Source: Spirochaetia bacterium
Lineage (GTDB): Bacteria > Spirochaetota > Spirochaetia > UBA9216
Assembly (NCBI GenBank): GCA_963675665.1
Contig: OY776510.1
Location: forward strand, 1,568,001 to 1,632,000
Direction of reading: 5' to 3'
DNA: 64,000 nt
Shown: piece after piece, positions 1-64,000 of the stretch
How the letters are laid out: the number at the start of each line of letters is the position of its first letter
Numbering within the stretch: the stretch's first letter is position 1
Program-made: the position numbers and the translations under genes
Notes under the pieces: generated by a model
What the model was told of the DNA's origin: nothing
Database searches by the model: none
The model's input: the letters and a program-made list of their open reading frames with translations, nothing else

Positions 1-95
1 CACTCGATACTCTATTGTAAACGATGAAAAAATAACGCGATTGATAAAAAAAGCACTATATGGTAAAATAGCTTTTCAGTAATGGAGAAAGAGTA

Positions 96-740
96 TTGAG
101 TGAAAATGAAATATTGAAAAACAGTGCGCCTTTGCCGTCGGTCAGACGCTTGCCGCTTTACTTAACCGTGCTTGAAGAATTTGAACGGGAAGGTAAAGAA
201 TGGATCTCCACTACGGATTTTTCCGAAGTTCTTTTCCTTAAGCCGATCCAGGTAAGAAAGGACCTTGCACATACGGGGATAATCGGAAAACCCAAAAAAG
301 GGTTTAAGGTCGACGAGCTTATTTCGACAATCTACGGCTTTCTCGGGTGGAACAATCTTACTGAAGCCTTTCTGGTAGGAGCCGGAGCGTTGGGGTCTGC
401 ATTACTGGGTTACAGCGGTTTTCAGCGTCACGGCCTTGATATTGTCGCCGCGTTTGATGTTTCTTCTGATGTAATAGGTAAAAACATACACGGAAAAGAA
501 GTTTTGTCGATGGAAAAGCTTCCCGATCTCGCCCGGCGGATGCAGATTAAGATCGGTATAATTACAGTTCCCAGCGACTGTGCTCAGAAGGCAGCAGACA
601 GTCTTGTAGAATCAGGAATAAGCGGAATATGGAATTTTTCTCCGATAAAACTTCATGTTCCTGATGGAGTTGTTGTACAGCGGGAGGACCTTTCTTCAGG
701 CCTTGCTGTATTATCTGTCAAACTGGGACGTTTTGACTGA
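96..740 (+). CDS. rex: Redox-sensing transcriptional repressor Rex
   Basis: N-terminal RRLPLY...QVRKDL winged helix, GxGxxG (VGAGALG) Rossmann motif, AAFD and GIWNFSP motifs; TTG start after GGAGA. Confidence 0.93.
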   Translation: MSENEILKNSAPLPSVRRLPLYLTVLEEFEREGKEWISTTDFSEVLFLKPIQVRKDLAHTGIIGKPKKGFKVDELISTIYGFLGWNNLTEAFLVGAGALGSALLGYSGFQRHGLDIVAAFDVSSDVIGKNIHGKEVLSMEKLPDLARRMQIKIGIITVPSDCAQKAADSLVESGISGIWNFSPIKLHVPDGVVVQREDLSSGLAVLSVKLGRFD

Positions 741-812
741 TTTATCTCTATCAATTACAAAAATCGACAAGATTTAACTATAATAATAAACCGTAAAGAG
801 TCATAATGGACC

Positions 813-1793
813 ATGCCGTGCATTTATAATCCGCTTTCAATAATTTTGCCGCTGGCAGCGGCTGTTGTTTTTGATATCCTTGCAGGCGAATACCCTGCGT
901 TTGTTCATCCGGTAGTATGGATGGGGAAATATATATCAGGAATAGTTGAACATGCTGATCGAAGAAAAAGCCGTATATCACGTTTCTTTTCCGGAATGCT
1001 GATGGTGTTCTCCGGTTTTGCTATATTTGTTTTTCCGGCAGCTGTTGTGTTTGGAGTTTTTATTAATGCAGCTCCGGGTTCCGCAGTCTGGGCAGTTCTT
1101 TTAATAATAATTGTGTTCACAATAAAAAGTACTTTCAGTATTTCTGCGCTTTATAACGCCGGAAAGATCGTTGCCGATGCGCTCGACAATGATGATGTTC
1201 AGGAAGCGCGAATCCTGACGTCAACCCATCTTGTAAGCCGAAACACCACATCTTTGACCCCTGATGAGGTCTCTGCTGCCGTGATAGAATCACTTTCCGA
1301 GAATTTTACCGATTCTTTTATGTCGCCCTGGTGTTTTGTGGCAGTCGGAGGCCCTGCCGCGGCAGTAGGCTACAGGTTTGTAAATACCTGTGACTCAATG
1401 ATCGGGTACAGAACCGAAAAATTCGAATGGCTTGGTAAATTCGCAGCCAGGCTGGATGATGTCCTGAATTTTATTCCCGCACGCCTCGGTGGGTTTATCA
1501 TTTGTACCGCCGCCGCTTTTTTAAAAGGATATTCCGGAGGTAACGCATTCAGAACAATGTTCAGCGAACACCGGGTTACTGAAAGCCCTAATGCCGGCTG
1601 GACAATGGCGGCAGCCGCGGGTGCATTGGGAGTGAAACTGGTTAAACACGGACACTATGCAATTGCCGGCGGCCCGAACCTGCCTTCCTCTATTGAGATA
1701 AGGAAAGCATTAAAACTTTTAAGAGCGGCAACCGGTATTTCCGGAATAATTTTTATGATGATATTGTTCCTTGCCGGAGTTGGTGTTATATGA
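813..1793 (+). CDS. cbiB: Adenosylcobinamide-phosphate synthase CbiB
   Basis: HPVVWMG, LVSRNT, ESLSEN, NTCDSMIGY, AARLDDVLNFIPARL, SPNAGW motifs; hydrophobic segments; start codon uncertain. Confidence 0.92.
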   Translation: MPCIYNPLSIILPLAAAVVFDILAGEYPAFVHPVVWMGKYISGIVEHADRRKSRISRFFSGMLMVFSGFAIFVFPAAVVFGVFINAAPGSAVWAVLLIIIVFTIKSTFSISALYNAGKIVADALDNDDVQEARILTSTHLVSRNTTSLTPDEVSAAVIESLSENFTDSFMSPWCFVAVGGPAAAVGYRFVNTCDSMIGYRTEKFEWLGKFAARLDDVLNFIPARLGGFIICTAAAFLKGYSGGNAFRTMFSEHRVTESPNAGWTMAAAAGALGVKLVKHGHYAIAGGPNLPSSIEIRKALKLLRAATGISGIIFMMILFLAGVGVI

Positions 1794-2908
1794 AACAGGT
1801 CCACAGGAAGTACAGGGGAATCAATCCTCCGCCCCATGGAGGAACTCCCGGTTCAGACCTGTTGATGGATTTCAGTATTTCTGTAAATCCTTTTCCTCTT
1901 CCCGATTCAGTGATAACGGCATATCACGAAGCTGTTCATAATATATCAACTTATCCCGACACCGATAATAAAGAACTGACGAATGCTTTTGCCGGGGTTT
2001 CCGGTACCCCTGCTGAAAAACTGTTAATGACCAACGGATCTGCTGAAGCCTTCAGCATTACCGCAGCAGCGCTTCTTGAACCGGGCGGAAAGGTAATGCT
2101 ATGTGAACCTTGCTACAGTGATTATGAGCATCTGTCGCTGCTTGCGGGAGCTGAGATTGTGAAAATCAGGGCTGAAGAATCCGACCGGTTCATCATTGAT
2201 CCGAATACTGTTTCAACTGCTGTAGCGAAGCACAAGCCTGATTTAATCTGGTTGTGCAGCCCGAATAACCCCACCGGTTCTGTTGTTCCGGGAAGGCTTA
2301 TCGATTCTTTATGCATTCAGGCTGAAGCGTACGGCGGATATGTTGTACTTGATGAAGCATATGCCGCTTTCCTGTCGGACGGTTATCCTGTTTATAAGTC
2401 GGGCGGATTCGGGAATCATGAAAACCTTATAGTTATCCGATCCATGACCAAGGATTTCGGTATCCCCGGGCTTCGTCTCGGGAGCATTATTGCCGAGCCG
2501 GAACTTGTGCGTGTATTCAAACTGTTCAAACCATGCTGGAGTGTAGGCAGTCCGGCACAGGCAACAGGAAAAGCTGTACTGCGGGAGCTGTCGTATTTCA
2601 GCGAGAGCTGGCGCAAAACGCGCGAACTTCAGCTTGATTTGATTCAGGGGTTAAGGACCGCAGGCCTGGATCCTGCTCTGACTGCCGATAACGAGTGCGG
2701 AATATTTATATTTTTCAAATCGCCGGCGTTGCGTGAAGGAAGATTGTTCCATCAGGAGCTTGAAAACCTGGGAATAAGAATCAGGGATTGTGCCTCAATG
2801 GGCGCCGCCGGGTTCTGCAGGACTGGAGTCAAGCTGAAAAATGAGAATATGAAACTTATTGAAGCAACCGGCCGGCTGCTGAAAGAATACGGAGACGGGA
2901 ATGAATAA
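1790..2908 (+). CDS. cobD: L-threonine-O-3-phosphate decarboxylase (PLP-dependent, class I/II aminotransferase fold)
   Basis: HGG..DFSISVNP, NGSAE, CSPNNPTG, DEAY, RSMTKDFGIPGLRLG; lies between cbiB and cobU with ATGA overlap. Confidence 0.85.
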   Translation: MKQVHRKYRGINPPPHGGTPGSDLLMDFSISVNPFPLPDSVITAYHEAVHNISTYPDTDNKELTNAFAGVSGTPAEKLLMTNGSAEAFSITAAALLEPGGKVMLCEPCYSDYEHLSLLAGAEIVKIRAEESDRFIIDPNTVSTAVAKHKPDLIWLCSPNNPTGSVVPGRLIDSLCIQAEAYGGYVVLDEAYAAFLSDGYPVYKSGGFGNHENLIVIRSMTKDFGIPGLRLGSIIAEPELVRVFKLFKPCWSVGSPAQATGKAVLRELSYFSESWRKTRELQLDLIQGLRTAGLDPALTADNECGIFIFFKSPALREGRLFHQELENLGIRIRDCASMGAAGFCRTGVKLKNENMKLIEATGRLLKEYGDGNE

Positions 2909-3446
2909 AGATCTTTCAAAAATAATTCTGGTGCTCGGGGGAATCAGCAGCGGCAAGAGCCGTTTCGCTGAACAGCTTTCTGAAGAAAAGCACCAGTGCT
3001 TTGAAAACTGTTTTTATTTCACCCCTGCCGGAGAACCCCGGGATTCGGAAATGACGGAAAAGGTCAGGGTGCATAAAGCCCGCCGGCCTGCCTGGCTGAA
3101 GACAATCGAATGCGGCATAGAGCCAGTCAAAGCATTTAATGATTTGCCGGATCAGAGCCTGGTTATGTTTGATTCGGCAGGAACTCTGCTTGGAAGGCTT
3201 TTAATGGAAAATGAAGGTGCGGCAACCAAAAGGTCACAAGACCTTTTTATTAAACTTTGCCGGCTTTGCCGTGAAAAACGGTGCACCCTGATTTTTGTTT
3301 CCGAAGAAGCAGGCCTGACGCTTGTGCCGCTTTCAGAATCAGGCAGGACCTTCCAGAAGACATTGGGAGTACTTAATCAGTTTCTGGCGGAAGAGGCTGA
3401 TGATGTTTATTTTATAATCGCGGGATTACCGCAGAGGCTCAAATGA
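2901..3446 (+). CDS. cobU: Bifunctional adenosylcobinamide kinase / cobinamide-phosphate guanylyltransferase
   Basis: P-loop GGISSGKSRFAE, HKARRP (guanylylated His motif), VSEEAG..VP, LGVLNQFLA, IAGLP C-terminus. Confidence 0.92.
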   Translation: MNKDLSKIILVLGGISSGKSRFAEQLSEEKHQCFENCFYFTPAGEPRDSEMTEKVRVHKARRPAWLKTIECGIEPVKAFNDLPDQSLVMFDSAGTLLGRLLMENEGAATKRSQDLFIKLCRLCREKRCTLIFVSEEAGLTLVPLSESGRTFQKTLGVLNQFLAEEADDVYFIIAGLPQRLK

Positions 3447-4240
3447 AAAAAATTCTTGCCGCTTTCAGATTTATGACGATTATACCGGTTCCGGGCGGAA
3501 GCCATGCCGACCTTTCCGAAGCGGGAAAGTCAGCGGTGTTCTTCCCGTTAGTCGGATTATTGCTGGGCGGGATCCTGGTATTGACGGTTCTTCTTTCTGA
3601 GCTTTTCTGGTCGGCAATTGCGGTGTCGGCAGCCGTTACGGCGGTCTGGGTTGTTCTTACCGCAGGCATGCATATCGACGGGCTTGCCGATCTTGCCGAC
3701 GGGCTGGGCGGCGGCTGGGATGTTGAATCACGGCTGCGGATAATGAAGGATTCGTCTGTCGGGACCTACGGCGCTATTGCTGTTGGAATCCTTCTGCTTA
3801 TGAAAACAGTCCTGCTTTATGAACTGATAAACGATTCTGTTTCCGAAAGCGGCAGACAGCTGCTGTTCTCATCCCTGGTTTTTATCCCTGCAGCCGGACG
3901 CGGCATGCAGGTTTTAAGCATCAGAATCTTTCCTCCGGCCAAAAAAGAAGGGTTCGGAGCGGTTTTTAAAGCCGGCGTAACCGTCCCGGCGGCTGTAACG
4001 GCAGCTCTTGCAGTGGTTGCGGCAGCAACGGGGTTCTGGGGTCTTTCAGGGGCTGCTGTCTCGGGAGCCGCCTTTCTGTTCATGCTGGCCGCAGGAAAGT
4101 GGATATCATTAAGACTCGGGGGGCTTAACGGAGACTCGTACGGAGCTGTCTGCGAACTATCCGAATTGTTTGTTCTTGCGGCCCTGACAATTATGCGTCC
4201 GGAATTTTCCGGCTGGCTTAATCAATTATTTATAAAATGA
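3443..4240 (+). CDS. cobS: Cobalamin-5'-phosphate synthase
   Basis: FMTIIP, FPLVG, GMHIDGLADLADGLGG, IMKDSSVGTYG, GGLNGDSYGA motifs. Confidence 0.95.
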   Translation: MKKILAAFRFMTIIPVPGGSHADLSEAGKSAVFFPLVGLLLGGILVLTVLLSELFWSAIAVSAAVTAVWVVLTAGMHIDGLADLADGLGGGWDVESRLRIMKDSSVGTYGAIAVGILLLMKTVLLYELINDSVSESGRQLLFSSLVFIPAAGRGMQVLSIRIFPPAKKEGFGAVFKAGVTVPAAVTAALAVVAAATGFWGLSGAAVSGAAFLFMLAAGKWISLRLGGLNGDSYGAVCELSELFVLAALTIMRPEFSGWLNQLFIK

Positions 4241-4917
4241 AAAACAAGGTTCGGAGCGCCGCATTCAGACTTATCCTCATAAGGCATGCCGAAGCAGAGG
4301 GCCAGGGAAGATACCTGGGACGGCGAAGCAATCCCCCTCTTTCTATAACCGGTTGTCGCCAGGCTGAACTTCTCCGTAACAGGTTGTCTGCTGAAACATT
4401 TGGAAATCATTCTGAAAATGTATTTTTATTTTCCAGTCCCCAAAAGAGAGCCTGTGAAACGGCCGAAATCCTGTTCCCTGCAGGCGGTGGAAAAATATCC
4501 GGAACATGCCGGCCGGAGATTATTCCGGAATTTGCTGAGATCGATTTCGGAGACTGGGAAGGTATGACCTGGAACGAGATCTCTGCAGCTGATGAAGAAC
4601 GTTATAAAACATGGATAAATAATCCACTCAAAACGGCGCCTCCGGGAGGCGGTGAGACTCTTGGGGATTTCGGGGGCAGAATTGATAACGGGTTTGAAAC
4701 CGTCTCTGCAAGGTTGCGAAAGGCTGAAAACGGCACTGCTTTTCTTGTTGTTCACGGAGGAGTTATAAGGATGTTGCTGTGTCGGCTGCTGGCATTGGAT
4801 GCTGACAAGTATTCAGCCTTTCATACCGATTGCGCCTCATACAGCAGTATAAGAGTTTTTGAGAATGAATATTCAGACAGAAGTGCCGTACTGGAATATA
4901 TGAACCGGCGATATTAA
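4237..4917 (+). CDS. cobC: Histidine phosphatase, probable alpha-ribazole/adenosylcobalamin-5'-phosphate phosphatase
   Basis: LIRHAE, SSP..RA.ETA, EIDFGDWEG, VVHGGVIR; last gene of cob operon. Confidence 0.8.
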   Translation: MKNKVRSAAFRLILIRHAEAEGQGRYLGRRSNPPLSITGCRQAELLRNRLSAETFGNHSENVFLFSSPQKRACETAEILFPAGGGKISGTCRPEIIPEFAEIDFGDWEGMTWNEISAADEERYKTWINNPLKTAPPGGGETLGDFGGRIDNGFETVSARLRKAENGTAFLVVHGGVIRMLLCRLLALDADKYSAFHTDCASYSSIRVFENEYSDRSAVLEYMNRRY

Positions 4918-6509
4918 AGATTATCTACAGCAGCCTGCTCAATCGGAAGGCCGGCATGATATCTCTTATAAAATTTATTGAAACCTTCAACATCTTTCGG
5001 ATCAGGCTTGACGGTGCTGCCGGTGTCTGAACCGAAAACCCCGGACAGGAAGTCAGGCAGTGACAGGGATGAATCTTCTCTGCCGGCAAATGCCGCCAGA
5101 AGCGCTATTCCCCAGGCTCCTCCTTCACCGGCTGTTTCCAGAACCGTAACCGGGGTTCCGGTTGCTGCAGCCATTATTCTTTCTCCGACTCCTTTGGTTT
5201 TGAAAAATCCACCGTGCCCGTTTATTTCGTCTACCGTGACATTTTCTTCATTAAAAAGAATTTCCAGGCCGGTACGCAATGCACAAAGGGATGTAAACAA
5301 TTGGGCCCTGATTATATTTGCCGGGGTAAAAGCAGCATCCGGTTTTCGTACAAACAGCGGTCGGCCTTCCGTGAACCCGGTCATATGCTCGCCGGAATGA
5401 TAACCGTAGGCAAGCAGTCCCCCGCAGTCGGAGTCGCCGGTGAGGGCAAGGTTCATCATTGTATCGTAAAGCTGATCAGAAGAGAACCCGGCGCCGAGAG
5501 TTTTTGCAGCGCTGCCGAAAAGCTCAATCCAGGCGCTGTATTCGGTACTGCAGTTGTTCGAGTGTGCCATACCGACGAGGTTGCCGTCGGGAGTTGTCAC
5601 AAGATCTATCTCGTGATGAAGTTTATCCAGCTCTTTTTCCAGAACAAGCATTGCGAAAACCGAGGTCCCGGCCGATACGTTTCCGGTCCGCACTTTTACA
5701 CTGTTTGTCGCAACCATGCCGGTTCCGGCATCGCCTTCCGGCGGGCAGAGTCTGATTCCTGCTTCGAGATCCCCTTCCGGATCAAGAAGCTTTGCTCCTT
5801 TTGCTGTAAGCTCTCCGGCATCAGTGCCGGCGCATAATACCTCCGGAAGAATCTCTTCGAGTTTCCGACACAGTTTTTTGCTGCCGTTAAGATTGTTGAA
5901 TTTTTCTATCATATTTTTATTGAATGTTCCGGATTCAATATCAATCGGAAACATTCCTGAAGCATCGCCGACTCCGATTACCCTGCGACCGCTCAGCTTG
6001 TAGTGGACCCAGCCGGCCAGCGTGTTGACGGTTGATATTTTATCAATATGTTCTTCATTATTGAGAATAGCCTGCTGCAGATGGGCAATGCTCCAGCGTT
6101 GAGGTATCGGGTATTGAAACAGCTCTGATAGTTCTTCAGCGGCTGCACCGGTTATATTATTTCTCCATGTTCTGAACGGAACCAGAAGATTATCATTATT
6201 GTCGAAAGCAAGGTATCCGTGCATCATGGCGCTGATGCCCAAAGCCTTTGCCCTGGTGAGAACAATCCCGTATTTGTTCTTTATGTCGTTTTTCAGATCA
6301 ATGTAGCATGCCTGAAGTCCGTTCCAGATTTCTTCTTCAGCATAGGACCAGATTCCGTTTACCTGTGAATTTTCCCAGCCGAAACCGCCTGAAGCCAGTG
6401 GTGTTCCGTCCCGGGTTATGAGAACTGCTTTGATACGGGTTGAGCCAAGCTCTATTCCGATGTAAGTATTTCCGTCTTTGATATTCTCTATAATTTCTGA
6501 CCTGGTCAT
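4914..6509 (-). CDS. FGGY-family sugar kinase, probable L-ribulokinase (clostridial AraK-type)
   Basis: GIELGSTRIKAVL, ISAMMHGY, PPEGDAGTGM, GHGGFFKT, GEGGAWG; divergent from araD-araA. Start re-assigned to ATG at 6509 behind AGGGAG RBS, since the ORF-track start overlaps the promoter. Confidence 0.82.
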   Translation of the reverse strand: MTRSEIIENIKDGNTYIGIELGSTRIKAVLITRDGTPLASGGFGWENSQVNGIWSYAEEEIWNGLQACYIDLKNDIKNKYGIVLTRAKALGISAMMHGYLAFDNNDNLLVPFRTWRNNITGAAAEELSELFQYPIPQRWSIAHLQQAILNNEEHIDKISTVNTLAGWVHYKLSGRRVIGVGDASGMFPIDIESGTFNKNMIEKFNNLNGSKKLCRKLEEILPEVLCAGTDAGELTAKGAKLLDPEGDLEAGIRLCPPEGDAGTGMVATNSVKVRTGNVSAGTSVFAMLVLEKELDKLHHEIDLVTTPDGNLVGMAHSNNCSTEYSAWIELFGSAAKTLGAGFSSDQLYDTMMNLALTGDSDCGGLLAYGYHSGEHMTGFTEGRPLFVRKPDAAFTPANIIRAQLFTSLCALRTGLEILFNEENVTVDEINGHGGFFKTKGVGERIMAAATGTPVTVLETAGEGGAWGIALLAAFAGREDSSLSLPDFLSGVFGSDTGSTVKPDPKDVEGFNKFYKRYHAGLPIEQAAVDNL

Positions 6510-6525
6510 AATTTCTCCCTTAAAA

Positions 6526-6626
6526 GCGTTATCGATAACGCATTTTAATATTATTACAGAGTATTTGTCAAATTTTATTTGACAGCACAGGGAAATCATA
6601 ATAGAATTGCGTTAACGATAACGCAA
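6526..6626. promoter_or_regulatory. Back-to-back sigma70 promoters, each followed by a LacI-type operator
   Basis: Plus strand TTGACA(6579-84)-17-TAGAAT(6602-07) then TTGCGTTAACGATAACGCAA(6607-26). Minus strand TTGACA(6571-66)-18-TAAAAT(6547-42) then perfect palindrome GCGTTATCGATAACGC(6526-41). Confidence 0.8.
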
Positions 6627-6636
6627 ATGAGGGGTT

Positions 6637-7695
6637 ATGGCAACAATCAAGGATATTGCAAAAGCTGCCGGTGTCTCTATAGGCACAGTCGACAGAATAA
6701 TACATAACAGGGGCAGGTTTTCTGAAGAAACAGCGCGGCGAGTCAGAGAGTTGATGAATGAGATGGAGTATTCTCCCAACATTCATGCAAGAGGCCTGAA
6801 GAAAACCCGCAAGTATTCGTTCACAGCTGTTATACCCGAGGTATGGCAGGATGCAGGGTACTGGAGCATCGTGGCCGAAGGTATCAAACGTGCATCCTCC
6901 GAACTTTCAACGATCTGTGATGACATTCAACTGTTTCATTTCGACAGGTATTCTGCCGAATCCTGTATCGATGTCCTGTCGAAAATTTTTTTGTTAAAAA
7001 CCGACGGATTGCTTATTGCCCCCGTGTTTCCGGAAAATGTAGTAAAAATCCTCTCTGAAGCTGACGTTCCCTATATTTTTATAGATACAGATGTTCCTGA
7101 TATTTCCAGAAAGATTTCTTTTATAGGGCAGGATTCTTTTCAAAGCGGGGTACTGTCCGGAAAGCTTATGTCTCTGATGATCGGAAGAAACAAGAATTCA
7201 GGCAACCGGATGATAATTGTGGAACCTCCCGGCAGTGATTTTCATCTGAAAAGCCGGATAGACGGATTTACTGTATATTTGAATGAAAATGTTCCGGAAC
7301 TTGATATTTATCATTTAAAAATATCTTCAGACAAAGAGCCGGAATATCATAATGCGTTGAAAACCTGTCTCAGCGGGATCAACGGGCTGCCGGCAGGCAT
7401 TTTTGCTGCTAATTCTTCTGTTTATCACGTAGCTTCATATCTTAAACAGACGGGCGAACCTTACCGTTCGGTTCCGGTTATCGGTTATGATTTGATACCC
7501 GGTCGCGAATCATTGATTGAAGATGAAACAATCAATTTCATTCTGACGCAGCAGCCTGAACAGCAGGCATATCGGGGAATAATGATGCTTTATGATTCAA
7601 TAGTTCTTAATAAAACAGTGAACAAAAATGTAATTGTTCCGTTGAACATAATCACAAGAGAAAATCTTCATACCTTTGGAGAAAATTTCGGATAA
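6637..7695 (+). CDS. LacI-family transcriptional regulator of the arabinose catabolic genes
   Basis: TIKDIAKAAGVSIGTVDRIIHNRG HTH, YSPNIHARGL hinge, periplasmic-binding-fold effector domain. Confidence 0.92.
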   Translation: MATIKDIAKAAGVSIGTVDRIIHNRGRFSEETARRVRELMNEMEYSPNIHARGLKKTRKYSFTAVIPEVWQDAGYWSIVAEGIKRASSELSTICDDIQLFHFDRYSAESCIDVLSKIFLLKTDGLLIAPVFPENVVKILSEADVPYIFIDTDVPDISRKISFIGQDSFQSGVLSGKLMSLMIGRNKNSGNRMIIVEPPGSDFHLKSRIDGFTVYLNENVPELDIYHLKISSDKEPEYHNALKTCLSGINGLPAGIFAANSSVYHVASYLKQTGEPYRSVPVIGYDLIPGRESLIEDETINFILTQQPEQQAYRGIMMLYDSIVLNKTVNKNVIVPLNIITRENLHTFGENFG

Positions 7696-7709
7696 ACAGG
7701 GGTGTAGAA

Positions 7710-8420
7710 ATGAGTGAATATTCACAACTGAAAAAGAAGGTACTTGAATGTAATAAGGATATCCAGAAATACGGGCTGGCAATCTTTACCTGGGGGAATG
7801 TAAGTGCTGTCGACAGGGATAAAAAATGTATTGCTATTAAGCCAAGCGGGGTTTCTTATGACGACCTTACTGAAGATGATATTGTTGTTGTCGGCCTGGA
7901 CGGTGAAATTATTGAAGGTAATAAAAATCCGTCTTCCGATACGAATACCCATCTTGTTTTATATAATACCTTTGAAACAATAGGCGGGGTAGTTCATACG
8001 CATTCTACTTATGCGACAGGGTGGGCGCAAACCTGTACCGGTATTCCGATTTATGGAACTACCCACGCGGACCATCTTACCCAGGCTGTTCCATGCACTG
8101 AAATAATGCGTGATGAGCAGATTGAGGGCGACTATGAAACCGAAACCGGGATTCAGATTGTCGAAACCTTTAAAGAATTGAATCCGCAGGAAATCGAGAT
8201 GGTGCTTGTTGCCTGTCACGGACCGTTCACCTGGGGGAAAACTCCCGAAAAAGCCTTGTATAACGCTGTTGTTCTTGAGGAAATGGCAAGAATGGCATTT
8301 GTCACACATACGGTAAAGCCCGATACGCCCGAATTGAAGGCAAGTCTGAGGGCCAAACACTATTACAGGAAACACGGAAAAAATGCCTATTACGGGCAGA
8401 ATCAGGAGGAAATAAAATGA
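7710..8420 (+). CDS. araD: L-ribulose-5-phosphate 4-epimerase
   Basis: FTWGNVS, IKPSGV, PSSDT.TH, VHTHS, HGPFTWG, KHYYRKHGKNAYYGQ. Confidence 0.96.
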   Translation: MSEYSQLKKKVLECNKDIQKYGLAIFTWGNVSAVDRDKKCIAIKPSGVSYDDLTEDDIVVVGLDGEIIEGNKNPSSDTNTHLVLYNTFETIGGVVHTHSTYATGWAQTCTGIPIYGTTHADHLTQAVPCTEIMRDEQIEGDYETETGIQIVETFKELNPQEIEMVLVACHGPFTWGKTPEKALYNAVVLEEMARMAFVTHTVKPDTPELKASLRAKHYYRKHGKNAYYGQNQEEIK

Positions 8421-9904
8421 TCGAAGAGAAAAAAAAATTATGGTTTATAGTAGGCAGCCAGCATCTGTACGGAGAAGAAACGCTGAATCAGGTTGCTGAA
8501 CATTCAGTAAAGATTGTAGAAGGGTTAAACGGTTCAAAAAAAACAGGTTATGAGATTATCCTGAAGCCTGTTCTGACCACAGCGGATCAGATTTACCGGA
8601 CAATTGTCGAAGCGGGAGCGGATGAAAACTGTATCGGGCTTATTGCCTGGATGCATACTTTTTCACCAGCAAAAATGTGGATAAAAGGGTTAAAAAGCCT
8701 GACAAAGCCGCTGCTTCATCTTCATACGCAGTTTAACCGTGAAATACCATGGGATAAAATTGATATGGATTTTATGAACCTGAACCAGTCCGCTCACGGA
8801 GGGCGGGAATTCGGTTATATAAATACCCGGATGGGAATAAACCGCAAGGTTATAACCGGTTTCTGGCAGGATGAAAAGGTCCAGAAGCAGGTAGGTGCGT
8901 GGGCTGCCGTAGCTGCCGCTGTTTATGAAAGCCGGAACATGAAGGTAGCCAGATTCGGCGACAATATGCGCGACGTCGCTGTGACCGAAGGCAACAAGGT
9001 AAGTTCCCAGATAGATTTTGGATATGAAGTTCACGGTTTTGGAATAGGCGATATAACAGCTTATATTGAACAGGTGTCTGATTCTGAAATTGAGGATCTG
9101 GCTGCAGGATATATTGAACAATATTCAACTGTTGATTCCCTGAAAAAGGGCGGGGCTGCTTACAGCTCACTGATTGAAGCATTGAGACTTGAGGCTGGAA
9201 TTGAAAATTTTCTTGTAGACGGCGGATTTAAAGCCTTTACCACAACATTTGAGAACCTGCACGGTCTTAAGCAGCTGCCGGGACTTACTGCCCAGATCCT
9301 TATGGGCAAGGGTTACGGCTTCGGGGCTGAAGGCGACTGGAAAACAGCTGCCCTGCTTAGAACGATGAAAGTTATGGGGAGCGCAGGAACGGGCGGAACT
9401 TCTTTTATTGAAGATTATACATATCATTTTAACGGAGAAGACTCTCTTGTCCTGGGATCTCATATGCTTGAAGTCTGTCCCTCTATTGCCGGCGGCCCTG
9501 TAAGCATGGAGGTTCATCCTTTGGGTATCGGCGGAAAAGAGGACCCGGTACGGCTTGTTTTCAATGTTTCTGCAGGAAACGCCCTGAATGCCACGATGAT
9601 AGATCTCGGCAAGCGTTTCAGACTTGTTGTGAATGAGCTTGAGGTCGTGGAACCTCCTTCCGGATTTCCAAAACTTCCTGTTGCCCGTGCCTTGTGGAAG
9701 CCGATGCCGAATCTTGAGGTCGGTGCAAATGCCTGGATCTATGCAGGAGGCGCTCATCACTCTGTATTCAGCCAGTCTGTAACATCGGATCAGCTCAGGA
9801 CCTTCGCCGACCTCTGCGGAGTCGAAGTTGTCGTTATCGATAAAGATACGAAATTAAACGATTTCAGAAATGAACTGCGCTGGAATGAGGCTTATTTCGG
9901 ATAG
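8417..9904 (+). CDS. araA: L-arabinose isomerase
   Basis: GSQHLYG, WMHTFSPAKMW, MNLNQSAHGGRE, GAEGDWK, EDYTY, GSHMLEVCPSIA, GGAHHS. Confidence 0.97.
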   Translation: MIEEKKKLWFIVGSQHLYGEETLNQVAEHSVKIVEGLNGSKKTGYEIILKPVLTTADQIYRTIVEAGADENCIGLIAWMHTFSPAKMWIKGLKSLTKPLLHLHTQFNREIPWDKIDMDFMNLNQSAHGGREFGYINTRMGINRKVITGFWQDEKVQKQVGAWAAVAAAVYESRNMKVARFGDNMRDVAVTEGNKVSSQIDFGYEVHGFGIGDITAYIEQVSDSEIEDLAAGYIEQYSTVDSLKKGGAAYSSLIEALRLEAGIENFLVDGGFKAFTTTFENLHGLKQLPGLTAQILMGKGYGFGAEGDWKTAALLRTMKVMGSAGTGGTSFIEDYTYHFNGEDSLVLGSHMLEVCPSIAGGPVSMEVHPLGIGGKEDPVRLVFNVSAGNALNATMIDLGKRFRLVVNELEVVEPPSGFPKLPVARALWKPMPNLEVGANAWIYAGGAHHSVFSQSVTSDQLRTFADLCGVEVVVIDKDTKLNDFRNELRWNEAYFG

Positions 9905-9921
9905 TCAGTTTCAGTAAATAC

Positions 9922-9970
9922 GATCACGGATGCGGAAGAATAATCTTTCTGTCCGTGATCCTTCTGTTTT
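9922..9970 (+). terminator. Probable intrinsic terminator after araA
   Basis: GATCACGGA(9922-30)...TCCGTGATC(9952-60) inverted repeat followed by T-rich tract. Confidence 0.6.
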
Positions 9971-10052
9971 ATTATTAATTATATTCCGTTGACAGATGAT
10001 TTGGATTAGTGATAGGTTTGTTTAAAGTTAATATAAAAAGCAGGAGAAAAAA

Positions 10053-10736
10053 ATGATTAAAAAAATCTCGGGTATTGTCTCGACAGTGTTAATCGTGGCA
10101 ATTATTACAAGTTGTGCTTCGGTAATACATACATGGGAAACATATCCAATCGGAACAGATCTCGAAGTCAGGGAAAAGAGAATAGTTTACGTTGCGCCTG
10201 TGGAAGATCTCAGGAGTTCCAATATCACGGTGGCTACAGAAGAGCCTGTTCCGGGTGATATCTGCAAGATCAATGAGTATAATCAGATCTTTTATGTAGA
10301 AGACCCCGAAATGCAGAAAGCAACAGCATTTCTGGCGTCGGCGATAAAGCAGGACCTGCGCGACGCCGGTTTTGAGCTTACAACCATTGAAAGTCAGGCA
10401 GATTTTGTATTGAAAACCGGTTTAATCTCAATGGAAGCAAGCAAACTTAGAAATATGGGCAGCGCCGTGCTTGCAAGTGTTTTATTGCTTCCGACATTTG
10501 GAGCGTCCATGTATTTTATAAAGGATGATGTTGAAGCCTTGTGTACCTTCAAGACTTCGATCGTGGATAAAGATTCAGGCAAGGAAGTAAGTTCCCGTGA
10601 ATACACCTGTTCTGAAAAGCAGAAACAGAGAGTATTTATTGAGGGTAAAATTTTAAATCCCGGTTATTTCCTGTCCAAATGTATAAAGAGCAACGTTCAG
10701 CAGCTAATCTCGGAACTTATTACAGTTTCCGAATGA
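10053..10736 (+). CDS. Hypothetical lipoprotein
   Basis: AGGAGA RBS; MIKK-hydrophobic-IITSC lipobox-like signal; VAPVEDLR motif and an internal hydrophobic stretch; family not recognised with confidence. Confidence 0.7.
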   Translation: MIKKISGIVSTVLIVAIITSCASVIHTWETYPIGTDLEVREKRIVYVAPVEDLRSSNITVATEEPVPGDICKINEYNQIFYVEDPEMQKATAFLASAIKQDLRDAGFELTTIESQADFVLKTGLISMEASKLRNMGSAVLASVLLLPTFGASMYFIKDDVEALCTFKTSIVDKDSGKEVSSREYTCSEKQKQRVFIEGKILNPGYFLSKCIKSNVQQLISELITVSE

Positions 10737-10926
10737 TGAATGGCCTCTCGAATAATCCTATATCGGTGTTATAGGAGATGCCGCATTATAATAATTCACC
10801 GGACGGTAATTCCCCGGCCGGTGAGTTTATCTCTTAAACTTTATAATTCGTTAGCAGCCGGTTTTTCTGTTTAAATCCGCAGTTATACTCTTTCCAGGTT
10901 AATTTACAAATTTTGTAAATTTTCCC

Positions 10927-10993
10927 TTGCCAAATAGTAAATGTCAATTTATAATTGCGTTAACGTACACGTTAGATGCCGTGTACGTTAACG
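10927..10993 (+). promoter_or_regulatory. sigma70 promoter plus inverted operator pair upstream of the GH51 gene
   Basis: TTGCCA(10927-32)-17-TATAAT(10950-55); CGTTAACGTACACG(10958-71) and its exact reverse complement CGTGTACGTTAACG(10980-93). Confidence 0.75.
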
Positions 10994-11025
10994 TGAATTG
11001 TGTTAGATATCAGCGGGAGGTCTTT

Positions 11026-12540
11026 ATGGCTGTAATAAGAATAGACGGACGACGAACAATAGGTACTGTGGACAGAAAAATCTTCTCGGGTTTTGTTGAA
11101 CATCTGGGAAGATGTATTTACGGCGGTCTGTTTGAAAAGGATTCTCCGTTGGCCGACGAATACGGATTTAGACAGGATGTTACAGAGGCGCTGAAGGCGC
11201 TGAACCCGCCGGTTCTGAGATGGCCGGGAGGTAATTTCGTAAGTAATTACCACTGGACAGACGGAATCGGTCCGGTGGAAAAGCGTCCTGCAAGACTGGA
11301 GCTGGCATGGTTTCTGACTGAATCCAATATTATCGGAACCGATGAGTTTTTACGGTGGTGTGAGAGAGAAGGTTATGAGCCGTACATTTGTGTTAATATG
11401 GGTTCAGGCACTCTCGATGAAGCACAGTCCTGGGTGGAATACTGCAACGGGACCAAAGATACATACTGGGCGAATCTAAGAAGAAAAAACGGGCACCCGG
11501 AGCCCTACAATGTAAAGAAATGGGCGCTCGGAAATGAAATGTACGGAGAGTACCAGGTTGGTCAGCTTTCGGCTGAAGAGTATGTGAAAAAGGCGCGTTC
11601 CTTTGCAAAAGTAATGTACCGGACCGACAACAGTCTTGAATTTGTATCATGCGGTAAAGACGGCATCAGCCCCTGGGACAGAACAGTACTTGAGGGATTG
11701 GCGGATCTTGTCAGATATCACTCGATACATATTTATACCGGCTCACCGGATTACTGGACTAACGTTCTTGCGCCTCACCAGGCTGAAAGATGTCTCAGAT
11801 CCATGAGAGCTGTCATTGATGATGTTACCAGGCGCCTGGGAATCAAACATGAGATTAAGGTTGCATATGACGAATGGAATGTCTGGTACAGGTATACCGA
11901 GGGAGTTTTTGAACCTTCAGACCAGCCGCCGCTCGAAGAGCATTACGATTTTTCAGATGCGCTTGCTGTTGCAACATATCTTAATATTTTTATCCGGCAT
12001 TGTAAAACTGTAGGAATGGCAAATCTTGCCCAGATGGTTAATGTTATCGCTCCTATTTTCACAAATAAAGAAGGTATGTTTCTGCAGACTATCTATCATC
12101 CGATACAACTGATTTCCAGGTATACCGAGAAAATTGCCCTGGATGTTTTCGTCGACGGACCTGTTCATGATATGACCGAATCTGATGAAACTTCCCACTG
12201 GCTGTGGCCTCAGCCTGTATTCGATCTCGGTCCTTTTCAGATTCTTGATGTATCAGCAACTAAAAGTGAAGACGGCAAAACACTTGTTCTGTCTGTTGTA
12301 AACAGAGATTCTGAAAACGATGTTAAAGCAGATGTGCAAATCAGGGATCTGGTCATGAAAGGCACTGCAAATGTTTCGACATATAAAAGCGATGATCCAT
12401 ACATTAAAAATGATTTTGAAAATCCTGAATCAGTAATACCGGAAGAACGCACTGTTGATGTAAGCGGCACAGTTCTTGAGTATAATTTCCCGGCCTGCTC
12501 GCTCTCTATTATCAGAATACCTGTTGAGCCGGCTTTATAA
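11026..12540 (+). CDS. abfA: Alpha-L-arabinofuranosidase, GH51
   Basis: FVEHLGRCIYGG, LRWPGGNFVS.YHW.DGIGP, LGNEMYG (acid/base Glu), YDEWNVW (nucleophile Glu), AQMVNVIAP; start at 11026 after GGGAGG; no signal peptide. Confidence 0.93.
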   Translation: MAVIRIDGRRTIGTVDRKIFSGFVEHLGRCIYGGLFEKDSPLADEYGFRQDVTEALKALNPPVLRWPGGNFVSNYHWTDGIGPVEKRPARLELAWFLTESNIIGTDEFLRWCEREGYEPYICVNMGSGTLDEAQSWVEYCNGTKDTYWANLRRKNGHPEPYNVKKWALGNEMYGEYQVGQLSAEEYVKKARSFAKVMYRTDNSLEFVSCGKDGISPWDRTVLEGLADLVRYHSIHIYTGSPDYWTNVLAPHQAERCLRSMRAVIDDVTRRLGIKHEIKVAYDEWNVWYRYTEGVFEPSDQPPLEEHYDFSDALAVATYLNIFIRHCKTVGMANLAQMVNVIAPIFTNKEGMFLQTIYHPIQLISRYTEKIALDVFVDGPVHDMTESDETSHWLWPQPVFDLGPFQILDVSATKSEDGKTLVLSVVNRDSENDVKADVQIRDLVMKGTANVSTYKSDDPYIKNDFENPESVIPEERTVDVSGTVLEYNFPACSLSIIRIPVEPAL

Positions 12541-12596
12541 AGGGCTTTTGTTTTGACGGGATCTTTCAGGTGGAGCTGTAGAAACAGGAGTTTCTA

Positions 12597-12610
12597 CGTG
12601 TACGTAAACG
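12597..12610. promoter_or_regulatory. Third copy of the CGTGTACGTWAACG operator, upstream of the ABC binding-protein gene
   Basis: CGTGTACGTAAACG, one mismatch to the copy at 10980-93. Confidence 0.6.
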
Positions 12611-12687
12611 CTGTAAATGGTAATTGATCCGCAAAAACGGATTGTATTATATAGCAAGGGCAAGTAGCCCGAATAAGGAGGAATGCT

Positions 12688-13695
12688 ATGATTATAAAGA
12701 AAAAGAATGTTTTCTTTATTGCTTTGGTTGTATTGATGGTACTTCCAATGATGCTTATGGCCGGTGGAAACCAGGAAGTTTCGGCAGGAAATAACGGGGG
12801 TCTTCCTGTTCTTGAACAGAAAGATGCATATGTGATTGGTTTTTCTGCTCAGCAGTCAGACCACCCCTGGACTAATGCCCTTAATGATTCGATTAAAAAT
12901 GAAGGGACAAAAAGAGGGAATAAAGTAATAATGACCGATGCGCAGGGATCCACTGCCAAGCAGATGGCTGACGTAGAATCACTTATTGCACAGGGTGTTG
13001 ATGTAATTGTAATTACTCCCCGTGAAGAAAGACCTCTTGCTGAAGTTACTCTGAAGGCGAAAGAAGCCGGAATCCCTGTTTTTATAGTCGACAGAAATGT
13101 AGATCAGAGTGTTGCCCAGGCAGGTGTTGATTATGTTGCATTTATCGGTTCTGATTTTGTCGAAGAAGGTCGAATGGCAGGACGATGGCTTGTTGATCAG
13201 CTTGGCGGAAAAGGCGATATAATTGAGCTTTCAGGTACAACAGGTTCTTCAGCAGCAGACGACAGGGGCACAGGTTTTCGAGAGACTCTTGAAGGATCAG
13301 AAATCAACATCGTAGCCAGTCAGGATGGAGATTTTGTCAGAGATAAGGGCAGACGTAATATGGAAGCCCTTATTCAGCAGTATCCTGATATTGACGCAGT
13401 ATTTGCTCACAATGATGAAATGGCTCTCGGGGCGATAACAGCTCTGCAGGCCGCGGGTGTTGCTCCCGGAAAGGATCTGATCGTGGTTTCTGTTGACGGA
13501 CAGCGCGAAGCGCTTGAAGCTATTATTGACGGAACTCTTGGTGCTACCGCCGAATGCAATCCTAGATTCGGAAAAGCTGTTTATGATGCTATTGAAGCTT
13601 ATGCTGCAGGAGAATCTATTGCTCCGATGATGGTTAACAAAGATAACTTTTACGACAGCTCCAATGCTAAAGCTGAGTTACCGAACGCTTTCTAA
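12688..13695 (+). CDS. Sugar ABC (CUT2) substrate-binding protein, YtfQ/RbsB-like
   Basis: Signal peptide ending MLMAGGNQE; TDAQG..KQ..DVESLIAQGVD, IGSDFVEEG, AHNDEMALGA, AECNPRFG. Confidence 0.88.
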   Translation: MIIKKKNVFFIALVVLMVLPMMLMAGGNQEVSAGNNGGLPVLEQKDAYVIGFSAQQSDHPWTNALNDSIKNEGTKRGNKVIMTDAQGSTAKQMADVESLIAQGVDVIVITPREERPLAEVTLKAKEAGIPVFIVDRNVDQSVAQAGVDYVAFIGSDFVEEGRMAGRWLVDQLGGKGDIIELSGTTGSSAADDRGTGFRETLEGSEINIVASQDGDFVRDKGRRNMEALIQQYPDIDAVFAHNDEMALGAITALQAAGVAPGKDLIVVSVDGQREALEAIIDGTLGATAECNPRFGKAVYDAIEAYAAGESIAPMMVNKDNFYDSSNAKAELPNAF

Positions 13696-13710
13696 ATTAT
13701 TTTAAATCTA

Positions 13711-13742
13711 TAAAAACGGGCAGCTTTTGCTGTCCGTTTTTA
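13711..13742 (+). terminator. Stem-loop after SBP gene
   Basis: TAAAAACGGGCAGC-TTTT-GCTGTCCGTTTTTA. Confidence 0.7.
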
Positions 13743-13758
13743 TGCTTTGGTGTGTATA

Positions 13759-15291
13759 ATGAATAACATGAGAAATGAAATCCTTCTTTCAATGCAGAAT
13801 ATTACAAAAACTTTTGCAGGTGTTCCGGCTCTTGAAAATGCAAGTCTTGAGGTTGCCCGCGGTGAAGTGCATGCACTTATCGGAGAAAACGGGGCCGGAA
13901 AATCTACTATACTGAAAATTCTGACCGGGGTATATCATCATTATTCAGGGGCAATAATGTTCGAAGGCAAAGAAGTCGGGTTTTCATCGACTCATGATGC
14001 CCAGCAGTATGGAATAAGTCCTATTTATCAGGAGATAAATCTTGTTGCACAAAGGACAGTGGCTCAGAATATTTTTCTTGGCAAGGAACCGAAAAGATAT
14101 CTGCTGGTCGATCGAAAAAAAATGCGGGTGGAATCCGAGAGGTTGCTTGAACAGGTAGGGGTGAGCATTGATGTAGATAAACCACTGAACACCTATAGCG
14201 TTGCCACTCAGCAGATGGTTGCCATTGCAAGAGCTTTATCGTTTAAATCAAAGCTTCTAATAATGGACGAACCTACCTCATCGTTACATGATAAAGAAAT
14301 CGATGTTCTGTTTTCGGTTATTGAAAAGTTGAAAGATTCAGGTGTCTCTGTAGTATTTGTAAGTCATAAATTTGACGAAATATACAGAATTTGTGATCAT
14401 ATAACAATATTGCGAGACGGGAAAACCGTCTCAAGTGCACCTATACATGAATATAAAAGGATTAATCTTGTTGCAGACATGCTCGGCAAGGATCCGAATG
14501 AAATAAGAAGACGCGGACAAACCTCCTTCAACACAAGGAAGACGAAAAAGGGCGAGGTTCTTATGGAAATCAGGAACATCAGCTCTTTGCCCAAGCTGAA
14601 GGATGTAAGTCTTTCAATAAGGGCCGGAGAAGTTCTCGGTATTGCGGGACTGCTTGGTTCGGGACGAACCGAACTGGCCAAGGCAATATACGGAGCCGAA
14701 TTTTCCAAAAGCAGTGTTTTCAGGTATAAAGGAAAAGATTACAGACCTTCAACGCCTGAAAAATCAATTGCAGGCGGAATTGCTCTGGTTCCGGAAGACA
14801 GAAAAAGCGAAGGCCTCATTGGTGTAATGTCCATAAAAGAGAATTTAACATTATCCAGGCTGAATGAAATTTCCAGGTTCGGAATAATAAATGAAAGCAG
14901 GGAAAAAGAGATTGTTGAAGAATACATCAGGCTTCTATATATAAAATGTTCAAACATGAATCAGTCTGTGTCAGAGCTTTCCGGTGGAAATCAGCAGAAG
15001 GTCCTGCTCGGCAGAGCCATGATTCTTCAGCCTAATATTCTGATTCTGGATGAACCCACTCGCGGCGTTGATGTCGGGGCAAAGGCCGAAATTCAGGCGC
15101 TTATATCCGAGTCGATTCAGCGTCGCGAAGGTTTTGCAACAATTCTGATATCCTCGGAAATGGAGGAAATTCTGGAAGGCAGCAACAAGATACATGTGAT
15201 CAAGGACGGATTTTCCGTGCGTGATGTAGATCCTGAAACAGTGGAAAACTCGGAGTTGATGCAGTATCTGGCTTCAGAGATAGCAGAGTAA
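13759..15291 (+). CDS. Sugar ABC ATP-binding protein (two NBDs)
   Basis: GENGAGKST, IMDEPT, LSGGNQQKV, DEPTRGVDVGAK; start 13759 or 13768. Confidence 0.93.
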   Translation: MNNMRNEILLSMQNITKTFAGVPALENASLEVARGEVHALIGENGAGKSTILKILTGVYHHYSGAIMFEGKEVGFSSTHDAQQYGISPIYQEINLVAQRTVAQNIFLGKEPKRYLLVDRKKMRVESERLLEQVGVSIDVDKPLNTYSVATQQMVAIARALSFKSKLLIMDEPTSSLHDKEIDVLFSVIEKLKDSGVSVVFVSHKFDEIYRICDHITILRDGKTVSSAPIHEYKRINLVADMLGKDPNEIRRRGQTSFNTRKTKKGEVLMEIRNISSLPKLKDVSLSIRAGEVLGIAGLLGSGRTELAKAIYGAEFSKSSVFRYKGKDYRPSTPEKSIAGGIALVPEDRKSEGLIGVMSIKENLTLSRLNEISRFGIINESREKEIVEEYIRLLYIKCSNMNQSVSELSGGNQQKVLLGRAMILQPNILILDEPTRGVDVGAKAEIQALISESIQRREGFATILISSEMEEILEGSNKIHVIKDGFSVRDVDPETVENSELMQYLASEIAE

Positions 15292-15308
15292 TTTACGGGA
15301 GTAATGAC

Positions 15309-16316
15309 ATGAGCGACATACCGGATAACATATCCAGTTCCCTGTTGACCAGGGTTAAAAAAGCATACAATACAGGCATAATACAGACAAACGGGGTTTG
15401 GTTTGCACTGATAGGCCTGATTATTTTCAATATGATTTTTACCAGAAACTTTATTTCAGTAAGGGTTCTGCAGGTAAATCTTACCCAGATGTCCGCAATT
15501 GCAATAGCTGCCATTGGTATGACATTAATTATTGCCGTAAAAGGAATAGATTTATCAGTCGGCGCGCTGATGGCTCTTGCCGGAGCAGCCTCGGGGTATC
15601 TTCTTGTTCTGGAAAATCCGTTTTTTCAGATATCCGCAGCCGGAACTCTTATAATTGTACTGTTAGGTGTGCTTGTAGCGGGAGTATTCGGATTTATTAA
15701 TGGTTATCTTATCGGGCGTATTAACCTGCAGCCCATTATCGCCACTCTTGTTATGATGATTTCAGGAAGGGGTATTGCCCAGCTGGCTACAAGCGGCAGG
15801 CTGTTTACAGTATCAAATACCGGGATCCTCTGGCTTGGACGTGGAACCTTTCTCGGAATTTCAATTCAGGCCTGGCTGATGATTATTGTTTTTATTCTTG
15901 CGGTGTTTGTCACTGGAAAAACAATACTTGGCAGATACGTAATCGCGGTAGGCGGCAATGAAGAGGCTGCCAGGCTGGCTGGAATAAATATACTAAAGGT
16001 TAAATGCATCGTTTATACAATCGGTGGTCTGCTTGCGGGGCTTGCCGGGATACTGATAGTCGGCATTAACGGTACAGTTGATACGGCAAATATCGGATTG
16101 GGATGGGAATTTACAGTCATCAGCGCGGTTGTTGTAGGCGGAACGCAGCTGTCTGGGGGCCGCCCCAGGATTGTCGGTACAATCGGGGGGGTTGCCCTGA
16201 TTCAGCTTCTGGCTTTCTCTCTGGCCAGTCATAATGTTTCTAAAGAAATAACCAATATAGTACAGGCTGGAGTAATAATTCTGGCAGTTGCACTGCAGTC
16301 TCAAAGAAAAGCATAA
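15309..16316 (+). CDS. Sugar ABC permease (YtfT/RbsC-like)
   Basis: GIDLSVG, QPIIATL, GGNEEAARLAGI, AVVVGGT. Confidence 0.92.
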   Translation: MSDIPDNISSSLLTRVKKAYNTGIIQTNGVWFALIGLIIFNMIFTRNFISVRVLQVNLTQMSAIAIAAIGMTLIIAVKGIDLSVGALMALAGAASGYLLVLENPFFQISAAGTLIIVLLGVLVAGVFGFINGYLIGRINLQPIIATLVMMISGRGIAQLATSGRLFTVSNTGILWLGRGTFLGISIQAWLMIIVFILAVFVTGKTILGRYVIAVGGNEEAARLAGINILKVKCIVYTIGGLLAGLAGILIVGINGTVDTANIGLGWEFTVISAVVVGGTQLSGGRPRIVGTIGGVALIQLLAFSLASHNVSKEITNIVQAGVIILAVALQSQRKA

Positions 16317-16326
16317 AGGGCATATT

Positions 16327-17340
16327 ATGAGTGATAACATTGTAATTGAAGACAAAAAAAACAGGAAGCTTTTATATCTTTCGGATTTTGTTTTATCAAA
16401 TATTCCGCTTGTAATATTTGTTGCAGTATTGATATTTGCGGCAGTAAGGTATGATAACTTTTTCGGTAAATTCAATATTACCTCCATGCTTGCATCTACA
16501 GATTTTATCTGTATAGGATTGATGGCGATAGGAATGACATTTGTGATTTCTGCTGCAGAAATTGATCTTTCAGTAGCGGGAATTGTTGTTTCAGCCAGCG
16601 TTATAGCTGCACAATTTTCGACAAATAATATTGTAATTGTTTTACTTGTTTCGATTCTGTTTGGAGTAGTCATAGGGTTGATTAATGGAGGGCTTGTAAC
16701 AATTGCAAATCTCCCTTCTTTTATAGTTACCCTGGCTATGCTGTTAGCTCTGCGCGGGCTTGCTTTGCTTCTTTCCGGAAGACAGAAGATTCCGGTTGAG
16801 TATTCTTCATCTCTTGTAAAATTCTACAATTATAAGGTCTTTCATATACTTCCGGCTCCTTTTATTGTTGTAATGTTGATTTTTATTATTGCATGGATAA
16901 TATTTTCGAGAACCAGTTTCGGAATCCATGTGCTTGCGATAGGCGGAGACAAGGTTTCGGCAGAACTGATGGGTTTAAAATCCGGTGGAATCCGATGTAT
17001 GATTTTTGTTATCACCGGCGCTCTTTCCGGGCTTGCAGGGGCTTTTCTTGCAGCCAGAACAACTACGGGAAATCCTCTGGAGGCTCAGGGATGGGAAACA
17101 AACGCAATTGCTGCTGTAGTTCTCGGCGGTACGTTGTTGAACGGAGGAAAAGGATCGATATATTCAACTATGATAGGAGTTGCATTACTGACCGTTATTT
17201 TTCAGGTTTTGAATTTTGAAAATGGACAGGGCATTCCCATCAATTCATACTGGCAGAATGTTATCAGGGGATTGTTTTTATTGAGTATAGTTGTTGTGCA
17301 GGGCGTAACAACATCCAGAGTCAATAAATCAAAAGCCTGA
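16327..17340 (+). CDS. Sugar ABC permease (YjfF/RbsC-like)
   Basis: IDLSVA, LPSFIVTL, IAAVVLGGTLLNGGKGS; start placed at ATG 16327. Confidence 0.92.
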   Translation: MSDNIVIEDKKNRKLLYLSDFVLSNIPLVIFVAVLIFAAVRYDNFFGKFNITSMLASTDFICIGLMAIGMTFVISAAEIDLSVAGIVVSASVIAAQFSTNNIVIVLLVSILFGVVIGLINGGLVTIANLPSFIVTLAMLLALRGLALLLSGRQKIPVEYSSSLVKFYNYKVFHILPAPFIVVMLIFIIAWIIFSRTSFGIHVLAIGGDKVSAELMGLKSGGIRCMIFVITGALSGLAGAFLAARTTTGNPLEAQGWETNAIAAVVLGGTLLNGGKGSIYSTMIGVALLTVIFQVLNFENGQGIPINSYWQNVIRGLFLLSIVVVQGVTTSRVNKSKA

Positions 17341-17469
17341 ATCTAAGCAAAGATTCATGAGCTGCGGTTTATTGAGACTTGTTTTTATATTATTATCAGT
17401 GAAGGTCTGTAAATTATATTTAATATTTCAGGAATTAAACAACAGGGAAGATGAAAAGGACAGTGCCAA

Positions 17470-18504
17470 TTGAAAAAGCGCGTAACAGTTAAGGATATTG
17501 CTCAAATTTGCGGTGTATCAATTGGCAGTGTTGATAGAGCGATACATAACAGACCCGGAATAAACAATGAAACTCGTGAAAAAATTCTCAAAGCATGTGA
17601 AGAATATGGTTTCAGAATCAACAGGTTTGCGCAGTCTCTTTCCCGGCAGCAATATAATCTGGCTGCTGTTCTGCCGAAGCAGAATGTGGACTTTTACAAA
17701 AGCCTGGAGAAAGGGCTGAGGCGTGCGGCGGAAGAATTGTCGGATTTGAATGTTTCTCTGCAGATTATAAAAAATACCAGGAACGGTTATCAGGCCGAAA
17801 AAGAAATTCTTGAAAAGATTGGTGAAATGAATTTAAACGGTATTGCTTTATGTGTCGATTATGCTCCGAAACTGAACGAGGCAATTAATGCAATTATTAA
17901 TAAGGATATTCCTGTTGTAACAATGGCTACAGATGCGCCGGAAAGTATAAGAACGACAACAGTAGCTGTTTCACCGGAGAAAACAGGAGAAATTGCCGCT
18001 TCGTATATGACGAGATTTATACACGAAGCCGGTACCGTATGCGTACTCCGCGGAAACAATGAAGCCATGGGGCAGACAAGAACTGCAGAAACCTTTTTCA
18101 ATTCAATAAGGAAAAACCGGCCCGAACTTTCTATCGGTGAAATATTTAATACTGATGAAAAACCGGCAAAGCTTAAACGCGCTGTGGATGAGATTAAGGC
18201 TAAATATGATGATTTAAAGGGAATCTATCTTACCGCCTGGGGTGGTCACATCTGTGCTGCACGGTTGGAAGAACTCGGCCTGCAGGAAGAAATCGTCTTT
18301 TTTGCCACAGGTATTTATACTGATCTGTGGCCTTATCTGGACAACGGAACTATCGATCTTTTGGTACATCGCAATCCTCATCGACAGGGTGCACTGGCAA
18401 TTAATTTGCTGTTTGATATGCTGACCGGCAAAGGTGTGGATAAGGATAAACATCATGTCAGACCTGAATTTATAATTCGTGAAAGTCTCTGGTTTTACAG
18501 ATAG
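17470..18504 (+). CDS. LacI-family transcriptional regulator
   Basis: VTVKDIAQICGVSIGSVDRAIHNRPG HTH; NRFAQSL hinge; TTG start. Confidence 0.9.
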   Translation: MKKRVTVKDIAQICGVSIGSVDRAIHNRPGINNETREKILKACEEYGFRINRFAQSLSRQQYNLAAVLPKQNVDFYKSLEKGLRRAAEELSDLNVSLQIIKNTRNGYQAEKEILEKIGEMNLNGIALCVDYAPKLNEAINAIINKDIPVVTMATDAPESIRTTTVAVSPEKTGEIAASYMTRFIHEAGTVCVLRGNNEAMGQTRTAETFFNSIRKNRPELSIGEIFNTDEKPAKLKRAVDEIKAKYDDLKGIYLTAWGGHICAARLEELGLQEEIVFFATGIYTDLWPYLDNGTIDLLVHRNPHRQGALAINLLFDMLTGKGVDKDKHHVRPEFIIRESLWFYR

Positions 18505-18539
18505 CATCTCTTTTAAAAACTCCCTGAAAAACTTTTTTC

Positions 18540-18582
18540 TTGACAGAAATGGAAACAGCTTGTACAGTGGTTGTACGTACAA
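18540..18582 (+). promoter_or_regulatory. sigma70 promoter with AraR-type operator (box 1)
   Basis: TTGACA(18540-45)-17-TACAGT(18563-68)-GG-TTGTACGTACAA(18571-82); the palindrome matches the known Firmicutes AraR core. Confidence 0.85.
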
Positions 18583-18611
18583 GGTGGAGCGAAAATATTT
18601 TGGATAAAAAT

Positions 18612-19682
18612 ATGTTTTTTGGTACCAAATATGAGATGGTTCGGCAATATATCAAGCAATTGCTTGTTGACGGAACCATTGAATACGGAATGAAACTTCC
18701 CTCTGAACATGAATTAACGAAGAAATTCCAGGTAAGCCGCCAGACGATAAGACAGGCATTCAGTGAACTTGCGAATGAAGGTTTGATCTACAAACAGCAG
18801 GGCAAAGGTACTTTCAGTAATTACCAGAAAAATGTAAAGCAAAAACAGATAATTGCAGTAATAACAACATATATTTCAGAATTTGTTTTTCCCGGAATCG
18901 TATCAGGAATAGAAGATGTTCTGTCCGATGAAGGCTATATGATGCTCTTTGCAAATACAAACAACAGTAAAAGAAAAGAAGCTGAATATCTTAAAAATGT
19001 GATGGAACATAATGTTGTCGGGATAATAATAGAACCTTCAAGAAGTGCTCAGGGTAATGCTAATCTTGATATTTTTAATACAATGCGCAGCAGAGGGACC
19101 AAATTTGTCTTCCTGAACGCCTGTTATTCGGATTTTGACAGTTCGTACGTTATTATGGATGACAAAAAAGGCGGTTATATGGCCGTCGAGCATCTGCTTC
19201 AATTGGGACACCGAAGAATAGCCTGTGTTTATAAAACTGATGACAAGCAGGGTGTAGACAGAAAGGAAGGCTATATCAGGGCCCTGGAAAAGTATGGTGT
19301 TCAGGTTGACAGTACACTTATGGGCGAATATGACACCTCCGGAATGTATCTTTTTCCGTATATGTTTACACAGTCCCTGTTGCGTTCTGATGACAGGCCC
19401 ACAGCTTTTTCCTGTTACAATGATCAAAGCGCGCTGATGGTTATCCAGGCCATAAAGGACAGCGGTTTGAGATTTCCTGAAGACGTGTCTGTAGTTGGTT
19501 ATGATGATTCAATAGAAGGCATGCCTAATGATATGCGGATTACTACAATCAAGCATCCTAAAAAAGACATGGGTATCCAGGGCGCCCGGTTTATGATCGA
19601 TATGATTGAGGGGCGAATGGGAAGGCCGCAGCTTGTTTATGAACCTGAATTAATTGTAAGGGACTCCTGTCGGAACATTTAA
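18612..19682 (+). CDS. araR: AraR-type regulator (GntR wHTH fused to LacI-type effector domain)
   Basis: KYEMV..., GMKLPSEHEL..KFQVSRQTIRQA, QGKGTF, IAVITTYISEFVFP, IIEPSRSA, LGHRRIA, CYNDQ, ITTIKHPK; start placed at ATG 18612. Confidence 0.88.
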   Translation: MFFGTKYEMVRQYIKQLLVDGTIEYGMKLPSEHELTKKFQVSRQTIRQAFSELANEGLIYKQQGKGTFSNYQKNVKQKQIIAVITTYISEFVFPGIVSGIEDVLSDEGYMMLFANTNNSKRKEAEYLKNVMEHNVVGIIIEPSRSAQGNANLDIFNTMRSRGTKFVFLNACYSDFDSSYVIMDDKKGGYMAVEHLLQLGHRRIACVYKTDDKQGVDRKEGYIRALEKYGVQVDSTLMGEYDTSGMYLFPYMFTQSLLRSDDRPTAFSCYNDQSALMVIQAIKDSGLRFPEDVSVVGYDDSIEGMPNDMRITTIKHPKKDMGIQGARFMIDMIEGRMGRPQLVYEPELIVRDSCRNI

Positions 19683-19699
19683 TTTTTTTTTAAAGCAAC

Positions 19700-19724
19700 T
19701 TGTACGTACAACAAAAGTACAAGT
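19700..19724. promoter_or_regulatory. AraR-type operator (box 2) plus extra half-site
   Basis: TTGTACGTACAA(19700-11), then TACAAGT at 19718. Confidence 0.85.
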
Positions 19725-19798
19725 TACAGAATAGGGTAGTATGCGGTACCGAATTTCAGTTTCTGTGCTGCATGAATATAAACAAGAGGAGAAAAAAA

Positions 19799-20917
19799 AT
19801 GAAAAAGAAAATGATGTGTGTAGCTCTGTTGATCACCATTCTGGTGTTTAGTTCGGTCTTTGTTTTTGCCGGAGGTCAGCAGGAGCCGGTAAGCAAACCG
19901 GAAGCAGCGGCTTCAGGAGGAACTCAGGAGACAGTCAAGTATTATGATTCAAAATTCTGTCCCGCTTTAGGCAAAATTCCCGAGCCGAGCAAGCCTTATC
20001 GAATAGGCTGTTTGGTAAAAACCCTTATCAATGACTTCTGGATGGATTTTGAGAACGGCTACAATGATGCCGGAAAAGTGTATGATAAACTGCAGATAGA
20101 TGTTTACGGCGCTCCGAGTGAGACCGATCTGCTTGTTCAGAAGCAGATTCTTGATGATATGATAGCAAAGAAATATGATATACTTCTTGTCTCTCCACTT
20201 ACAGATACAAATCTTGTGGCCGCGCTAAAGACTGCAACTGACAGAGGCATTCCTATCATCAATGTATGTGATGCTTATATCAGTCCTGAAGCACAGGCTA
20301 AACATGGAATAGATATCGAATGTGTAATAGCTACTGATTTCAGGGAAAATGCAAGACTGGTTACCAGGTATATGGCCGAACTTATCGGTGATGACGGCGG
20401 TCAGATAATGCATATCATGGGATTGCCCGGCGGACGTGCTGCAGAATACAGAAAAGAAGGTTACCTCGAGGAAGTTGCCAAATACTCAAATCTGGAAAAT
20501 ATCGGTGTATGGTCCGGCGAATGGGAAAGAAAGAAAGGTATGGATATAGCTGCTGATGTTATACAGTCACATCCCAATCTGAGGGCAATTGTAGCTGCAA
20601 ATGATAATATGGCTCTGGGTGCTTATCAGGCTGTTAAAAATGCAGGAAAAACTGATCAGATTTATATCGGCGGAATCGATGCTGTACCAGATGGAATTGT
20701 TTCTGTTATAAACGGCGAAATGGTATGTACACTGCCTTTTATGCAGTATCAAATGGCTTATACCGGAATCGAGGTTGCTGTACAGATACTTGAAGGAGAA
20801 TTTGATCCTGCAAACGCAGAGATTTACGGATATCAGGAAGTTTGGCATCAGGGAAACATCGGTGACAAGGTCGACGAGTACAGGGCGCAGTTTACCGGTT
20901 TGAAAAATTTAAAGTAA
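19799..20917 (+). CDS. Sugar ABC substrate-binding protein, AlsB/RbsB-like
   Basis: MKKKMMC...VFAGGQQE signal; VKTLINDFW, GAPSETD, ANDNMALGA, GGIDA; start 19799 after GAGGAG. Confidence 0.88.
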   Translation: MKKKMMCVALLITILVFSSVFVFAGGQQEPVSKPEAAASGGTQETVKYYDSKFCPALGKIPEPSKPYRIGCLVKTLINDFWMDFENGYNDAGKVYDKLQIDVYGAPSETDLLVQKQILDDMIAKKYDILLVSPLTDTNLVAALKTATDRGIPIINVCDAYISPEAQAKHGIDIECVIATDFRENARLVTRYMAELIGDDGGQIMHIMGLPGGRAAEYRKEGYLEEVAKYSNLENIGVWSGEWERKKGMDIAADVIQSHPNLRAIVAANDNMALGAYQAVKNAGKTDQIYIGGIDAVPDGIVSVINGEMVCTLPFMQYQMAYTGIEVAVQILEGEFDPANAEIYGYQEVWHQGNIGDKVDEYRAQFTGLKNLK

Positions 20918-20954
20918 TTCTTTCAATGCACAACTAAATACGTGATAATAAAGT

Positions 20955-20991
20955 AAAGCGCGCTCCCTTACAGAAAGGGGAGCGCGCTTTT
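20955..20991 (+). terminator. Stem-loop after SBP gene
   Basis: AAAGCGCGCTCCC...GGGAGCGCGCTTTT. Confidence 0.75.
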
Positions 20992-21022
20992 GGAGAGTTG
21001 ATTAAAGGAAGGTTACTATTTC

Positions 21023-21970
21023 ATGAAGGGTAAATTTATTACGAATATTTTAAGGACGCATCTGGGCGTCCTGATTACATTACTTGTTTTATGGGTGTTT
21101 TTCAGTCTTGCATCACCATGGTTCTTTAATATAGATAATATGCTGAATATCCTTAACCATATGACAATTACCCTCATACTTGCTTTAGGTATGGTTTTTG
21201 TCATTGCATCAGGCGGGATCGATCTTTCTGTCGGATCGATTCTGGGTTTTACCGGAATTATTGTGGCTATATTTCTGAAGGCTGAAATGCCTGTTTTTAT
21301 AGCAGTAATATTGGGACTGCTTGTTGGTGCGGGCATCGGGGCTTTTACCGGTTTTCTTATCGCCCGGTTCCGGCTTCAGCCTTTTATTGTTACATTGGGA
21401 ATGTTAAGTATCGTAAGAGGGCTGGCTCTTGTTTTTTCCGGCGGATTGCCGGTTATTGGGTTTCCGTCCAACTTTACCCAGTTTTTTGCAGGTTCTGCAG
21501 GAATTCCTACAAATATCTATATAATGATATTTCTTGTCTTTGTTGTCTCAATCATTTCGGCAAAAACCAAATTTGGAGTATATACCCGAAGTATCGGCGG
21601 AAGTGAAAAAAGCGCTGTTCTTTGCGGGATTGATACTGCAAGGATAAAGATATTTATTTATATGATGCAGGGTATGCTTGCCGCAATTGCTGCTTTTGTC
21701 TATATGTCGATGATGGATGCAGCTGAACCGCTGGCCGGCTTGCAGACTGAATGGCTTGAAGCAATTGCTGCGCCCATTATCGGAGGCAACAGTTTATCGG
21801 GAGGTGTTCTGTCAGTTTTCGGAACGGTTGTAGGAGCGCTTATTCTTTCCACTGTCAGAAGCGGTTTAAATGTTATGGGCGTGCAGGCTTTTACGCAGCA
21901 GCTGGTGATAGGTTTGATTATAATAATTTCAGTTGTTATCGATTCCCTGCGCCATCGCAAAAGGCTGTAA
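21023..21970 (+). CDS. Sugar ABC permease (RbsC-like)
   Basis: GGIDLSVGS, QPFIVTLG, AIAAPIIGGNSLSGG. Confidence 0.92.
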   Translation: MKGKFITNILRTHLGVLITLLVLWVFFSLASPWFFNIDNMLNILNHMTITLILALGMVFVIASGGIDLSVGSILGFTGIIVAIFLKAEMPVFIAVILGLLVGAGIGAFTGFLIARFRLQPFIVTLGMLSIVRGLALVFSGGLPVIGFPSNFTQFFAGSAGIPTNIYIMIFLVFVVSIISAKTKFGVYTRSIGGSEKSAVLCGIDTARIKIFIYMMQGMLAAIAAFVYMSMMDAAEPLAGLQTEWLEAIAAPIIGGNSLSGGVLSVFGTVVGALILSTVRSGLNVMGVQAFTQQLVIGLIIIISVVIDSLRHRKRL

Positions 21971-21980
21971 GGGGGCGGCA

Positions 21981-23528
21981 GTGGATAATAAAGTTATAAT
22001 AGATATCAGGAATATAAAGAAAACTTACGGAGGCATTAAGGCTCTTAAGGGTGTTGATCTGAATTTAAAAGGCGGCGAGACACTTGGTCTGGTGGGTGAG
22101 AACGGAGCAGGCAAGTCTACTCTTATGAAGATCTTATGCGGAATTGAAAGTCCGGATTCGGGGGTAGGAGAAATAACATTTAACGGAACCGAAATCAGAA
22201 TGACAAGTCCCCATCAGGCCCAGGAACTCGGGATCGCTATGATTCCCCAGGAATTGATTCTTGTACCCCAGATGTCGGTAGTTGAAAATATTTTTCTGGG
22301 AAGGGAATATCTCGGAAAAAACCGGTTCCTGAAAAAGAAAGATATGATTAGCGCAACAAGAAAACTTTTGCGTGATCTTGAAAGCGAATATATTGATCCG
22401 GAAGCAACAGTTGAAAATATCCCGAAGGCTGATCAGCAGCTGGTTGCAATTGCCCGAAGACTTCATCAGGGCGGGAAAATTTTCATTATGGACGAACCTA
22501 CAGCTGCTTTTACCGAAAAGGAAACAAAAAATCTTTTTAAGGTTATAAGAGGGCTTTGTTCTTCAGGTTCCTCGGTTATTTTTATTTCTCATAGACTTGA
22601 AGAAGTTGTGGAGATTTGCGACAGAATTTCCATTCTGCGTGACGGCCAGATGATTACGACTCTTAACCGGGGGCCGGGTGTAGACAAAGCAGCTTTGATT
22701 TATCATATGGTAGGTTCTGAAATAAAAGATGAATTTCCGAAAGTTGAGGTTGAACGCGGCCGGGAAGTTTTCAGGGCCAATAATATTGCTTTTCACACAA
22801 ATCAGGGCAATCTGGTAGAAAATATCAACTTCTCTGTTCATGAAGGAGAAGTAGTTGGTATTACAGGACTGGTAGGCACCGGCAAAACCGAGTTGAGCCA
22901 GGCAATCTTCGGTTTGCGGCGAATTTTGGAGGGTGAACTTTTTGTTGAAAACAAACAAGTCCTTTTCAGAAATCCTATTGATGCGGCAAATGCCGGATTT
23001 GGCTATGTCAGTGAAGACAGACGGGGAGAAGGCCTGGTCCTGGAGATGCCGAGTCTTCATAACATGACAATAAACAGTCTTGAACGAATATCTAAAAACT
23101 TCGTCATTTCACCAAAAAAAGAGCTGGACCTGGGCGGTGAGTTTGCCGCCCGGCTTTCAATGAAAAGTGATTACCTCGATATGGAGGCCCGGCAGCTCAG
23201 CGGCGGCAATCAGCAGAAGGTTGTAATTGTCAGGCAGATTATACGTGATACAAAAATTATTATATTTGATGAGCCGACAAAAGGTATAGATGTGGCGGCA
23301 AAAAGAGAAGTAGCCCGGCTTATCGGCGAACTAAGTAAGGAGAAAAAAGCAATACTTCTGTTTTCTTCAGAACCACGTGAGGTTCTTGGAATCAGCGATA
23401 TCGTTTTTGTCCTGACAAAGGACGGTCTTGAGGGGCCGTTTTCAAGAGATTCCATCGACTATGAACAGTTGATGGCAATTGAATTCGGAAAAGATTCATC
23501 AAATGAAAAAGAGAGTTCAGAAAAATGA
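21981..23528 (+). CDS. Sugar ABC ATP-binding protein (two NBDs)
   Basis: GENGAGKST, MDEPT, LSGGNQQKV, DEPTKGIDV; GTG start at 21981 after GGGGG. Confidence 0.92.
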   Translation: MDNKVIIDIRNIKKTYGGIKALKGVDLNLKGGETLGLVGENGAGKSTLMKILCGIESPDSGVGEITFNGTEIRMTSPHQAQELGIAMIPQELILVPQMSVVENIFLGREYLGKNRFLKKKDMISATRKLLRDLESEYIDPEATVENIPKADQQLVAIARRLHQGGKIFIMDEPTAAFTEKETKNLFKVIRGLCSSGSSVIFISHRLEEVVEICDRISILRDGQMITTLNRGPGVDKAALIYHMVGSEIKDEFPKVEVERGREVFRANNIAFHTNQGNLVENINFSVHEGEVVGITGLVGTGKTELSQAIFGLRRILEGELFVENKQVLFRNPIDAANAGFGYVSEDRRGEGLVLEMPSLHNMTINSLERISKNFVISPKKELDLGGEFAARLSMKSDYLDMEARQLSGGNQQKVVIVRQIIRDTKIIIFDEPTKGIDVAAKREVARLIGELSKEKKAILLFSSEPREVLGISDIVFVLTKDGLEGPFSRDSIDYEQLMAIEFGKDSSNEKESSEK

Positions 23529-23562
23529 AAAAAGCTGTTTTCAACGAATGTCGGAGGCTTAT

Positions 23563-24525
23563 ATGGCTTTGAAAATAAGGAATAATCCATTCTTCAGAAA
23601 TTATATAGGAATAATCAGTGCAATAGTAATAATCGGAATCTTTCTTTCAATTGCATCTCCGTATTTTCTTAAGATAAGTAATTTTGTAAATATAGGTAAC
23701 CAGATAGCCCTTAATCTGATTATTGCAGTAGGAATGACAATAGTAATAACAACCGGCGGTATAGATTTGTCTGTCGGTGCCAATGTTGCTCTTACCGGAA
23801 TTGTGGTTGCGTTATTCTATTATGCGGCAGGCGGAGGTCCGGCGGCGCTGATTTTAGGGCTGGTTGTCGGGCTTGCAACAGGAGCCGGTATAGGTGTTTT
23901 TAACGGTCTGCTTGTTACAGTTCTGAATGTTCCTCCTTTTATTACAACGCTGGGAGGAATGGTTGCTTTTCGAGGTCTGGCTTTAGTATTATCGAACGGC
24001 AGGGTTCTTTACGGTTTGCCGGAAAGTTTTCAGTCTGTTTTCGGCGGATTTATATTCAATACCATACCCAAGTCCATTGTTATTGCGGTTGTTATCTCCG
24101 TTATAGGTGTGTTTATCTTAAACAAAACAAATCTCGGGCGTTATGCGAAGGCGTTGGGCGGTAATGAGCAATGCCTTCGGGTGTGCGGGATTAATATTAA
24201 TAAGATAAAAATGGGCGTATATATAATAAGCGGAGTGACCGCCGCAATAAGCAGTCTCGCGCTTACCAGTATGATGAATGCTGCAGAACCCAATGCAGGT
24301 AACTTTTATGAACTGGATGCCATAGCTGTTGTTGTTATGGGTGGTACCAGTCTGATGGGAGGGAAAGGAACAGTTGTCGGTACCATCCTGGGGGCCTTGC
24401 TTTTGGGTATTGTCCGGAATGGGTTGAATATAATGAAAGTGCCTCCCAATTTTCACCAGCTGATTGTCGGTATAATAATTCTCGGGGCAGTTATTCTCGG
24501 AAGCAAGCAAAATGATGCCGCCTGA
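23563..24525 (+). CDS. Sugar ABC permease (RbsC-like)
   Basis: GGIDLSVGA, PPFITTLG, YELDAIAVVVMGGTSLMGGKG; start 23563 after GGAGG. Confidence 0.92.
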   Translation: MALKIRNNPFFRNYIGIISAIVIIGIFLSIASPYFLKISNFVNIGNQIALNLIIAVGMTIVITTGGIDLSVGANVALTGIVVALFYYAAGGGPAALILGLVVGLATGAGIGVFNGLLVTVLNVPPFITTLGGMVAFRGLALVLSNGRVLYGLPESFQSVFGGFIFNTIPKSIVIAVVISVIGVFILNKTNLGRYAKALGGNEQCLRVCGININKIKMGVYIISGVTAAISSLALTSMMNAAEPNAGNFYELDAIAVVVMGGTSLMGGKGTVVGTILGALLLGIVRNGLNIMKVPPNFHQLIVGIIILGAVILGSKQNDAA

Positions 24526-24539
24526 TATGGAGAAGTTAA

Positions 24540-25622
24540 ATGAACAAAGATATTGTTATTAATCTTGAAAAGAGTTTTTTTACCGATAAGGAAAAAAATC
24601 TTATTGAAAACGGAAGTCTTGAGGCATCAATTTTTACCTATAAAAGCGGAATTCATGCTGTAAGGCTTAAAAATTCTTACGGCTATCTGGTTATTCTGCC
24701 GTACAAGGGGCAGCAAATATGGGATGCAGTATTCAACAATAGAAGCATGAAGATGCATACGGTGAGAAAAGAGCCTGTCGAAACAGATTTCTTCCTGAAT
24801 TCCTACAGTTGTCTTATGATGCACTGCGGGGCTCTCAGGATGGGATGTCCCGGTGAAAAGGATACTCATCCGCTTCATGGTGAATTGCCTTATGCAGATT
24901 ATTCAAGCGCCCAGATTATTACTGGAAAAGATGAAACAGGATCCTATATCGGGGTTACCGGAATTTATGAACATATACATACTTTTGCACCCAGTTATTA
25001 TGCAAGGCCCTGTGTGAAGTTTTATGAGAACAGCGGGATTTTTGATATTTCCATAGAAATTACCAATTTGCTTCATTATCCGATGGAGTTAATGTATATG
25101 TGTCATATCAATTTTAAATCGAATCAAAAGAGTTCAATCTTCCAAAGCGTCGGATGGTCGGAAAAGGACATGGTCCTGAGCATTGAACATCTGCATGAGC
25201 AGGACAAATTATCCGATGAGAAAAAGAATCTTCTTGACGCCATAAAAAAGAATCCTAAACTCACCCAAACTGTTACAAAAGATGATGTTTATGATCCCGA
25301 GATCAATTATTTCTTTAAAAACATTAAGCCGGATAAAAACGGAGAGATTCATTTTCTGCAGGTCCTTGACGACGGAACAGGTAATTATGTCGGTTATAAA
25401 CCGGATTTGCTGGATCATGCTGTACGGTGGATTTGGAAAAATGAGGATTATGATGTAATGGGAATGGTCCTTCCGTCAACATGCGAACCTGAAGGGTACC
25501 TGAGGGAAAAGGAAAAGGGTTCGATAAAGGAGATTCCCGGCAAGGGTTCGGTTGTTCTTTCTGTAAAATGCGGATATCTTAATTTAAAGGAAACGGGAGA
25601 GATGAAAAAGAATCTATGCTGA
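24540..25622 (+). CDS. DUF4432 / aldose 1-epimerase-fold protein, DeoM (deoxyribose mutarotase)-like
   Basis: FTYKSGI..VRLKNS.G..VILPYKGQQIWDA.F, HCG...GCP...DTHPLHGE, YMCHINF, LPSTCEPEGY. Confidence 0.78.
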   Translation: MNKDIVINLEKSFFTDKEKNLIENGSLEASIFTYKSGIHAVRLKNSYGYLVILPYKGQQIWDAVFNNRSMKMHTVRKEPVETDFFLNSYSCLMMHCGALRMGCPGEKDTHPLHGELPYADYSSAQIITGKDETGSYIGVTGIYEHIHTFAPSYYARPCVKFYENSGIFDISIEITNLLHYPMELMYMCHINFKSNQKSSIFQSVGWSEKDMVLSIEHLHEQDKLSDEKKNLLDAIKKNPKLTQTVTKDDVYDPEINYFFKNIKPDKNGEIHFLQVLDDGTGNYVGYKPDLLDHAVRWIWKNEDYDVMGMVLPSTCEPEGYLREKEKGSIKEIPGKGSVVLSVKCGYLNLKETGEMKKNLC

Positions 25623-26737
25623 CGCTGGAGATGTGCCGTAAAAGACGTTCCCGGCTATGGGCGCGTGTTCCGGATACAATCGAATGGATTGTTCTGGGAA
25701 ACCCCAAGCATATATATTACATGTGCGGGTTTTTGATAAACCCTGTCAGTTTTTCCGCCGGTGAGAAAGTGTTCCTGATTCTGGAAAGGTCCGAAAAAGC
25801 AATTCTGGTTGCGGATGATTTTGCCTTATCTTCTTCAGAAGCAGAATATTATGTTGATGATGTTGTTGAAGCGGGATGGTATGACAAAATTCATTCCGTC
25901 CGAAACAGGACCCGTTCGGTTGTAAAGGCTCTGGTAAACACATTATGTAAGTATCCAAAGGAAAACGGCTGTTCCGAATCGGAATGGGTTCCTTCAGGGC
26001 TTGGGCTGGAAAAAAATGAAGAGGTTTTGATTTCAGATATTATCCTTTCCCTGAGACGTAAAAAAGAACCTGATGAGATTGCGATTTTAAAAAAGATCGC
26101 GAAGGCGTCGGATGCCGGTCATGCCCGTGCTTTTGAAATAATCAGGCCGGGAATAACCGAAATGGAAGTCTATAGGGAAATTTCAGAAGCTGTTTTAAAA
26201 TCGCTTGGGCAACCGGCAATTATTTACGGTGATTTTCGTTTTGTAAACGCCCAAATGCCGTTGTGCGGGGGCACTCCGACCGGATACAGCTGCAAGCCGG
26301 GTGACCTTTTTATTCTGGATTATTCTGTTGCTTTTCTCGGATATAGAACGGATTGCACCAATACCATAAGCGTCGGGAAAGTTACGGAAGAGCAGCAGAA
26401 ACTTTTTGACCTAAGTTTAAATGCGATTAAAAAAACAGAACCGCTGCTGGTTCCGGATCGGCCTGCTTCTGAGGTTTTTTCGTTTATGTATCAGATATTT
26501 AAAGAGAATAACCATGAAACTGATTTCGGGCGGCATGCAGGTCATGGCCTTGGGCTGTCTCATCCCGAGGCTCCGTGTTTCGGTCCTGAAAGTGATGAGG
26601 TTCTGATTGAAGGAGACGTTGTTACTCTGGAGCCGGGGATATACATGAAAGGAACAGGAGGTGTGCGTCTGGAGCGAAACTATCTTATTACCGGAGATGG
26701 TCCGGAATTACTGACCCGGCATCGATTGTCACTATAA
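25616..26737 (+). CDS. M24 (pita-bread fold) Xaa-Pro peptidase-family protein with intact metal ligands
   Basis: LRRKKEPDEI; LDYS...GYRTDCTNT (two Asp), HAGHGLGLSHPE (His), TLEPGIY (Glu), VRLE (Glu). Confidence 0.88.
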   Translation: MLTLEMCRKRRSRLWARVPDTIEWIVLGNPKHIYYMCGFLINPVSFSAGEKVFLILERSEKAILVADDFALSSSEAEYYVDDVVEAGWYDKIHSVRNRTRSVVKALVNTLCKYPKENGCSESEWVPSGLGLEKNEEVLISDIILSLRRKKEPDEIAILKKIAKASDAGHARAFEIIRPGITEMEVYREISEAVLKSLGQPAIIYGDFRFVNAQMPLCGGTPTGYSCKPGDLFILDYSVAFLGYRTDCTNTISVGKVTEEQQKLFDLSLNAIKKTEPLLVPDRPASEVFSFMYQIFKENNHETDFGRHAGHGLGLSHPEAPCFGPESDEVLIEGDVVTLEPGIYMKGTGGVRLERNYLITGDGPELLTRHRLSL

Positions 26738-26762
26738 GTATTATCATTTTAATAATTTTTTC

Positions 26763-26805
26763 TTGACGTATCTGCGGATTGCTTGTATAGTAGTTGTACG
26801 TACAA
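26763..26805 (+). promoter_or_regulatory. sigma70 promoter with AraR-type operator (box 3)
   Basis: TTGACG(26763-68)-17-TATAGT(26786-91)-AG-TTGTACGTACAA(26794-805); same geometry as box 1. Confidence 0.85.
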
Positions 26806-27021
26806 GAGGTTGTATAAATTACCTCAAATTGCGGTGTTATTTAATTGGATCTATAGACAGAAATACCTGGTGATAAACTGCCTGATTTTTAGGGCTTTAT
26901 TGGTGATAATGACCAACGATTCTTTAATGGAATTCCCTGGACAGGCCGGATATTCTTGGATTATCTGTATTTATAGGCAATATTATGAACTCTTCATTTT
27001 AAAAATTGTTTTTTTATTATT
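26806..27021 (+). pseudogene. Possible highly eroded remnant of a second AraR-like gene
   Basis: Occupies the slot that araR fills between boxes 1 and 2; out-of-frame fragments EIPGDKLP(26860-83), VIMT, FNGI, QAGYS are collinear with AraR motifs; matches are short. Confidence 0.3.
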
Positions 27022-27022
27022 A

Positions 27023-27048
27023 CTTGTACGTACAAGAAGCTTACAAGT
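27023..27048. promoter_or_regulatory. AraR-type operator (box 4) plus extra half-site
   Basis: CTTGTACGTACAAG(27023-36), TACAAGT at 27042; same spacing as box 2. Confidence 0.85.
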
Positions 27049-27122
27049 AGTTTTGTGGCATTATACGGTTTGCAAGCAGGGCTTGCCGGCCGTAAAAAAT
27101 AAAATAGCAAAAGGAGAGCTAA

Positions 27123-28259
27123 ATGAAAAAGAAATTGATGTGCATAGCACTGGTTGTAATGCTGGTACTTGGAGCAACGGTTGTATTTGCCGGAGGGCAG
27201 CAGGAATCAGGAGCAGCAGCAGACGATACGGTAAAAATAGGCGTATCGATCTGGGGTTACACGGACGCTTTGGGAACAAAGGTGTACAATTTTCTTAATT
27301 ATGCAGCAGACGCGCTTGATGCGGAAGTTGAGTTTGTAGCGACCGGTTTTGATACCGAGCAAACAGTAGCGAGTATAGAAAACCTGGTAGCGAGTGGGTG
27401 TGATGCGATAATCGTATGTAACTCGTCCGACGGTGTAATGCCGAAACTTATCAAGATCTGTGATGACAATGGAGTATACCTTGCACAGTTCTTCAGAAAG
27501 ATAGCTGATCCTGAAGTATTGAAGATAGCGGAAAGCTCAAAATACTACATTGGAACGACCCACGAAGATGAAATCAGCACCGGCTATAATCTTGGAAAAG
27601 CGCTTGCGGAGAAGGGCGTAAAAACCACAGCAATTATCAGTTGGAACCACGGCGATGCAACAGCAGAAGACAGGTATACAGGATATAAGAAGGCCTTTGC
27701 TGAAAGCGGAATAAAGATTCTTGCAGAGCAGTGGGAAATCATGGTAGCCGAAGAATCCGCAAAGGCAGCGGAAAGCTTCATGGCAGCCTATCCTAACCTC
27801 GAGAGTATTGTAGTAACCGGCGGAAGCGGCGAACCTCTGGCAGGAGCGGTAAGCGCAGTTGAAAACAGGGGAATGACCGGCAAGGTGCAGATAGTATCAA
27901 CCGATTTTATACCGACCTTGAGAGAAGACCTTGCGAGCGGAAGGATCTCTGCCATGTCAGGCGGCCACTGGACCGACCCGTTCTTCTCGTTCATGCTTGC
28001 CTATAACACGGTAGTCGGCGGATATGATGCGGACGGCTGGGAAGAGCTTCTTATGGACATGGTATATGTAAGCTCAGCGGAAGACTACGACAACTATGAC
28101 AAGTGGTTTAACGGTGATGTGCCTCCGTACACAACAGAAGAGATCCAGAACCTGGCTTATACCTTCAACAAGAACCATACAATTGGTGATCTGAAAGCGG
28201 CGGCGGCAGCTATCTCGCTTGAAGATGTAATGAAACGCCATGCAGGAATGATTAAATAG
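27123..28259 (+). CDS. Sugar ABC substrate-binding protein (periplasmic binding fold type I)
   Basis: MKKKLMC...VFAGGQQE signal; IENLVASGCDAII, EDRYTG, VSTDF, MSGGHW; AGGAG RBS. Confidence 0.85.
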   Translation: MKKKLMCIALVVMLVLGATVVFAGGQQESGAAADDTVKIGVSIWGYTDALGTKVYNFLNYAADALDAEVEFVATGFDTEQTVASIENLVASGCDAIIVCNSSDGVMPKLIKICDDNGVYLAQFFRKIADPEVLKIAESSKYYIGTTHEDEISTGYNLGKALAEKGVKTTAIISWNHGDATAEDRYTGYKKAFAESGIKILAEQWEIMVAEESAKAAESFMAAYPNLESIVVTGGSGEPLAGAVSAVENRGMTGKVQIVSTDFIPTLREDLASGRISAMSGGHWTDPFFSFMLAYNTVVGGYDADGWEELLMDMVYVSSAEDYDNYDKWFNGDVPPYTTEEIQNLAYTFNKNHTIGDLKAAAAAISLEDVMKRHAGMIK

Positions 28260-28272
28260 AACAAAAGAATTT

Positions 28273-28306
28273 GCGGCGGTCTTTTGCGAAAGCAACGGAC
28301 CGCCGT
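28273..28306 (+). terminator. Stem-loop after SBP gene
   Basis: GCGGCGGTC..TTGC-GAAA-GCAA..GACCGCCGT; weak U-tract, may be a stabilising hairpin. Confidence 0.55.
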
Positions 28307-28336
28307 TGTCAAATAAGGAAACGGGAAAGCTGACAG

Positions 28337-29260
28337 ATGAAAGAGCTTAAATATATTTTGTTACTTATATGTGTGCCGTTGGCGGTATACATAGTCTTCT
28401 CGATAATGCAGCCGGAAAACTTCGGCAGCTTGAACAGCATACTGATGCTGATACAGCAGTGTCTGCTGCCGTCTCTGGCGGCCTTCGGTTTTTACTTCAT
28501 TATAACGATGGGTCTTTTTGATTTCAGCATAGGCGCGAATATAGTATTGAGCGGAATATTCGGAGTAATGCTGTCGCGATCGATGGGGTATGCCGGGTTG
28601 ATACTGGGAAGTCTTGTATGCAGCGCGGCGATAGGGTTTCTCAACGGAATAATCTATACGCGGCTTAGAATCCCCTCGATAATAGTGACCGTCGGTCTTT
28701 TGATGATCTATGAGTGTTTCGGAAAATTCTTAAGCAGCGAAAGCGTATTGTCGCTGGATAAGAGCTACCGGATGTTAGGCAGCGCGCCGCAGAACATAAT
28801 AGTAAGCGCGGCGGCGATGTTTGTAGCGATATTCCTGCTAAAATATTCAAGAATAGGAACATATATCAGGGCGATAGGCAACAATGAGAATATCGCGAGG
28901 AATATGGGAATAAAGGTGGACAGGTACAAGGTGATCGGGTTTTTGATCTGCGGACTGTTTGCCGGAATAACGGCGATATTGACCGTCAGTTACAGCTCGT
29001 CGGTAGCGGCGCAGCTGCGTATGAGCAGTATGGACAGGAACTTCACGCCGATAATGGGCTGTTTTGTAGGCCTGGCGCTTAAGAAATATATAAACCCGAT
29101 AATAGCGATATTTATCGGAGAGTTTACGATTTCACTGCTGATAAACGGACTTATGACGAACGGAATAGATTCGACGCTGCAGAAGGTAATAACCGGCTCA
29201 TTTTTGCTGATAATAGTGAGTTTTACGTCATATAAAAACAAAGCCCGGGTTGTTAAATAG
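28337..29260 (+). CDS. Sugar ABC permease
   Basis: GLFDFSIGA, IPSIIVTVG, RAIGNNENIA; multiple TM segments. Confidence 0.88.
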   Translation: MKELKYILLLICVPLAVYIVFSIMQPENFGSLNSILMLIQQCLLPSLAAFGFYFIITMGLFDFSIGANIVLSGIFGVMLSRSMGYAGLILGSLVCSAAIGFLNGIIYTRLRIPSIIVTVGLLMIYECFGKFLSSESVLSLDKSYRMLGSAPQNIIVSAAAMFVAIFLLKYSRIGTYIRAIGNNENIARNMGIKVDRYKVIGFLICGLFAGITAILTVSYSSSVAAQLRMSSMDRNFTPIMGCFVGLALKKYINPIIAIFIGEFTISLLINGLMTNGIDSTLQKVITGSFLLIIVSFTSYKNKARVVK

Positions 29261-29286
29261 GTATCGGAGCGGAAGGAATTGCAGGA

Positions 29287-30789
29287 ATGGGAAAAGAAAT
29301 AATATTAAGCCTGAAAGGGTTGTGCAAAACATTTGGTCCGACGAAAGCCCTGGATGATGTAAGTTTTGATATATACCGCGGAGAGATACGCGGACTGATA
29401 GGAGAGAACGGGTCCGGAAAATCGACAGCGATGTCGGTGGTAACCGGAATCCACCGGAAAGACGGCGGAGAAATGGTTTTTAACGGAGAAGAATATAACC
29501 CGGCAGATTTGCTGTCAGCGAACCAGTCCGGGATAAGCATAATAATGCAGGAAATGAATACCATTGAGGGATTGACGGTATCAGAGAATATCTTTTTGGG
29601 ACATGAAAAAGATTACCTTGTCTTCGGCTTCAAGAATATGGGAATGATGAACGCCGCAGCAAAGAAGCTGCTGGAAGAGTACGGGCTTGATGAAATAGAC
29701 CCGTCACTGGATATAGGTCATTTCAGCTTTGAAGAACGGAAGATGATAGAACTTGTGAAGGCGGTCAATTTTGAACCGCAGCTGTTTATAGTGGACGAAA
29801 CGACAACGGCGCTGTCGCAGGACGGGCGGGAGAAGCTTTACGGGATTATGAAAAGGCTCAAGGAAGAAGGCCGGTCTGTAGTTTTCATCTCGCATGATCT
29901 GCCCGAGGTGCTGCAGTGGTGCGATACGATAACGGTGCTGCGCGACGGAAAGTTTATCGACACGGTGGAAAAGAGCAGTGTGGATGAAGACGATCTGAAA
30001 CGGCTGATGGTCGGACGCGAACTCGGTGAGAAATACTACCGTGAAGATTATGAAAAGTTTGAGGGAAGTGAAAAGGTTTTAGAGATAAAAAGCATCACGA
30101 TCCCCGGGGTTCTGCATGATATAAGCCTTGATTTGCACAGGGGCGAGATCCTCGGAATAGGCGGTCTGACCGACTGCGGCATGCATGAGCTTGGAAAGGT
30201 TATATACGGAGCGGAGAAAAATTACAGCGGGAAGGTGATTTTGAGCGGGAAGAATGTAGAGATAACCGACATAAAGCAGGCGATTGATTTGGGGATTGGT
30301 TATGTATCGAAGAACCGGGACCAGGAAGCGCTGATGCTGTATTCGAGTATCAGGGACAATATCTGTCTGGTGTGCCTTGATGATCTTGAAAGAGGAATAC
30401 ATATATCGGACAAGACCGAAAAAAGCTTTTCGGAAGAGTTCAGTAAAAGACTGCAGGTGAAGATGACGTCTGTGGAACAATTCATCTCTGATCTGAGCGG
30501 AGGGAACAAACAGAAAGTGTCGGTGGCCAAGTGGCTGGCGAAAGGGTCGGATATCCTGATACTCGACTGCCCTACGCGGGGAATCGACGTGAAGGTGAAA
30601 GCAGCGATATACGAGCTGATGGAAGAGCTGAAAGAGCGGGGGAAGTCAATAATAATGATATCCGAAGAGCTGCTTGAGCTTATAGGAATGTGCGACCGGA
30701 TAGTGATTCTGAAGCACGGAGCAATCTCCGGAGATGTTGAAAGAAAGAAAGATATGTCTGAGGAAGAGCTCATAGATTACATGATATGA
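29287..30789 (+). CDS. Sugar ABC ATP-binding protein (two NBDs)
   Basis: GENGSGKST, VDETT, LSGGNKQKV, LDCPTRGIDV. Confidence 0.93.
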   Translation: MGKEIILSLKGLCKTFGPTKALDDVSFDIYRGEIRGLIGENGSGKSTAMSVVTGIHRKDGGEMVFNGEEYNPADLLSANQSGISIIMQEMNTIEGLTVSENIFLGHEKDYLVFGFKNMGMMNAAAKKLLEEYGLDEIDPSLDIGHFSFEERKMIELVKAVNFEPQLFIVDETTTALSQDGREKLYGIMKRLKEEGRSVVFISHDLPEVLQWCDTITVLRDGKFIDTVEKSSVDEDDLKRLMVGRELGEKYYREDYEKFEGSEKVLEIKSITIPGVLHDISLDLHRGEILGIGGLTDCGMHELGKVIYGAEKNYSGKVILSGKNVEITDIKQAIDLGIGYVSKNRDQEALMLYSSIRDNICLVCLDDLERGIHISDKTEKSFSEEFSKRLQVKMTSVEQFISDLSGGNKQKVSVAKWLAKGSDILILDCPTRGIDVKVKAAIYELMEELKERGKSIIMISEELLELIGMCDRIVILKHGAISGDVERKKDMSEEELIDYMI

Positions 30790-30801
30790 GAAGGGGTTGG
30801 A

Positions 30802-31725
30802 ATGAACAGGAAGATAAATATACAGAGAATGATACCCTTTGCCGGCCTGGTGGCAGTAATAGTGCTGTTTTCAGTATTAACCTCAGGAGAGCTTGTAACA
30901 GTAAAGAACATGAAGCTGGTATTGGAGCAGGCAATACTGGTGATGGTATCAAGTATAGGGGTGTTGTTTGTAATGACGCTGGGAAGCCTTGACTTCTCGC
31001 AGGGATCGATACTTGGAATCTGCTCGATAATAGCGACGACGGTATCGCATGCGAATATCCCGCTTGCGGTATTCCTGACGCTTGGAGCCGGACTATTGAT
31101 AGGGTTATTGAACGGAAGCATGCATGCAAAGTTGAAGATACCCTCGTTTATAGTGACGATCTGTACAATGTTTATATTCAGGGGGCTGACGTCTTACATT
31201 ACGCGAAAGAAAGCGCTGCAGATACCGTTTCGGCTGTATGATTTTGACGAGCTTGTCTATAAACTGCCGCTGCTTTTGCTGCTGCTTTTGATAGGTTTTT
31301 ATGTGTTTACGTATACACGGCTTGGAAAACAGTGCCGGGCGATAGGGTCCGGAGAGATAGCGAGTTTTTATGCCGGTGTAAAGGTGGATAAAATAAAGAT
31401 AATAGCGTTTGGAGCGGCAGGTCTTATGGGCGGAGTGACGGCGCTGTTTAATATAGTAAGGGTGGGAACTGCGTCTGCGAACACGGGTCTGCTGCATGAA
31501 ACGAACATTCTGATAGCGATAGTGCTGGGCGGAACGGCGGTAACCGGCGGAGCAAAGACAAAGTTCAACAGTGTGATAATAGGCAGCCTGCTGCTTGCGG
31601 TGCTGGCGAACGGGCTTGTTTTATTGGGTATAGATATAGCGGTACAGCAGCTGCTTAAAGGACTGATATTCCTCGGCGCTGTTTATCTGACCGTGGAGAA
31701 AGGCAGTAATTATGCTGTTAAATAG
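30802..31725 (+). CDS. Sugar ABC permease
   Basis: GSLDFSQGS, IPSFIVT, IAIVLGGTAVTGG. Confidence 0.9.
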   Translation: MNRKINIQRMIPFAGLVAVIVLFSVLTSGELVTVKNMKLVLEQAILVMVSSIGVLFVMTLGSLDFSQGSILGICSIIATTVSHANIPLAVFLTLGAGLLIGLLNGSMHAKLKIPSFIVTICTMFIFRGLTSYITRKKALQIPFRLYDFDELVYKLPLLLLLLLIGFYVFTYTRLGKQCRAIGSGEIASFYAGVKVDKIKIIAFGAAGLMGGVTALFNIVRVGTASANTGLLHETNILIAIVLGGTAVTGGAKTKFNSVIIGSLLLAVLANGLVLLGIDIAVQQLLKGLIFLGAVYLTVEKGSNYAVK

Positions 31726-31750
31726 CAAAAACATATAAGGAGTATTTATC

Positions 31751-33085
31751 ATGAACAAGGTAGTTATTATTGGGGCAGGCAGTTCAATGTTCACTAAAAA
31801 ATTATTGGGCGATTTATTGTCGTTTGATGATATGAATATTGATGAATTCAGTCTGGTGGATATTAATAAGGAGAAGCTTGCCGTTATAGAAAAGGTAGCT
31901 GAAAAACTATGTTCTCAATTCGGGAAGAAAGTAAAGATATCGACAACAGATAAAAGACGGGATGTTCTGAAAGATGCACGCTGGGTAATTAATACTATAG
32001 GTGTAGGCGGCGTGGAAGCCTACAGGCAGGACCTGGAAATTCCGGATAAGTACGGACTAAGCCAGTGTATAGGAGATATTATCGGGCCGGGCGGTATGTT
32101 CAGGTTTCTGCGGGCTTATCCGGAGCTGCTTAGAATATGCAAAGACATGGAAGACCTTTGTCCCGATGCGTATTTTTTCAATTATACCAACCCTATGGCA
32201 CCGCTGTGCCTTGCGCTTCACAAATCTACAAGCATAAAGGTATTCGGTTTCTGTCACAATGTTCAGAGCACAGCACAGCAGCTTTCGAACTATCTGCAGG
32301 TTGACGAATCAAGAATTTCATACTGGGCTGCCGGAATTAACCATATGGACTGGTTTCTTGAATATAAAGTCGACGGCAAGGATGCTTATCCGAAACTGTT
32401 TGAAATATCGCAGAATGATGAAGATATAATCAAGCTTGCCGATTATGAGCAGGATTACAAGAGTATGGGGGTAAGGCTTGTTGACCTCGTAAGATTCAAG
32501 ATTATGCATAATTTCGGAAGATATCCGTCGGAATCTCCTTTTCACATGTCCGAGTATGTTCCTTACTTTAGAAAAAATGAGAAGATGATTGAGGATTTTC
32601 AGGTTACCAACAGATGGTGGTTTGCCCATGAATGTGCAGCTGATGAGTACTTTGAGGAGTTGAAAGGAATGCTTGAGTCGGGGCAGGATATCCCATGTGA
32701 GAAAACATTTGAATATGCACCGGAAATTATTCATGCAAATATAACCGGAAAACCTTTCAGGTCAAATCTTAATGTTATGAATACAGGGCTTATATCGAAC
32801 CTTCCGGAAAACAGTGTAGTAGAGGTTCCGTGTTATTCGGATACTGAAGGTATTCATCCGTGTTATGTAGGCGAACTTCCCTATGCTCTTGCTGCGTTAA
32901 ACCTGACAAATGTTAATATGCATATAGGAATGGCTGAAGCTGCAATAAGCAAGAAAAAACAGAGGATTTATGATGCGGTTAAGATGGATCCGCTGACAGC
33001 TGCCAAACTGACGCTTGATCAGATTGATGATATGGTTGCGGAATTGATAGAGGCCAATGCTGAATACCTTACCGATTTTGAATAG
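31751..33085 (+). CDS. Glycoside hydrolase family 4 (NAD+/Mn2+-dependent), alpha-galactosidase MelA-like
   Basis: IIGAGS, D.EIP.KYG..Q..GD..GPGG, NYTNPMA, GFCHNVQ (metal Cys), AGINHM, ESPFHMSEY.PYF, VVEVPC, DPLTAA. Confidence 0.9.
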   Translation: MNKVVIIGAGSSMFTKKLLGDLLSFDDMNIDEFSLVDINKEKLAVIEKVAEKLCSQFGKKVKISTTDKRRDVLKDARWVINTIGVGGVEAYRQDLEIPDKYGLSQCIGDIIGPGGMFRFLRAYPELLRICKDMEDLCPDAYFFNYTNPMAPLCLALHKSTSIKVFGFCHNVQSTAQQLSNYLQVDESRISYWAAGINHMDWFLEYKVDGKDAYPKLFEISQNDEDIIKLADYEQDYKSMGVRLVDLVRFKIMHNFGRYPSESPFHMSEYVPYFRKNEKMIEDFQVTNRWWFAHECAADEYFEELKGMLESGQDIPCEKTFEYAPEIIHANITGKPFRSNLNVMNTGLISNLPENSVVEVPCYSDTEGIHPCYVGELPYALAALNLTNVNMHIGMAEAAISKKKQRIYDAVKMDPLTAAKLTLDQIDDMVAELIEANAEYLTDFE

Positions 33086-33126
33086 AGCCTGACAGTTGAA
33101 GCAGGAAATATAAACGAATGATCCAT

Positions 33127-33152
33127 GCAAGCTGTCCGAAAGGGCAGCTTGC
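33127..33152 (+). other. GNRA-capped hairpin between GH4 and M24-like gene
   Basis: GCAAGCTGTCC-GAAA-GGGCAGCTTGC. Confidence 0.55.
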
Positions 33153-33181
33153 TGTTTAAGATTTGATTTAGGAGTCGCCGC

Positions 33182-34279
33182 ATGACTGATGAAATAAGAT
33201 TCAAGGAAAAACAGCTTAGGGAATATATGGCTGAAAAAAAGCTCGACGGGATTTTATTTTCCACCAGAGAGTTTTTTTCATGGATAACGGGAGGTTCGGT
33301 AGATTATATAATAGAAACAACCGAGATAGGTGTTGTTGATCTGCTTATTACCCGGGAAGGAAAATACTGTATAGCCAGCAAGATTGAACGGTTCAGAATA
33401 ATGGAAGAAGAGCTTGCCGGGCTTGATTATGAGGTTCTTGAATTCAACTGGTGGGAGTCGGACAATAAAAGCATAGTGGCCGAAGTCATGCATGGTAAAC
33501 GGTTCGGCGCCGATACGGATTTTCCCGGGGGAATTAATGTGTATGAAGAACTGAAGCCCCTGAGATATTCGCTCAGGCCTGAAGAGGTTGAAAGATTCAG
33601 GAAATCTTCATTTGAGTGTGCAGTAGCGCTGGAAGAAACCTGCAGATCGATCAGGGTCGGAATGACGGAATTCGAGATTTGCGGTACGCTAATGAAAAAT
33701 GCCATGGATTTTGGTATTGAACCTGCTGTTGCACTTGTGGCGTCGGATGAAAGAATTTCGAAATACCGGCACCCGATACCGAAAGGAAAAAAGATAGAAA
33801 AATATGTTCTGGTTGTTATATGCGGCAGAAGGGAAGGGTTGATAACAAGCTGTTCAAGGTTTGTTCACTTTGGAGAACCTCCCGCAGAAATAAGGGAAAA
33901 ACACTCAAAAATTATTAGGGTTGATGCTGAATATATTACAAATACGATACCGGGAAGAAAGGTTTCAGACGTATTTAAATTTGCAATGAATAAGTATAAA
34001 GAAATTGGTTATGAAGACCAGTGGCAATTCCTGCATCAGGGAGGTCCGGCAGGATATTCCATACGGGATTATCACGGAACACCCTGCGTGGAAGGTTCTG
34101 TGATGCCCAATCAGGCTTTTGCATGGAACCCTTCTGTGCCGGGAACCAAGTCGGAGGATACAATCATAGCTACGGAAAACGGGCCGGAAATTATTTCTGC
34201 AACAGGGAAATGGCCTGTAGTTGAAGTTACTGCCGGGAACGGTATAAAGGTGGACCGACCGGATATCCTTGTAATGTAA
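33182..34279 (+). CDS. M24-fold protein with non-canonical active site (HQGG type)
   Basis: Creatinase-N-like start (F.WITGG), IRVGMTEFEI, KYRHP, VICGRREGLITSCSRFV (no Asp ligands), LHQGGPAGY, AWNPS, KSEDT. Confidence 0.8.
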   Translation: MTDEIRFKEKQLREYMAEKKLDGILFSTREFFSWITGGSVDYIIETTEIGVVDLLITREGKYCIASKIERFRIMEEELAGLDYEVLEFNWWESDNKSIVAEVMHGKRFGADTDFPGGINVYEELKPLRYSLRPEEVERFRKSSFECAVALEETCRSIRVGMTEFEICGTLMKNAMDFGIEPAVALVASDERISKYRHPIPKGKKIEKYVLVVICGRREGLITSCSRFVHFGEPPAEIREKHSKIIRVDAEYITNTIPGRKVSDVFKFAMNKYKEIGYEDQWQFLHQGGPAGYSIRDYHGTPCVEGSVMPNQAFAWNPSVPGTKSEDTIIATENGPEIISATGKWPVVEVTAGNGIKVDRPDILVM

Positions 34280-34315
34280 GAATTATTCCTGCTCTGGCTT
34301 GTTGGATGGGGGCTG

Positions 34316-36640
34316 TCATCTCAACAAGCTTTTGCTGATAGCCGCTCCTGAATCGAGAAATAATTCCTCACCATAAAGCAGTATCGAAATATCTCCGGAA
34401 GAGTTGTTTTTTATTTCGATATCCGATTGTCCTACACTGATTGTCAGCGTATGTCCAAGATGAAAGAGCTTAAAACTATATGATGTCCAGGCTACCGGAA
34501 TTGCAGGACTTAGACTTAATCTGGTTCTGTCATATCTCAAGCCTCCGAATCCCATTACAATGGCCATCCAGCTGCCGCTCATGCTTGTAATATGGCAGCC
34601 GTCCCTGGCGTCATTGTTATAATCATCCAAATCCAGTCTTGCGGTTCTTAAGTACATTTCATAGGCTTTTTCAGAGTAACCTAACCTGGAGGCTATAATT
34701 GAGTGAACACATGGTGAAAGTGAAGATTCATGTACGGTTCTCGGTTCATAATAATCAAAATTGTTCCTTATCGTCTCCTGATCAAATTCATTTTCAAATA
34801 AAAACATTCCCTGTAAAACATCCGCTTGTTTAATAAAGGGTGAACGCAGGATTCTGTCCCAGGACCAGTTCTGATTAATCGGCATTTCATCAGACGAGAG
34901 ATCAGAAACGGTAAGGTTTTCTTTATCAAGGTAACCATCCTGCTGCAAAAAGATTTTACGATCGTTATCATAGGGCAGATATAACTGTTCACTGACTTTC
35001 CTGAAATTATTGAGTTCATCAGAATCCAATTTTAATCTCAAAGCAACAGCTTTATATGCAGCCGGATTCTTTTTCTTCAGCTCGACGCAGACCGAATGCG
35101 TATAGGAAAGGCACCATGATGCTATTTTATTTGTATACCAGTTGTTGTTTACATTATTCTCATATTCATTGGGCCCTGTAACTCCGAGTATTACATATTT
35201 GCCTTTAACCTCTGAAAAACTTGCCCGCTGAACCCAGAACCTGGAAATACCCGCCAGAACATCTATTCCGTAATCTTCAAGATATCTCTCGTCACCGGTA
35301 CAGTTTACATAATTGAAGACAGCATAAGCTATTGCCCCGTTACGGTGAATCTCCTCGAACGTTATTTCCCATTCATTGTGACATTCCTCGCCGTTCATCG
35401 TAACCATGGGATATAACGCTGCCCCGTCGGTAAAACCCAGTTTCCCGGCATTTTCAATAGCCTTTTCAAGATGATTATATCTGTACATAAGAAGGTTTCG
35501 GGCAATGCTCTGCTCCGAGGTGCCGAGATAGAACGGAAGACAAAAGGCTTCAGTGTCCCAATATGTAGAACCGCCGTACTTTTCTCCGGTAAATCCTTTG
35601 GGGCCGATATTCAACCTTGCATCCTTTCCCGTATAGGTCTGGTTCAACTGAAAAATATTGAATCTGATGCCCTGCTGGGCTGCAACTTCTCCGTCAATTA
35701 CCAGATCAGAATGGCTCCATATATCAAGCCATTTCTGACTGTGTTCTGTTGCCAGTTCCCGAAAGCTTTTTCCGGCATTTTTTGCAAGCAGCTGCTTTCC
35801 AAGCTGCTTAAGTTCTTTTTTGGGATGGTCTCTTGTCGTCATGCAGGAGACATATTTTTCCAGACGGAATATTTCTCCGGCTTTAATCTCAAGTTCAAAA
35901 CTTCTTGAAACAAAGCCCGCCTCAACATGATCTTTGATGCCTGCATAAAAGTCAGCCGAAGGTTCTTGACCATTGATTGATAAACGATGAGAAGCAGTTA
36001 CAAACAGAGAATATTCTGTCTTCCTTGTTGTTAATGAAACCATCATATATTGTTTATCAGTATCCTGAAAATTATGCTCCCAAAAGAACTCATCATAGTT
36101 TGCATCTTCGTTCTGAACATTGCCGTCCAAAACCGAGTTTATCTGAAGTAAAGCATTCCTTTCAGGGCAGCTGATTGAATAGCTCAAAGCGCCCAATTCC
36201 GCCTGAGACAGGCTAACAAAGCGGCAGGCATCTACAGTCACAGTGGTGCCGTCCGGAAGGCGGGTCTTGAAACTTCTGTTTAATATCCCGTTCTGCATAT
36301 CCAGATCACGCTTGAATTCAATAATCCCGGTCTTCGCAAGATCGAGAATTTGTCCGTTTATCTTTATCTCAAGACCTGTCCAGTTTACAGAGTTGAGGAC
36401 CTTCGCAAAGTATTCCGGATAACCGTTCTTCCACCATCCGACCCTGGTTTTGTCGGGATAATAAATTCCGGCCATATATGTTCCCTGAAGACTGTCTCCG
36501 CTGTAGCTTTCTTCAAAATTACCCCTCATCCCCATATGTCCGTTGCCAATGCTGAAAATGGATTCGGAGATCCGGTTATTCTCGGGATGAAATCCATTTT
36601 CAATAATATGCCATGGATCTTTTTCCAAATAAGTCTTCAT
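34316..36640 (-). CDS. GH65 glycoside phosphorylase, maltose phosphorylase-like
   Basis: ESIFSIGNG.MG.RG.FEE, YYPDKTRVGWWKNGYP, NIGPKGFTGEKYGG.TYWDTE, CHNEWEITFEEIHRN, GPNEYENN, KQADV, HESSLS; start re-assigned to 36640. Confidence 0.93.
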   Translation of the reverse strand: MKTYLEKDPWHIIENGFHPENNRISESIFSIGNGHMGMRGNFEESYSGDSLQGTYMAGIYYPDKTRVGWWKNGYPEYFAKVLNSVNWTGLEIKINGQILDLAKTGIIEFKRDLDMQNGILNRSFKTRLPDGTTVTVDACRFVSLSQAELGALSYSISCPERNALLQINSVLDGNVQNEDANYDEFFWEHNFQDTDKQYMMVSLTTRKTEYSLFVTASHRLSINGQEPSADFYAGIKDHVEAGFVSRSFELEIKAGEIFRLEKYVSCMTTRDHPKKELKQLGKQLLAKNAGKSFRELATEHSQKWLDIWSHSDLVIDGEVAAQQGIRFNIFQLNQTYTGKDARLNIGPKGFTGEKYGGSTYWDTEAFCLPFYLGTSEQSIARNLLMYRYNHLEKAIENAGKLGFTDGAALYPMVTMNGEECHNEWEITFEEIHRNGAIAYAVFNYVNCTGDERYLEDYGIDVLAGISRFWVQRASFSEVKGKYVILGVTGPNEYENNVNNNWYTNKIASWCLSYTHSVCVELKKKNPAAYKAVALRLKLDSDELNNFRKVSEQLYLPYDNDRKIFLQQDGYLDKENLTVSDLSSDEMPINQNWSWDRILRSPFIKQADVLQGMFLFENEFDQETIRNNFDYYEPRTVHESSLSPCVHSIIASRLGYSEKAYEMYLRTARLDLDDYNNDARDGCHITSMSGSWMAIVMGFGGLRYDRTRLSLSPAIPVAWTSYSFKLFHLGHTLTISVGQSDIEIKNNSSGDISILLYGEELFLDSGAAISKSLLR

Positions 36641-36648
36641 GCCGATAT

Positions 36649-37506
36649 CTATCCTTTTACTGAGCCGGCGACCATCCCTTTGATAATTTTTTTCTGGGCC
36701 AGCAGAAACAGAATTATTACAGGAATCATTGCCATCAGAATAGCGGTTAAAATTAAATCCCATTGTTTTACATAAGCGCCGGCAAAATTGGCTACGGCAA
36801 GGGGCAAAGTCTGAATCCTGTTCCCCTTCCCCAGTATCAGCAGCGGTAGAAGGAAATCGTTCCATATCCAGATTCCGTGAAGGATGCAAATCGTAGCATG
36901 AACCGGGGTTAACAGTGGAAATATTATCTTAAAAAATACTGCCGGTTTGGAACAGCCGTCAATAATTGCGGCTTCTTCAAGTTCATAAGGAATGCCCTTT
37001 ATAAAACCATGATATACAAAAACCGAAAGCGAAAGACCGAAGCCAAGATACGCAAAGATAATTCCGGCATATGAACGCAGCAGCTTGATGCCGGTAACCT
37101 CATAGATTACCCTGAACCAGGAAATTAATGGGAACATGACAATCTGAAACGGAATTACCATGGCAGCAACAAATACAAGAAAGATGATTTTACTGGATTT
37201 TGTTTTTGTTCTAACCAAAACCCATGCTGCCATTGACGGAAAAATTGTAACGGTAACCAACGAGACCGCCGTGATCAGGATTGATGAAAAAAATGACGAC
37301 CCATACCTTATATTTTCACTTACCAGTATGGTTTTCATGTTTGTCAGAATCTGTCCCCAGTGTTCAGGGAGCTTCATCGGATATTGTGTGACGCTGAAGG
37401 AATCCTTTGCTGAATTTATGAAAACAATAATGAACGGATAGAGAAAAAGGACCAGTAAAACAAGCATCAGAGCTTCTATAAGATATAATCCGATTTTTTT
37501 GTTCAC
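36649..37506 (-). CDS. Carbohydrate ABC permease (CUT1, MalG-like)
   Basis: IPYELEEAAIIDGCS EAA motif, WNDFLLP. Confidence 0.92.
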   Translation of the reverse strand: MNKKIGLYLIEALMLVLLVLFLYPFIIVFINSAKDSFSVTQYPMKLPEHWGQILTNMKTILVSENIRYGSSFFSSILITAVSLVTVTIFPSMAAWVLVRTKTKSSKIIFLVFVAAMVIPFQIVMFPLISWFRVIYEVTGIKLLRSYAGIIFAYLGFGLSLSVFVYHGFIKGIPYELEEAAIIDGCSKPAVFFKIIFPLLTPVHATICILHGIWIWNDFLLPLLILGKGNRIQTLPLAVANFAGAYVKQWDLILTAILMAMIPVIILFLLAQKKIIKGMVAGSVKG

Positions 37507-38423
37507 AGCTCAATCTCCTTCTTTTTATTGATACTGACCTGTATCATTGTCACTATCACCAAAACGATAAAAAATATTACAGCCCGGGCCTGACCTGCAG
37601 CAAGATTATTGGAAACAAAGGCTGTACGATATATATTCATTGCCAGAAGTTCGGTTCCATAGATGGGTTTATCCATGAATAAAGTAGCCGGTCCTCCGGC
37701 AGTCAGCGAATAGTTGACATCAAACTGTTTAAACGAATTAACCAGAGTCAAAAACATTGTGATCGTAAATGCCTGCGAAATCATGGGCATTGTAATATTT
37801 CGGAATCTCTGCCAGCCGTTGACGCCGTCAATCTTTGCGGCTTCATAAAGTGATGCAGGGACTGCTTCAATGGCTGCCACGTAGATCATCATTATGTAGC
37901 CCGCATACTGCCATGTTGAGACAATTACCAGGGCGATTATTGATGTTTTGACCTTGCTGAGCAACAGATTTTCGGGATTTTGAAGAAAGCTGAAAGCAGG
38001 AATCATCTTCCCTATAGCCGGCACAGCATTATTGAAAATAAACTGCCAGAGAAATCCGAGTATTAAACCTCCGATAAGATAGGGAATAAAAAACCCCACG
38101 CGATGAATGTTTTTCAGTTTGAGTTTGCTGGTAACAACCAGCGCAAGCGCTACAGCGACAATATTGATAATAATGACGTTTATAACGGTAAATATTGTTG
38201 TGATAAGAAATGAATACAGGAAAGCGGGATCTGAAAAACTCTCTGTGAAATTTTTCAATCCGATAAATTTAACATCAGCTCCTGCCCTTGCTGTGGCATT
38301 CCAGTCGGTTAACGAATAGAAAGCACCGATAAAAAATGGAATAACGATAATTATTATAAATGCCAGTAGTACAGGAGCAAGAAACAACCAGAATGTAAGA
38401 TCGTTTCCGTTTAATTTTTTCAT
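37503..38423 (-). CDS. Carbohydrate ABC permease (CUT1, MalF-like)
   Basis: YSLTDWN, WQYAGY.M.IY, LYEAAKIDG, FKQFD...LTAGGP. Confidence 0.92.
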   Translation of the reverse strand: MKKLNGNDLTFWLFLAPVLLAFIIIIVIPFFIGAFYSLTDWNATARAGADVKFIGLKNFTESFSDPAFLYSFLITTIFTVINVIIINIVAVALALVVTSKLKLKNIHRVGFFIPYLIGGLILGFLWQFIFNNAVPAIGKMIPAFSFLQNPENLLLSKVKTSIIALVIVSTWQYAGYIMMIYVAAIEAVPASLYEAAKIDGVNGWQRFRNITMPMISQAFTITMFLTLVNSFKQFDVNYSLTAGGPATLFMDKPIYGTELLAMNIYRTAFVSNNLAAGQARAVIFFIVLVIVTMIQVSINKKKEIEL

Positions 38424-38455
38424 ATACTTCCCCTCCGGATTTCCTCCTGAAGAAT

Positions 38456-38485
38456 AAAAAGGAGCCCGGTTCGGACTGGGCTCCT
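38456..38485 (-). terminator. Stem-loop/terminator after SBP gene
   Basis: Minus strand AGGAGCCCAGT-CCGA-ACCGGGCTCC-TTTTT. Confidence 0.7.
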
Positions 38486-38520
38486 CATACTGACAGGCTC
38501 AGGAATCCTCAAGTGTCTTT

Positions 38521-39780
38521 TTATTTTAGGCTCTCGAACGCTGCAGTCATAAACTGTATAAACTGGGCCTTTGTTATAGAACCGTTTGCGAACTGATTAT
38601 AGATAGGTGCAAGTGTCTGGTCCCTGAAGTCATTGGTGAAATAATACTGGTTCCAGGAATAAACCTTGCCTGCCGCAGCCCACTGCTGAACAGATTTGGA
38701 AAGCTGTCCGGAAGGATTGAGGGATATATTTGAGTATGCAGGAATCATGCCCGCCTTATTGACCATATAATCATTGCCTTCTGAAGTGAACACAAGATCA
38801 TTCAGGAATTTCTTTGCAGCTTCAATGTTTTTGGAATCCTTGTTTATGACATAGAAAGAAGGTGCTGCGACAAAAATACCGTCAGTTGGCGTAGACATTG
38901 AACCGTGGGGTGCAAAGGCCATCTTGAAAGTAGCATTGGCTGCCGCCATATTCGGATCTGTCCAGTTTCCCTGATGCAGGAAAGCTGCCTTGCCTGTAGC
39001 AAAAGCTCCTACCTGTGCATCATAATTCCCGGTTGTCAGTACAGTTTTGTCTGCATAAGTGAACAGAAGCTCTACCCAATCCGCATAGTCTTTCAGTCTC
39101 TTTGCATCAACTTTTCCTGCAAGCAGATCGTTTACAACAGAGAGATCTCCATATTTAAGACCGTTAGACAGAAGAGAATTGAAATTATGGTGGGCAGTGA
39201 CCCATCCCATGTCAGCGCTTGCAGCCATTGAGATAACGGAGTCTATTCCCAGTTCGGCTTTCATCGAATCAATCTTTGAACAGGCGCTCTTGTAGGCGGA
39301 GATCGTTGTCAGGGAGGCGGGATCAACACCGGCTTTGGCAAGAATATCCACATTATAGGCCATTCCCCAGCCTTCTACGGCAACAGGAAAACCATAAACC
39401 TTGCCGCCGTTTTTAAAAGCGACGGATGTCTTTTCCGCCCATTTCTCATTTGAAAGATCAAGGATTATTGATTCCCATTCTTTATAATCTTCAACACCTG
39501 CTATTACAAAAATATCAGGCATTTCACCTGCTGCATAATCCGCGCGCAACTGCTGTCCGAGATCGGCCCCGGTTGATCCTCCGACGGATTTAATTGTAAT
39601 TTTGACTCCGGAATTCCCGGTCCAGACCTTGCCGTATGCCTGCAGTGCGGCGTCAATCTCCGGTTTGTTCTGCATCAATGTGATAGGGCTGTTGTCCCCA
39701 CCTGATTCCTGGGTTCCGCCTGTAAAAGACAGGCCGGCAGTCAGCGTCAATAACAATAGTACTATTAGTGCTTTTTTCAT
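38521..39780 (-). CDS. Carbohydrate ABC substrate-binding protein (CUT1), probably maltose/maltodextrin or related alpha-glucoside
   Basis: MKK-hydrophobic-SFTGGTQE signal; QNKPEI, MPDIF, VYGFP..VEGWG..YN, HQGNW; start 39780 after AAGGAG. Confidence 0.85.
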   Translation of the reverse strand: MKKALIVLLLLTLTAGLSFTGGTQESGGDNSPITLMQNKPEIDAALQAYGKVWTGNSGVKITIKSVGGSTGADLGQQLRADYAAGEMPDIFVIAGVEDYKEWESIILDLSNEKWAEKTSVAFKNGGKVYGFPVAVEGWGMAYNVDILAKAGVDPASLTTISAYKSACSKIDSMKAELGIDSVISMAASADMGWVTAHHNFNSLLSNGLKYGDLSVVNDLLAGKVDAKRLKDYADWVELLFTYADKTVLTTGNYDAQVGAFATGKAAFLHQGNWTDPNMAAANATFKMAFAPHGSMSTPTDGIFVAAPSFYVINKDSKNIEAAKKFLNDLVFTSEGNDYMVNKAGMIPAYSNISLNPSGQLSKSVQQWAAAGKVYSWNQYYFTNDFRDQTLAPIYNQFANGSITKAQFIQFMTAAFESLK

Positions 39781-39808
39781 TTTTGAACACTCCTTCATTA
39801 TTAATTAG

Positions 39809-39948
39809 TGAAAGCGTTTGCGCATCACTCATTAATTTATAGCATCGTTTGTGCTATAGGTCAAGAAATTGTTCGATAAAATGCCTTAAAATCCTTTTTA
39901 ATGGCAATATTTGTATATTATTTTCAATATCAAAGGCAAGCGTTTGCA
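39809..39948. promoter_or_regulatory. Two LacI/MalR-type operators in the divergent intergenic region
   Basis: TGAAAGCGTTTGCG(39809-22) and GGCAAGCGTTTGCA(39935-48) share AAGCGTTTGC with central CG. Confidence 0.65.
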
Positions 39949-40028
39949 CTTTAATGTTGAATCTATAAAAGAATAATTGCACAAACAGACTATTCTGTAT
40001 AAAATCATACTTCATAGGGGGTATATAA

Positions 40029-41042
40029 TTGAAATCCAATATTAAAGATGTAGCAAAACTTGCGGGAGTTTCCCCCTCTACCGTTTCACGGGTAATCCAT
40101 AATAATACAAGGATAAGCGAAAATACAAAAATAAGAGTAAGAGAAGCAATGGAGGAGCTTGGATATATACCGAATGCCGCTGCCAGTTCGCTGGCCGGGC
40201 ATACTCCGAAAACCCTGGGGCTGGTACTGCCTAATAATCCCGGAGAACTTTTCAAAAATCCGTTTTTTATCAATGCCATGCGCGGAATCTCAGTTTACGC
40301 TCAGCAGCAGGGGTATTTTCTGTTATACTCATTCTCCAGCGACGAGGAAGACGAGATTCAATTTATCAGGAATTACATAAACAGCGGATGGATCTCGGGT
40401 GTAGTGCTTCTTACAGCAAGAAAGAACGACAGATGCGTTGAATATCTTAGGCAGTCGGAGTTTCCGTTTGTGCTGATAGGACACGCTGAAGATCCGATTA
40501 ATACCAACTGGGTAGATAACGACAATTTTCAGGCAATGTACCAGGTAGTTAATTACCTTATTGAAAAAGGTCACCGGAAAATCGGTTTTGTCGGGGGGCC
40601 TGAAACATTCAGGGTTACACAGGACCGATATAACGGTTATCTTCAGGCACTTAACAGCAGGGGCTTTGTACCTGATGAAGAACTGATATTTATGGGAGAT
40701 GATTTTAGTGAGGGTTCCGGTATAAAAGGCGCTGAAAAAATTCTTAAAAACACGTTGCCGGATGCCATAGCTACTACTGACGACCAATTGGCGTTCGGTG
40801 TATTGGGGTTTCTTGAAGCCAACCGGATAGAAGGACTCGCCGTAACCGGTTTTAATAATACAGTCAGGAGCATGTATCAAAAACCGACGCTGACATCCGT
40901 TGATATAAATCCGGAACTGTTGGGTGAGCGTGCCGCGGAACTTCTTATCAACCTTCTTGAATCAGACAAATCAAAACGAAAAGATATTGTTCCGAATCAT
41001 TACCTTGTTCCAGCGAAGCTGATTCCGCGCGAGACGGCCTGA
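40029..41042 (+). CDS. LacI-family regulator, MalR-like
   Basis: IKDVAKLAGVSPSTVSRV, ISENTK..V..AMEELGY.PN, FKNPFF, WVDNDN. Confidence 0.9.
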   Translation: MKSNIKDVAKLAGVSPSTVSRVIHNNTRISENTKIRVREAMEELGYIPNAAASSLAGHTPKTLGLVLPNNPGELFKNPFFINAMRGISVYAQQQGYFLLYSFSSDEEDEIQFIRNYINSGWISGVVLLTARKNDRCVEYLRQSEFPFVLIGHAEDPINTNWVDNDNFQAMYQVVNYLIEKGHRKIGFVGGPETFRVTQDRYNGYLQALNSRGFVPDEELIFMGDDFSEGSGIKGAEKILKNTLPDAIATTDDQLAFGVLGFLEANRIEGLAVTGFNNTVRSMYQKPTLTSVDINPELLGERAAELLINLLESDKSKRKDIVPNHYLVPAKLIPRETA

Positions 41043-41122
41043 TGTAAATGTTGTTCCGGCCACGGCGGCTGAGGCAGTAATTATGCTGTTAAATAGAAGA
41101 GATTGTTCCTTTCTTTAGAATA

Positions 41123-42157
41123 TCAGTGTTGATTAAAATCCTTAACACTGTTTCTTGTTATAAGCTTTCCACCGATGAGGGTTTTTCGCGGCGGGGGGCT
41201 TGATTCTCTGCCGCATTTCAGCAGAAGCATATCGAAGGCTGTCTGGCCGATTTCCTTTTTTGATACATTTATTGTAGTTAATCCCGGAGAAACCATCGAG
41301 GACATGGGAAGGTTGTCGAAAGCGGCAATCGAAACATCATCCGGAATTGAATATCCGGCTTCCTGCAGTGCGCGCATGCAGCCCATCGCAATGATGTCGT
41401 TTATCGCAAAGAACACAGTCGGAAGTTCGGGTTTAGCCTGCAGGAAATTTTTGAAATCAGAATAGGCGTTCTCAAATGTGGAGTCGACATCAATTATATA
41501 TTTTTCATTAACATCCAGTCCGACGCTGTCCATCACCTGGCGGAACGCTTTCTCCCGCAATTGAAAATTTCTTGTATTGACGCTGCTTTTTATCAGGCCA
41601 ATTTTTTTATGTCCAAATTGGATGAAATGGTTGATAAGCTTGTATACTGCGTCGGTATTGTTCATATCTACAAAATCAGCAGAAATATAATCAAGAAATG
41701 TGTCTACAAAAACAATATCCTTTCCGGTTTTTAAAAAGGCCCTGATGTCTTCTTCGCTGAGTTCGGTTCCGAGTATGAGGTATCCGGTTATCTGGGGCGA
41801 TTCGATGATTTTTGTTATTATTGAATCGAGCGGAGTTTCTGAACCGTAGGCTTCGACTTCAAGCACAGTGCCGCTTTCGGATGCAATTGACGTAATGCCC
41901 TCAACGTAAGCATCGATAAAGTAATTATGGTTTTTGTTTATTGTATGACCATGCCGGGAAATCTTGAGAAAACGAACAATCACGTCCGTATCGGGTGATA
42001 CTATTCTGGAAAGCGGTTCATAACCGAGTTCCCTTGCTACATCCATAACCCGGCTGCGGGTTTCAGCGCTTACGCCGGGTTTATTGTTAATTGCCAACGA
42101 TACTGCTGCTGACGAGACCCCTGCTTTATCGGCAATATCCTTAATGGTTATTTTCAT
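41123..42157 (-). CDS. LacI-family regulator
   Basis: ITIKDIADKAGVSSAAVSLAINNKPGVS, FGHKKIG, NDIIAMG, SIAAFDN. Confidence 0.92.
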   Translation of the reverse strand: MKITIKDIADKAGVSSAAVSLAINNKPGVSAETRSRVMDVARELGYEPLSRIVSPDTDVIVRFLKISRHGHTINKNHNYFIDAYVEGITSIASESGTVLEVEAYGSETPLDSIITKIIESPQITGYLILGTELSEEDIRAFLKTGKDIVFVDTFLDYISADFVDMNNTDAVYKLINHFIQFGHKKIGLIKSSVNTRNFQLREKAFRQVMDSVGLDVNEKYIIDVDSTFENAYSDFKNFLQAKPELPTVFFAINDIIAMGCMRALQEAGYSIPDDVSIAAFDNLPMSSMVSPGLTTINVSKKEIGQTAFDMLLLKCGRESSPPPRKTLIGGKLITRNSVKDFNQH

Positions 42158-42386
42158 AAAAAATCCTGAATAGTAAAATTGAACTTAATTTTAACTTAAC
42201 TTTCAGTATATTACAACTAAAAAAATGAGAGCAGAAGACATTATTTTTAATTAATAAAATGGAAAAAGCCCCAAAAATTAGAAGTAAAAGGAAGAATGCG
42301 TTATATATTGATATATATTTAACTAAATAATATCTAAAAAGCTCTAAAAAGAGAACTAAACACAAGCTAAATATTTAGAATAATCC

Positions 42387-42421
42387 TTGACAACAGAAAG
42401 ATGTAAAGTTAAGATAACTTT
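42387..42421 (+). promoter_or_regulatory. sigma70 promoter overlapped by an inverted repeat (candidate operator)
   Basis: TTGACA(42387-92)-17-TAAGAT(42410-15); AAAGTTA-AGA-TAACTTT(42405-21). Confidence 0.6.
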
Positions 42422-42469
42422 GTGTCCTCATTCCTGAGGAATTAAAAAAAACAATTTAGGAGGTCGATC

Positions 42470-43510
42470 ATGAAAAAGATCGTAGCAATGCTTTTAGCAT
42501 TAATTGTCGTCGGCGGAATGGTAGTCGCGGGCGGACAGCAGGAAAGCGCTGCAGCTGGTGATGATCAGCTGGAAATCGTAATGGTTGTAAAACTGGAAGG
42601 TGTAGCATGGTTTGACAACATGAGACTCGGAATTGAAAGATTTAATGCCGAGCATCCGGATGTAAATTGTTATCAGATCGGTGCCGATACAGCCGATCCG
42701 GCCGCACAGGTAGCACTTGTAAACGACCTTATCGCAAAAGGTGTTGACGCAATCCTTGTAGTCCCTAATGACCCGGAATCGCTTGTTCCTGTATTCAAGA
42801 AGGCGAATGATGCCGGTATTCTTACCTTTACGCATGAAGCATCAAACCAGAAACAGATTAGTTTTGATGTTGAAGCTTTTGACAACGCGGCATACGGACG
42901 TCATATGATGGATGTTATGGCTACATGGATGGGAAAAGAAGGCGTCTGGCAGCCTTTTGTAGGTCATCTTACATCACCTACACACAACCAGTGGGTCGAC
43001 GGTGAAGTTGAACAGGCCAAGAAAATGTACCCTAAACTCAAAATGGCAACACAGAGAGTTGAAGAGCAGGAAAACCAGCAGATTGCATACGAAAAATCAC
43101 TTGAGCTTCTTAAAACTTATCCTAACCTGAAAGCTCTTATGGGGTCGGCAATGAGTACTGTTCCGGGAGCCGCCGCTGCAATAGAAGAAAAAGGTCTTAT
43201 CGGTAAGGTTGCTGCATTCGGTACATGTCTGCCGTCAGTTGCCGGCGATTACCTTGAAAGCGGTGCCGCCAAATCAATTCATTTCTGGGTTCCTGCTGAT
43301 GCCGGTTATGTAACGGCAATGGCTGCCTATAAAACTCTAAAGGGTGAAGAAATTACAGACGGAACCGATATGGGTGCTCAGGGTTATAATAAAATAACCG
43401 TTAAGAAAAACGAGTTCGGTTATCCTGTTATCTATGGACAGGCCTGGGTTGATGTCAACAAAGACAATCTTGATGACTGGAAAGATGCCAGCGGAAAGTA
43501 TAAACTTTAG
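42470..43510 (+). CDS. ABC substrate-binding protein, LsrB/RhaS-like family
   Basis: Signal ending MVVAGGQQE; VKLEGVAWF, ADPAAQV, VVPND, HFWVPADAG. Confidence 0.85.
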   Translation: MKKIVAMLLALIVVGGMVVAGGQQESAAAGDDQLEIVMVVKLEGVAWFDNMRLGIERFNAEHPDVNCYQIGADTADPAAQVALVNDLIAKGVDAILVVPNDPESLVPVFKKANDAGILTFTHEASNQKQISFDVEAFDNAAYGRHMMDVMATWMGKEGVWQPFVGHLTSPTHNQWVDGEVEQAKKMYPKLKMATQRVEEQENQQIAYEKSLELLKTYPNLKALMGSAMSTVPGAAAAIEEKGLIGKVAAFGTCLPSVAGDYLESGAAKSIHFWVPADAGYVTAMAAYKTLKGEEITDGTDMGAQGYNKITVKKNEFGYPVIYGQAWVDVNKDNLDDWKDASGKYKL

Positions 43511-43527
43511 ATTGAACTAAGTTCTTC

Positions 43528-43561
43528 GGAAGGAAGGCTTGGCCCTTCCTTCCTTTTTTTT
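43528..43561 (+). terminator. Stem-loop with U-tract after SBP gene
   Basis: GGAAGGAAGG-CTTGGC-CCTTCCTTCC-TTTTTTTT. Confidence 0.75.
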
Positions 43562-43571
43562 AGGAGAAAAT

Positions 43572-45098
43572 ATGGCTGAAGTATTTCTTGAAGCTAAAGG
43601 GGTAAGCAAAACATTCGTCGGGGTTAAGGCTTTGGATAATGTTGATCTTACCATTGGCAAAGGAGAAATCCATTGCCTTATAGGTGAGAATGGCTCCGGA
43701 AAATCCACTCTGATAAAAATTATCGGCGGTGTATACAGGGCAGACAGCGGAAGCATTGAAATAGAAGGAAAAGAGCTTCATGAACACGGTATGCAGGCAA
43801 TTGAATCGATCCGCGCCGGAGTGCAGATTATTTATCAGGACCTTTCGCTGTTTCCAAACCTGACCGTTGCTGAAAATATTTCAATCAATCAAATGCTTGA
43901 AAGCAATCAGCAGACTGTTAACTGGAAAAATGTCCAGGAAGAAGCCCAAAAGGCGTTAAATGAGATCGGCGAGAAAATTGATCTTAATGAAAGGGTTGAA
44001 AACCTGTCAATGGCAAAAAAACAGATTATTGCCATTTCAAGAGCCCTTACGCAGAATGCAAAACTAATAATAATGGATGAGGCTACCTCTGCAATTACAA
44101 AAGAGGAAGTTGATCATCTTTTTTCAATAATATTAAAATTGAAAGAAAGGGGAATATCAATCCTGTTCGTCAGTCACAAGCTGAGCGAGGTTTTTGAAAT
44201 CTCGGAAAACATAACCATCCTCAAGGATGGTAAGCAGATAGGTGTCTATCCTACATCTGAACTCGATAATGATAAGCTTGTTTACCTTATGACTGGACGG
44301 GAACTGGAATATTCTCCATACATATATAAAAAGGAAATGGCAGAAGAAATTCCTTTGCTGTCTGTTGAGAATCTGAATAAAGAACGGCAATTTCATGATA
44401 TCAATTTTTCCCTGCAAAAGGGAGAAATTCTCGGAATAACCGGGCTGATTGGATCCGGACGAACAGAGGTTGCTCAGGCCCTTTTTGGACTGAACCGGCC
44501 GGACAGCGGAACTGTACGAATGAAGGGCAAGGCGCTTGAAATAAAGAGTCCTGAAGATGCGATTCGTCATGGACTGGCGCTTTTACCGGAAGACAGGCAT
44601 AATCAGGGCCTTTTTGAAGAACAATCGATAGGTGATAATATTGTAATAACTATTTTAAAATCGCTGCTGGCGAAACTCAGTTTGCTGAGTCCGGTTAAGC
44701 GCAAAGACGCCGGCAACAGATGGATTGAGAAGCTTGCGATTAAAACTCCCACAGGAGATAATCCGGTTAACAGCCTTTCGGGTGGAAACCAGCAGCGGGT
44801 TGTACTTGCCAAATGGCTGGCAACTGAACCTGAGGTTTTTATTCTGGACGGGCCCACTATCGGAATAGATATAGGCTCAAAACACACGATACATGAAATT
44901 ATCCGGGATCTTGCCGGAAAGGGAATGGGAATTATCATGATTTCCGATGAGATTCAGGAGATTCTTGATAACTGTAACCGTGTTTTGCTTATGTCGAACG
45001 GCAGAATGATAAAAGAGGTTGAAGATTCAACCACAACAACGGCAGAGGAGCTGTTTGATATAGTGACAAGATCATATGAAGGGGAGGTAGGCGCATGA
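43572..45098 (+). CDS. Sugar ABC ATP-binding protein (two NBDs)
   Basis: GENGSGKST, YQDLSLFPNL, MDEAT, LSGGNQQRV, LDGPT; start 43572 after AGGAG. Confidence 0.93.
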   Translation: MAEVFLEAKGVSKTFVGVKALDNVDLTIGKGEIHCLIGENGSGKSTLIKIIGGVYRADSGSIEIEGKELHEHGMQAIESIRAGVQIIYQDLSLFPNLTVAENISINQMLESNQQTVNWKNVQEEAQKALNEIGEKIDLNERVENLSMAKKQIIAISRALTQNAKLIIMDEATSAITKEEVDHLFSIILKLKERGISILFVSHKLSEVFEISENITILKDGKQIGVYPTSELDNDKLVYLMTGRELEYSPYIYKKEMAEEIPLLSVENLNKERQFHDINFSLQKGEILGITGLIGSGRTEVAQALFGLNRPDSGTVRMKGKALEIKSPEDAIRHGLALLPEDRHNQGLFEEQSIGDNIVITILKSLLAKLSLLSPVKRKDAGNRWIEKLAIKTPTGDNPVNSLSGGNQQRVVLAKWLATEPEVFILDGPTIGIDIGSKHTIHEIIRDLAGKGMGIIMISDEIQEILDNCNRVLLMSNGRMIKEVEDSTTTTAEELFDIVTRSYEGEVGA

Positions 45099-46105
45099 CC
45101 GTGAAATCACTGATGAAGAAAAATGAAACCTATCTTCTATTAATAGTAATTGTTTTTTCTATTGTTATTAACATTATTAATCCGGTGTTTCTGACTTTTG
45201 AAAATATTTTCGATCTTCTGCGTAGCAGTTCAGGGACAGCTGTTCTGGCTATCGGAGTATTCGTAGTTCTTTTGTCCGGAGGTATAGATGTTTCCTGTAC
45301 TGCAATTGCCATATGCGGTCAGTACATAGCAGTTAATTTTCTGATTGCAAGCGGTGTTGACAATATTTTTGTTGCTTTTCTGATCTCGATAGGTATAGGA
45401 CTGGCTCTTGGGGCAATAAATGCTGTATTTATATCGATATTTAACCTTCCTACGCTGATTACTACCCTAGGCACAAGCAGCCTTTTTCACGGAGCGCTTT
45501 TAGAGTGGGTGGGAACAAAAGCTGTAAATGTCGGAAACATACCGGACAGTATCAAAACATTCGGGAAAATGAATATTCTTACATTTACCAGACCCGACGG
45601 GACAGAATACGGATTATCTGTTTTTTTCCTGATTTTGGTGATAGTTGTCGTTCTTACCTGGTTTATACTTAAATATACAATGATAGGACGGGGTATTTAT
45701 GCAATAGGCGGAAACCGCGAGGCGGCCAAAAGGACTGGTTACAACATCCGTAAAATCCAGTTTTTCACATATATGTACGCAGGCCTGCTTGCAGGTGTAA
45801 TGGGCGTGATGCATCTTTCGCTGATTCGTTACAGTAATCCGAACTATATTGTAGGGTCGGAGCTGAGCGTGATAGCGGCAGTTGTTCTCGGCGGAACAAG
45901 GATAAGCGGTGGAACCGGAACTATAACCGGGACCCTGATTGGAGTTGCTCTTATTACAATCCTTGAGAAAAATCTTGTTCTTATCGGGTTGTCGTCCTAC
46001 TGGCAGCAGTTTTTTATCGGTGTAATAATTATTCTCGGTGTTACAATCACATATGCACAGAACAAGATTAGCGGTCGGCGAAAATTGTCGATTGACAGTG
46101 TTTAG
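45095..46105 (+). CDS. Sugar ABC permease
   Basis: GGIDVS, LPTLITTLG, AIGGN.EAA, IAAVVLGGT. Confidence 0.92.
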   Translation: MTVKSLMKKNETYLLLIVIVFSIVINIINPVFLTFENIFDLLRSSSGTAVLAIGVFVVLLSGGIDVSCTAIAICGQYIAVNFLIASGVDNIFVAFLISIGIGLALGAINAVFISIFNLPTLITTLGTSSLFHGALLEWVGTKAVNVGNIPDSIKTFGKMNILTFTRPDGTEYGLSVFFLILVIVVVLTWFILKYTMIGRGIYAIGGNREAAKRTGYNIRKIQFFTYMYAGLLAGVMGVMHLSLIRYSNPNYIVGSELSVIAAVVLGGTRISGGTGTITGTLIGVALITILEKNLVLIGLSSYWQQFFIGVIIILGVTITYAQNKISGRRKLSIDSV

Positions 46106-46120
46106 TGTGGAGAGGGTAAA

Positions 46121-47140
46121 GTGAAAATTAATATTAAGAGTTCGAAAAACTTAACGCTTTTTATAATAATGATGGTGATTTTTGCAGTGTTGTCTATCGC
46201 AATGCCGAGCAAGTTCCTTACCGGAATAAATCTGCAGTCAATGGCTTCACAATTTCCCGAATTCGGACTACTTGCTCTTGCCATGATGATGGCGATGATT
46301 ACAGGCGGAATTGATCTTTCGGTTGTCTCCATATCGAATTTTACCGGTGTCATTGCCGCATTGATTCTTTCCGGTTCGGTTGAATCGTCAACACCGGCCG
46401 GTGTAGCAATTCTTTTTGCTGTTGTTGCCGTTGTCGCAATATCGGTAATCTGCGGTATGGTAAACGGCATGCTTATAGCGCTGATAGGCGTTCCTCCGAT
46501 TCTTGCAACTCTTGGAACCCAGGGCCTTTTTCTGGGTTTGGCGATAGTAATAACCGAAGGGCATAGCATAAGCGGGTTTCCTGAGGTGTTTATGGGGCTT
46601 GGGAGCGGGAATCTTCTCGGGCTTCCGGTACCTTTTGTAATTTTTGTCGTAATAGCGTTTCTTGTAAGTGTTTTATTGGGAAGGACACGCCAGGGATTTA
46701 ATATGTATATGGTTGGTTCGAATCCGACAGTTGCTAAATTTTCGGGTGTAAACAACACCAGGGTGCTGATAAATACATATATCCTTACGGCAATACTCGC
46801 AGGTCTGGCATCACTTATAATGATTTCAAGGGCAAATTCAATGCGTCCGGGTTACGGAACCGCATATCTGTTGCAGGCCATCCTTGTAGCAGTTCTGGGC
46901 GGGACGGATCCTGACGGTGGATTCGGAACAGTTAAAGGTCTGGTGATGGGTATAGTGATACTGCAGATTACACAGAGCGGATTAAATATCATGTCGTTCA
47001 GCCCGTTCTTTAAAAAGTTCATTTGGGGGTTTGCTCTTCTTATGATTATGGTAATTAATTTTCTGCTTCACAGGTACAATGAACGCAGACGAGTTATGGA
47101 GATGAATAAAATTAAAGCTGCAGCACAGGCCGCAGGCTAG
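46121..47140 (+). CDS. Sugar ABC permease
   Basis: QFPEFGLL, GGIDLS, PPILATLG, AVLGGTDPDGGFG. Confidence 0.92.
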   Translation: MKINIKSSKNLTLFIIMMVIFAVLSIAMPSKFLTGINLQSMASQFPEFGLLALAMMMAMITGGIDLSVVSISNFTGVIAALILSGSVESSTPAGVAILFAVVAVVAISVICGMVNGMLIALIGVPPILATLGTQGLFLGLAIVITEGHSISGFPEVFMGLGSGNLLGLPVPFVIFVVIAFLVSVLLGRTRQGFNMYMVGSNPTVAKFSGVNNTRVLINTYILTAILAGLASLIMISRANSMRPGYGTAYLLQAILVAVLGGTDPDGGFGTVKGLVMGIVILQITQSGLNIMSFSPFFKKFIWGFALLMIMVINFLLHRYNERRRVMEMNKIKAAAQAAG

Positions 47141-47149
47141 GGAGGAATA

Positions 47150-48154
47150 ATGAAAAAGTTCTTAAACAAACCGGAAAAATTTGTTGATGAGATGATAGAA
47201 GGGATAATGGCGGCGCATTCTGACAAGTTGAAATATGTCAATGATGATTTACGCTGTGTCTGTACAGCCACCGGCAGAGAAGGAAAGGTCGGCATAGCGA
47301 CCGGGGGCGGATCAGGGCATCTTCCGCTGTTTCTGGGATATGTGGGCGACGGAATGCTTGACGGTTGTTCGGTAGGCGGAGTCTTTCAGTCGCCAAGCGC
47401 CGAGCAGATGTTTGAGGTTACAAAAGAAATAGACAGGGGTGCAGGCGTTTTATATATATACGGAAATTACGGCGGCGATATCATGAACTTCGATATGGCG
47501 GCGGAAATGGCAGATATGGAAGATATCAAAGTGCTGCAGGTAGTAGCCGGAGAGGATGTGGCATCGTCAAAGAAGGGCGAGGAACACAAGCGCCGCGGCG
47601 TTGCCGGGATATTTTTTGTGTACAAGATTGCAGGCGCCTGTGCGGATGATCTGAAATCTCTTGAAGAGGTGAAACGTGTTGCTGATAAAGTTTGTGCCAA
47701 CGTCAGGACCATGGGAGTAGCGCTGAGCCCCTGTATAGTGCCCGAGGTGGGCAAACCGTCTTTTCAGATTGAGGATGGAGAGATGGAAATCGGCATGGGA
47801 ATTCACGGGGAACCCGGCATTGAGAAGGGGCCGCTTAAACCCGCAGATGAAGTGGTCGAGACAATGCTGAATGCAATCCTGGTGGATCTTCCTTATGAAA
47901 GAGGGGCTGAAGTAGCGGTACTTATGAACGGGCTCGGAGCAACCCCGAAAGAAGAACTGTATGTGATGTATAGAAAGGTTGCTGAAATACTCAAGGCAAA
48001 AGGGATCTCGGTGTTCCATGTATATGCCGGTGAGTTTGCCACCTCTATGGAAATGGCGGGCGCATCGATATCGCTTCTGAAACTTGATGACGAACTGAAA
48101 AAGTATCTTTCAAGACCTGCATATACACCGTTTTTTGAACAGGTTCAGCTCTAA
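47150..48154 (+). CDS. dhaK: Dihydroxyacetone-kinase family, substrate-binding subunit DhaK
   Basis: GGGSGHLP, NYGGDIMNF, RRGVAG, GMGIHGEPG, NGLGATP, TSMEMAG. Confidence 0.9.
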   Translation: MKKFLNKPEKFVDEMIEGIMAAHSDKLKYVNDDLRCVCTATGREGKVGIATGGGSGHLPLFLGYVGDGMLDGCSVGGVFQSPSAEQMFEVTKEIDRGAGVLYIYGNYGGDIMNFDMAAEMADMEDIKVLQVVAGEDVASSKKGEEHKRRGVAGIFFVYKIAGACADDLKSLEEVKRVADKVCANVRTMGVALSPCIVPEVGKPSFQIEDGEMEIGMGIHGEPGIEKGPLKPADEVVETMLNAILVDLPYERGAEVAVLMNGLGATPKEELYVMYRKVAEILKAKGISVFHVYAGEFATSMEMAGASISLLKLDDELKKYLSRPAYTPFFEQVQL

Positions 48155-48164
48155 GGGGTAACGG

Positions 48165-48803
48165 ATGGAGACTCTTTCGATCGACAATGTAAAAGATTTT
48201 CTGACGAAGATGAATGAAGTTGCCGCATCAAACAAGGATTACCTTATTGAGCTGGACAGCAAAATGGGCGATGGTGATTTAGGGCTTACCATGGCGGCGG
48301 TTTTTGCAGCGCTTGACGATTTTGCGAGCAGTTATGAAGATGAGGATATAGGGGGGCTTCTGATGAAAGGCGGTATGGCCATGGCGAAAGCGGCGCCGTC
48401 GACAATGGGAACTCTGATGGCTACCGGGTTTATGCGCGGCGGAAAGGCTGTTAAAGGTTCAACCGGGCTTGGAGTGTCAGAGATTGCGGCGTTCTGGAAA
48501 GCCTTTGTTGAAGGAATTATGGACCGCGGCAAGTCGAAACCGGGAGAAAAAACCATTATTGATGCGCTATACCCCGCCGCGGAATCTTTTGAAGCGTCAG
48601 CAGCTGCCGGCGAGGCTCTCCCTGTAGCTTCGGCAAAGGCCAAAACAGCTGCCGAACATGGTCGGGACAGTACTGTCGGAATTGTTGCCCAGCACGGAAG
48701 GGCAGCCTATTATCAGGAGAAATCAAAAGAGATTCAGGACCCGGGAGCAACTATGGGTGCAATCCTGGTCGGAACATTTGTTGATTTTATTACGGAATTA
48801 TAG
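48165..48803 (+). CDS. dhaL: Dihydroxyacetone-kinase family, ADP-binding subunit DhaL
   Basis: LDSKMGDGDLG, GEKTIIDAL, HGRAAY, DPGA. Confidence 0.9.
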   Translation: METLSIDNVKDFLTKMNEVAASNKDYLIELDSKMGDGDLGLTMAAVFAALDDFASSYEDEDIGGLLMKGGMAMAKAAPSTMGTLMATGFMRGGKAVKGSTGLGVSEIAAFWKAFVEGIMDRGKSKPGEKTIIDALYPAAESFEASAAAGEALPVASAKAKTAAEHGRDSTVGIVAQHGRAAYYQEKSKEIQDPGATMGAILVGTFVDFITEL

Positions 48804-48811
48804 GGAACGGT

Positions 48812-49315
48812 ATGGAAAAAAGAACTGTAAAACTGACTGAAATGACTGCGGAAAATTTTGCGGATTACGGATTGTGGATAACCGATACAGCGCATTCGCC
48901 GGACGCCGACTGCGCTGAGCTGAAGTTCTGGAACAGGCTCGGCGTTATGAATCACAAGGGCAATACCTCTATATCGATTGTTCAGACATACGGAAAAAAC
49001 GGGCTTGTTGAAGAGACGCTTGAACAGCATAAAACAACCGGAGAGGCGCTGCTTCCGACTGAAGATATCTATATAGTAGCAGCGCTCTCAGAAACGGACG
49101 TTCCCGATAAACCTGATCTGAATACAGTAAAAGCTTTTATGGTAAAAAAGGGCGAGGCTGTTATCATGCATCCCGGTATATGGCACCACGCTCCGCTGAC
49201 CAGGGCTGAAAAAGCCAACACATTTGTCGCTTTTTACGAGAATACTCCTGATGAGGATTTTTTGGCTTATGAGTTGAAGGATGAGTTCGGTTGCTGGTTT
49301 GAAGTTGAGGTTTAA
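48812..49315 (+). CDS. Ureidoglycolate lyase (AllA)-like cupin
   Basis: MTAENFADYG, LEQH..T.E.LLP, AF....GEAV..HPGIWHHAP. Confidence 0.72.
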   Translation: MEKRTVKLTEMTAENFADYGLWITDTAHSPDADCAELKFWNRLGVMNHKGNTSISIVQTYGKNGLVEETLEQHKTTGEALLPTEDIYIVAALSETDVPDKPDLNTVKAFMVKKGEAVIMHPGIWHHAPLTRAEKANTFVAFYENTPDEDFLAYELKDEFGCWFEVEV

Positions 49316-49316
49316 C

Positions 49317-49415
49317 CCATTCGGTTTAAGCCTAGTGTTCTAAACCGAATGGAATAAGTGATTTTTTAATATTTAATTGAATAAGTCTATCCGGCAAACA
49401 CCGAGTAGGCTTATT
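49317..49415. terminator. Two hairpins between convergent operons
   Basis: CCATTCGGTTTA(49317-28)/TAAACCGAATGG(49341-52); AATAAGTCTA(49380-89)/TAGGCTTATT(49406-15). Confidence 0.55.
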
Positions 49416-49440
49416 AGAAAGTAAAACTGTATTTAATGTC

Positions 49441-50850
49441 CTAAATCGGAAGCCCGACTATCTTTCCGGGATTCAAAATATTATCCGGATCAAACGTTTT
49501 CTTTATTCCTTTAAACAGAGTTATTGTTTCATCTCCGAGCGATTCCTTCAGGTATGCGCTCTTGGCGTGGCCTATCCCGTGCTCGCCGGATATCTGGCCG
49601 CCGTATTCGCCGGAGGCTTCGTAAAGCTTTTCCATAATCGATTCGCATTTGGATTTCCAGCTAATGTTGTCCAGATTGTCCTTGCACAGGTATATATGAA
49701 GGTTGCCGTCCCCGGCGTGTCCGAAGCTCCTGATTCTTACTCCGTGTTCATTTTCAAGGGTATCTACATAGCTCATGAACTTTCCGAGGTTTGTCCGGGG
49801 AACTACAACGTCGCATTCGTCCATTTCGGGGGTGGAGGTTTTTATCGCCTCGAGAAATGCCCCCCGTGCTTTCCAGATAGATTCCTGCCGTTCCTCGGTG
49901 TCTGAGATGAACACATCAAGCGCCCCGTTTGCAAGGCATACCTCTGCCGCGTCCCGATAAATACTGTTGAGTTCCGCCCTTGTGTTTCCGTCGTAGGTAA
50001 GAAGAAGATATGCATTAGCTGACTTGTCCGGAAAATGGTGCCCAAGGTACTCTTCAGCCGCCTCGATAACCTGTTTCTGCATGAACTCCACGGCTGTCGG
50101 TACGTGCTTCGACTGAAGTATCTTGGGAACGGTTGAAAAACACTGGTCAAGCCTGTCGAACGGAATTAGAAGCGAGAGAGCGGCAGGGGGCAGCGGGATA
50201 AGCTTTAGGACTATCCGGGTAATCACTGCCAGGGTGCCTTCCGAGCCTATGAGGATGTCCCTTATACTATAGCCAGAACTGTTCTTTGCAATCTTGCCTC
50301 CGATTTCAATTATCTTGCCGTCCGGAAGCACGGCCGTCATGCCCCTGACGTAATCTCGGGTAACCCCGTACTTTATTGCGCGCATGCCCCCGGCGTTCGT
50401 CATCACATTCCCGCCTATGGTTGCTGACTTTTCGCCCGGGTCGGGTGGGTACATCATGTCGCGGTCAATTGCCTCTTTTGCCAGCGTCATCAGAAGAACT
50501 CCGGGTTCCACTGTGACCGTGTAGTTGTCATGATCGAACTCGATAATGCTGTCCATTTTGGCAAGCGAAAGAAGGATTCCGCCGTAAAGCGCAACCGCCC
50601 CGCCGCATAAGCCCGTTCCGGAACCCCGCGGGGTTACAGGGATGTGTCTTTCATGGGCAAGTTTCATCACGGCTGAGACCTGCTCCGTCGACATGGCTTC
50701 AACAACCACATCAGGCTCAAATACGCCGTAGAGAATCATTTCGTCATGGGTAAAGTCTTCATGGATATCGGAGCCTGTAAGGACGTGCTCTTCACCGCAT
50801 ATTTCAATAAGACGTTTTATGTCCGCTTTGGTGGGTTTGTTATACTGCAT
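49441..50850 (-). CDS. lctD: FAD-linked 2-hydroxyacid dehydrogenase (GlcD family), probable lactate dehydrogenase LctD
   Basis: PRGSGTGLCGG, YPPDPGEKSATIGGN..TNAGG..A.KYGVTRDYV, GSEGTL, FGHAGDGNLH, SGEHGIG, DP.NILNPGK; cotranscribed with etfAB and larA. Confidence 0.85.
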   Translation of the reverse strand: MQYNKPTKADIKRLIEICGEEHVLTGSDIHEDFTHDEMILYGVFEPDVVVEAMSTEQVSAVMKLAHERHIPVTPRGSGTGLCGGAVALYGGILLSLAKMDSIIEFDHDNYTVTVEPGVLLMTLAKEAIDRDMMYPPDPGEKSATIGGNVMTNAGGMRAIKYGVTRDYVRGMTAVLPDGKIIEIGGKIAKNSSGYSIRDILIGSEGTLAVITRIVLKLIPLPPAALSLLIPFDRLDQCFSTVPKILQSKHVPTAVEFMQKQVIEAAEEYLGHHFPDKSANAYLLLTYDGNTRAELNSIYRDAAEVCLANGALDVFISDTEERQESIWKARGAFLEAIKTSTPEMDECDVVVPRTNLGKFMSYVDTLENEHGVRIRSFGHAGDGNLHIYLCKDNLDNISWKSKCESIMEKLYEASGEYGGQISGEHGIGHAKSAYLKESLGDETITLFKGIKKTFDPDNILNPGKIVGLPI

Positions 50851-52030
50851 ATGAAACGGCTCCTTTTATTTTATTGATCAGCGACGGCACTACATCGTAA
50901 ATGTTCCCGATAATTCCGCAGTGCGAGATCTTCATAATCGGCGCCGCGCCGTCCGTGTTGATTGCTACGATCTTTTCGGCCGCGTCCATGCATGCTGTAA
51001 ACTGTATTGCCCCGGAAACCCCGCAGGCGATAAGCAGTTTGGGTTTTACTGTACGGCCCGACAGACCGATCTGTCTAGTGTAATCGCACCAGCCCTTTTC
51101 AACAAGCGGCCGGGTGCAGGCGTATTCGCCGCCGACAAGGGCTGCAAGTTCCTTGATCATTTCAAGGTCTTCAACCTTTTTTACACCCTGTCCGGCAACA
51201 ACAAGCGCGTCGGCCTCGGTGATTGAGGGCTCGGCCTGTTTTTTAACGATGCTTATTACCTCTATGGCTGATGCCGCAAGCCTGTCGGTTACGGCGCGAT
51301 AAGTGAGTTTTCCGTGGGGTTGGCGCTTTTCGGCGCGGTCCATTACTTTGTAGCGTACGGTTGCAAACTGAGGTCTTGTGCGGGGGGTGATAATCTGCGC
51401 CATGATGTTGCCGCCGAAGGCTGGTCTTATCTGTACAAGGTCGGTATTTTTCTTGATTTCAAGCGATGTGCAGTCGGCTGTAAGACCGGTTCGGAACCTT
51501 GTTGCCGTGCGGGGCGCAAGCGAACGTCCAATCGATGTCCCGCCGATGAGAACCACCGAAGGTTTTATCTCTTTTATCAGATCTTCAAGAACTGATGCGT
51601 ACGAATCGACCCTGAACTCTCTGAGGCGTTCGTCGTCGTATATGAAAACCTCGTCGACACCGTAATCAAGAAGCTTTGAAGGCATAGCGCTGGTATTACT
51701 GCCTATAATAACCGCGGAAACAGGCATTTTTGTCTGTTCGGCAAGTTTCTCGGCCTTTCCGATAAGCTCGATTGCCACGGGGTGCATTTTACCCTCGACG
51801 TATTCCACAAATACTAGATAACCCTGCCATTCGCTTTTATCTATCCCTGTTTTGATCTCGCTTATGAATATGGCGTTTTCAGGGCACTGTTTGATGCAGA
51901 GCCTGCACATTTTACAGGCTTCGTTAACGGTTATACCGTCGTAGTGCATTACAAGGGCGTCAAACGGGCAGCAGTCTACGCAAACGCCGCACATTGTGCA
52001 GCTGTTTTTATCTATTAGAAGTTCAGCCAT
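50840..52030 (-). CDS. etfA: Electron transfer flavoprotein alpha subunit with N-terminal 2x[4Fe-4S] domain (LctC-like)
   Basis: CTMCGVCVDCCP and CKMCRLCIKQCP; GLTADCT, RPAFGGN, QIGLSGRTVKP, GVSGAIQF. Confidence 0.93.
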   Translation of the reverse strand: MAELLIDKNSCTMCGVCVDCCPFDALVMHYDGITVNEACKMCRLCIKQCPENAIFISEIKTGIDKSEWQGYLVFVEYVEGKMHPVAIELIGKAEKLAEQTKMPVSAVIIGSNTSAMPSKLLDYGVDEVFIYDDERLREFRVDSYASVLEDLIKEIKPSVVLIGGTSIGRSLAPRTATRFRTGLTADCTSLEIKKNTDLVQIRPAFGGNIMAQIITPRTRPQFATVRYKVMDRAEKRQPHGKLTYRAVTDRLAASAIEVISIVKKQAEPSITEADALVVAGQGVKKVEDLEMIKELAALVGGEYACTRPLVEKGWCDYTRQIGLSGRTVKPKLLIACGVSGAIQFTACMDAAEKIVAINTDGAAPIMKISHCGIIGNIYDVVPSLINKIKGAVSYAV

Positions 52031-52830
52031 CAGATTACTCCTTTAAGGAATTTATCGGATTTAAGCATTTCGAAAAGCAGCTGAGGGGCATCAACGGTGT
52101 CGTTGTTCCAGATGACCTGCTCGACATCCGCCTCGGGTTGGAAGATTCTTTCCACCTGGGTGGGAGAACCGGACAGCCCGTAGTCTTTTTCGGAATTGTC
52201 GGGCAGATCGGCAAGGCGGAGCTTTTTCACCTGCCAATTGTTAGATTTTTTCATGTTAAGGTACGACGGAAGTCTAGGAGTGTTGATATCCTTGTCTACT
52301 GTGATCAGGCACGGAAATCGAAGCCTTACGACTTCGAGGCTCTCGGCCATATTCTGCTCGACTACTATAGTTTCAGCGTCGGCTTCAACAATCCTGCTTA
52401 CCCAGGTCACATGGGGTATTGAAAGGTGTTCGGCAATTGCTGGACCTACCTGGGCGGTGTCGCCGTCGGTGGTCTGCTTTCCGCAGATTATCAGATCGAA
52501 ACCGCCGGTGCTCCTGATGCCTGAGGCAAGGGCCCTTGACGTGGCAAGCACGTCGGCGCCCGAGAATTTGATATCTGTCATAAGAAGCCCGCCATCGGCA
52601 CCCATCATGAATGCTTCCCTGATGACCGCCTCGGCCTGCGGCGGGCCCATGGTGATAACGGCAATCTCGCCGCCGTATGTTTTTTTAAGACGCAGCGCCG
52701 TTTCCAGGGCATAGAGGTCGTAGGGGTTCATCTTGCTCGTAACACCTGAGCGTTTAAGAACGCCTGTTTCCGGATCGATATCGACCGAAGTGGTTCCCGG
52801 AACCTGTTTTATACATACGATGATTTTCAT
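52030..52830 (-). CDS. etfB: Electron transfer flavoprotein beta subunit (LctB-like)
   Basis: VCIKQVP, MNPYD, GADVLATS, GKQTTDGDTAQVGP, GLSGSPTQV. Confidence 0.95.
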   Translation of the reverse strand: MKIIVCIKQVPGTTSVDIDPETGVLKRSGVTSKMNPYDLYALETALRLKKTYGGEIAVITMGPPQAEAVIREAFMMGADGGLLMTDIKFSGADVLATSRALASGIRSTGGFDLIICGKQTTDGDTAQVGPAIAEHLSIPHVTWVSRIVEADAETIVVEQNMAESLEVVRLRFPCLITVDKDINTPRLPSYLNMKKSNNWQVKKLRLADLPDNSEKDYGLSGSPTQVERIFQPEADVEQVIWNNDTVDAPQLLFEMLKSDKFLKGVI

Positions 52831-54116
52831 TGTATTGTTCCTTCATTGATTATTACCCCGACGCCATCGGGGATTAATGTTATCTTCTCTTCACTGCCGA
52901 GTATTCCGTCGGCAAGCGAAAGCGCCTGTTCAAATGTTTCTGCGTGCAGCATGTGCATGTCCTTTATCATCTGCGGGTCCGCGTGGCTGCTCACGATTAT
53001 TGCCCTGCTGCATTTTTTCAGGATCCTTGCGAGAATCTGGGCTTCCCACTGGTCGGGCAGCGATTCTTCCGGCGGAATTGAGCTTATTTTTTCCCAGACC
53101 TCACCGGGTGAGGCCGAGTCTTTGAACCAGTTGTAAAAGCCCTCGCCTCCGTGTCCGTTGCAGCATGATGAAATCATGATTATTACCCCGCCCTCTGGTA
53201 TGCAGCTTTCGGCGGCGGTCATGCCCTTGACTGTCTGGTAGATGTTCTGATCAAGCGGGTAACCGCCGTTTGATGTTACGGCAATCGGCGATGCAACGGC
53301 GTTCACCCTGGCGCGCTCGCCGAGGATTCCGCAGCCTTTCAGGTGGGCGTCGACAGGGTGTCCCGCAAAAGCCTCAGTGATCTTCTTGTTCTCATCGAGA
53401 ACAACATTAAGAATAAATGCAAGCCCGGCTTTTTCGGATGCGAAAAGCATGTCGGTGTGTAGCGGGTTGCCGTCAAGGCTGCCGGTACGTGCTCGGGGGT
53501 GGGCAATAAATTGGGCGTTATGGTTATACATTATTGTGCGTTCCGAGCAGATTCCCGGAAGAATACTCTTGCGACCGCCCGAAAATCCAGCGAAAAAATG
53601 GGGCTCGATGAAACCTTCAGCGACTATAAGGTCGGCCCAGTCTACAAGCCTGTTGATATGAAGTTCGCCTCCCGACGGTAATACGCCTTTGAAAACCATC
53701 TCGGAAGAGGCAAAGGCATCATGCACGATTATGTTCTCTTCGCTGCAGATCTCTTCTCCGAATTTGTCGGCAAGCTCCTCTGCAGTTGTCGCCCTGTGAA
53801 AGCCCGTTGCAATCAGGATTTTAATTTCGGCATCCGGATTGCCCTCGCGTATATGTCGGAGGATAACAGGCATTGTTATCCTGCTCGGCACCGGGCGCGT
53901 GTGATCGCTTGTAATTACGAGGACATTTTTCCTGTCTGATGCGAGAGCCGACAGAAGGGGAGAGTTGACCGGGCTTGAAAGCGCCCTTTCAACTTCGGTT
54001 TCTTCGGGTCCGGTGTTACGGCTGCCTTCATGAGCAGGTTCAAGGACCGCTTTCAGCCGCCAGTCCGGTATATCCGCAGAAATACTGTCTTTATAATAGG
54101 GAATCTTTATTTTCAC
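52827..54116 (-). CDS. larA: Nickel-pincer-dependent lactate racemase LarA
   Basis: SDHTRPVP, ATGFHR, EPHFFAGFSGGRKS, YNHN, GYPLDQNIYQTVKGM, PDQWE. Confidence 0.92.
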   Translation of the reverse strand: MKIKIPYYKDSISADIPDWRLKAVLEPAHEGSRNTGPEETEVERALSSPVNSPLLSALASDRKNVLVITSDHTRPVPSRITMPVILRHIREGNPDAEIKILIATGFHRATTAEELADKFGEEICSEENIIVHDAFASSEMVFKGVLPSGGELHINRLVDWADLIVAEGFIEPHFFAGFSGGRKSILPGICSERTIMYNHNAQFIAHPRARTGSLDGNPLHTDMLFASEKAGLAFILNVVLDENKKITEAFAGHPVDAHLKGCGILGERARVNAVASPIAVTSNGGYPLDQNIYQTVKGMTAAESCIPEGGVIIMISSCCNGHGGEGFYNWFKDSASPGEVWEKISSIPPEESLPDQWEAQILARILKKCSRAIIVSSHADPQMIKDMHMLHAETFEQALSLADGILGSEEKITLIPDGVGVIINEGTIQ

Positions 54117-54829
54117 GCTGACTCCTCCCCTGCTGAAATATTGATCATGTACTGCCTTACGCCTTCGAGGTGTCCTCGCAGAGCTTTGCCGGCTTCTTCC
54201 GGCTGACGGTTCATTACCGCTGCAAGGATTTTACCGTGGTCCTCAAGCCATCGGCCGGTTATTTCCCCATTCTCGGCCAGCCGGCTGCGGCTTGTATGGA
54301 TTGAGGTATTGACCAGGTACGAAAGAACTTCGCCGGCAAGCTCGAAAATCCTGTTGCCGGTAGCAGAGAATATTGTCATATGAAAATCGATATCAGCCCT
54401 TTCGGCAACGGCCGGGTCTGAGCTTTTCATGTTTTCAAGCGCTGCTGCCATCTTTTCAAGCGTTTCAGGTTTGCCGTGTTTTGCCGCTGTTTTTACCGCG
54501 CTCTCTTCGAGCATCAGTCTGAAATCCATCAGCTCGCCCATGATGTCCATGTTTCTGAAAAACAGCGGTGCTATAGTGCTCAGAAAGGGGATAATCTGGA
54601 AATCCTGCACGTAGGTGCCGCCTCCGTGCCTTACCTCGAGCAGTCCGATTATTTCAAGTGTGCGGAATGCCTCCCTGATCGACGCCCTGCTGGTGGAAAG
54701 TTTTTCGGCGAGAAGCCTTTCGCCGGGCAGCTTGTCGCCGTTTTTCAGCTCACCCGAAATTATCAGGTCGATAATCTGTTCGATTATCTGTTTGTAGGTT
54801 TTCTGTTTTGCAAGTTTTGTAAAATCCAT
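54113..54829 (-). CDS. GntR/FadR-family regulator (LldR/LctA-like)
   Basis: GDKLPGER.LA..L..SR.SIREA, GGGTYV, AD..FH, FCD domain. Confidence 0.9.
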   Translation of the reverse strand: MDFTKLAKQKTYKQIIEQIIDLIISGELKNGDKLPGERLLAEKLSTSRASIREAFRTLEIIGLLEVRHGGGTYVQDFQIIPFLSTIAPLFFRNMDIMGELMDFRLMLEESAVKTAAKHGKPETLEKMAAALENMKSSDPAVAERADIDFHMTIFSATGNRIFELAGEVLSYLVNTSIHTSRSRLAENGEITGRWLEDHGKILAAVMNRQPEEAGKALRGHLEGVRQYMINISAGEESA

Positions 54830-54840
54830 ATCTTCTCCAT

Positions 54841-54901
54841 ACTGGTAAGAGGTCAGACCAGTTACGTTTTAATCATAATACACCGGAGTGAAAGTTGTCA
54901 A
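54841..54901 (-). promoter_or_regulatory. sigma70 promoter and FadR/LldR-type operator of the lactate operon
   Basis: Minus strand TTGACA(54901-896)-18-TATGAT(54877-72); ACTGGTAAGAGGTCAGACCAGT(54841-62) contains GGTCAGACCA, like LldR/LutR sites. Confidence 0.7.
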
Positions 54902-55114
54902 TGACGAACTGAATAATTTTGGTGACTGATAGCTTATGCAGTCCGCAGTACAGTTGTTTGAACGCTTATCTCCTGCAAGATGTGTAGTTCCCCATAGCAG
55001 CCTTCCTTTCTTCAATTATTCTTAAAACCGAGTATAAGTTCTGAATAATTATCGATTATTTCCCTTTAAAGTATTGTTTATTAATCCGCCAGTATGTAGA
55101 TTTGAATCAGGATT

Positions 55115-56347
55115 ATGAACAGACCGACATATTTGAATATACTAATGGCAGCTACTTTTCTATTCAGCCTGGCAACCGGAATGGTGAGTTTCGCTATCGT
55201 TTTTTATGTGAAGCAGCGCTTTAACGCGGACCATACCATGATAGGCCTGATTTCTTCAGGGCAGACCCTTTTCTATATTGTGGGGGTTCTGGGATTTTCT
55301 CTCAACAAAAATACTCATCCGAGGTATTTTCTCGGTTTTTCCGCCATGAGCATGGTGGTGTTTTTATCAGTCTACCTGATTTTCCCCTACTGGCGTCTTA
55401 CCCTGCTTTGCGGAAGTCTTTACGGACTCGGCATGGCGCTCTTCTGGCCCCGTATCTCAGGTTGGGTATCATGGGGGCTCGAGGGAAAGAATCTGAGTAA
55501 AACCATGTCACAGTATAATTTCTCATGGTCAACCGGGGGTATCATTTCTCCGGCACTCGGCGGATTACTTACTGAAATCAATATCGTTATTCCCTTTACG
55601 GCTTCAATTGTTCTGCTGCTGCTTATAGGTGTTCTTCTTGCAGTATTCTCCCGTGTTTACCCTGAAATGAAAAAGGGGCAGGCTGAAATCCGCAAAGCAA
55701 GAGAGAAGTCTTATAAAGATGGGGAGGTCCCTGCCGACACGGACCCAGATATCGGCACAACCCGGATGACGCCTCTGAGGTTTCCCGCACGCCTGGGAGT
55801 CGTTTCAACCTATATTCTGACCGGTTTTATAATCTTTATTTTCACGGCGTATATGCGGGAAAGCCTGGATTACAGGGAAGGCCTGATAGGATTCTTTCTG
55901 CTGTTCAGACTTTTCTTTGCAACCCTGGGCTTTATTGTCTGGGGAAAGTGGAAGGGATGGCATTTCAAGCCCGGTCTGATTCTTTTAAACCAGGTTGTTA
56001 CAATTGTTTTACTGATTCTTCTGGCAAGATCCGGAACCACCCTGCCGCTGCTGATCTTTTTCGGTATTTACGGATTTAATTTCAGCTTCACCTATACAAT
56101 CGGACAGTTTTACGGCGCTACCGGAAGTACAAACAGGGAGCGCAGTATGGCTATCCATGAGGGTGTGATTAATATCGGTATTATTATCGGGACCTTTTTC
56201 GGCGGAATATTAAGCGACAGAATCGGAATGCCGGTAACACTGTCTGTTTTTACTATAATCTGCGCAGTTTTACTGGTCGTCCAGTTCATACTCCTGGTAT
56301 ATTTCAAAAAAACCGGCCGGCTGGTTTTTGCGAATAAACTGTTCTGA
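55115..56347 (+). CDS. MFS transporter, substrate unknown
   Basis: About 12 hydrophobic segments in two halves with a hydrophilic central loop; G..I.P.LGG.L and GG.LSDRIG motifs. Confidence 0.8.
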   Translation: MNRPTYLNILMAATFLFSLATGMVSFAIVFYVKQRFNADHTMIGLISSGQTLFYIVGVLGFSLNKNTHPRYFLGFSAMSMVVFLSVYLIFPYWRLTLLCGSLYGLGMALFWPRISGWVSWGLEGKNLSKTMSQYNFSWSTGGIISPALGGLLTEINIVIPFTASIVLLLLIGVLLAVFSRVYPEMKKGQAEIRKAREKSYKDGEVPADTDPDIGTTRMTPLRFPARLGVVSTYILTGFIIFIFTAYMRESLDYREGLIGFFLLFRLFFATLGFIVWGKWKGWHFKPGLILLNQVVTIVLLILLARSGTTLPLLIFFGIYGFNFSFTYTIGQFYGATGSTNRERSMAIHEGVINIGIIIGTFFGGILSDRIGMPVTLSVFTIICAVLLVVQFILLVYFKKTGRLVFANKLF

Positions 56348-56388
56348 GAATTTAACGTATGGTATCTCCCCACCCGGCCGTCTGATAC

Positions 56389-56405
56389 TGTCTTATTTTG
56401 CTACA
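56389..56405. promoter_or_regulatory. Candidate upstream activator sequence (TGT-N11-ACA) for the sigma54 activator
   Basis: TGTCTTATTTTGCTACA; its reverse complement starts TGTAGCAA like the site at 58156. Confidence 0.55.
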
Positions 56406-56564
56406 CTTCGCATTTCCTAGGCTTTATACAGCCGCCATAAGGCTCCGTATTATTAAGAAATTTTTTGGGTAAAGAGCCGAAGAACCGGTTATAATCATCA
56501 GTAATCAGCCTTAAAACGGGTTTTCCGGCAAAAAAACAGGCTGCAGGAATGTTAAAAATCCTTA

Positions 56565-56580
56565 TGGCATGGTTGTTGCA
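56565..56580 (+). promoter_or_regulatory. sigma54 (-24/-12) promoter
   Basis: TGGCAT-GGTTG-TTGCA, 50 nt upstream of ATG. Confidence 0.85.
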
Positions 56581-56630
56581 TTATACAGTTAGGGCTTTTA
56601 CATAACTATTAATGCAGATAAGGAGCAATA

Positions 56631-58130
56631 ATGAAAAAGACACTTAAGTATCATCCGGAAGATAATGTCCTTGTAACACTCGACGGGCTTGTGACCGGCG
56701 ACAGTATTTCCATTAACGGCGAGGCCGCGGATTTTACAATAATTGATTCACTTCCGATGGGGCATAAGATTGCAGCGGTAAACATTCCTTCCGGGGGAAT
56801 TATAAAAAAATACGGGCAGCCAATCGGCATCGCCGGAAAAGACATAAAGGCGGGTGAGCACGTTCACGTGCATAACGTCACCGACCTTATTTCCGACTGG
56901 CGGAATTACCACCAGCATAACTATGACCCTGCTACAGTAAAGGAAATATCCGATGAGTACCTGATTAAAGACCTTCCGAAGCTGTACGGGTACAGGCGGA
57001 AAAACGGGATGGTCGGTTTCAGAAACTATGTTCTTGTAATTTCAACCGCTGTCTGCGCAAACCAGCCTGTTGAAGAGCTCGGCATCAAATACAGGGATAT
57101 TATAACGGTCCCGAACCCCTCCGGATGCGTGATACTTCCGAACGAGGTTGAGCGGATAAAGGCTGTGATTCTCGGCCTTGCCGGGAACCCGAACGTGGGC
57201 GCGGTAATTTTTAACGGTCTCGGCTGCGAAAGTGTGGAAGCCGAATGGTTTTATGATCAGGTTAAAGATGAAAAGCCTGCCGCCTTTGTACGGGCCCAGA
57301 CTGAAGGATCCTGTGAAAATGCTTACGATAAGCTCGAAAAAATCGCGCTTGCCATGAAGGCTGAACTTGATTCTCAGCCTCGTGAAGAGGTGTCGGTCGC
57401 GGATATAAGGCTCGGAACCAAATGCGGGGCCTCCGACTGGACAACCGCAGCCGTTTCAAACCCGGCAATCGGCTACGCATCGGACCTTGTCGTCAAAAAC
57501 GGTGGGATCTCGCTTTTAGGCGAGACGGTAGGCTGGTTCGGCGGCGAGGAGATATTCATCAGGCAGGCCAGAAACAGGGAAACAGCGGATAAAATCATTA
57601 CCCTGATGGGAAATATCTACGACCGGGCGCTCTCGGTCGGAAAGCGGATCGAGGAGGGCAACCCGGCACCTGGCAACATAGCCGGCGGGATTTCGACCCT
57701 GAACGAAAAAGCCCTGGGCAATGTGAAAAAGGGCGGAACCGCGCCTGTCGAGGGCGTGCTGGATGTGGGGCAGTACCCGGACGGCAAAGGCCTTTTTGTA
57801 TGCGACAACCCCGGGCTTGATCCGATATCGCTTCTGGGCCTGACATGCTCGTCAGCCAATATACTTCTCTACAGCACCGGCCGCGGGACACCCGTTGGTA
57901 CTCCGGTTGCGCCTTCGATAAAACTGACCGGCTCGCCCGATGCGGTGGCACTGTTCAGCGCACATATGGATGTGGAGCTTACTTCGGTGCTTACCGGTGA
58001 AATGACCATTGCCGATGCCGGGTGGAAACTGTTCAACGAGATTATTGACGTGGCCAACGGCAGGCAGACCATTGCAGAGAAGGGCCGTCACCGTGAGTTT
58101 GCCTTCCCGCTTGTAATGGGACCGCTGTAA
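56631..58130 (+). CDS. UxaA/GarD/SuyAB-family lyase (N-terminal SAF domain fused to catalytic domain)
   Basis: HPEDNV, PMGHKIA, KYGQPIG, GEHVHVHNV, GYRRKNG.VG.RN, NPNVG, GLGCE, KCGASD, GNIAGG.STL.EKALG...KGG, STGRG. Confidence 0.88.
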   Translation: MKKTLKYHPEDNVLVTLDGLVTGDSISINGEAADFTIIDSLPMGHKIAAVNIPSGGIIKKYGQPIGIAGKDIKAGEHVHVHNVTDLISDWRNYHQHNYDPATVKEISDEYLIKDLPKLYGYRRKNGMVGFRNYVLVISTAVCANQPVEELGIKYRDIITVPNPSGCVILPNEVERIKAVILGLAGNPNVGAVIFNGLGCESVEAEWFYDQVKDEKPAAFVRAQTEGSCENAYDKLEKIALAMKAELDSQPREEVSVADIRLGTKCGASDWTTAAVSNPAIGYASDLVVKNGGISLLGETVGWFGGEEIFIRQARNRETADKIITLMGNIYDRALSVGKRIEEGNPAPGNIAGGISTLNEKALGNVKKGGTAPVEGVLDVGQYPDGKGLFVCDNPGLDPISLLGLTCSSANILLYSTGRGTPVGTPVAPSIKLTGSPDAVALFSAHMDVELTSVLTGEMTIADAGWKLFNEIIDVANGRQTIAEKGRHREFAFPLVMGPL

Positions 58131-58148
58131 TAGTTTGATACTATTGCG

Positions 58149-58179
58149 TCAAAGGTGTAGCAATTTGTTACACCTTTGA
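58149..58179. promoter_or_regulatory. Inverted repeat containing candidate activator site TGT-N11-ACA (may also act as terminator)
   Basis: TCAAAGGTGTAGCA-ATT-TGTTACACCTTTGA; core TGTAGCAATTTGTTACA at 58156-72. Confidence 0.6.
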
Positions 58180-58300
58180 TTTCTCTCTTACCCGTACCGT
58201 CCTGTTCCGGCTAACAGAATTTCCTGATTTACCCGTCTGTTCGTAAAATATTGACTGCAGACAGCAGATATCCGGCTGATCAAACCGGTTCCCGTCCTAT

Positions 58301-58316
58301 TGGCATATTTATTGCA
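58301..58316 (+). promoter_or_regulatory. sigma54 (-24/-12) promoter
   Basis: TGGCAT-ATTTA-TTGCA, 44 nt upstream of ATG. Confidence 0.85.
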
Positions 58317-58360
58317 TTATTCACCTGTAACTGATTTTTAACTGATATCAAGGAGGTCTT

Positions 58361-58942
58361 ATGGAAACGGCTGTTGAAATAAGATGGCACGGCCGCGGAG
58401 GGCAGGGAGCCAAGACAGCTTCGCTTCTGCTTGCCGATGTTGCCTTTAATACCGGGAAATGGGTTCAGGGTTTTCCCGAATACGGTCCCGAACGGATGGG
58501 CGCCCCGATTACGGCTTACAACAGAATCTCGGACCGTAAGAATACGGTTCATTCCAATATCTATGAACCCGACTATGTTGTGGTTGTCGATGAAACCCTG
58601 CTGACAACGGTGGATGTCGCCACAGGGCTGAAGAAAGGCGGTGTGCTGCTGATTAATACAGAGGCTGAGCCTTCCGAAATACGGAAGAAGATTCCGGGGT
58701 ATACCGGCCGGCTTGCCGTAATTGATGCGAGAAGGGTTTCGGAAGAATGCCTGGGAAAATATTTTCCCAATACGCCGATGCTCGGCGCCCTGGTAAGGGT
58801 AAGCGGAATAATGGATGAGCAGAATTTCCTTTCCCAAATGGAAAATTCGTTCAGTCATAAATTCTCGTCAAAACCTGAGATGATCAGGGGGAATATGGAA
58901 GCCCTGAAGAAAGCCCTCAAGGAGGTTTCGGAAGATGTATAA
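58361..58942 (+). CDS. porG: Pyruvate/2-oxoacid:ferredoxin oxidoreductase gamma subunit
   Basis: EIRWHGRGGQGAKTA, QGFPEYGPERMGAP, PNTPMLGA. Confidence 0.93.
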   Translation: METAVEIRWHGRGGQGAKTASLLLADVAFNTGKWVQGFPEYGPERMGAPITAYNRISDRKNTVHSNIYEPDYVVVVDETLLTTVDVATGLKKGGVLLINTEAEPSEIRKKIPGYTGRLAVIDARRVSEECLGKYFPNTPMLGALVRVSGIMDEQNFLSQMENSFSHKFSSKPEMIRGNMEALKKALKEVSEDV

Positions 58943-59240
58943 GGAAATTGATAAGAATGTCGGATGGAAGGACATAACCCCGGGCGGCACGGTATATACG
59001 GCCGGCAACTCGGTTGAGTTTCTTACCGGGGACTGGCGGACAATGAAGCCTGTTTTTATAAAAGAGAACTGCCGCGACTGTTTTCTGTGCATCCCGGTAT
59101 GCCCGGACAGTTCGATTTATATTGCCGGCGGAAGGCGGTCTGATTTTGACTACGGTCACTGCAAGGGCTGCGGCGTATGCGCAAAGGTATGCCCGTTCGG
59201 CGCAATAGAAATGGAAAAGGAACAGGGAGGGGCGGTATGA
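58935..59240 (+). CDS. porD: Pyruvate/2-oxoacid:ferredoxin oxidoreductase delta subunit
   Basis: TGDWR..KP, CRDCFLCIPVCP, CKGCGVCAKVCP. Confidence 0.93.
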   Translation: MYKEIDKNVGWKDITPGGTVYTAGNSVEFLTGDWRTMKPVFIKENCRDCFLCIPVCPDSSIYIAGGRRSDFDYGHCKGCGVCAKVCPFGAIEMEKEQGGAV

Positions 59241-60418
59241 GTATAAAAGAGCGGATGTCGGGAAACGAGGCGGTTGCGGTTGCTTTGAGGCAGATAAACC
59301 CGGATGTGTTTCCGGCATTTCCGATTACACCATCTACAGAGATTCCGCAGTACTTTTCGGGTTATATTGCGGAAGGCAGGGCCGATACCGTGTTTGTGCC
59401 GGTGGAATCCGAACACAGTTCGATGTCGGCCTGTATCGGTGCGGAAGCTGCAGGTGCCCGTACAATGACGGCCACCTCGTCCTGCGGGCTTGCTCTGATG
59501 GCCGAGATGCTCTACGTTGCATCCTCTCTGCGGCTGCCGGTGGTAATGGCCTGCGTAAACAGGGCGCTTACAGGGCCGATAAATATAAATGCGGATCACA
59601 GCGACTCGATGGGAGTCCGGGATTCCGGATGGATTCAGCTCTACAGTGAGAATAACCAGGAGGCCTATGATAATTTTATCCAGGCTGTCAGGATAGGAGA
59701 GCACCGCGACGTGATGCTGCCTGTGATGGTCTGCCAGGACGGTTTTATTACCAGTCATGCAGTTGAAAATATTGAACTGAACGATGATGAAACCGTCAGA
59801 AGTTTTGCAGGCAAGTATGAACCCGAACATTACCTGCTGAACCCGAAAGAGCAGATTGCACTCGGCCCCTATGATACGGCTAATTTTTATATAGAACACA
59901 AACGGCTGCAGGCCCAGGCAATGATTAATGCAAAGGAAGTAATAAGGCAGGTGGCGGCTGAGTATGAAAGACTGACCGGCCGCCAATACGGTTTTTTTGA
60001 AGAGTACCGAATGAAGGACGCCGAAACAGCGGTTGTACTTATAAACTCGTCGGCCGGAACTGCCAAAGCAGCTGTTGATTCCCTGCGGGACCGCGGCGTA
60101 AAGGCCGGGCTTGTCAAAATACGGATGTTCAGGCCTTTTCCTGCAGAAGAGATCGCGGCTGTCCTGTCCGGGGTCAGCGCCGTAGCCGTTATGGATAAAT
60201 CCGAAGGATTTTCGGCCACAGGCGGGCCGCTGTTTCATGAAATCCGCTCGGCTCTTTACGGTAAGAATAAAATACCCGCGGTTATCAACTACATCTACGG
60301 TCTCGGCGGGCGCGATTTAACGACCGATCATGTTGAATCCGTTTTTTCCGAACTGGAGAAAATTGCGGCCGGCGGCAGTGCCGGTGAAACTTACAGATAT
60401 CTCGGTGTCAGGGAATAG
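59237..60418 (+). CDS. porA: Pyruvate/2-oxoacid:ferredoxin oxidoreductase alpha subunit
   Basis: GNEAVA, FPITPSTEI, ESEHSSMS, TATSS.GL, NRAL.GP.NI..DHSD, DGFITSH, YGLGGRD; start 59237 (ATGA overlap). Confidence 0.93.
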   Translation: MSIKERMSGNEAVAVALRQINPDVFPAFPITPSTEIPQYFSGYIAEGRADTVFVPVESEHSSMSACIGAEAAGARTMTATSSCGLALMAEMLYVASSLRLPVVMACVNRALTGPININADHSDSMGVRDSGWIQLYSENNQEAYDNFIQAVRIGEHRDVMLPVMVCQDGFITSHAVENIELNDDETVRSFAGKYEPEHYLLNPKEQIALGPYDTANFYIEHKRLQAQAMINAKEVIRQVAAEYERLTGRQYGFFEEYRMKDAETAVVLINSSAGTAKAAVDSLRDRGVKAGLVKIRMFRPFPAEEIAAVLSGVSAVAVMDKSEGFSATGGPLFHEIRSALYGKNKIPAVINYIYGLGGRDLTTDHVESVFSELEKIAAGGSAGETYRYLGVRE

Positions 60419-60429
60419 GAGGTCCGGAT

Positions 60430-61359
60430 ATGGCGTATAATTTCAAGGAAGTAATGGCGAAGGAAGATCGCCTTGCCGGCGGGCACAGGATGTGCGCAGG
60501 CTGCGGCGCCCCTGTAGCCGTGCGGGGGGTTCTCAGGGCCCTGAAGCCTGAAGACCGTGCGGTAATATCCAATGCCACCGGCTGTCTCGAAGTCTCGACC
60601 TTCATGTATCCGTATACATCATGGAAGGATTCCTATATTCACTCGGCTTTTGAGAATGCCGGGGCAACAATCAGCGGTGTCGAGGCTGCCTATGATGCGC
60701 TGAAAAAAAGAGGCGGGCTTTCAGGAACAACAAAGTTTATCGCCTTCGGGGGCGACGGAGGATCATACGATATAGGTTTTCAGTCCCTGTCCGGCGCAAT
60801 GGAACGCGGTCACGATATGGTCTATGTCTGCTATGACAACGGCGCTTACATGAACACCGGCATCCAGCGGTCCTCGGCGACTCCGCGCTTTGCCGATACC
60901 ACAACTACGCCTGTCGGGGAATACTCAACCGGGAAAGCACAGAACCGAAAAGACCTGTCCGAGATAATGGCGGCCCACCGGATACCCTATGTAGGCCAGA
61001 CGACATTTCTGAAGAATTTCAAGGACCTGCATGAGAAGTCCGAAAAGGCAATTTATACGCACGGAGCCGCATTCCTGAACATCCTTGCCCCCTGCCCGCG
61101 CGGCTGGCGCTACCCGTCGGAAGACCTGATGGAGCTCTGCCGGCTTGCTGCCGATACCTGTTACTGGCCTCTTTTTGAAGTGGAGGAGGGCCGGTGGAGA
61201 CTGAATTACGTTCCGAAAAAGAAGCTGCCGATTGAGGATTTTCTGAAGGTGCAGGGAAGGTTCAGACATCTTTTCAAACCGGAAAACGAGCACCTTATAG
61301 CCGTCTTTCAGGCTGAGGTTGATGCCAGATGGAACAGCCTGAACGAACGCTGCTCATAG
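60430..61359 (+). CDS. porB: Pyruvate/2-oxoacid:ferredoxin oxidoreductase beta subunit (TPP-binding)
   Basis: GHRMCAGCG, NATGCLEV, GGDGG.YDIG, YDNGAYMNTGIQRS, PCPRGW. Confidence 0.94.
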   Translation: MAYNFKEVMAKEDRLAGGHRMCAGCGAPVAVRGVLRALKPEDRAVISNATGCLEVSTFMYPYTSWKDSYIHSAFENAGATISGVEAAYDALKKRGGLSGTTKFIAFGGDGGSYDIGFQSLSGAMERGHDMVYVCYDNGAYMNTGIQRSSATPRFADTTTTPVGEYSTGKAQNRKDLSEIMAAHRIPYVGQTTFLKNFKDLHEKSEKAIYTHGAAFLNILAPCPRGWRYPSEDLMELCRLAADTCYWPLFEVEEGRWRLNYVPKKKLPIEDFLKVQGRFRHLFKPENEHLIAVFQAEVDARWNSLNERCS

Positions 61360-61447
61360 GCGGATTCCTGAAAGAACCTCTATAAATATACTGTTTTTAT
61401 TGCCGCAGGTAATATAAAATAGTGATTATACAGTTTCCGGAGGAAAA

Positions 61448-63349
61448 ATGGGCGATATCGGGATAATAGTGAACAACACAAGCATAAGAGACATGGCTCT
61501 GAATGTCGTAAAAAAGAGCCCCCTGTCAATATCGGTTGTTCTGGCCCGTTCCTTCGAAGACAGCGTCAACCAGGCTGTTGAAATGCAGAGCCGGGGCTTC
61601 AGGGTACTTATATCAAGGGGCGGGCACAGCGCCAGGATCCGTGAAGCCGGGCTGAATATCCCGATTATCGACATCCCTTTTATGGGAAATAATATAGCCG
61701 CGCTTCTGATTAAAGCCAAAAAAGTTTACGGGGAGTTCGCGGTTGTCGGAAATGAACTGCTGATAAACACGGCCCGGGAGCTCGGGGAAGCCATAGGATC
61801 AGGAATCCATTACTTCAGGGTAAAGGAATGGAAGGATTATGAGACCATGACCAACCAGGCCAGGCTCATGAATCTTGAAGCCATTGTAGGCGGGTACGAC
61901 GCAACAAGCTTCGCTGAAAAAATCGGGCTCAGAAGCTTCTGTATTGAGACGCGTGAGTTCGAAATAAATACGGCTGTGCAGGAAGCCGAGAAAATCCTGT
62001 CGATTCTGGACAAGGAACGCAGGTGGAACGAATTGTTCCGCACCATTCTTGATTCAATAAGGGAAGGTATTGTCTCAACCGCTTCGGACGGGACGGTAAC
62101 CCATCTGAACCAGACGGCAAGAAAACTTCTCGGCGTGGACGGCCGGCTGATGCTGGGCAAGCCGGTCGGAATCAGGTGGCTTCGCGATCAGATTGAAGAT
62201 ACCCTTAAACGGGGAGTAAAGAGCTACGATAACCTGTATGAATCCGATAACTCATACACCGGAAGCGTGCTGCCGATAAAAGTAGGCGAGCAGATCAGCG
62301 GGTCGGTTGTTGTCCTTCAGGAAATAGAGTATGTACAGCAGGTGGAACGGAGCATAAGAAGGAAGCTTTCCCAGAAAGGTTTTATAGCAAAAACAACCTT
62401 TGACCTTGTTCTGGGAAAAAGCTCGATCCTTCAGGCGAATATAAAAAAGGCGAAGCAGTACAGCCTTGTTGATTCGACAATTCTGATAAGGGGTGAAAGC
62501 GGAACCGGCAAGGAGATGTTCGCCCAGAGTATTCATAACTTCAGCCTGAGAAGGGAAGAAGCCTTTGTTGCAATCAACTGCGCTACAATTCCGCCGAATC
62601 TTCTGGAATCGGAGTTTTTCGGTTATGTCGACGGCGCCTTTACCGGTGCAAAAAAAGGCGGTAAGGCCGGACTGTTTGAGCTGGCCCATAACGGTACAAT
62701 TTTTCTCGATGAAATAGGCGAGATAGCCGTCGATATGCAGGCCAGGCTTCTCAGGGTCCTTGAAGAAAGGCAGATCCGCCGTGTAGGCGGCGACAAGGTT
62801 ATCCCTGTCAATATAAGGGTCATAGCGGCCACGAACAAGGACCTTGCCCGGATGGTCAAAGAGGGGAATTTCCGTGAAGACCTTTATTACCGGCTGAATG
62901 TCCTCTCGTTAAACCTGCCTCCGCTGAGGGAGAGAAGAGCCGACATCCCGATAATGCTGAATTACTTTGCGGATTTCTTCACCCATTCCCATAACAAGCA
63001 TCCTATCGTTTTTTCGGAAGAGGGTATGGAGTTGCTGGCGGGTTATGAATGGCCCGGAAACATAAGGGAACTGAAAAATATTGTAGAGAGGCTGGTGATC
63101 ACCGCCCAGGACGAATCCGTGGGGAAAATGGATGTTATGAGCGTTCTCGGAGATGTTTCCGGTATACTGCCTGTCAGGAGTATCGACAGCGGTACGGAAT
63201 CCCTGCTGGAATCAAACGAGAAAGAGCTTATTACTTTCATCCTGAAAGAAACCGGCGGAAATAAAACGGAAGCCGCTAAAAAGCTGGGTATAAGCCGGGC
63301 AACGCTGCACCGGAAACTGAAAGAGATGAACATCGATCGGAAATCATGA
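61448..63349 (+). CDS. sigma54-dependent enhancer-binding protein, PrpR-like (PrpR_N + PAS + AAA+ + Fis HTH)
   Basis: LISRGG N-domain, ILDSIREGI PAS, GESGTGKE, GAFTGA, FLDEIGE, WPGNIREL, GNKTEAAKKLGISRATLHRKL. Confidence 0.93.
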   Translation: MGDIGIIVNNTSIRDMALNVVKKSPLSISVVLARSFEDSVNQAVEMQSRGFRVLISRGGHSARIREAGLNIPIIDIPFMGNNIAALLIKAKKVYGEFAVVGNELLINTARELGEAIGSGIHYFRVKEWKDYETMTNQARLMNLEAIVGGYDATSFAEKIGLRSFCIETREFEINTAVQEAEKILSILDKERRWNELFRTILDSIREGIVSTASDGTVTHLNQTARKLLGVDGRLMLGKPVGIRWLRDQIEDTLKRGVKSYDNLYESDNSYTGSVLPIKVGEQISGSVVVLQEIEYVQQVERSIRRKLSQKGFIAKTTFDLVLGKSSILQANIKKAKQYSLVDSTILIRGESGTGKEMFAQSIHNFSLRREEAFVAINCATIPPNLLESEFFGYVDGAFTGAKKGGKAGLFELAHNGTIFLDEIGEIAVDMQARLLRVLEERQIRRVGGDKVIPVNIRVIAATNKDLARMVKEGNFREDLYYRLNVLSLNLPPLRERRADIPIMLNYFADFFTHSHNKHPIVFSEEGMELLAGYEWPGNIRELKNIVERLVITAQDESVGKMDVMSVLGDVSGILPVRSIDSGTESLLESNEKELITFILKETGGNKTEAAKKLGISRATLHRKLKEMNIDRKS

Positions 63350-64000
63350 CAGTCTTCTTTGATGCTGTTTCGAACGATGTGGTGTATGAGCTCCTGTTGA
63401 AGGGCTGTTCCGGTAAAATAACCGGGGTTTTCAGCTCCTCCGCGTACTGCCTGCTTGAAAACGGCAAGATACTTTTATTCCATGAAGACAGATACGGTAT
63501 AATTCCTTTCGGCATCGGGCTTGCGGACATGGGTTCTTTCCTGTCCTGGGCGGGGGTATTGCCAGGTGCCTCTTTCCGCTGCGGAAACCTGATTTTTGAT
63601 TTCCCCGGTTCCGGCCGGAAGACAGTTCTCAGGCTCAGCAGGCGGAACCCTGCAGCTTTTTCCGAAGAACCGCTGCAGCCCTCCGGCGAAATAAGGCAAA
63701 GAGTACTGAAAGCCGAAGCGGTGCTGAAATCGGTAAAGCCGGACTGCTTCGGTATAATAAACACGCTTCTGAAAACCGGTGAAGGTATAGCCACCGGCGG
63801 AGAGTCCGAAGTCTGCAGGCTGATGCGTACGGATGTGTTTGATTCACTCCTGCAGGGAATTGCCGCTGATGCATCAGGAGAAATTGAGGCTGCGCTCTGC
63901 AGGCTCGCAGGTCTCGGCTACGGGCTGACCCCGACAATGGATGATATTCTGACCGGTCTTGCATATATGTTCAGGTTTATGGAGCGTAAAACGGGAAGAC
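63346..64000 (+). CDS. DUF2877-family protein (YlbF/YahE-like), truncated by window end; absent from ORF track
   Basis: ATG at 63346 overlaps the activator stop (ATGA). Frame translated by hand, open to 64000: MTVFFDAVSND...GKITGVFSSSAY...RLAGLGYGLTPTMDDILTG, matching the family G.G.GLTP..DD motif. Confidence 0.78.
   Translation, partial: MTVFFDAVSNDVVYELLLKGCSGKITGVFSSSAYCLLENGKILLFHEDRYGIIPFGIGLADMGSFLSWAGVLPGASFRCGNLIFDFPGSGRKTVLRLSRRNPAAFSEEPLQPSGEIRQRVLKAEAVLKSVKPDCFGIINTLLKTGEGIATGGESEVCRLMRTDVFDSLLQGIAADASGEIEAALCRLAGLGYGLTPTMDDILTGLAYMFRFMERKTGR

Follow-up and report, generated by a model that had tools for sequence, protein, structure and literature searches.

A probable local AraR regulon in a Spirochaetia bacterium: a GH4 glycosidase with its CUT2 importer, and two unrelated M24-fold proteins

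The chimeric GntR/LacI repressor AraR of Bacillus subtilis governs araABDLMNPQ-abfA, araE, araR, xsa and abnA through operators with a palindromic core, with a box at its own promoter and paired boxes at target promoters. As described in PMC1950556, these operators follow a 16-bp consensus, ATTTGTACGTACAAAT, and two boxes together give cooperative, looped repression, the loop being small. Small arabinose-containing glycosides are known as substrates from bifidobacteria, where Gal-alpha1,3-Ara is imported and then cleaved inside the cell; the gum-arabic system of Bifidobacterium longum comprises a GAfase, an ABC importer and an intracellular GH36 alpha-galactosidase / beta-L-arabinopyranosidase, and the same accounts state that beta-L-Arap resembles alpha-D-Gal and that alpha-galactosidase families often have both activities (PMC8056906, PMC8367640). 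The M24 fold, finally, is shared by the Xaa-Pro dipeptidases and aminopeptidase P (M24B) and by metal-free or non-peptidase proteins such as creatinase, DoeA/EutD, Ebp1 and the N-domain of Spt16.

Here we describe a locus from a Spirochaetia bacterium in which these elements meet, within a window of 64,000 nucleotides (Table 1). A first-pass annotation had described araR and two modules sharing the order SBP-permease-ATPase-permease-X-M24, and Pfam and NCBIfam bear this order out, with a double ABC ATPase in both, DUF4432 and an M24 protein (P0001) closing module 1, and GH4 and an M24-like protein (P0002) closing module 2. Likewise, no kinase, isomerase or dehydrogenase domain was found in either module. 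The modules are, however, parallel in layout only: their SBPs are 25% and their ATPases 33% identical, and the M24 proteins are unrelated (no BLAST match of P0001 and P0002 to each other at 1e-5).

Table 1. Positions of genes, promoters and AraR boxes, counted from the first nucleotide of the window
Feature	Position	Strand	Evidence or remark
araR promoter	18540..18568	+	-35 TTGACA, 17-nt spacer, -10 TACAGT; consensus scan, 10/12 matches
AraR box O1, promoter-class operator	18571..18582	.	perfect palindrome; starts 3 bp past -10
araR, GntR-type HTH + LacI/GalR-type sensor	18612..19682	+	Pfam GntR, Peripla_BP_1, Peripla_BP_3
AraR box O2, downstream-class operator	19700..19711	.	between araR and SBP1; 1129 bp from O1
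Module 1 SBP (SBP1), CUT2 type, AlsB-like	19799..20917	+	Peripla_BP_4 at 3.4e-45; true start 19799
Module 1 permease a	21023..21970	+	BPD_transp_2
Module 1 double ABC ATPase	21933..23528	+	ABC_tran, two stretches
Module 1 permease b	23479..24525	+	BPD_transp_2
DUF4432 protein, mutarotase-like fold	24540..25622	+	PF14486 at 1.4e-12
P0001, M24B-type hydrolase with intact binuclear-metal site	25616..26737	+	Peptidase_M24 at 6.3e-37
Module 2 promoter	26763..26791	+	-35 TTGACG, 17-nt spacer, -10 TATAGT; near-copy of araR promoter cassette (A4)
AraR box O3, promoter class	26794..26805	.	starts 3 bp past -10
AraR box O4, downstream class	27024..27035	.	230 bp from O3; 88 bp ahead of SBP2 start
Module 2 SBP (SBP2), divergent CUT2 type	27123..28259	+	Peripla_BP_4 at 6.2e-24
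Module 2 permease a	28337..29260	+	BPD_transp_2
Module 2 double ABC ATPase	29287..30789	+	ABC_tran, two stretches
Module 2 permease b	30802..31725	+	BPD_transp_2
GH4 glycosidase, MelA-like (alpha-galactosidase) subfamily	31751..33085	+	Glyco_hydro_4, Glyco_hydro_4C
P0002, metal-ligand-less M24-fold protein	33182..34279	+	weak PF00557 at 1.1e-9

The four perfect TTGTACGTACAA boxes reported earlier ahead of araR and the two modules were recovered at the same sites by a pattern search of the window, and the 12-mer, the core of the B. subtilis consensus, occurs exactly four times in the whole 5.15-Mb genome, always at this locus. Allowing two mismatches or fewer, the window holds six sites, whereas 100 shuffles averaged 1.4 and none of them gave as many as six; boxes with one mismatch are at chance level genome-wide (11 matches per strand, 15 for a reversed control pattern). 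The boxes form two promoter/operator pairs, one ahead of araR and module 1 and the other ahead of module 2. In each, one box is placed directly against the -10 element and the other further downstream. Both operator classes are conserved in the congener G403, which favours reading them as an AraR regulon: the araR promoter cassette recurs before module 2 and before araR of G403 (alignment A4), the context of O2, ACTTGTACGTACAA...TACAAGT, is common to O4 and the araR-GH4 spacer of G403 (alignment A5), and the 1129-bp box spacing is identical in G403. The promoter scan found no sigma-70-like promoter in the araR-SBP1 spacer around O2; the module 2 leader gave no Rfam match, and an araR remnant sought in it was not found.

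The regulator (true start about 18600 or 18612, not 18540) matches the effector domain of B. subtilis AraR (3tb6) over residues 68-355 with E 2.6e-63, and its sensor scores 217 bits there against 119 bits for the next solved LacI-type sensor; together with the operator core this confirms the AraR-type system proposed at first. Its orthologue in G403 is 81% identical, and araR adjoins araA within an arabinose gene cluster in both genomes. Against our preferred explanation counts the presence of AraR in only one of five congeners. The regulon also differs from that of B. subtilis: the boxes would govern only araR, two CUT2 importers, GH4, DUF4432 and the two M24-fold proteins, whereas araD/araA, the FGGY kinase, GH51 and a first CUT2 system, all upstream, have no AraR box and adjoin two LacI-family regulators, and the paired boxes lie 230 and 1129 bp apart instead of spanning a small loop.

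What AraR serves at its simplest may be seen in G403, with the layout LacI-araD-araA-[box]-araR-[box]-GH4-SBP-permease-ATPase-permease, where AraR and its boxes are predicted to control only GH4 (87% identical, directly after araR and a box) and a module-2-type CUT2 importer, beside araDA. As M24 genes are missing from this unit, GH4 and its importer form the conserved core; SBP2 orthologues (42-49%) adjoin GH4 in G403 and in loci L033 and L036, so that GH4 accompanies this importer type in all four loci that hold it, the window included. To this core the M24 genes, which are not related to each other, have been added, and the glycoconjugate pathway of the first-pass annotation is not supported. 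Assignment of GH4 to the alpha-galactosidase subfamily rests on one NCBIfam model (PRK15076, 501.2 bits, cut-off 486). Judged from sequence and gene context, GH4 and its importer most likely take in and cleave small alpha-galactosides or beta-L-arabinopyranosides yielding L-arabinose. CUT2 importers are usually monosaccharide carriers, and disaccharide uptake is therefore an assumption. Among the literature matches listed, no title or abstract start names a GH4 beta-L-arabinopyranosidase. The likeness to the B. longum system (PMC8367640, PMC8056906) would lie in the proposed import and cytoplasmic cleavage of a Gal/Arap-(1,3)-Ara disaccharide, but with GH4 of predicted activity in place of GH36, an importer of CUT2 type, and no extracellular releasing enzyme identified in the window. 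In L033 and L036 the cassette stands with RhaM, in L036 also with GH106, and neither has an AraR box, so that lineages may differ in the substrate they use.

Module 1 would bring together, under AraR, an importer of AlsB-like type, the mutarotase-fold protein and an M24 metallohydrolase with all its ligands. SBP1 has its best NCBIfam match in the D-allose SBP, though with 172.9 bits it falls short of the cut-off of 335; its orthologue in genome G120 (64%) has a Ribul_P_3_epim gene and PfkB kinases in the vicinity, with the transporter order kept and different enzymes. The AF2 model of the DUF4432 protein (pLDDT 78.7) is matched best by Foldseek to 3ty1, a putative aldose 1-epimerase (TM 0.75/0.70), and then to GalM structures, in agreement with the mutarotase named earlier. 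Its relatives occur in the contexts FGGY-DUF4432-FucI and LacI-DUF4432-GATase1_like-PfkB, in none of ten places beside a P0001-like gene. As part of our overall reading, module 1 is probably a mosaic of genes found apart in other genomes and later placed under AraR. The allose-like SBP1 and its G120 neighbours, the box-free arabinose catabolic genes beside LacI-type regulators, and the RhaM and GH106 genes with module-2 cassettes elsewhere would also suit a regulator that is an AraR paralogue with another effector, the modules serving non-arabinose sugars, e.g. allose-like hexoses in the case of module 1 and, for module 2, rhamnose-linked or galactose glycosides. We consider this decidedly unlikely, given the closeness of the sensor to B. 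subtilis AraR, the place of araR next to araA in the host and G403, and a GH51 arabinofuranosidase encoded in the araR gene block (Pfam).

P0002 lacks four of the five metal ligands when compared with 1pv9 (D209 -> gap, D220 -> S, H284 -> G, E313 -> Q), only the last Glu being kept, and with just this one ligand left it cannot be an M24-type metallohydrolase. Its AF2 model (pLDDT 92.8) has the two-domain prolidase/creatinase fold, and in its family 24 residues, among them D189, R196, H197, R226, R295, K323 and E325, do not vary in 28 sequences whose identity falls as low as 26% (alignment A2). By these predictions P0002 is a metal-free pita-bread protein and not a peptidase, and here the earlier suggestion of a non-peptidase M24-fold protein holds. 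Foldseek lists non-peptidases such as creatinase and DoeA among its matches; with creatinase, DoeA/EutD, Ebp1 and the Spt16 N-domain it shares the creatinase_N plus pita-bread architecture, and with creatinase and other metal-free or non-peptidase members the lost binuclear site with the M24B histidine (H197, by alignment) and last Glu retained. It differs from them in identity (14-21%), in its set of invariant residues (A2) and in its gene context, sugar catabolism and not that of creatine or ectoine as for creatinase and DoeA.

At E<=1e-30 the family comprises 648 representatives, each standing for a cluster at 50% identity; of 401 sampled genomes of the phylum 27 carry a member, and none of five congeners does. 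Its genes are flanked by AraA/FucI-like isomerase and FGGY kinase genes, adjoin Leloir genes or GH42/GH2/GH4/GH106, or lie in sulfo-TAL-like loci. Four sugar contexts account for 15 of 19 genome loci, and in 23 of 38 metagenome loci sugar genes lie no more than two genes away (e.g. AraA-X-ADH-FGGY, FucI-like-X-FGGY-aldolase, GalK/GalT/GalE, GH42, GH2). Against a sugar role count the 15 metagenome loci that have none, with neighbours including TilS, HSP20 and ACC, and two long members fused to prephenate dehydratase or DUF1385. P0002 would be an accessory enzyme working at the monosaccharide stage of catabolism. That it interconverts anomers or ring forms, as a mutarotase analogue, is our tentative first choice of reaction, though on balance less likely than not. 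In having isomerase plus kinase genes, or a glycosidase gene, as operon neighbours the family resembles GalM, RhaM, FucU and DUF4867/SftX, to which it has no sequence or fold relationship. In published sulfo-TAL clusters the DUF4867 gene (SftX) lies between transaldolase and glucosidase genes (PMC7491151); the family is proposed as mutarotases or ring isomerases (PMC11968277), a role itself proposed only, and the gene has been named as SQ mutarotase candidate (PMC11659671). The sulfo-TAL-like loci L048 and L050 carry an M24-like gene and no DUF4867 gene among the ORFs scanned (PMC7491151, PMC11968277 for the comparison), nor did five genomes with M24-like genes of this or a similar type hold DUF4867. 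A PF01263 mutarotase was absent from 336 neighbour ORFs of the family's loci, scanned at E<=1e-8 or stricter. Against a mutarotase role, RhaM adjoins the M24-like gene in five loci and GalM-type genes occur elsewhere in the host genome, so that no mutarotase gap is evident.

Both M24 genes could instead be passengers with no sugar role, one for an ordinary peptidase of prolidase type and the other for a pseudo-enzyme in decay: both are last in their operons and absent from the congener AraR unit and from all five congeners, relatives of P0001 lie mostly in non-sugar contexts, and some members of the P0002 family stand beside housekeeping genes or are fused. We regard this as unlikely. The invariant residues of the P0002 family argue for selection on a defined site, P0002-type genes between isomerase and kinase genes, or between glycosidase genes, recur in unrelated lineages, and the start of P0001 overlaps the DUF4432 stop by 7 nt.

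P0001 has kept all five prolidase ligands (D235, D246, H310, E339, E353, invariant in 22 relatives) and has the same fold, PDB prolidases scoring E 7e-30; it differs from Xaa-Pro dipeptidases and aminopeptidase P in motifs invariant in its own clade, YGDFR, HAGHGxGxxHPExP and ExNY (alignment A1), in its place in a putatively AraR-controlled sugar importer operon, and in the rarity of its clade in the phylum (one of 401 sampled genomes, the host itself). The nearest named relatives are from Marispirochaeta MAGs, and two host-class genomes have copies of the same identity (50-51%). That M24 homologues usually lie outside sugar loci, named beforehand as evidence against a sugar-linked role, holds for P0001 outside the host class (0 of 16 loci are sugar loci; typical neighbours Pyr_redox_2, Aminotran_1_2, Abhydrolase_1) but not within it, where two of three further loci are (SBP-HK-AraC regulator-M24; M24-FGGY-SorC). 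The first-pass annotation had both modules importing amino-acid- or amide-linked sugars (Hyp/Ser glycosides, N-glycosides, Amadori/opine-like compounds), the link being split by M24 and GH4. In its favour, the P0001 site is intact and the gene, apparently translationally coupled to the mutarotase-fold gene, lies in a sugar importer operon, with the same-class loci just mentioned; each module would then hold one hydrolase and one anomer-processing fold, and the M24 fold includes the non-peptidases creatinase and DoeA. We give it little credence: P0002 has one of five ligands and relatives in ordinary monosaccharide operons, which leaves unsupported the claim that both M24 proteins split such a link; G403 runs AraR, GH4 and ABC importer without M24; P0001-family loci outside the class and DUF4432 relatives give the zero counts above; and Pfam finds no amino-acid catabolic gene in either module. 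In one literature search no paper paired 'mannopine cyclase' or 'agropine synthase' with 'M24' or 'creatinase'.

The sequences show the boxes with their arrangement, the families of the proteins, the lost ligands, the neighbourhoods of the genes and the layout in G403; substrates, effector and what either M24 protein catalyses are inferred. We favour, with moderate confidence in the whole, a local AraR regulon with a GH4 and module-2-type importer core, P0002 at the monosaccharide stage and module 1 as a later mosaic. AraR would repress its own operon (araR and module 1) and module 2 through the duplicate promoter/operator pair. The importer would bring in a small glycoside that ends in an alpha-D-galactopyranosyl or beta-L-arabinopyranosyl group, arabinogalactan side chains offering Gal-alpha1,3-Ara or Arap-beta1,3-Ara as candidates. 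In the cytoplasm this glycoside would be split by GH4 with NAD as cofactor. The L-arabinose set free would relieve AraR repression and feed into the araA / FGGY-kinase / araD route, whose genes lie upstream, with P0002 acting at the monosaccharide stage. P0002 itself belongs to a large family, predicted to be metal-free, whose genes occur in sugar-breakdown operons of many bacteria.

The regulator at the centre of the locus belongs to the AraR kind, showing every defining feature tested, with an unusual set of targets; the AraR system itself is textbook matter. Its long ORF joins a GntR winged helix (PF00392 at residues 30-92) to a LacI/GalR-type effector domain (Peripla_BP_1, Peripla_BP_3), and residues 68-355 match the B. 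subtilis AraR effector domain (3tb6) with 217 bits (E 2.6e-63), the runner-up among solved LacI-type sensors scoring 119 bits. The four boxes reported by the first-pass annotation are indeed perfect copies of the 12-mer TTGTACGTACAA, the core of the operator consensus ATTTGTACGTACAAAT given for B. subtilis in the AraR passages of PMC1950556, and one of them lies at araR's own promoter. The perfect palindrome occurs four times in the 5,150,563-bp genome, always within the window, which holds six sites at up to two mismatches (mean 1.4 in 100 dinucleotide-preserving shuffles, none of which reached six). One-mismatch sites are not enriched genome-wide (11 hits per strand in all vs 15 for a reversed control pattern), and no intergenic box with up to two mismatches was found in the upstream ara block, from the FGGY kinase to the second LacI-like gene.

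Alignment separates two classes of operator. The promoter class, TTTTTCTTGAC...GCTTGTAyAGT..TGTACGTACAAG, is common to the promoters of araR and module 2 and to the stretch before araR in G403, a congener genome with an AraR orthologue; the two promoters in the window have identical geometry, the box beginning 3 bp past the -10 element in each. The downstream class reads ACTTGTACGTACAA with TACAAGT after it and is common to the second and fourth boxes of the window and to the araR-GH4 spacer of G403. The TACAAGT half-site is conserved 6-7 nt past each downstream-class box (also in the G403 spacer, L237); it may be an extra half-operator and is absent from the B. subtilis passages of PMC1950556, which describe paired boxes giving cooperative, looped repression. 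Boxes are spaced 1129 bp apart across araR, both in the host and in G403, and 230 bp apart before module 2. A consensus scan found no promoter-like site between araR and the first solute-binding protein gene (SBP1), which suggests that araR and module 1 probably form a single autoregulated operon. The 230-bp leader of module 2 contains no known riboswitch (Rfam) and no araR remnant (tblastn/blastn), Rfam gave no match at E<=0.1 between 17000 and 35000, and a simple terminator scan gave nothing convincing behind araR or either module.

Positions of the genes, sites and gene blocks in the window
Feature	Position	Strand	Description
FGGY kinase	4914-6599	minus	first gene of upstream block
227-aa ORF	10053-10736		between araA and GH51
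araR promoter	18540-18568	+	sigma-70-like, TTGACA-17-TACAGT, 10/12 consensus matches
AraR boxes	18571, 19700, 26794, 27024		perfect 12-mers
araR	likely start 18600/18612		GntR HTH and LacI-type sensor (Pfam, NCBIfam)
TACAAGT regions	19712-19730, 27036-27054		past downstream-class boxes
Module 1, SBP1	19799-20917		followed by permease, double ATPase, permease
Module 1, DUF4432	24540-25622		mutarotase-like fold (model)
Module 1, M24 (P0001)	25616-26737		M24-fold protein
Module-2 promoter	26763-26791	+	sigma-70-like, TTGACG-17-TATAGT, 10/12 consensus matches
Module 2, SBP2	27123-28259		followed by permease, ATPase, permease
Module 2, GH4	31751-33085		MelA-like subfamily
Module 2, M24-like (P0002)	33182-34279		M24-like protein
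GH65 phosphorylase and CUT1 ABC block	34316-41042	minus	SBP_bac_1, two BPD_transp_1; span includes the plus-strand LacI regulator
LacI regulator	40029-41042	plus	after GH65/CUT1 block
Regulator of fourth CUT2 system	41123-42157	minus
Fourth CUT2 system, Dak1, Dak2, small cupin	42470-49315		dihydroxyacetone-kinase-like
GntR(FCD)-LarA-ETF beta-ETF alpha-FAD-linked oxidase	49441-54829	minus	ferredoxin domain in ETF alpha

Pfam and NCBIfam bear out the gene order proposed at first pass. Both modules comprise a CUT2 importer set (Peripla_BP_4 SBP, two BPD_transp_2 permeases and one fused double ATPase), and they are not duplicates of each other. The upstream block runs from the FGGY kinase through a LacI regulator, araD, araA, the 227-aa ORF and GH51 to a third CUT2 system, whose SBP is YtfQ-like, and the second LacI-like protein. 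The FGGY kinase beside LacI-araD-araA falls far under the cut-offs for ribulokinases and xylulokinases (best XylB, 98.6 bits vs 380), yet a 71% counterpart occupies that place in G403. An atypical ribulokinase is its probable identity. The 227-aa ORF has no Pfam or NCBIfam match and, by BLAST, no counterpart in the ara locus of G403. Directly past module 2 lies the GH65/CUT1 block, followed by a LacI regulator and the fourth CUT2 system, whose small cupin beside Dak2 hits Ureidogly_lyase, with DUF4867 below threshold (27.1 and 25.6 bits). The minus-strand genes beyond it look like a cluster for lactate racemase and an electron-bifurcating lactate dehydrogenase.

An AraR orthologue was found in one of five same-genus genomes, namely G403 (81% identity). 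There the locus begins with FGGY, then reads LacI-araD-araA, a box with one mismatch, araR, a perfect box and GH4 (87%), and continues with an SBP (42% to SBP2), permease (53%), ATPase (52%) and permease (45%); it contains neither an M24 gene nor module 1. Relatives of P0002, the M24-like protein of module 2, were found in none of the five congeners, and those of P0001, the M24 protein of module 1, in none of the five or of ten genomes of the host family. These results mark the AraR-controlled GH4 and module-2-type importer beside araA as the stable unit and both M24 genes as additions. The module-2-type importer adjoins GH4 in all four loci in which it was seen (the window, G403, L033 and L036).

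The GH4 protein carries both family domains (PF02056, 1.5e-53; PF11975, 5e-48) and an N-terminal GAGS motif, presumably the NAD site, and scores 501.2 bits against the NCBIfam alpha-galactosidase (MelA-like) subfamily NF011657 (cut-off 486). Beta-L-arabinopyranose resembles alpha-D-galactopyranose in shape, and both activities are common in alpha-galactosidase families, while the usual cargo of CUT2 importers is monosaccharides. The passages of PMC8056906 on beta-L-arabinopyranosidases place these enzymes so far in GH27, GH97 and GH36, and a passage of PMC8367640 describes how Bifidobacterium longum frees Gal-alpha1,3-Ara from gum arabic, imports it and cuts it intracellularly. From the subfamily score, the likeness of the two sugars and the B. 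longum precedent we infer that module 2 would take up and cleave a small Gal- or Arap-capped glycoside yielding arabinose, a substrate that differs from the usual CUT2 cargo.

Module 1 has a different composition. P0001 aligns D235, D246, H310, E339 and E353 with all five binuclear-metal ligands of 3q6d and 1pv9; the five are invariant in 22 sequences, in which clade-specific motifs are also present. The family is rare near the host, occurring in 1/401 genomes sampled from the phylum (the host) and in 6/401 from the class, but Planctomycetaceae have it commonly (543 relatives found in genome_contigs, 80 of them kept). The homologue nearest to P0001 is P0124, at 60% identity, on a contig of 5.38 Mb. 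Among 16 of the kept loci outside the class (83 of 154 called ORFs scanned), Pyr_redox_2 lies directly upstream in six and Aminotran_1_2 directly downstream in seven, followed in five by an alpha/beta hydrolase; sugar transporters, glycosidases or sugar kinases adjoin the gene in none. In two Marispirochaeta loci an enolase-superfamily gene is directly upstream. Three further genomes of the class have a P0001-like gene, two of them in sugar loci: one reads SBP-histidine kinase-AraC-type regulator-M24-GntR and has GalK, a CUT2 system and an enolase-superfamily gene in its vicinity (G676), the other M24-FGGY-SorC (G581).

The DUF4432 protein of module 1 is predicted by its model (pLDDT 78.7, residues 85-115 poor) to have the beta-sandwich, mutarotase-like fold of the aldose-1-epimerases: Foldseek places it nearest to 3ty1 (TM 0.75/0.70, E 5e-18), with GalM structures next at TM about 0.5-0.58. 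Residues H95, H110, H113, E115 and H189 are invariant in the DUF4432 alignment. Relatives, present in 8/401 genomes, stand in the orders FGGY-DUF4432-FucI or LacI-DUF4432-GATase1_like-PfkB, and in none of ten places does one adjoin a P0001-like gene; literature mentions of 'DUF4432' were unrelated. The transporter of module 1 has a 64-70% orthologue of the same order in another genome (G120), with other partners there (SDR, MttB-like, ADP-ribosylglycohydrolase-like, URO-D-like and PfkB, plus a Ribul_P_3_epim gene in the vicinity), and the DUF4432 orthologue of that genome (68%) is on a separate contig (L227). That the parts lie apart in other genomes suggests that module 1 is a mosaic, assembled in the host lineage and placed behind araR. 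Proteins of the URO-D-like (uroporphyrinogen-decarboxylase-fold) type recur near M24-like, DUF4432 and module-1-type transporter genes in eight sugar loci (L147, L150, L198, L227, L231, L233, L246, L249).

P0002 has a well-predicted structure (AF2, pLDDT 92.8) with a Creatinase_N domain and a pita-bread domain, and Foldseek aligns it with prolidases, creatinase and DoeA at TM 0.72-0.82. Aligned to Pyrococcus furiosus prolidase (1pv9), its metal ligands become a gap, S, G, Q and E, so that one of five, the last Glu, is kept, and the loss holds throughout the family alignment. Across 28 members, with identity down to 26%, 24 residues are invariant, among them D189, R196, H197, R226, R295, K323 and E325, and the motifs DERIxxYRHPIPT, TRFVHFG, HQGG and WNPSxxGxKxED recur, a pattern that favours a conserved polar site over decay. 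The family counts 2861 proteins at E<=1e-10 (from 5152 candidates) and 648 representatives at E<=1e-30 (clusters at 50% identity), with relatives in 27/401 sampled genomes of the phylum, among them 14/17 in one family. An ESM Atlas search returned M24-named clusters only. Judged by the alignments, the label 'M24 metallopeptidase' or 'Xaa-Pro aminopeptidase', which the family carries everywhere, is a systematic mis-annotation of proteins that have lost the metal site.

The first-pass annotation had proposed that both modules import conjugates of a sugar with an amino acid or amide, the link being split by M24 and GH4 enzymes. For module 2 this is not supported, given the ligand loss in P0002 and the AraR-GH4-importer unit of G403, which is free of M24. 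Confined to module 1, where P0001 keeps its ligands, the proposal survives as a minority reading: members of the P0001 family lie in sugar loci within the class (2/3) but outside them elsewhere (0/16). Neither mannopine cyclase nor agropine synthase was found alongside M24 or creatinase in the literature, among the matches listed.

The expectation that M24 homologues belong to sugar loci fares better for P0002. Around its relatives, 20 genome loci were fetched and 277 ORFs called, of which 225 were scanned with Pfam (15 of them again, loosely); the 52 others were distant ORFs and all 18 of L049, leaving 19 loci. Fifteen of these show one of four contexts around the M24-like gene, here X. In type A, a FucI/AraA-like isomerase and/or FGGY kinase adjoins X (L034, L037, L040, L041, L042); type B has RhaM-X with GH4 and/or GH106 (L033, L036, L039, L044, L045); type C reads X-TctCBA-GFO/IDH/MocA-GntR (L031, L038 and L035, the last typed by its neighbours because ORF calling masked its M24-like gene); and type D is sulfo-TAL-like, with TRAP, TauE, an SLA-reductase-like protein, a FucI-like isomerase, GH31, X and transaldolase (L048, L050). 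L032, L043, L046 and L047 stand outside these types, L046 having no sugar gene among its scanned neighbours. In metagenomes, a narrower alignment was used as query, the first one being too diverse, and yielded 560 relatives, of which 80 loci were kept; 38 had enough flank for two ORFs per side (111 proteins scanned, leaving out L138, a few long or distant ORFs, and L169, whose ORF sizes and order are as in L157). Sugar genes lie within two ORFs of X in 23 of the 38. These include AraA-X-ADH-FGGY (L157), FucI-like-X-FGGY (L149 and L180, the latter with a class II aldolase), the Leloir contexts FucI-like-X-GalT-GalK (L209), GalK-X (L150, L175) and MalK-X-GalE-GalT (L134), GH42...X...GH2 (L170, L177, L187) and GFO/IDH/MocA-X-LarA-like-Amidohydro_2 (L156, L200). 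The remaining 15 have no sugar gene within that distance, their neighbours including TilS, HSP20 and ACC.

The positions of X are the usual spots for mutarotase genes (fucIKU, galETKM, rhaBADM). No PF01263 protein was detected among 336 scanned neighbour ORFs of the family (E<=1e-8 or stricter), and no DUF4867 gene among the scanned ORFs of the two type-D loci or in five genomes with type-D or similar M24-like genes; a DUF4867 search of the host genome gave a weak signal. In the published sulfo-TAL cluster the transaldolase and glucosidase genes flank a DUF4867 gene, SftX (PMC7491151); the family, which neighbours FucI-family and FGGY genes, has been proposed to comprise mutarotases or ring isomerases (PMC11968277), and its gene is a candidate sulfoquinovose mutarotase (PMC11659671). 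Since the family occupies mutarotase-like positions in loci whose scanned ORFs gave no PF01263 protein and, in type D, no DUF4867 gene, we rate a mutarotase or ring-form role the likeliest. It is a tentative proposal, more doubtful than not, that the P0002 family represents a new group of enzymes that process sugars with the pita-bread fold, acting as mutarotase or ring-form isomerase; its sugars would be galacto-configured and related ones (L-Ara, D-Gal, L-Fuc, L-Rha, sulfoquinovose). Against this stand the co-occurrence of RhaM in five loci, GalM-type genes elsewhere in the host, the many loci without sugar genes, and two long members fused to prephenate dehydratase and DUF1385, fusions that are uninformative or mildly contrary as a functional clue. 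A role as the missing aldose-ketose isomerase was rejected, because FucI/AraA-like isomerases adjoin X in the same loci.

The M24-like gene is present, and a DUF4867 gene was not found, in three sulfo-TAL-like loci with the type-D gene set (L048, L049 and L050, in G211, G293 and G144), a variant unmentioned in PMC7491151, PMC11968277, PMC11659671 and PMC13219744. The terms 'M24' and 'peptidase' are absent from these four papers, and 'Xaa-Pro' and 'creatinase' likewise from PMC7491151, PMC11659671 and PMC13219744; a literature search linking M24 or Xaa-Pro to sugar pathways gave nothing relevant by title or start of abstract.

The main lead is a metal-free M24-fold family in widespread sugar operons: under its misleading name it occurs between isomerase and kinase genes for sugars, next to Leloir and glycosidase genes, and in sulfoquinovose loci. 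Were the mutarotase role true, the family would take the place of GalM, RhaM or DUF4867 in many operons, and as a bolder corollary each AraR module would pair one hydrolase with one anomer-processing protein, P0001 cleaving an imported sugar conjugate. As a conserved AraR target next to araA, the GH4 protein is possibly the first GH4 beta-L-arabinopyranosidase or Ara-linked alpha-galactosidase, and the importer that feeds it a CUT2 system that may carry a glycoside.
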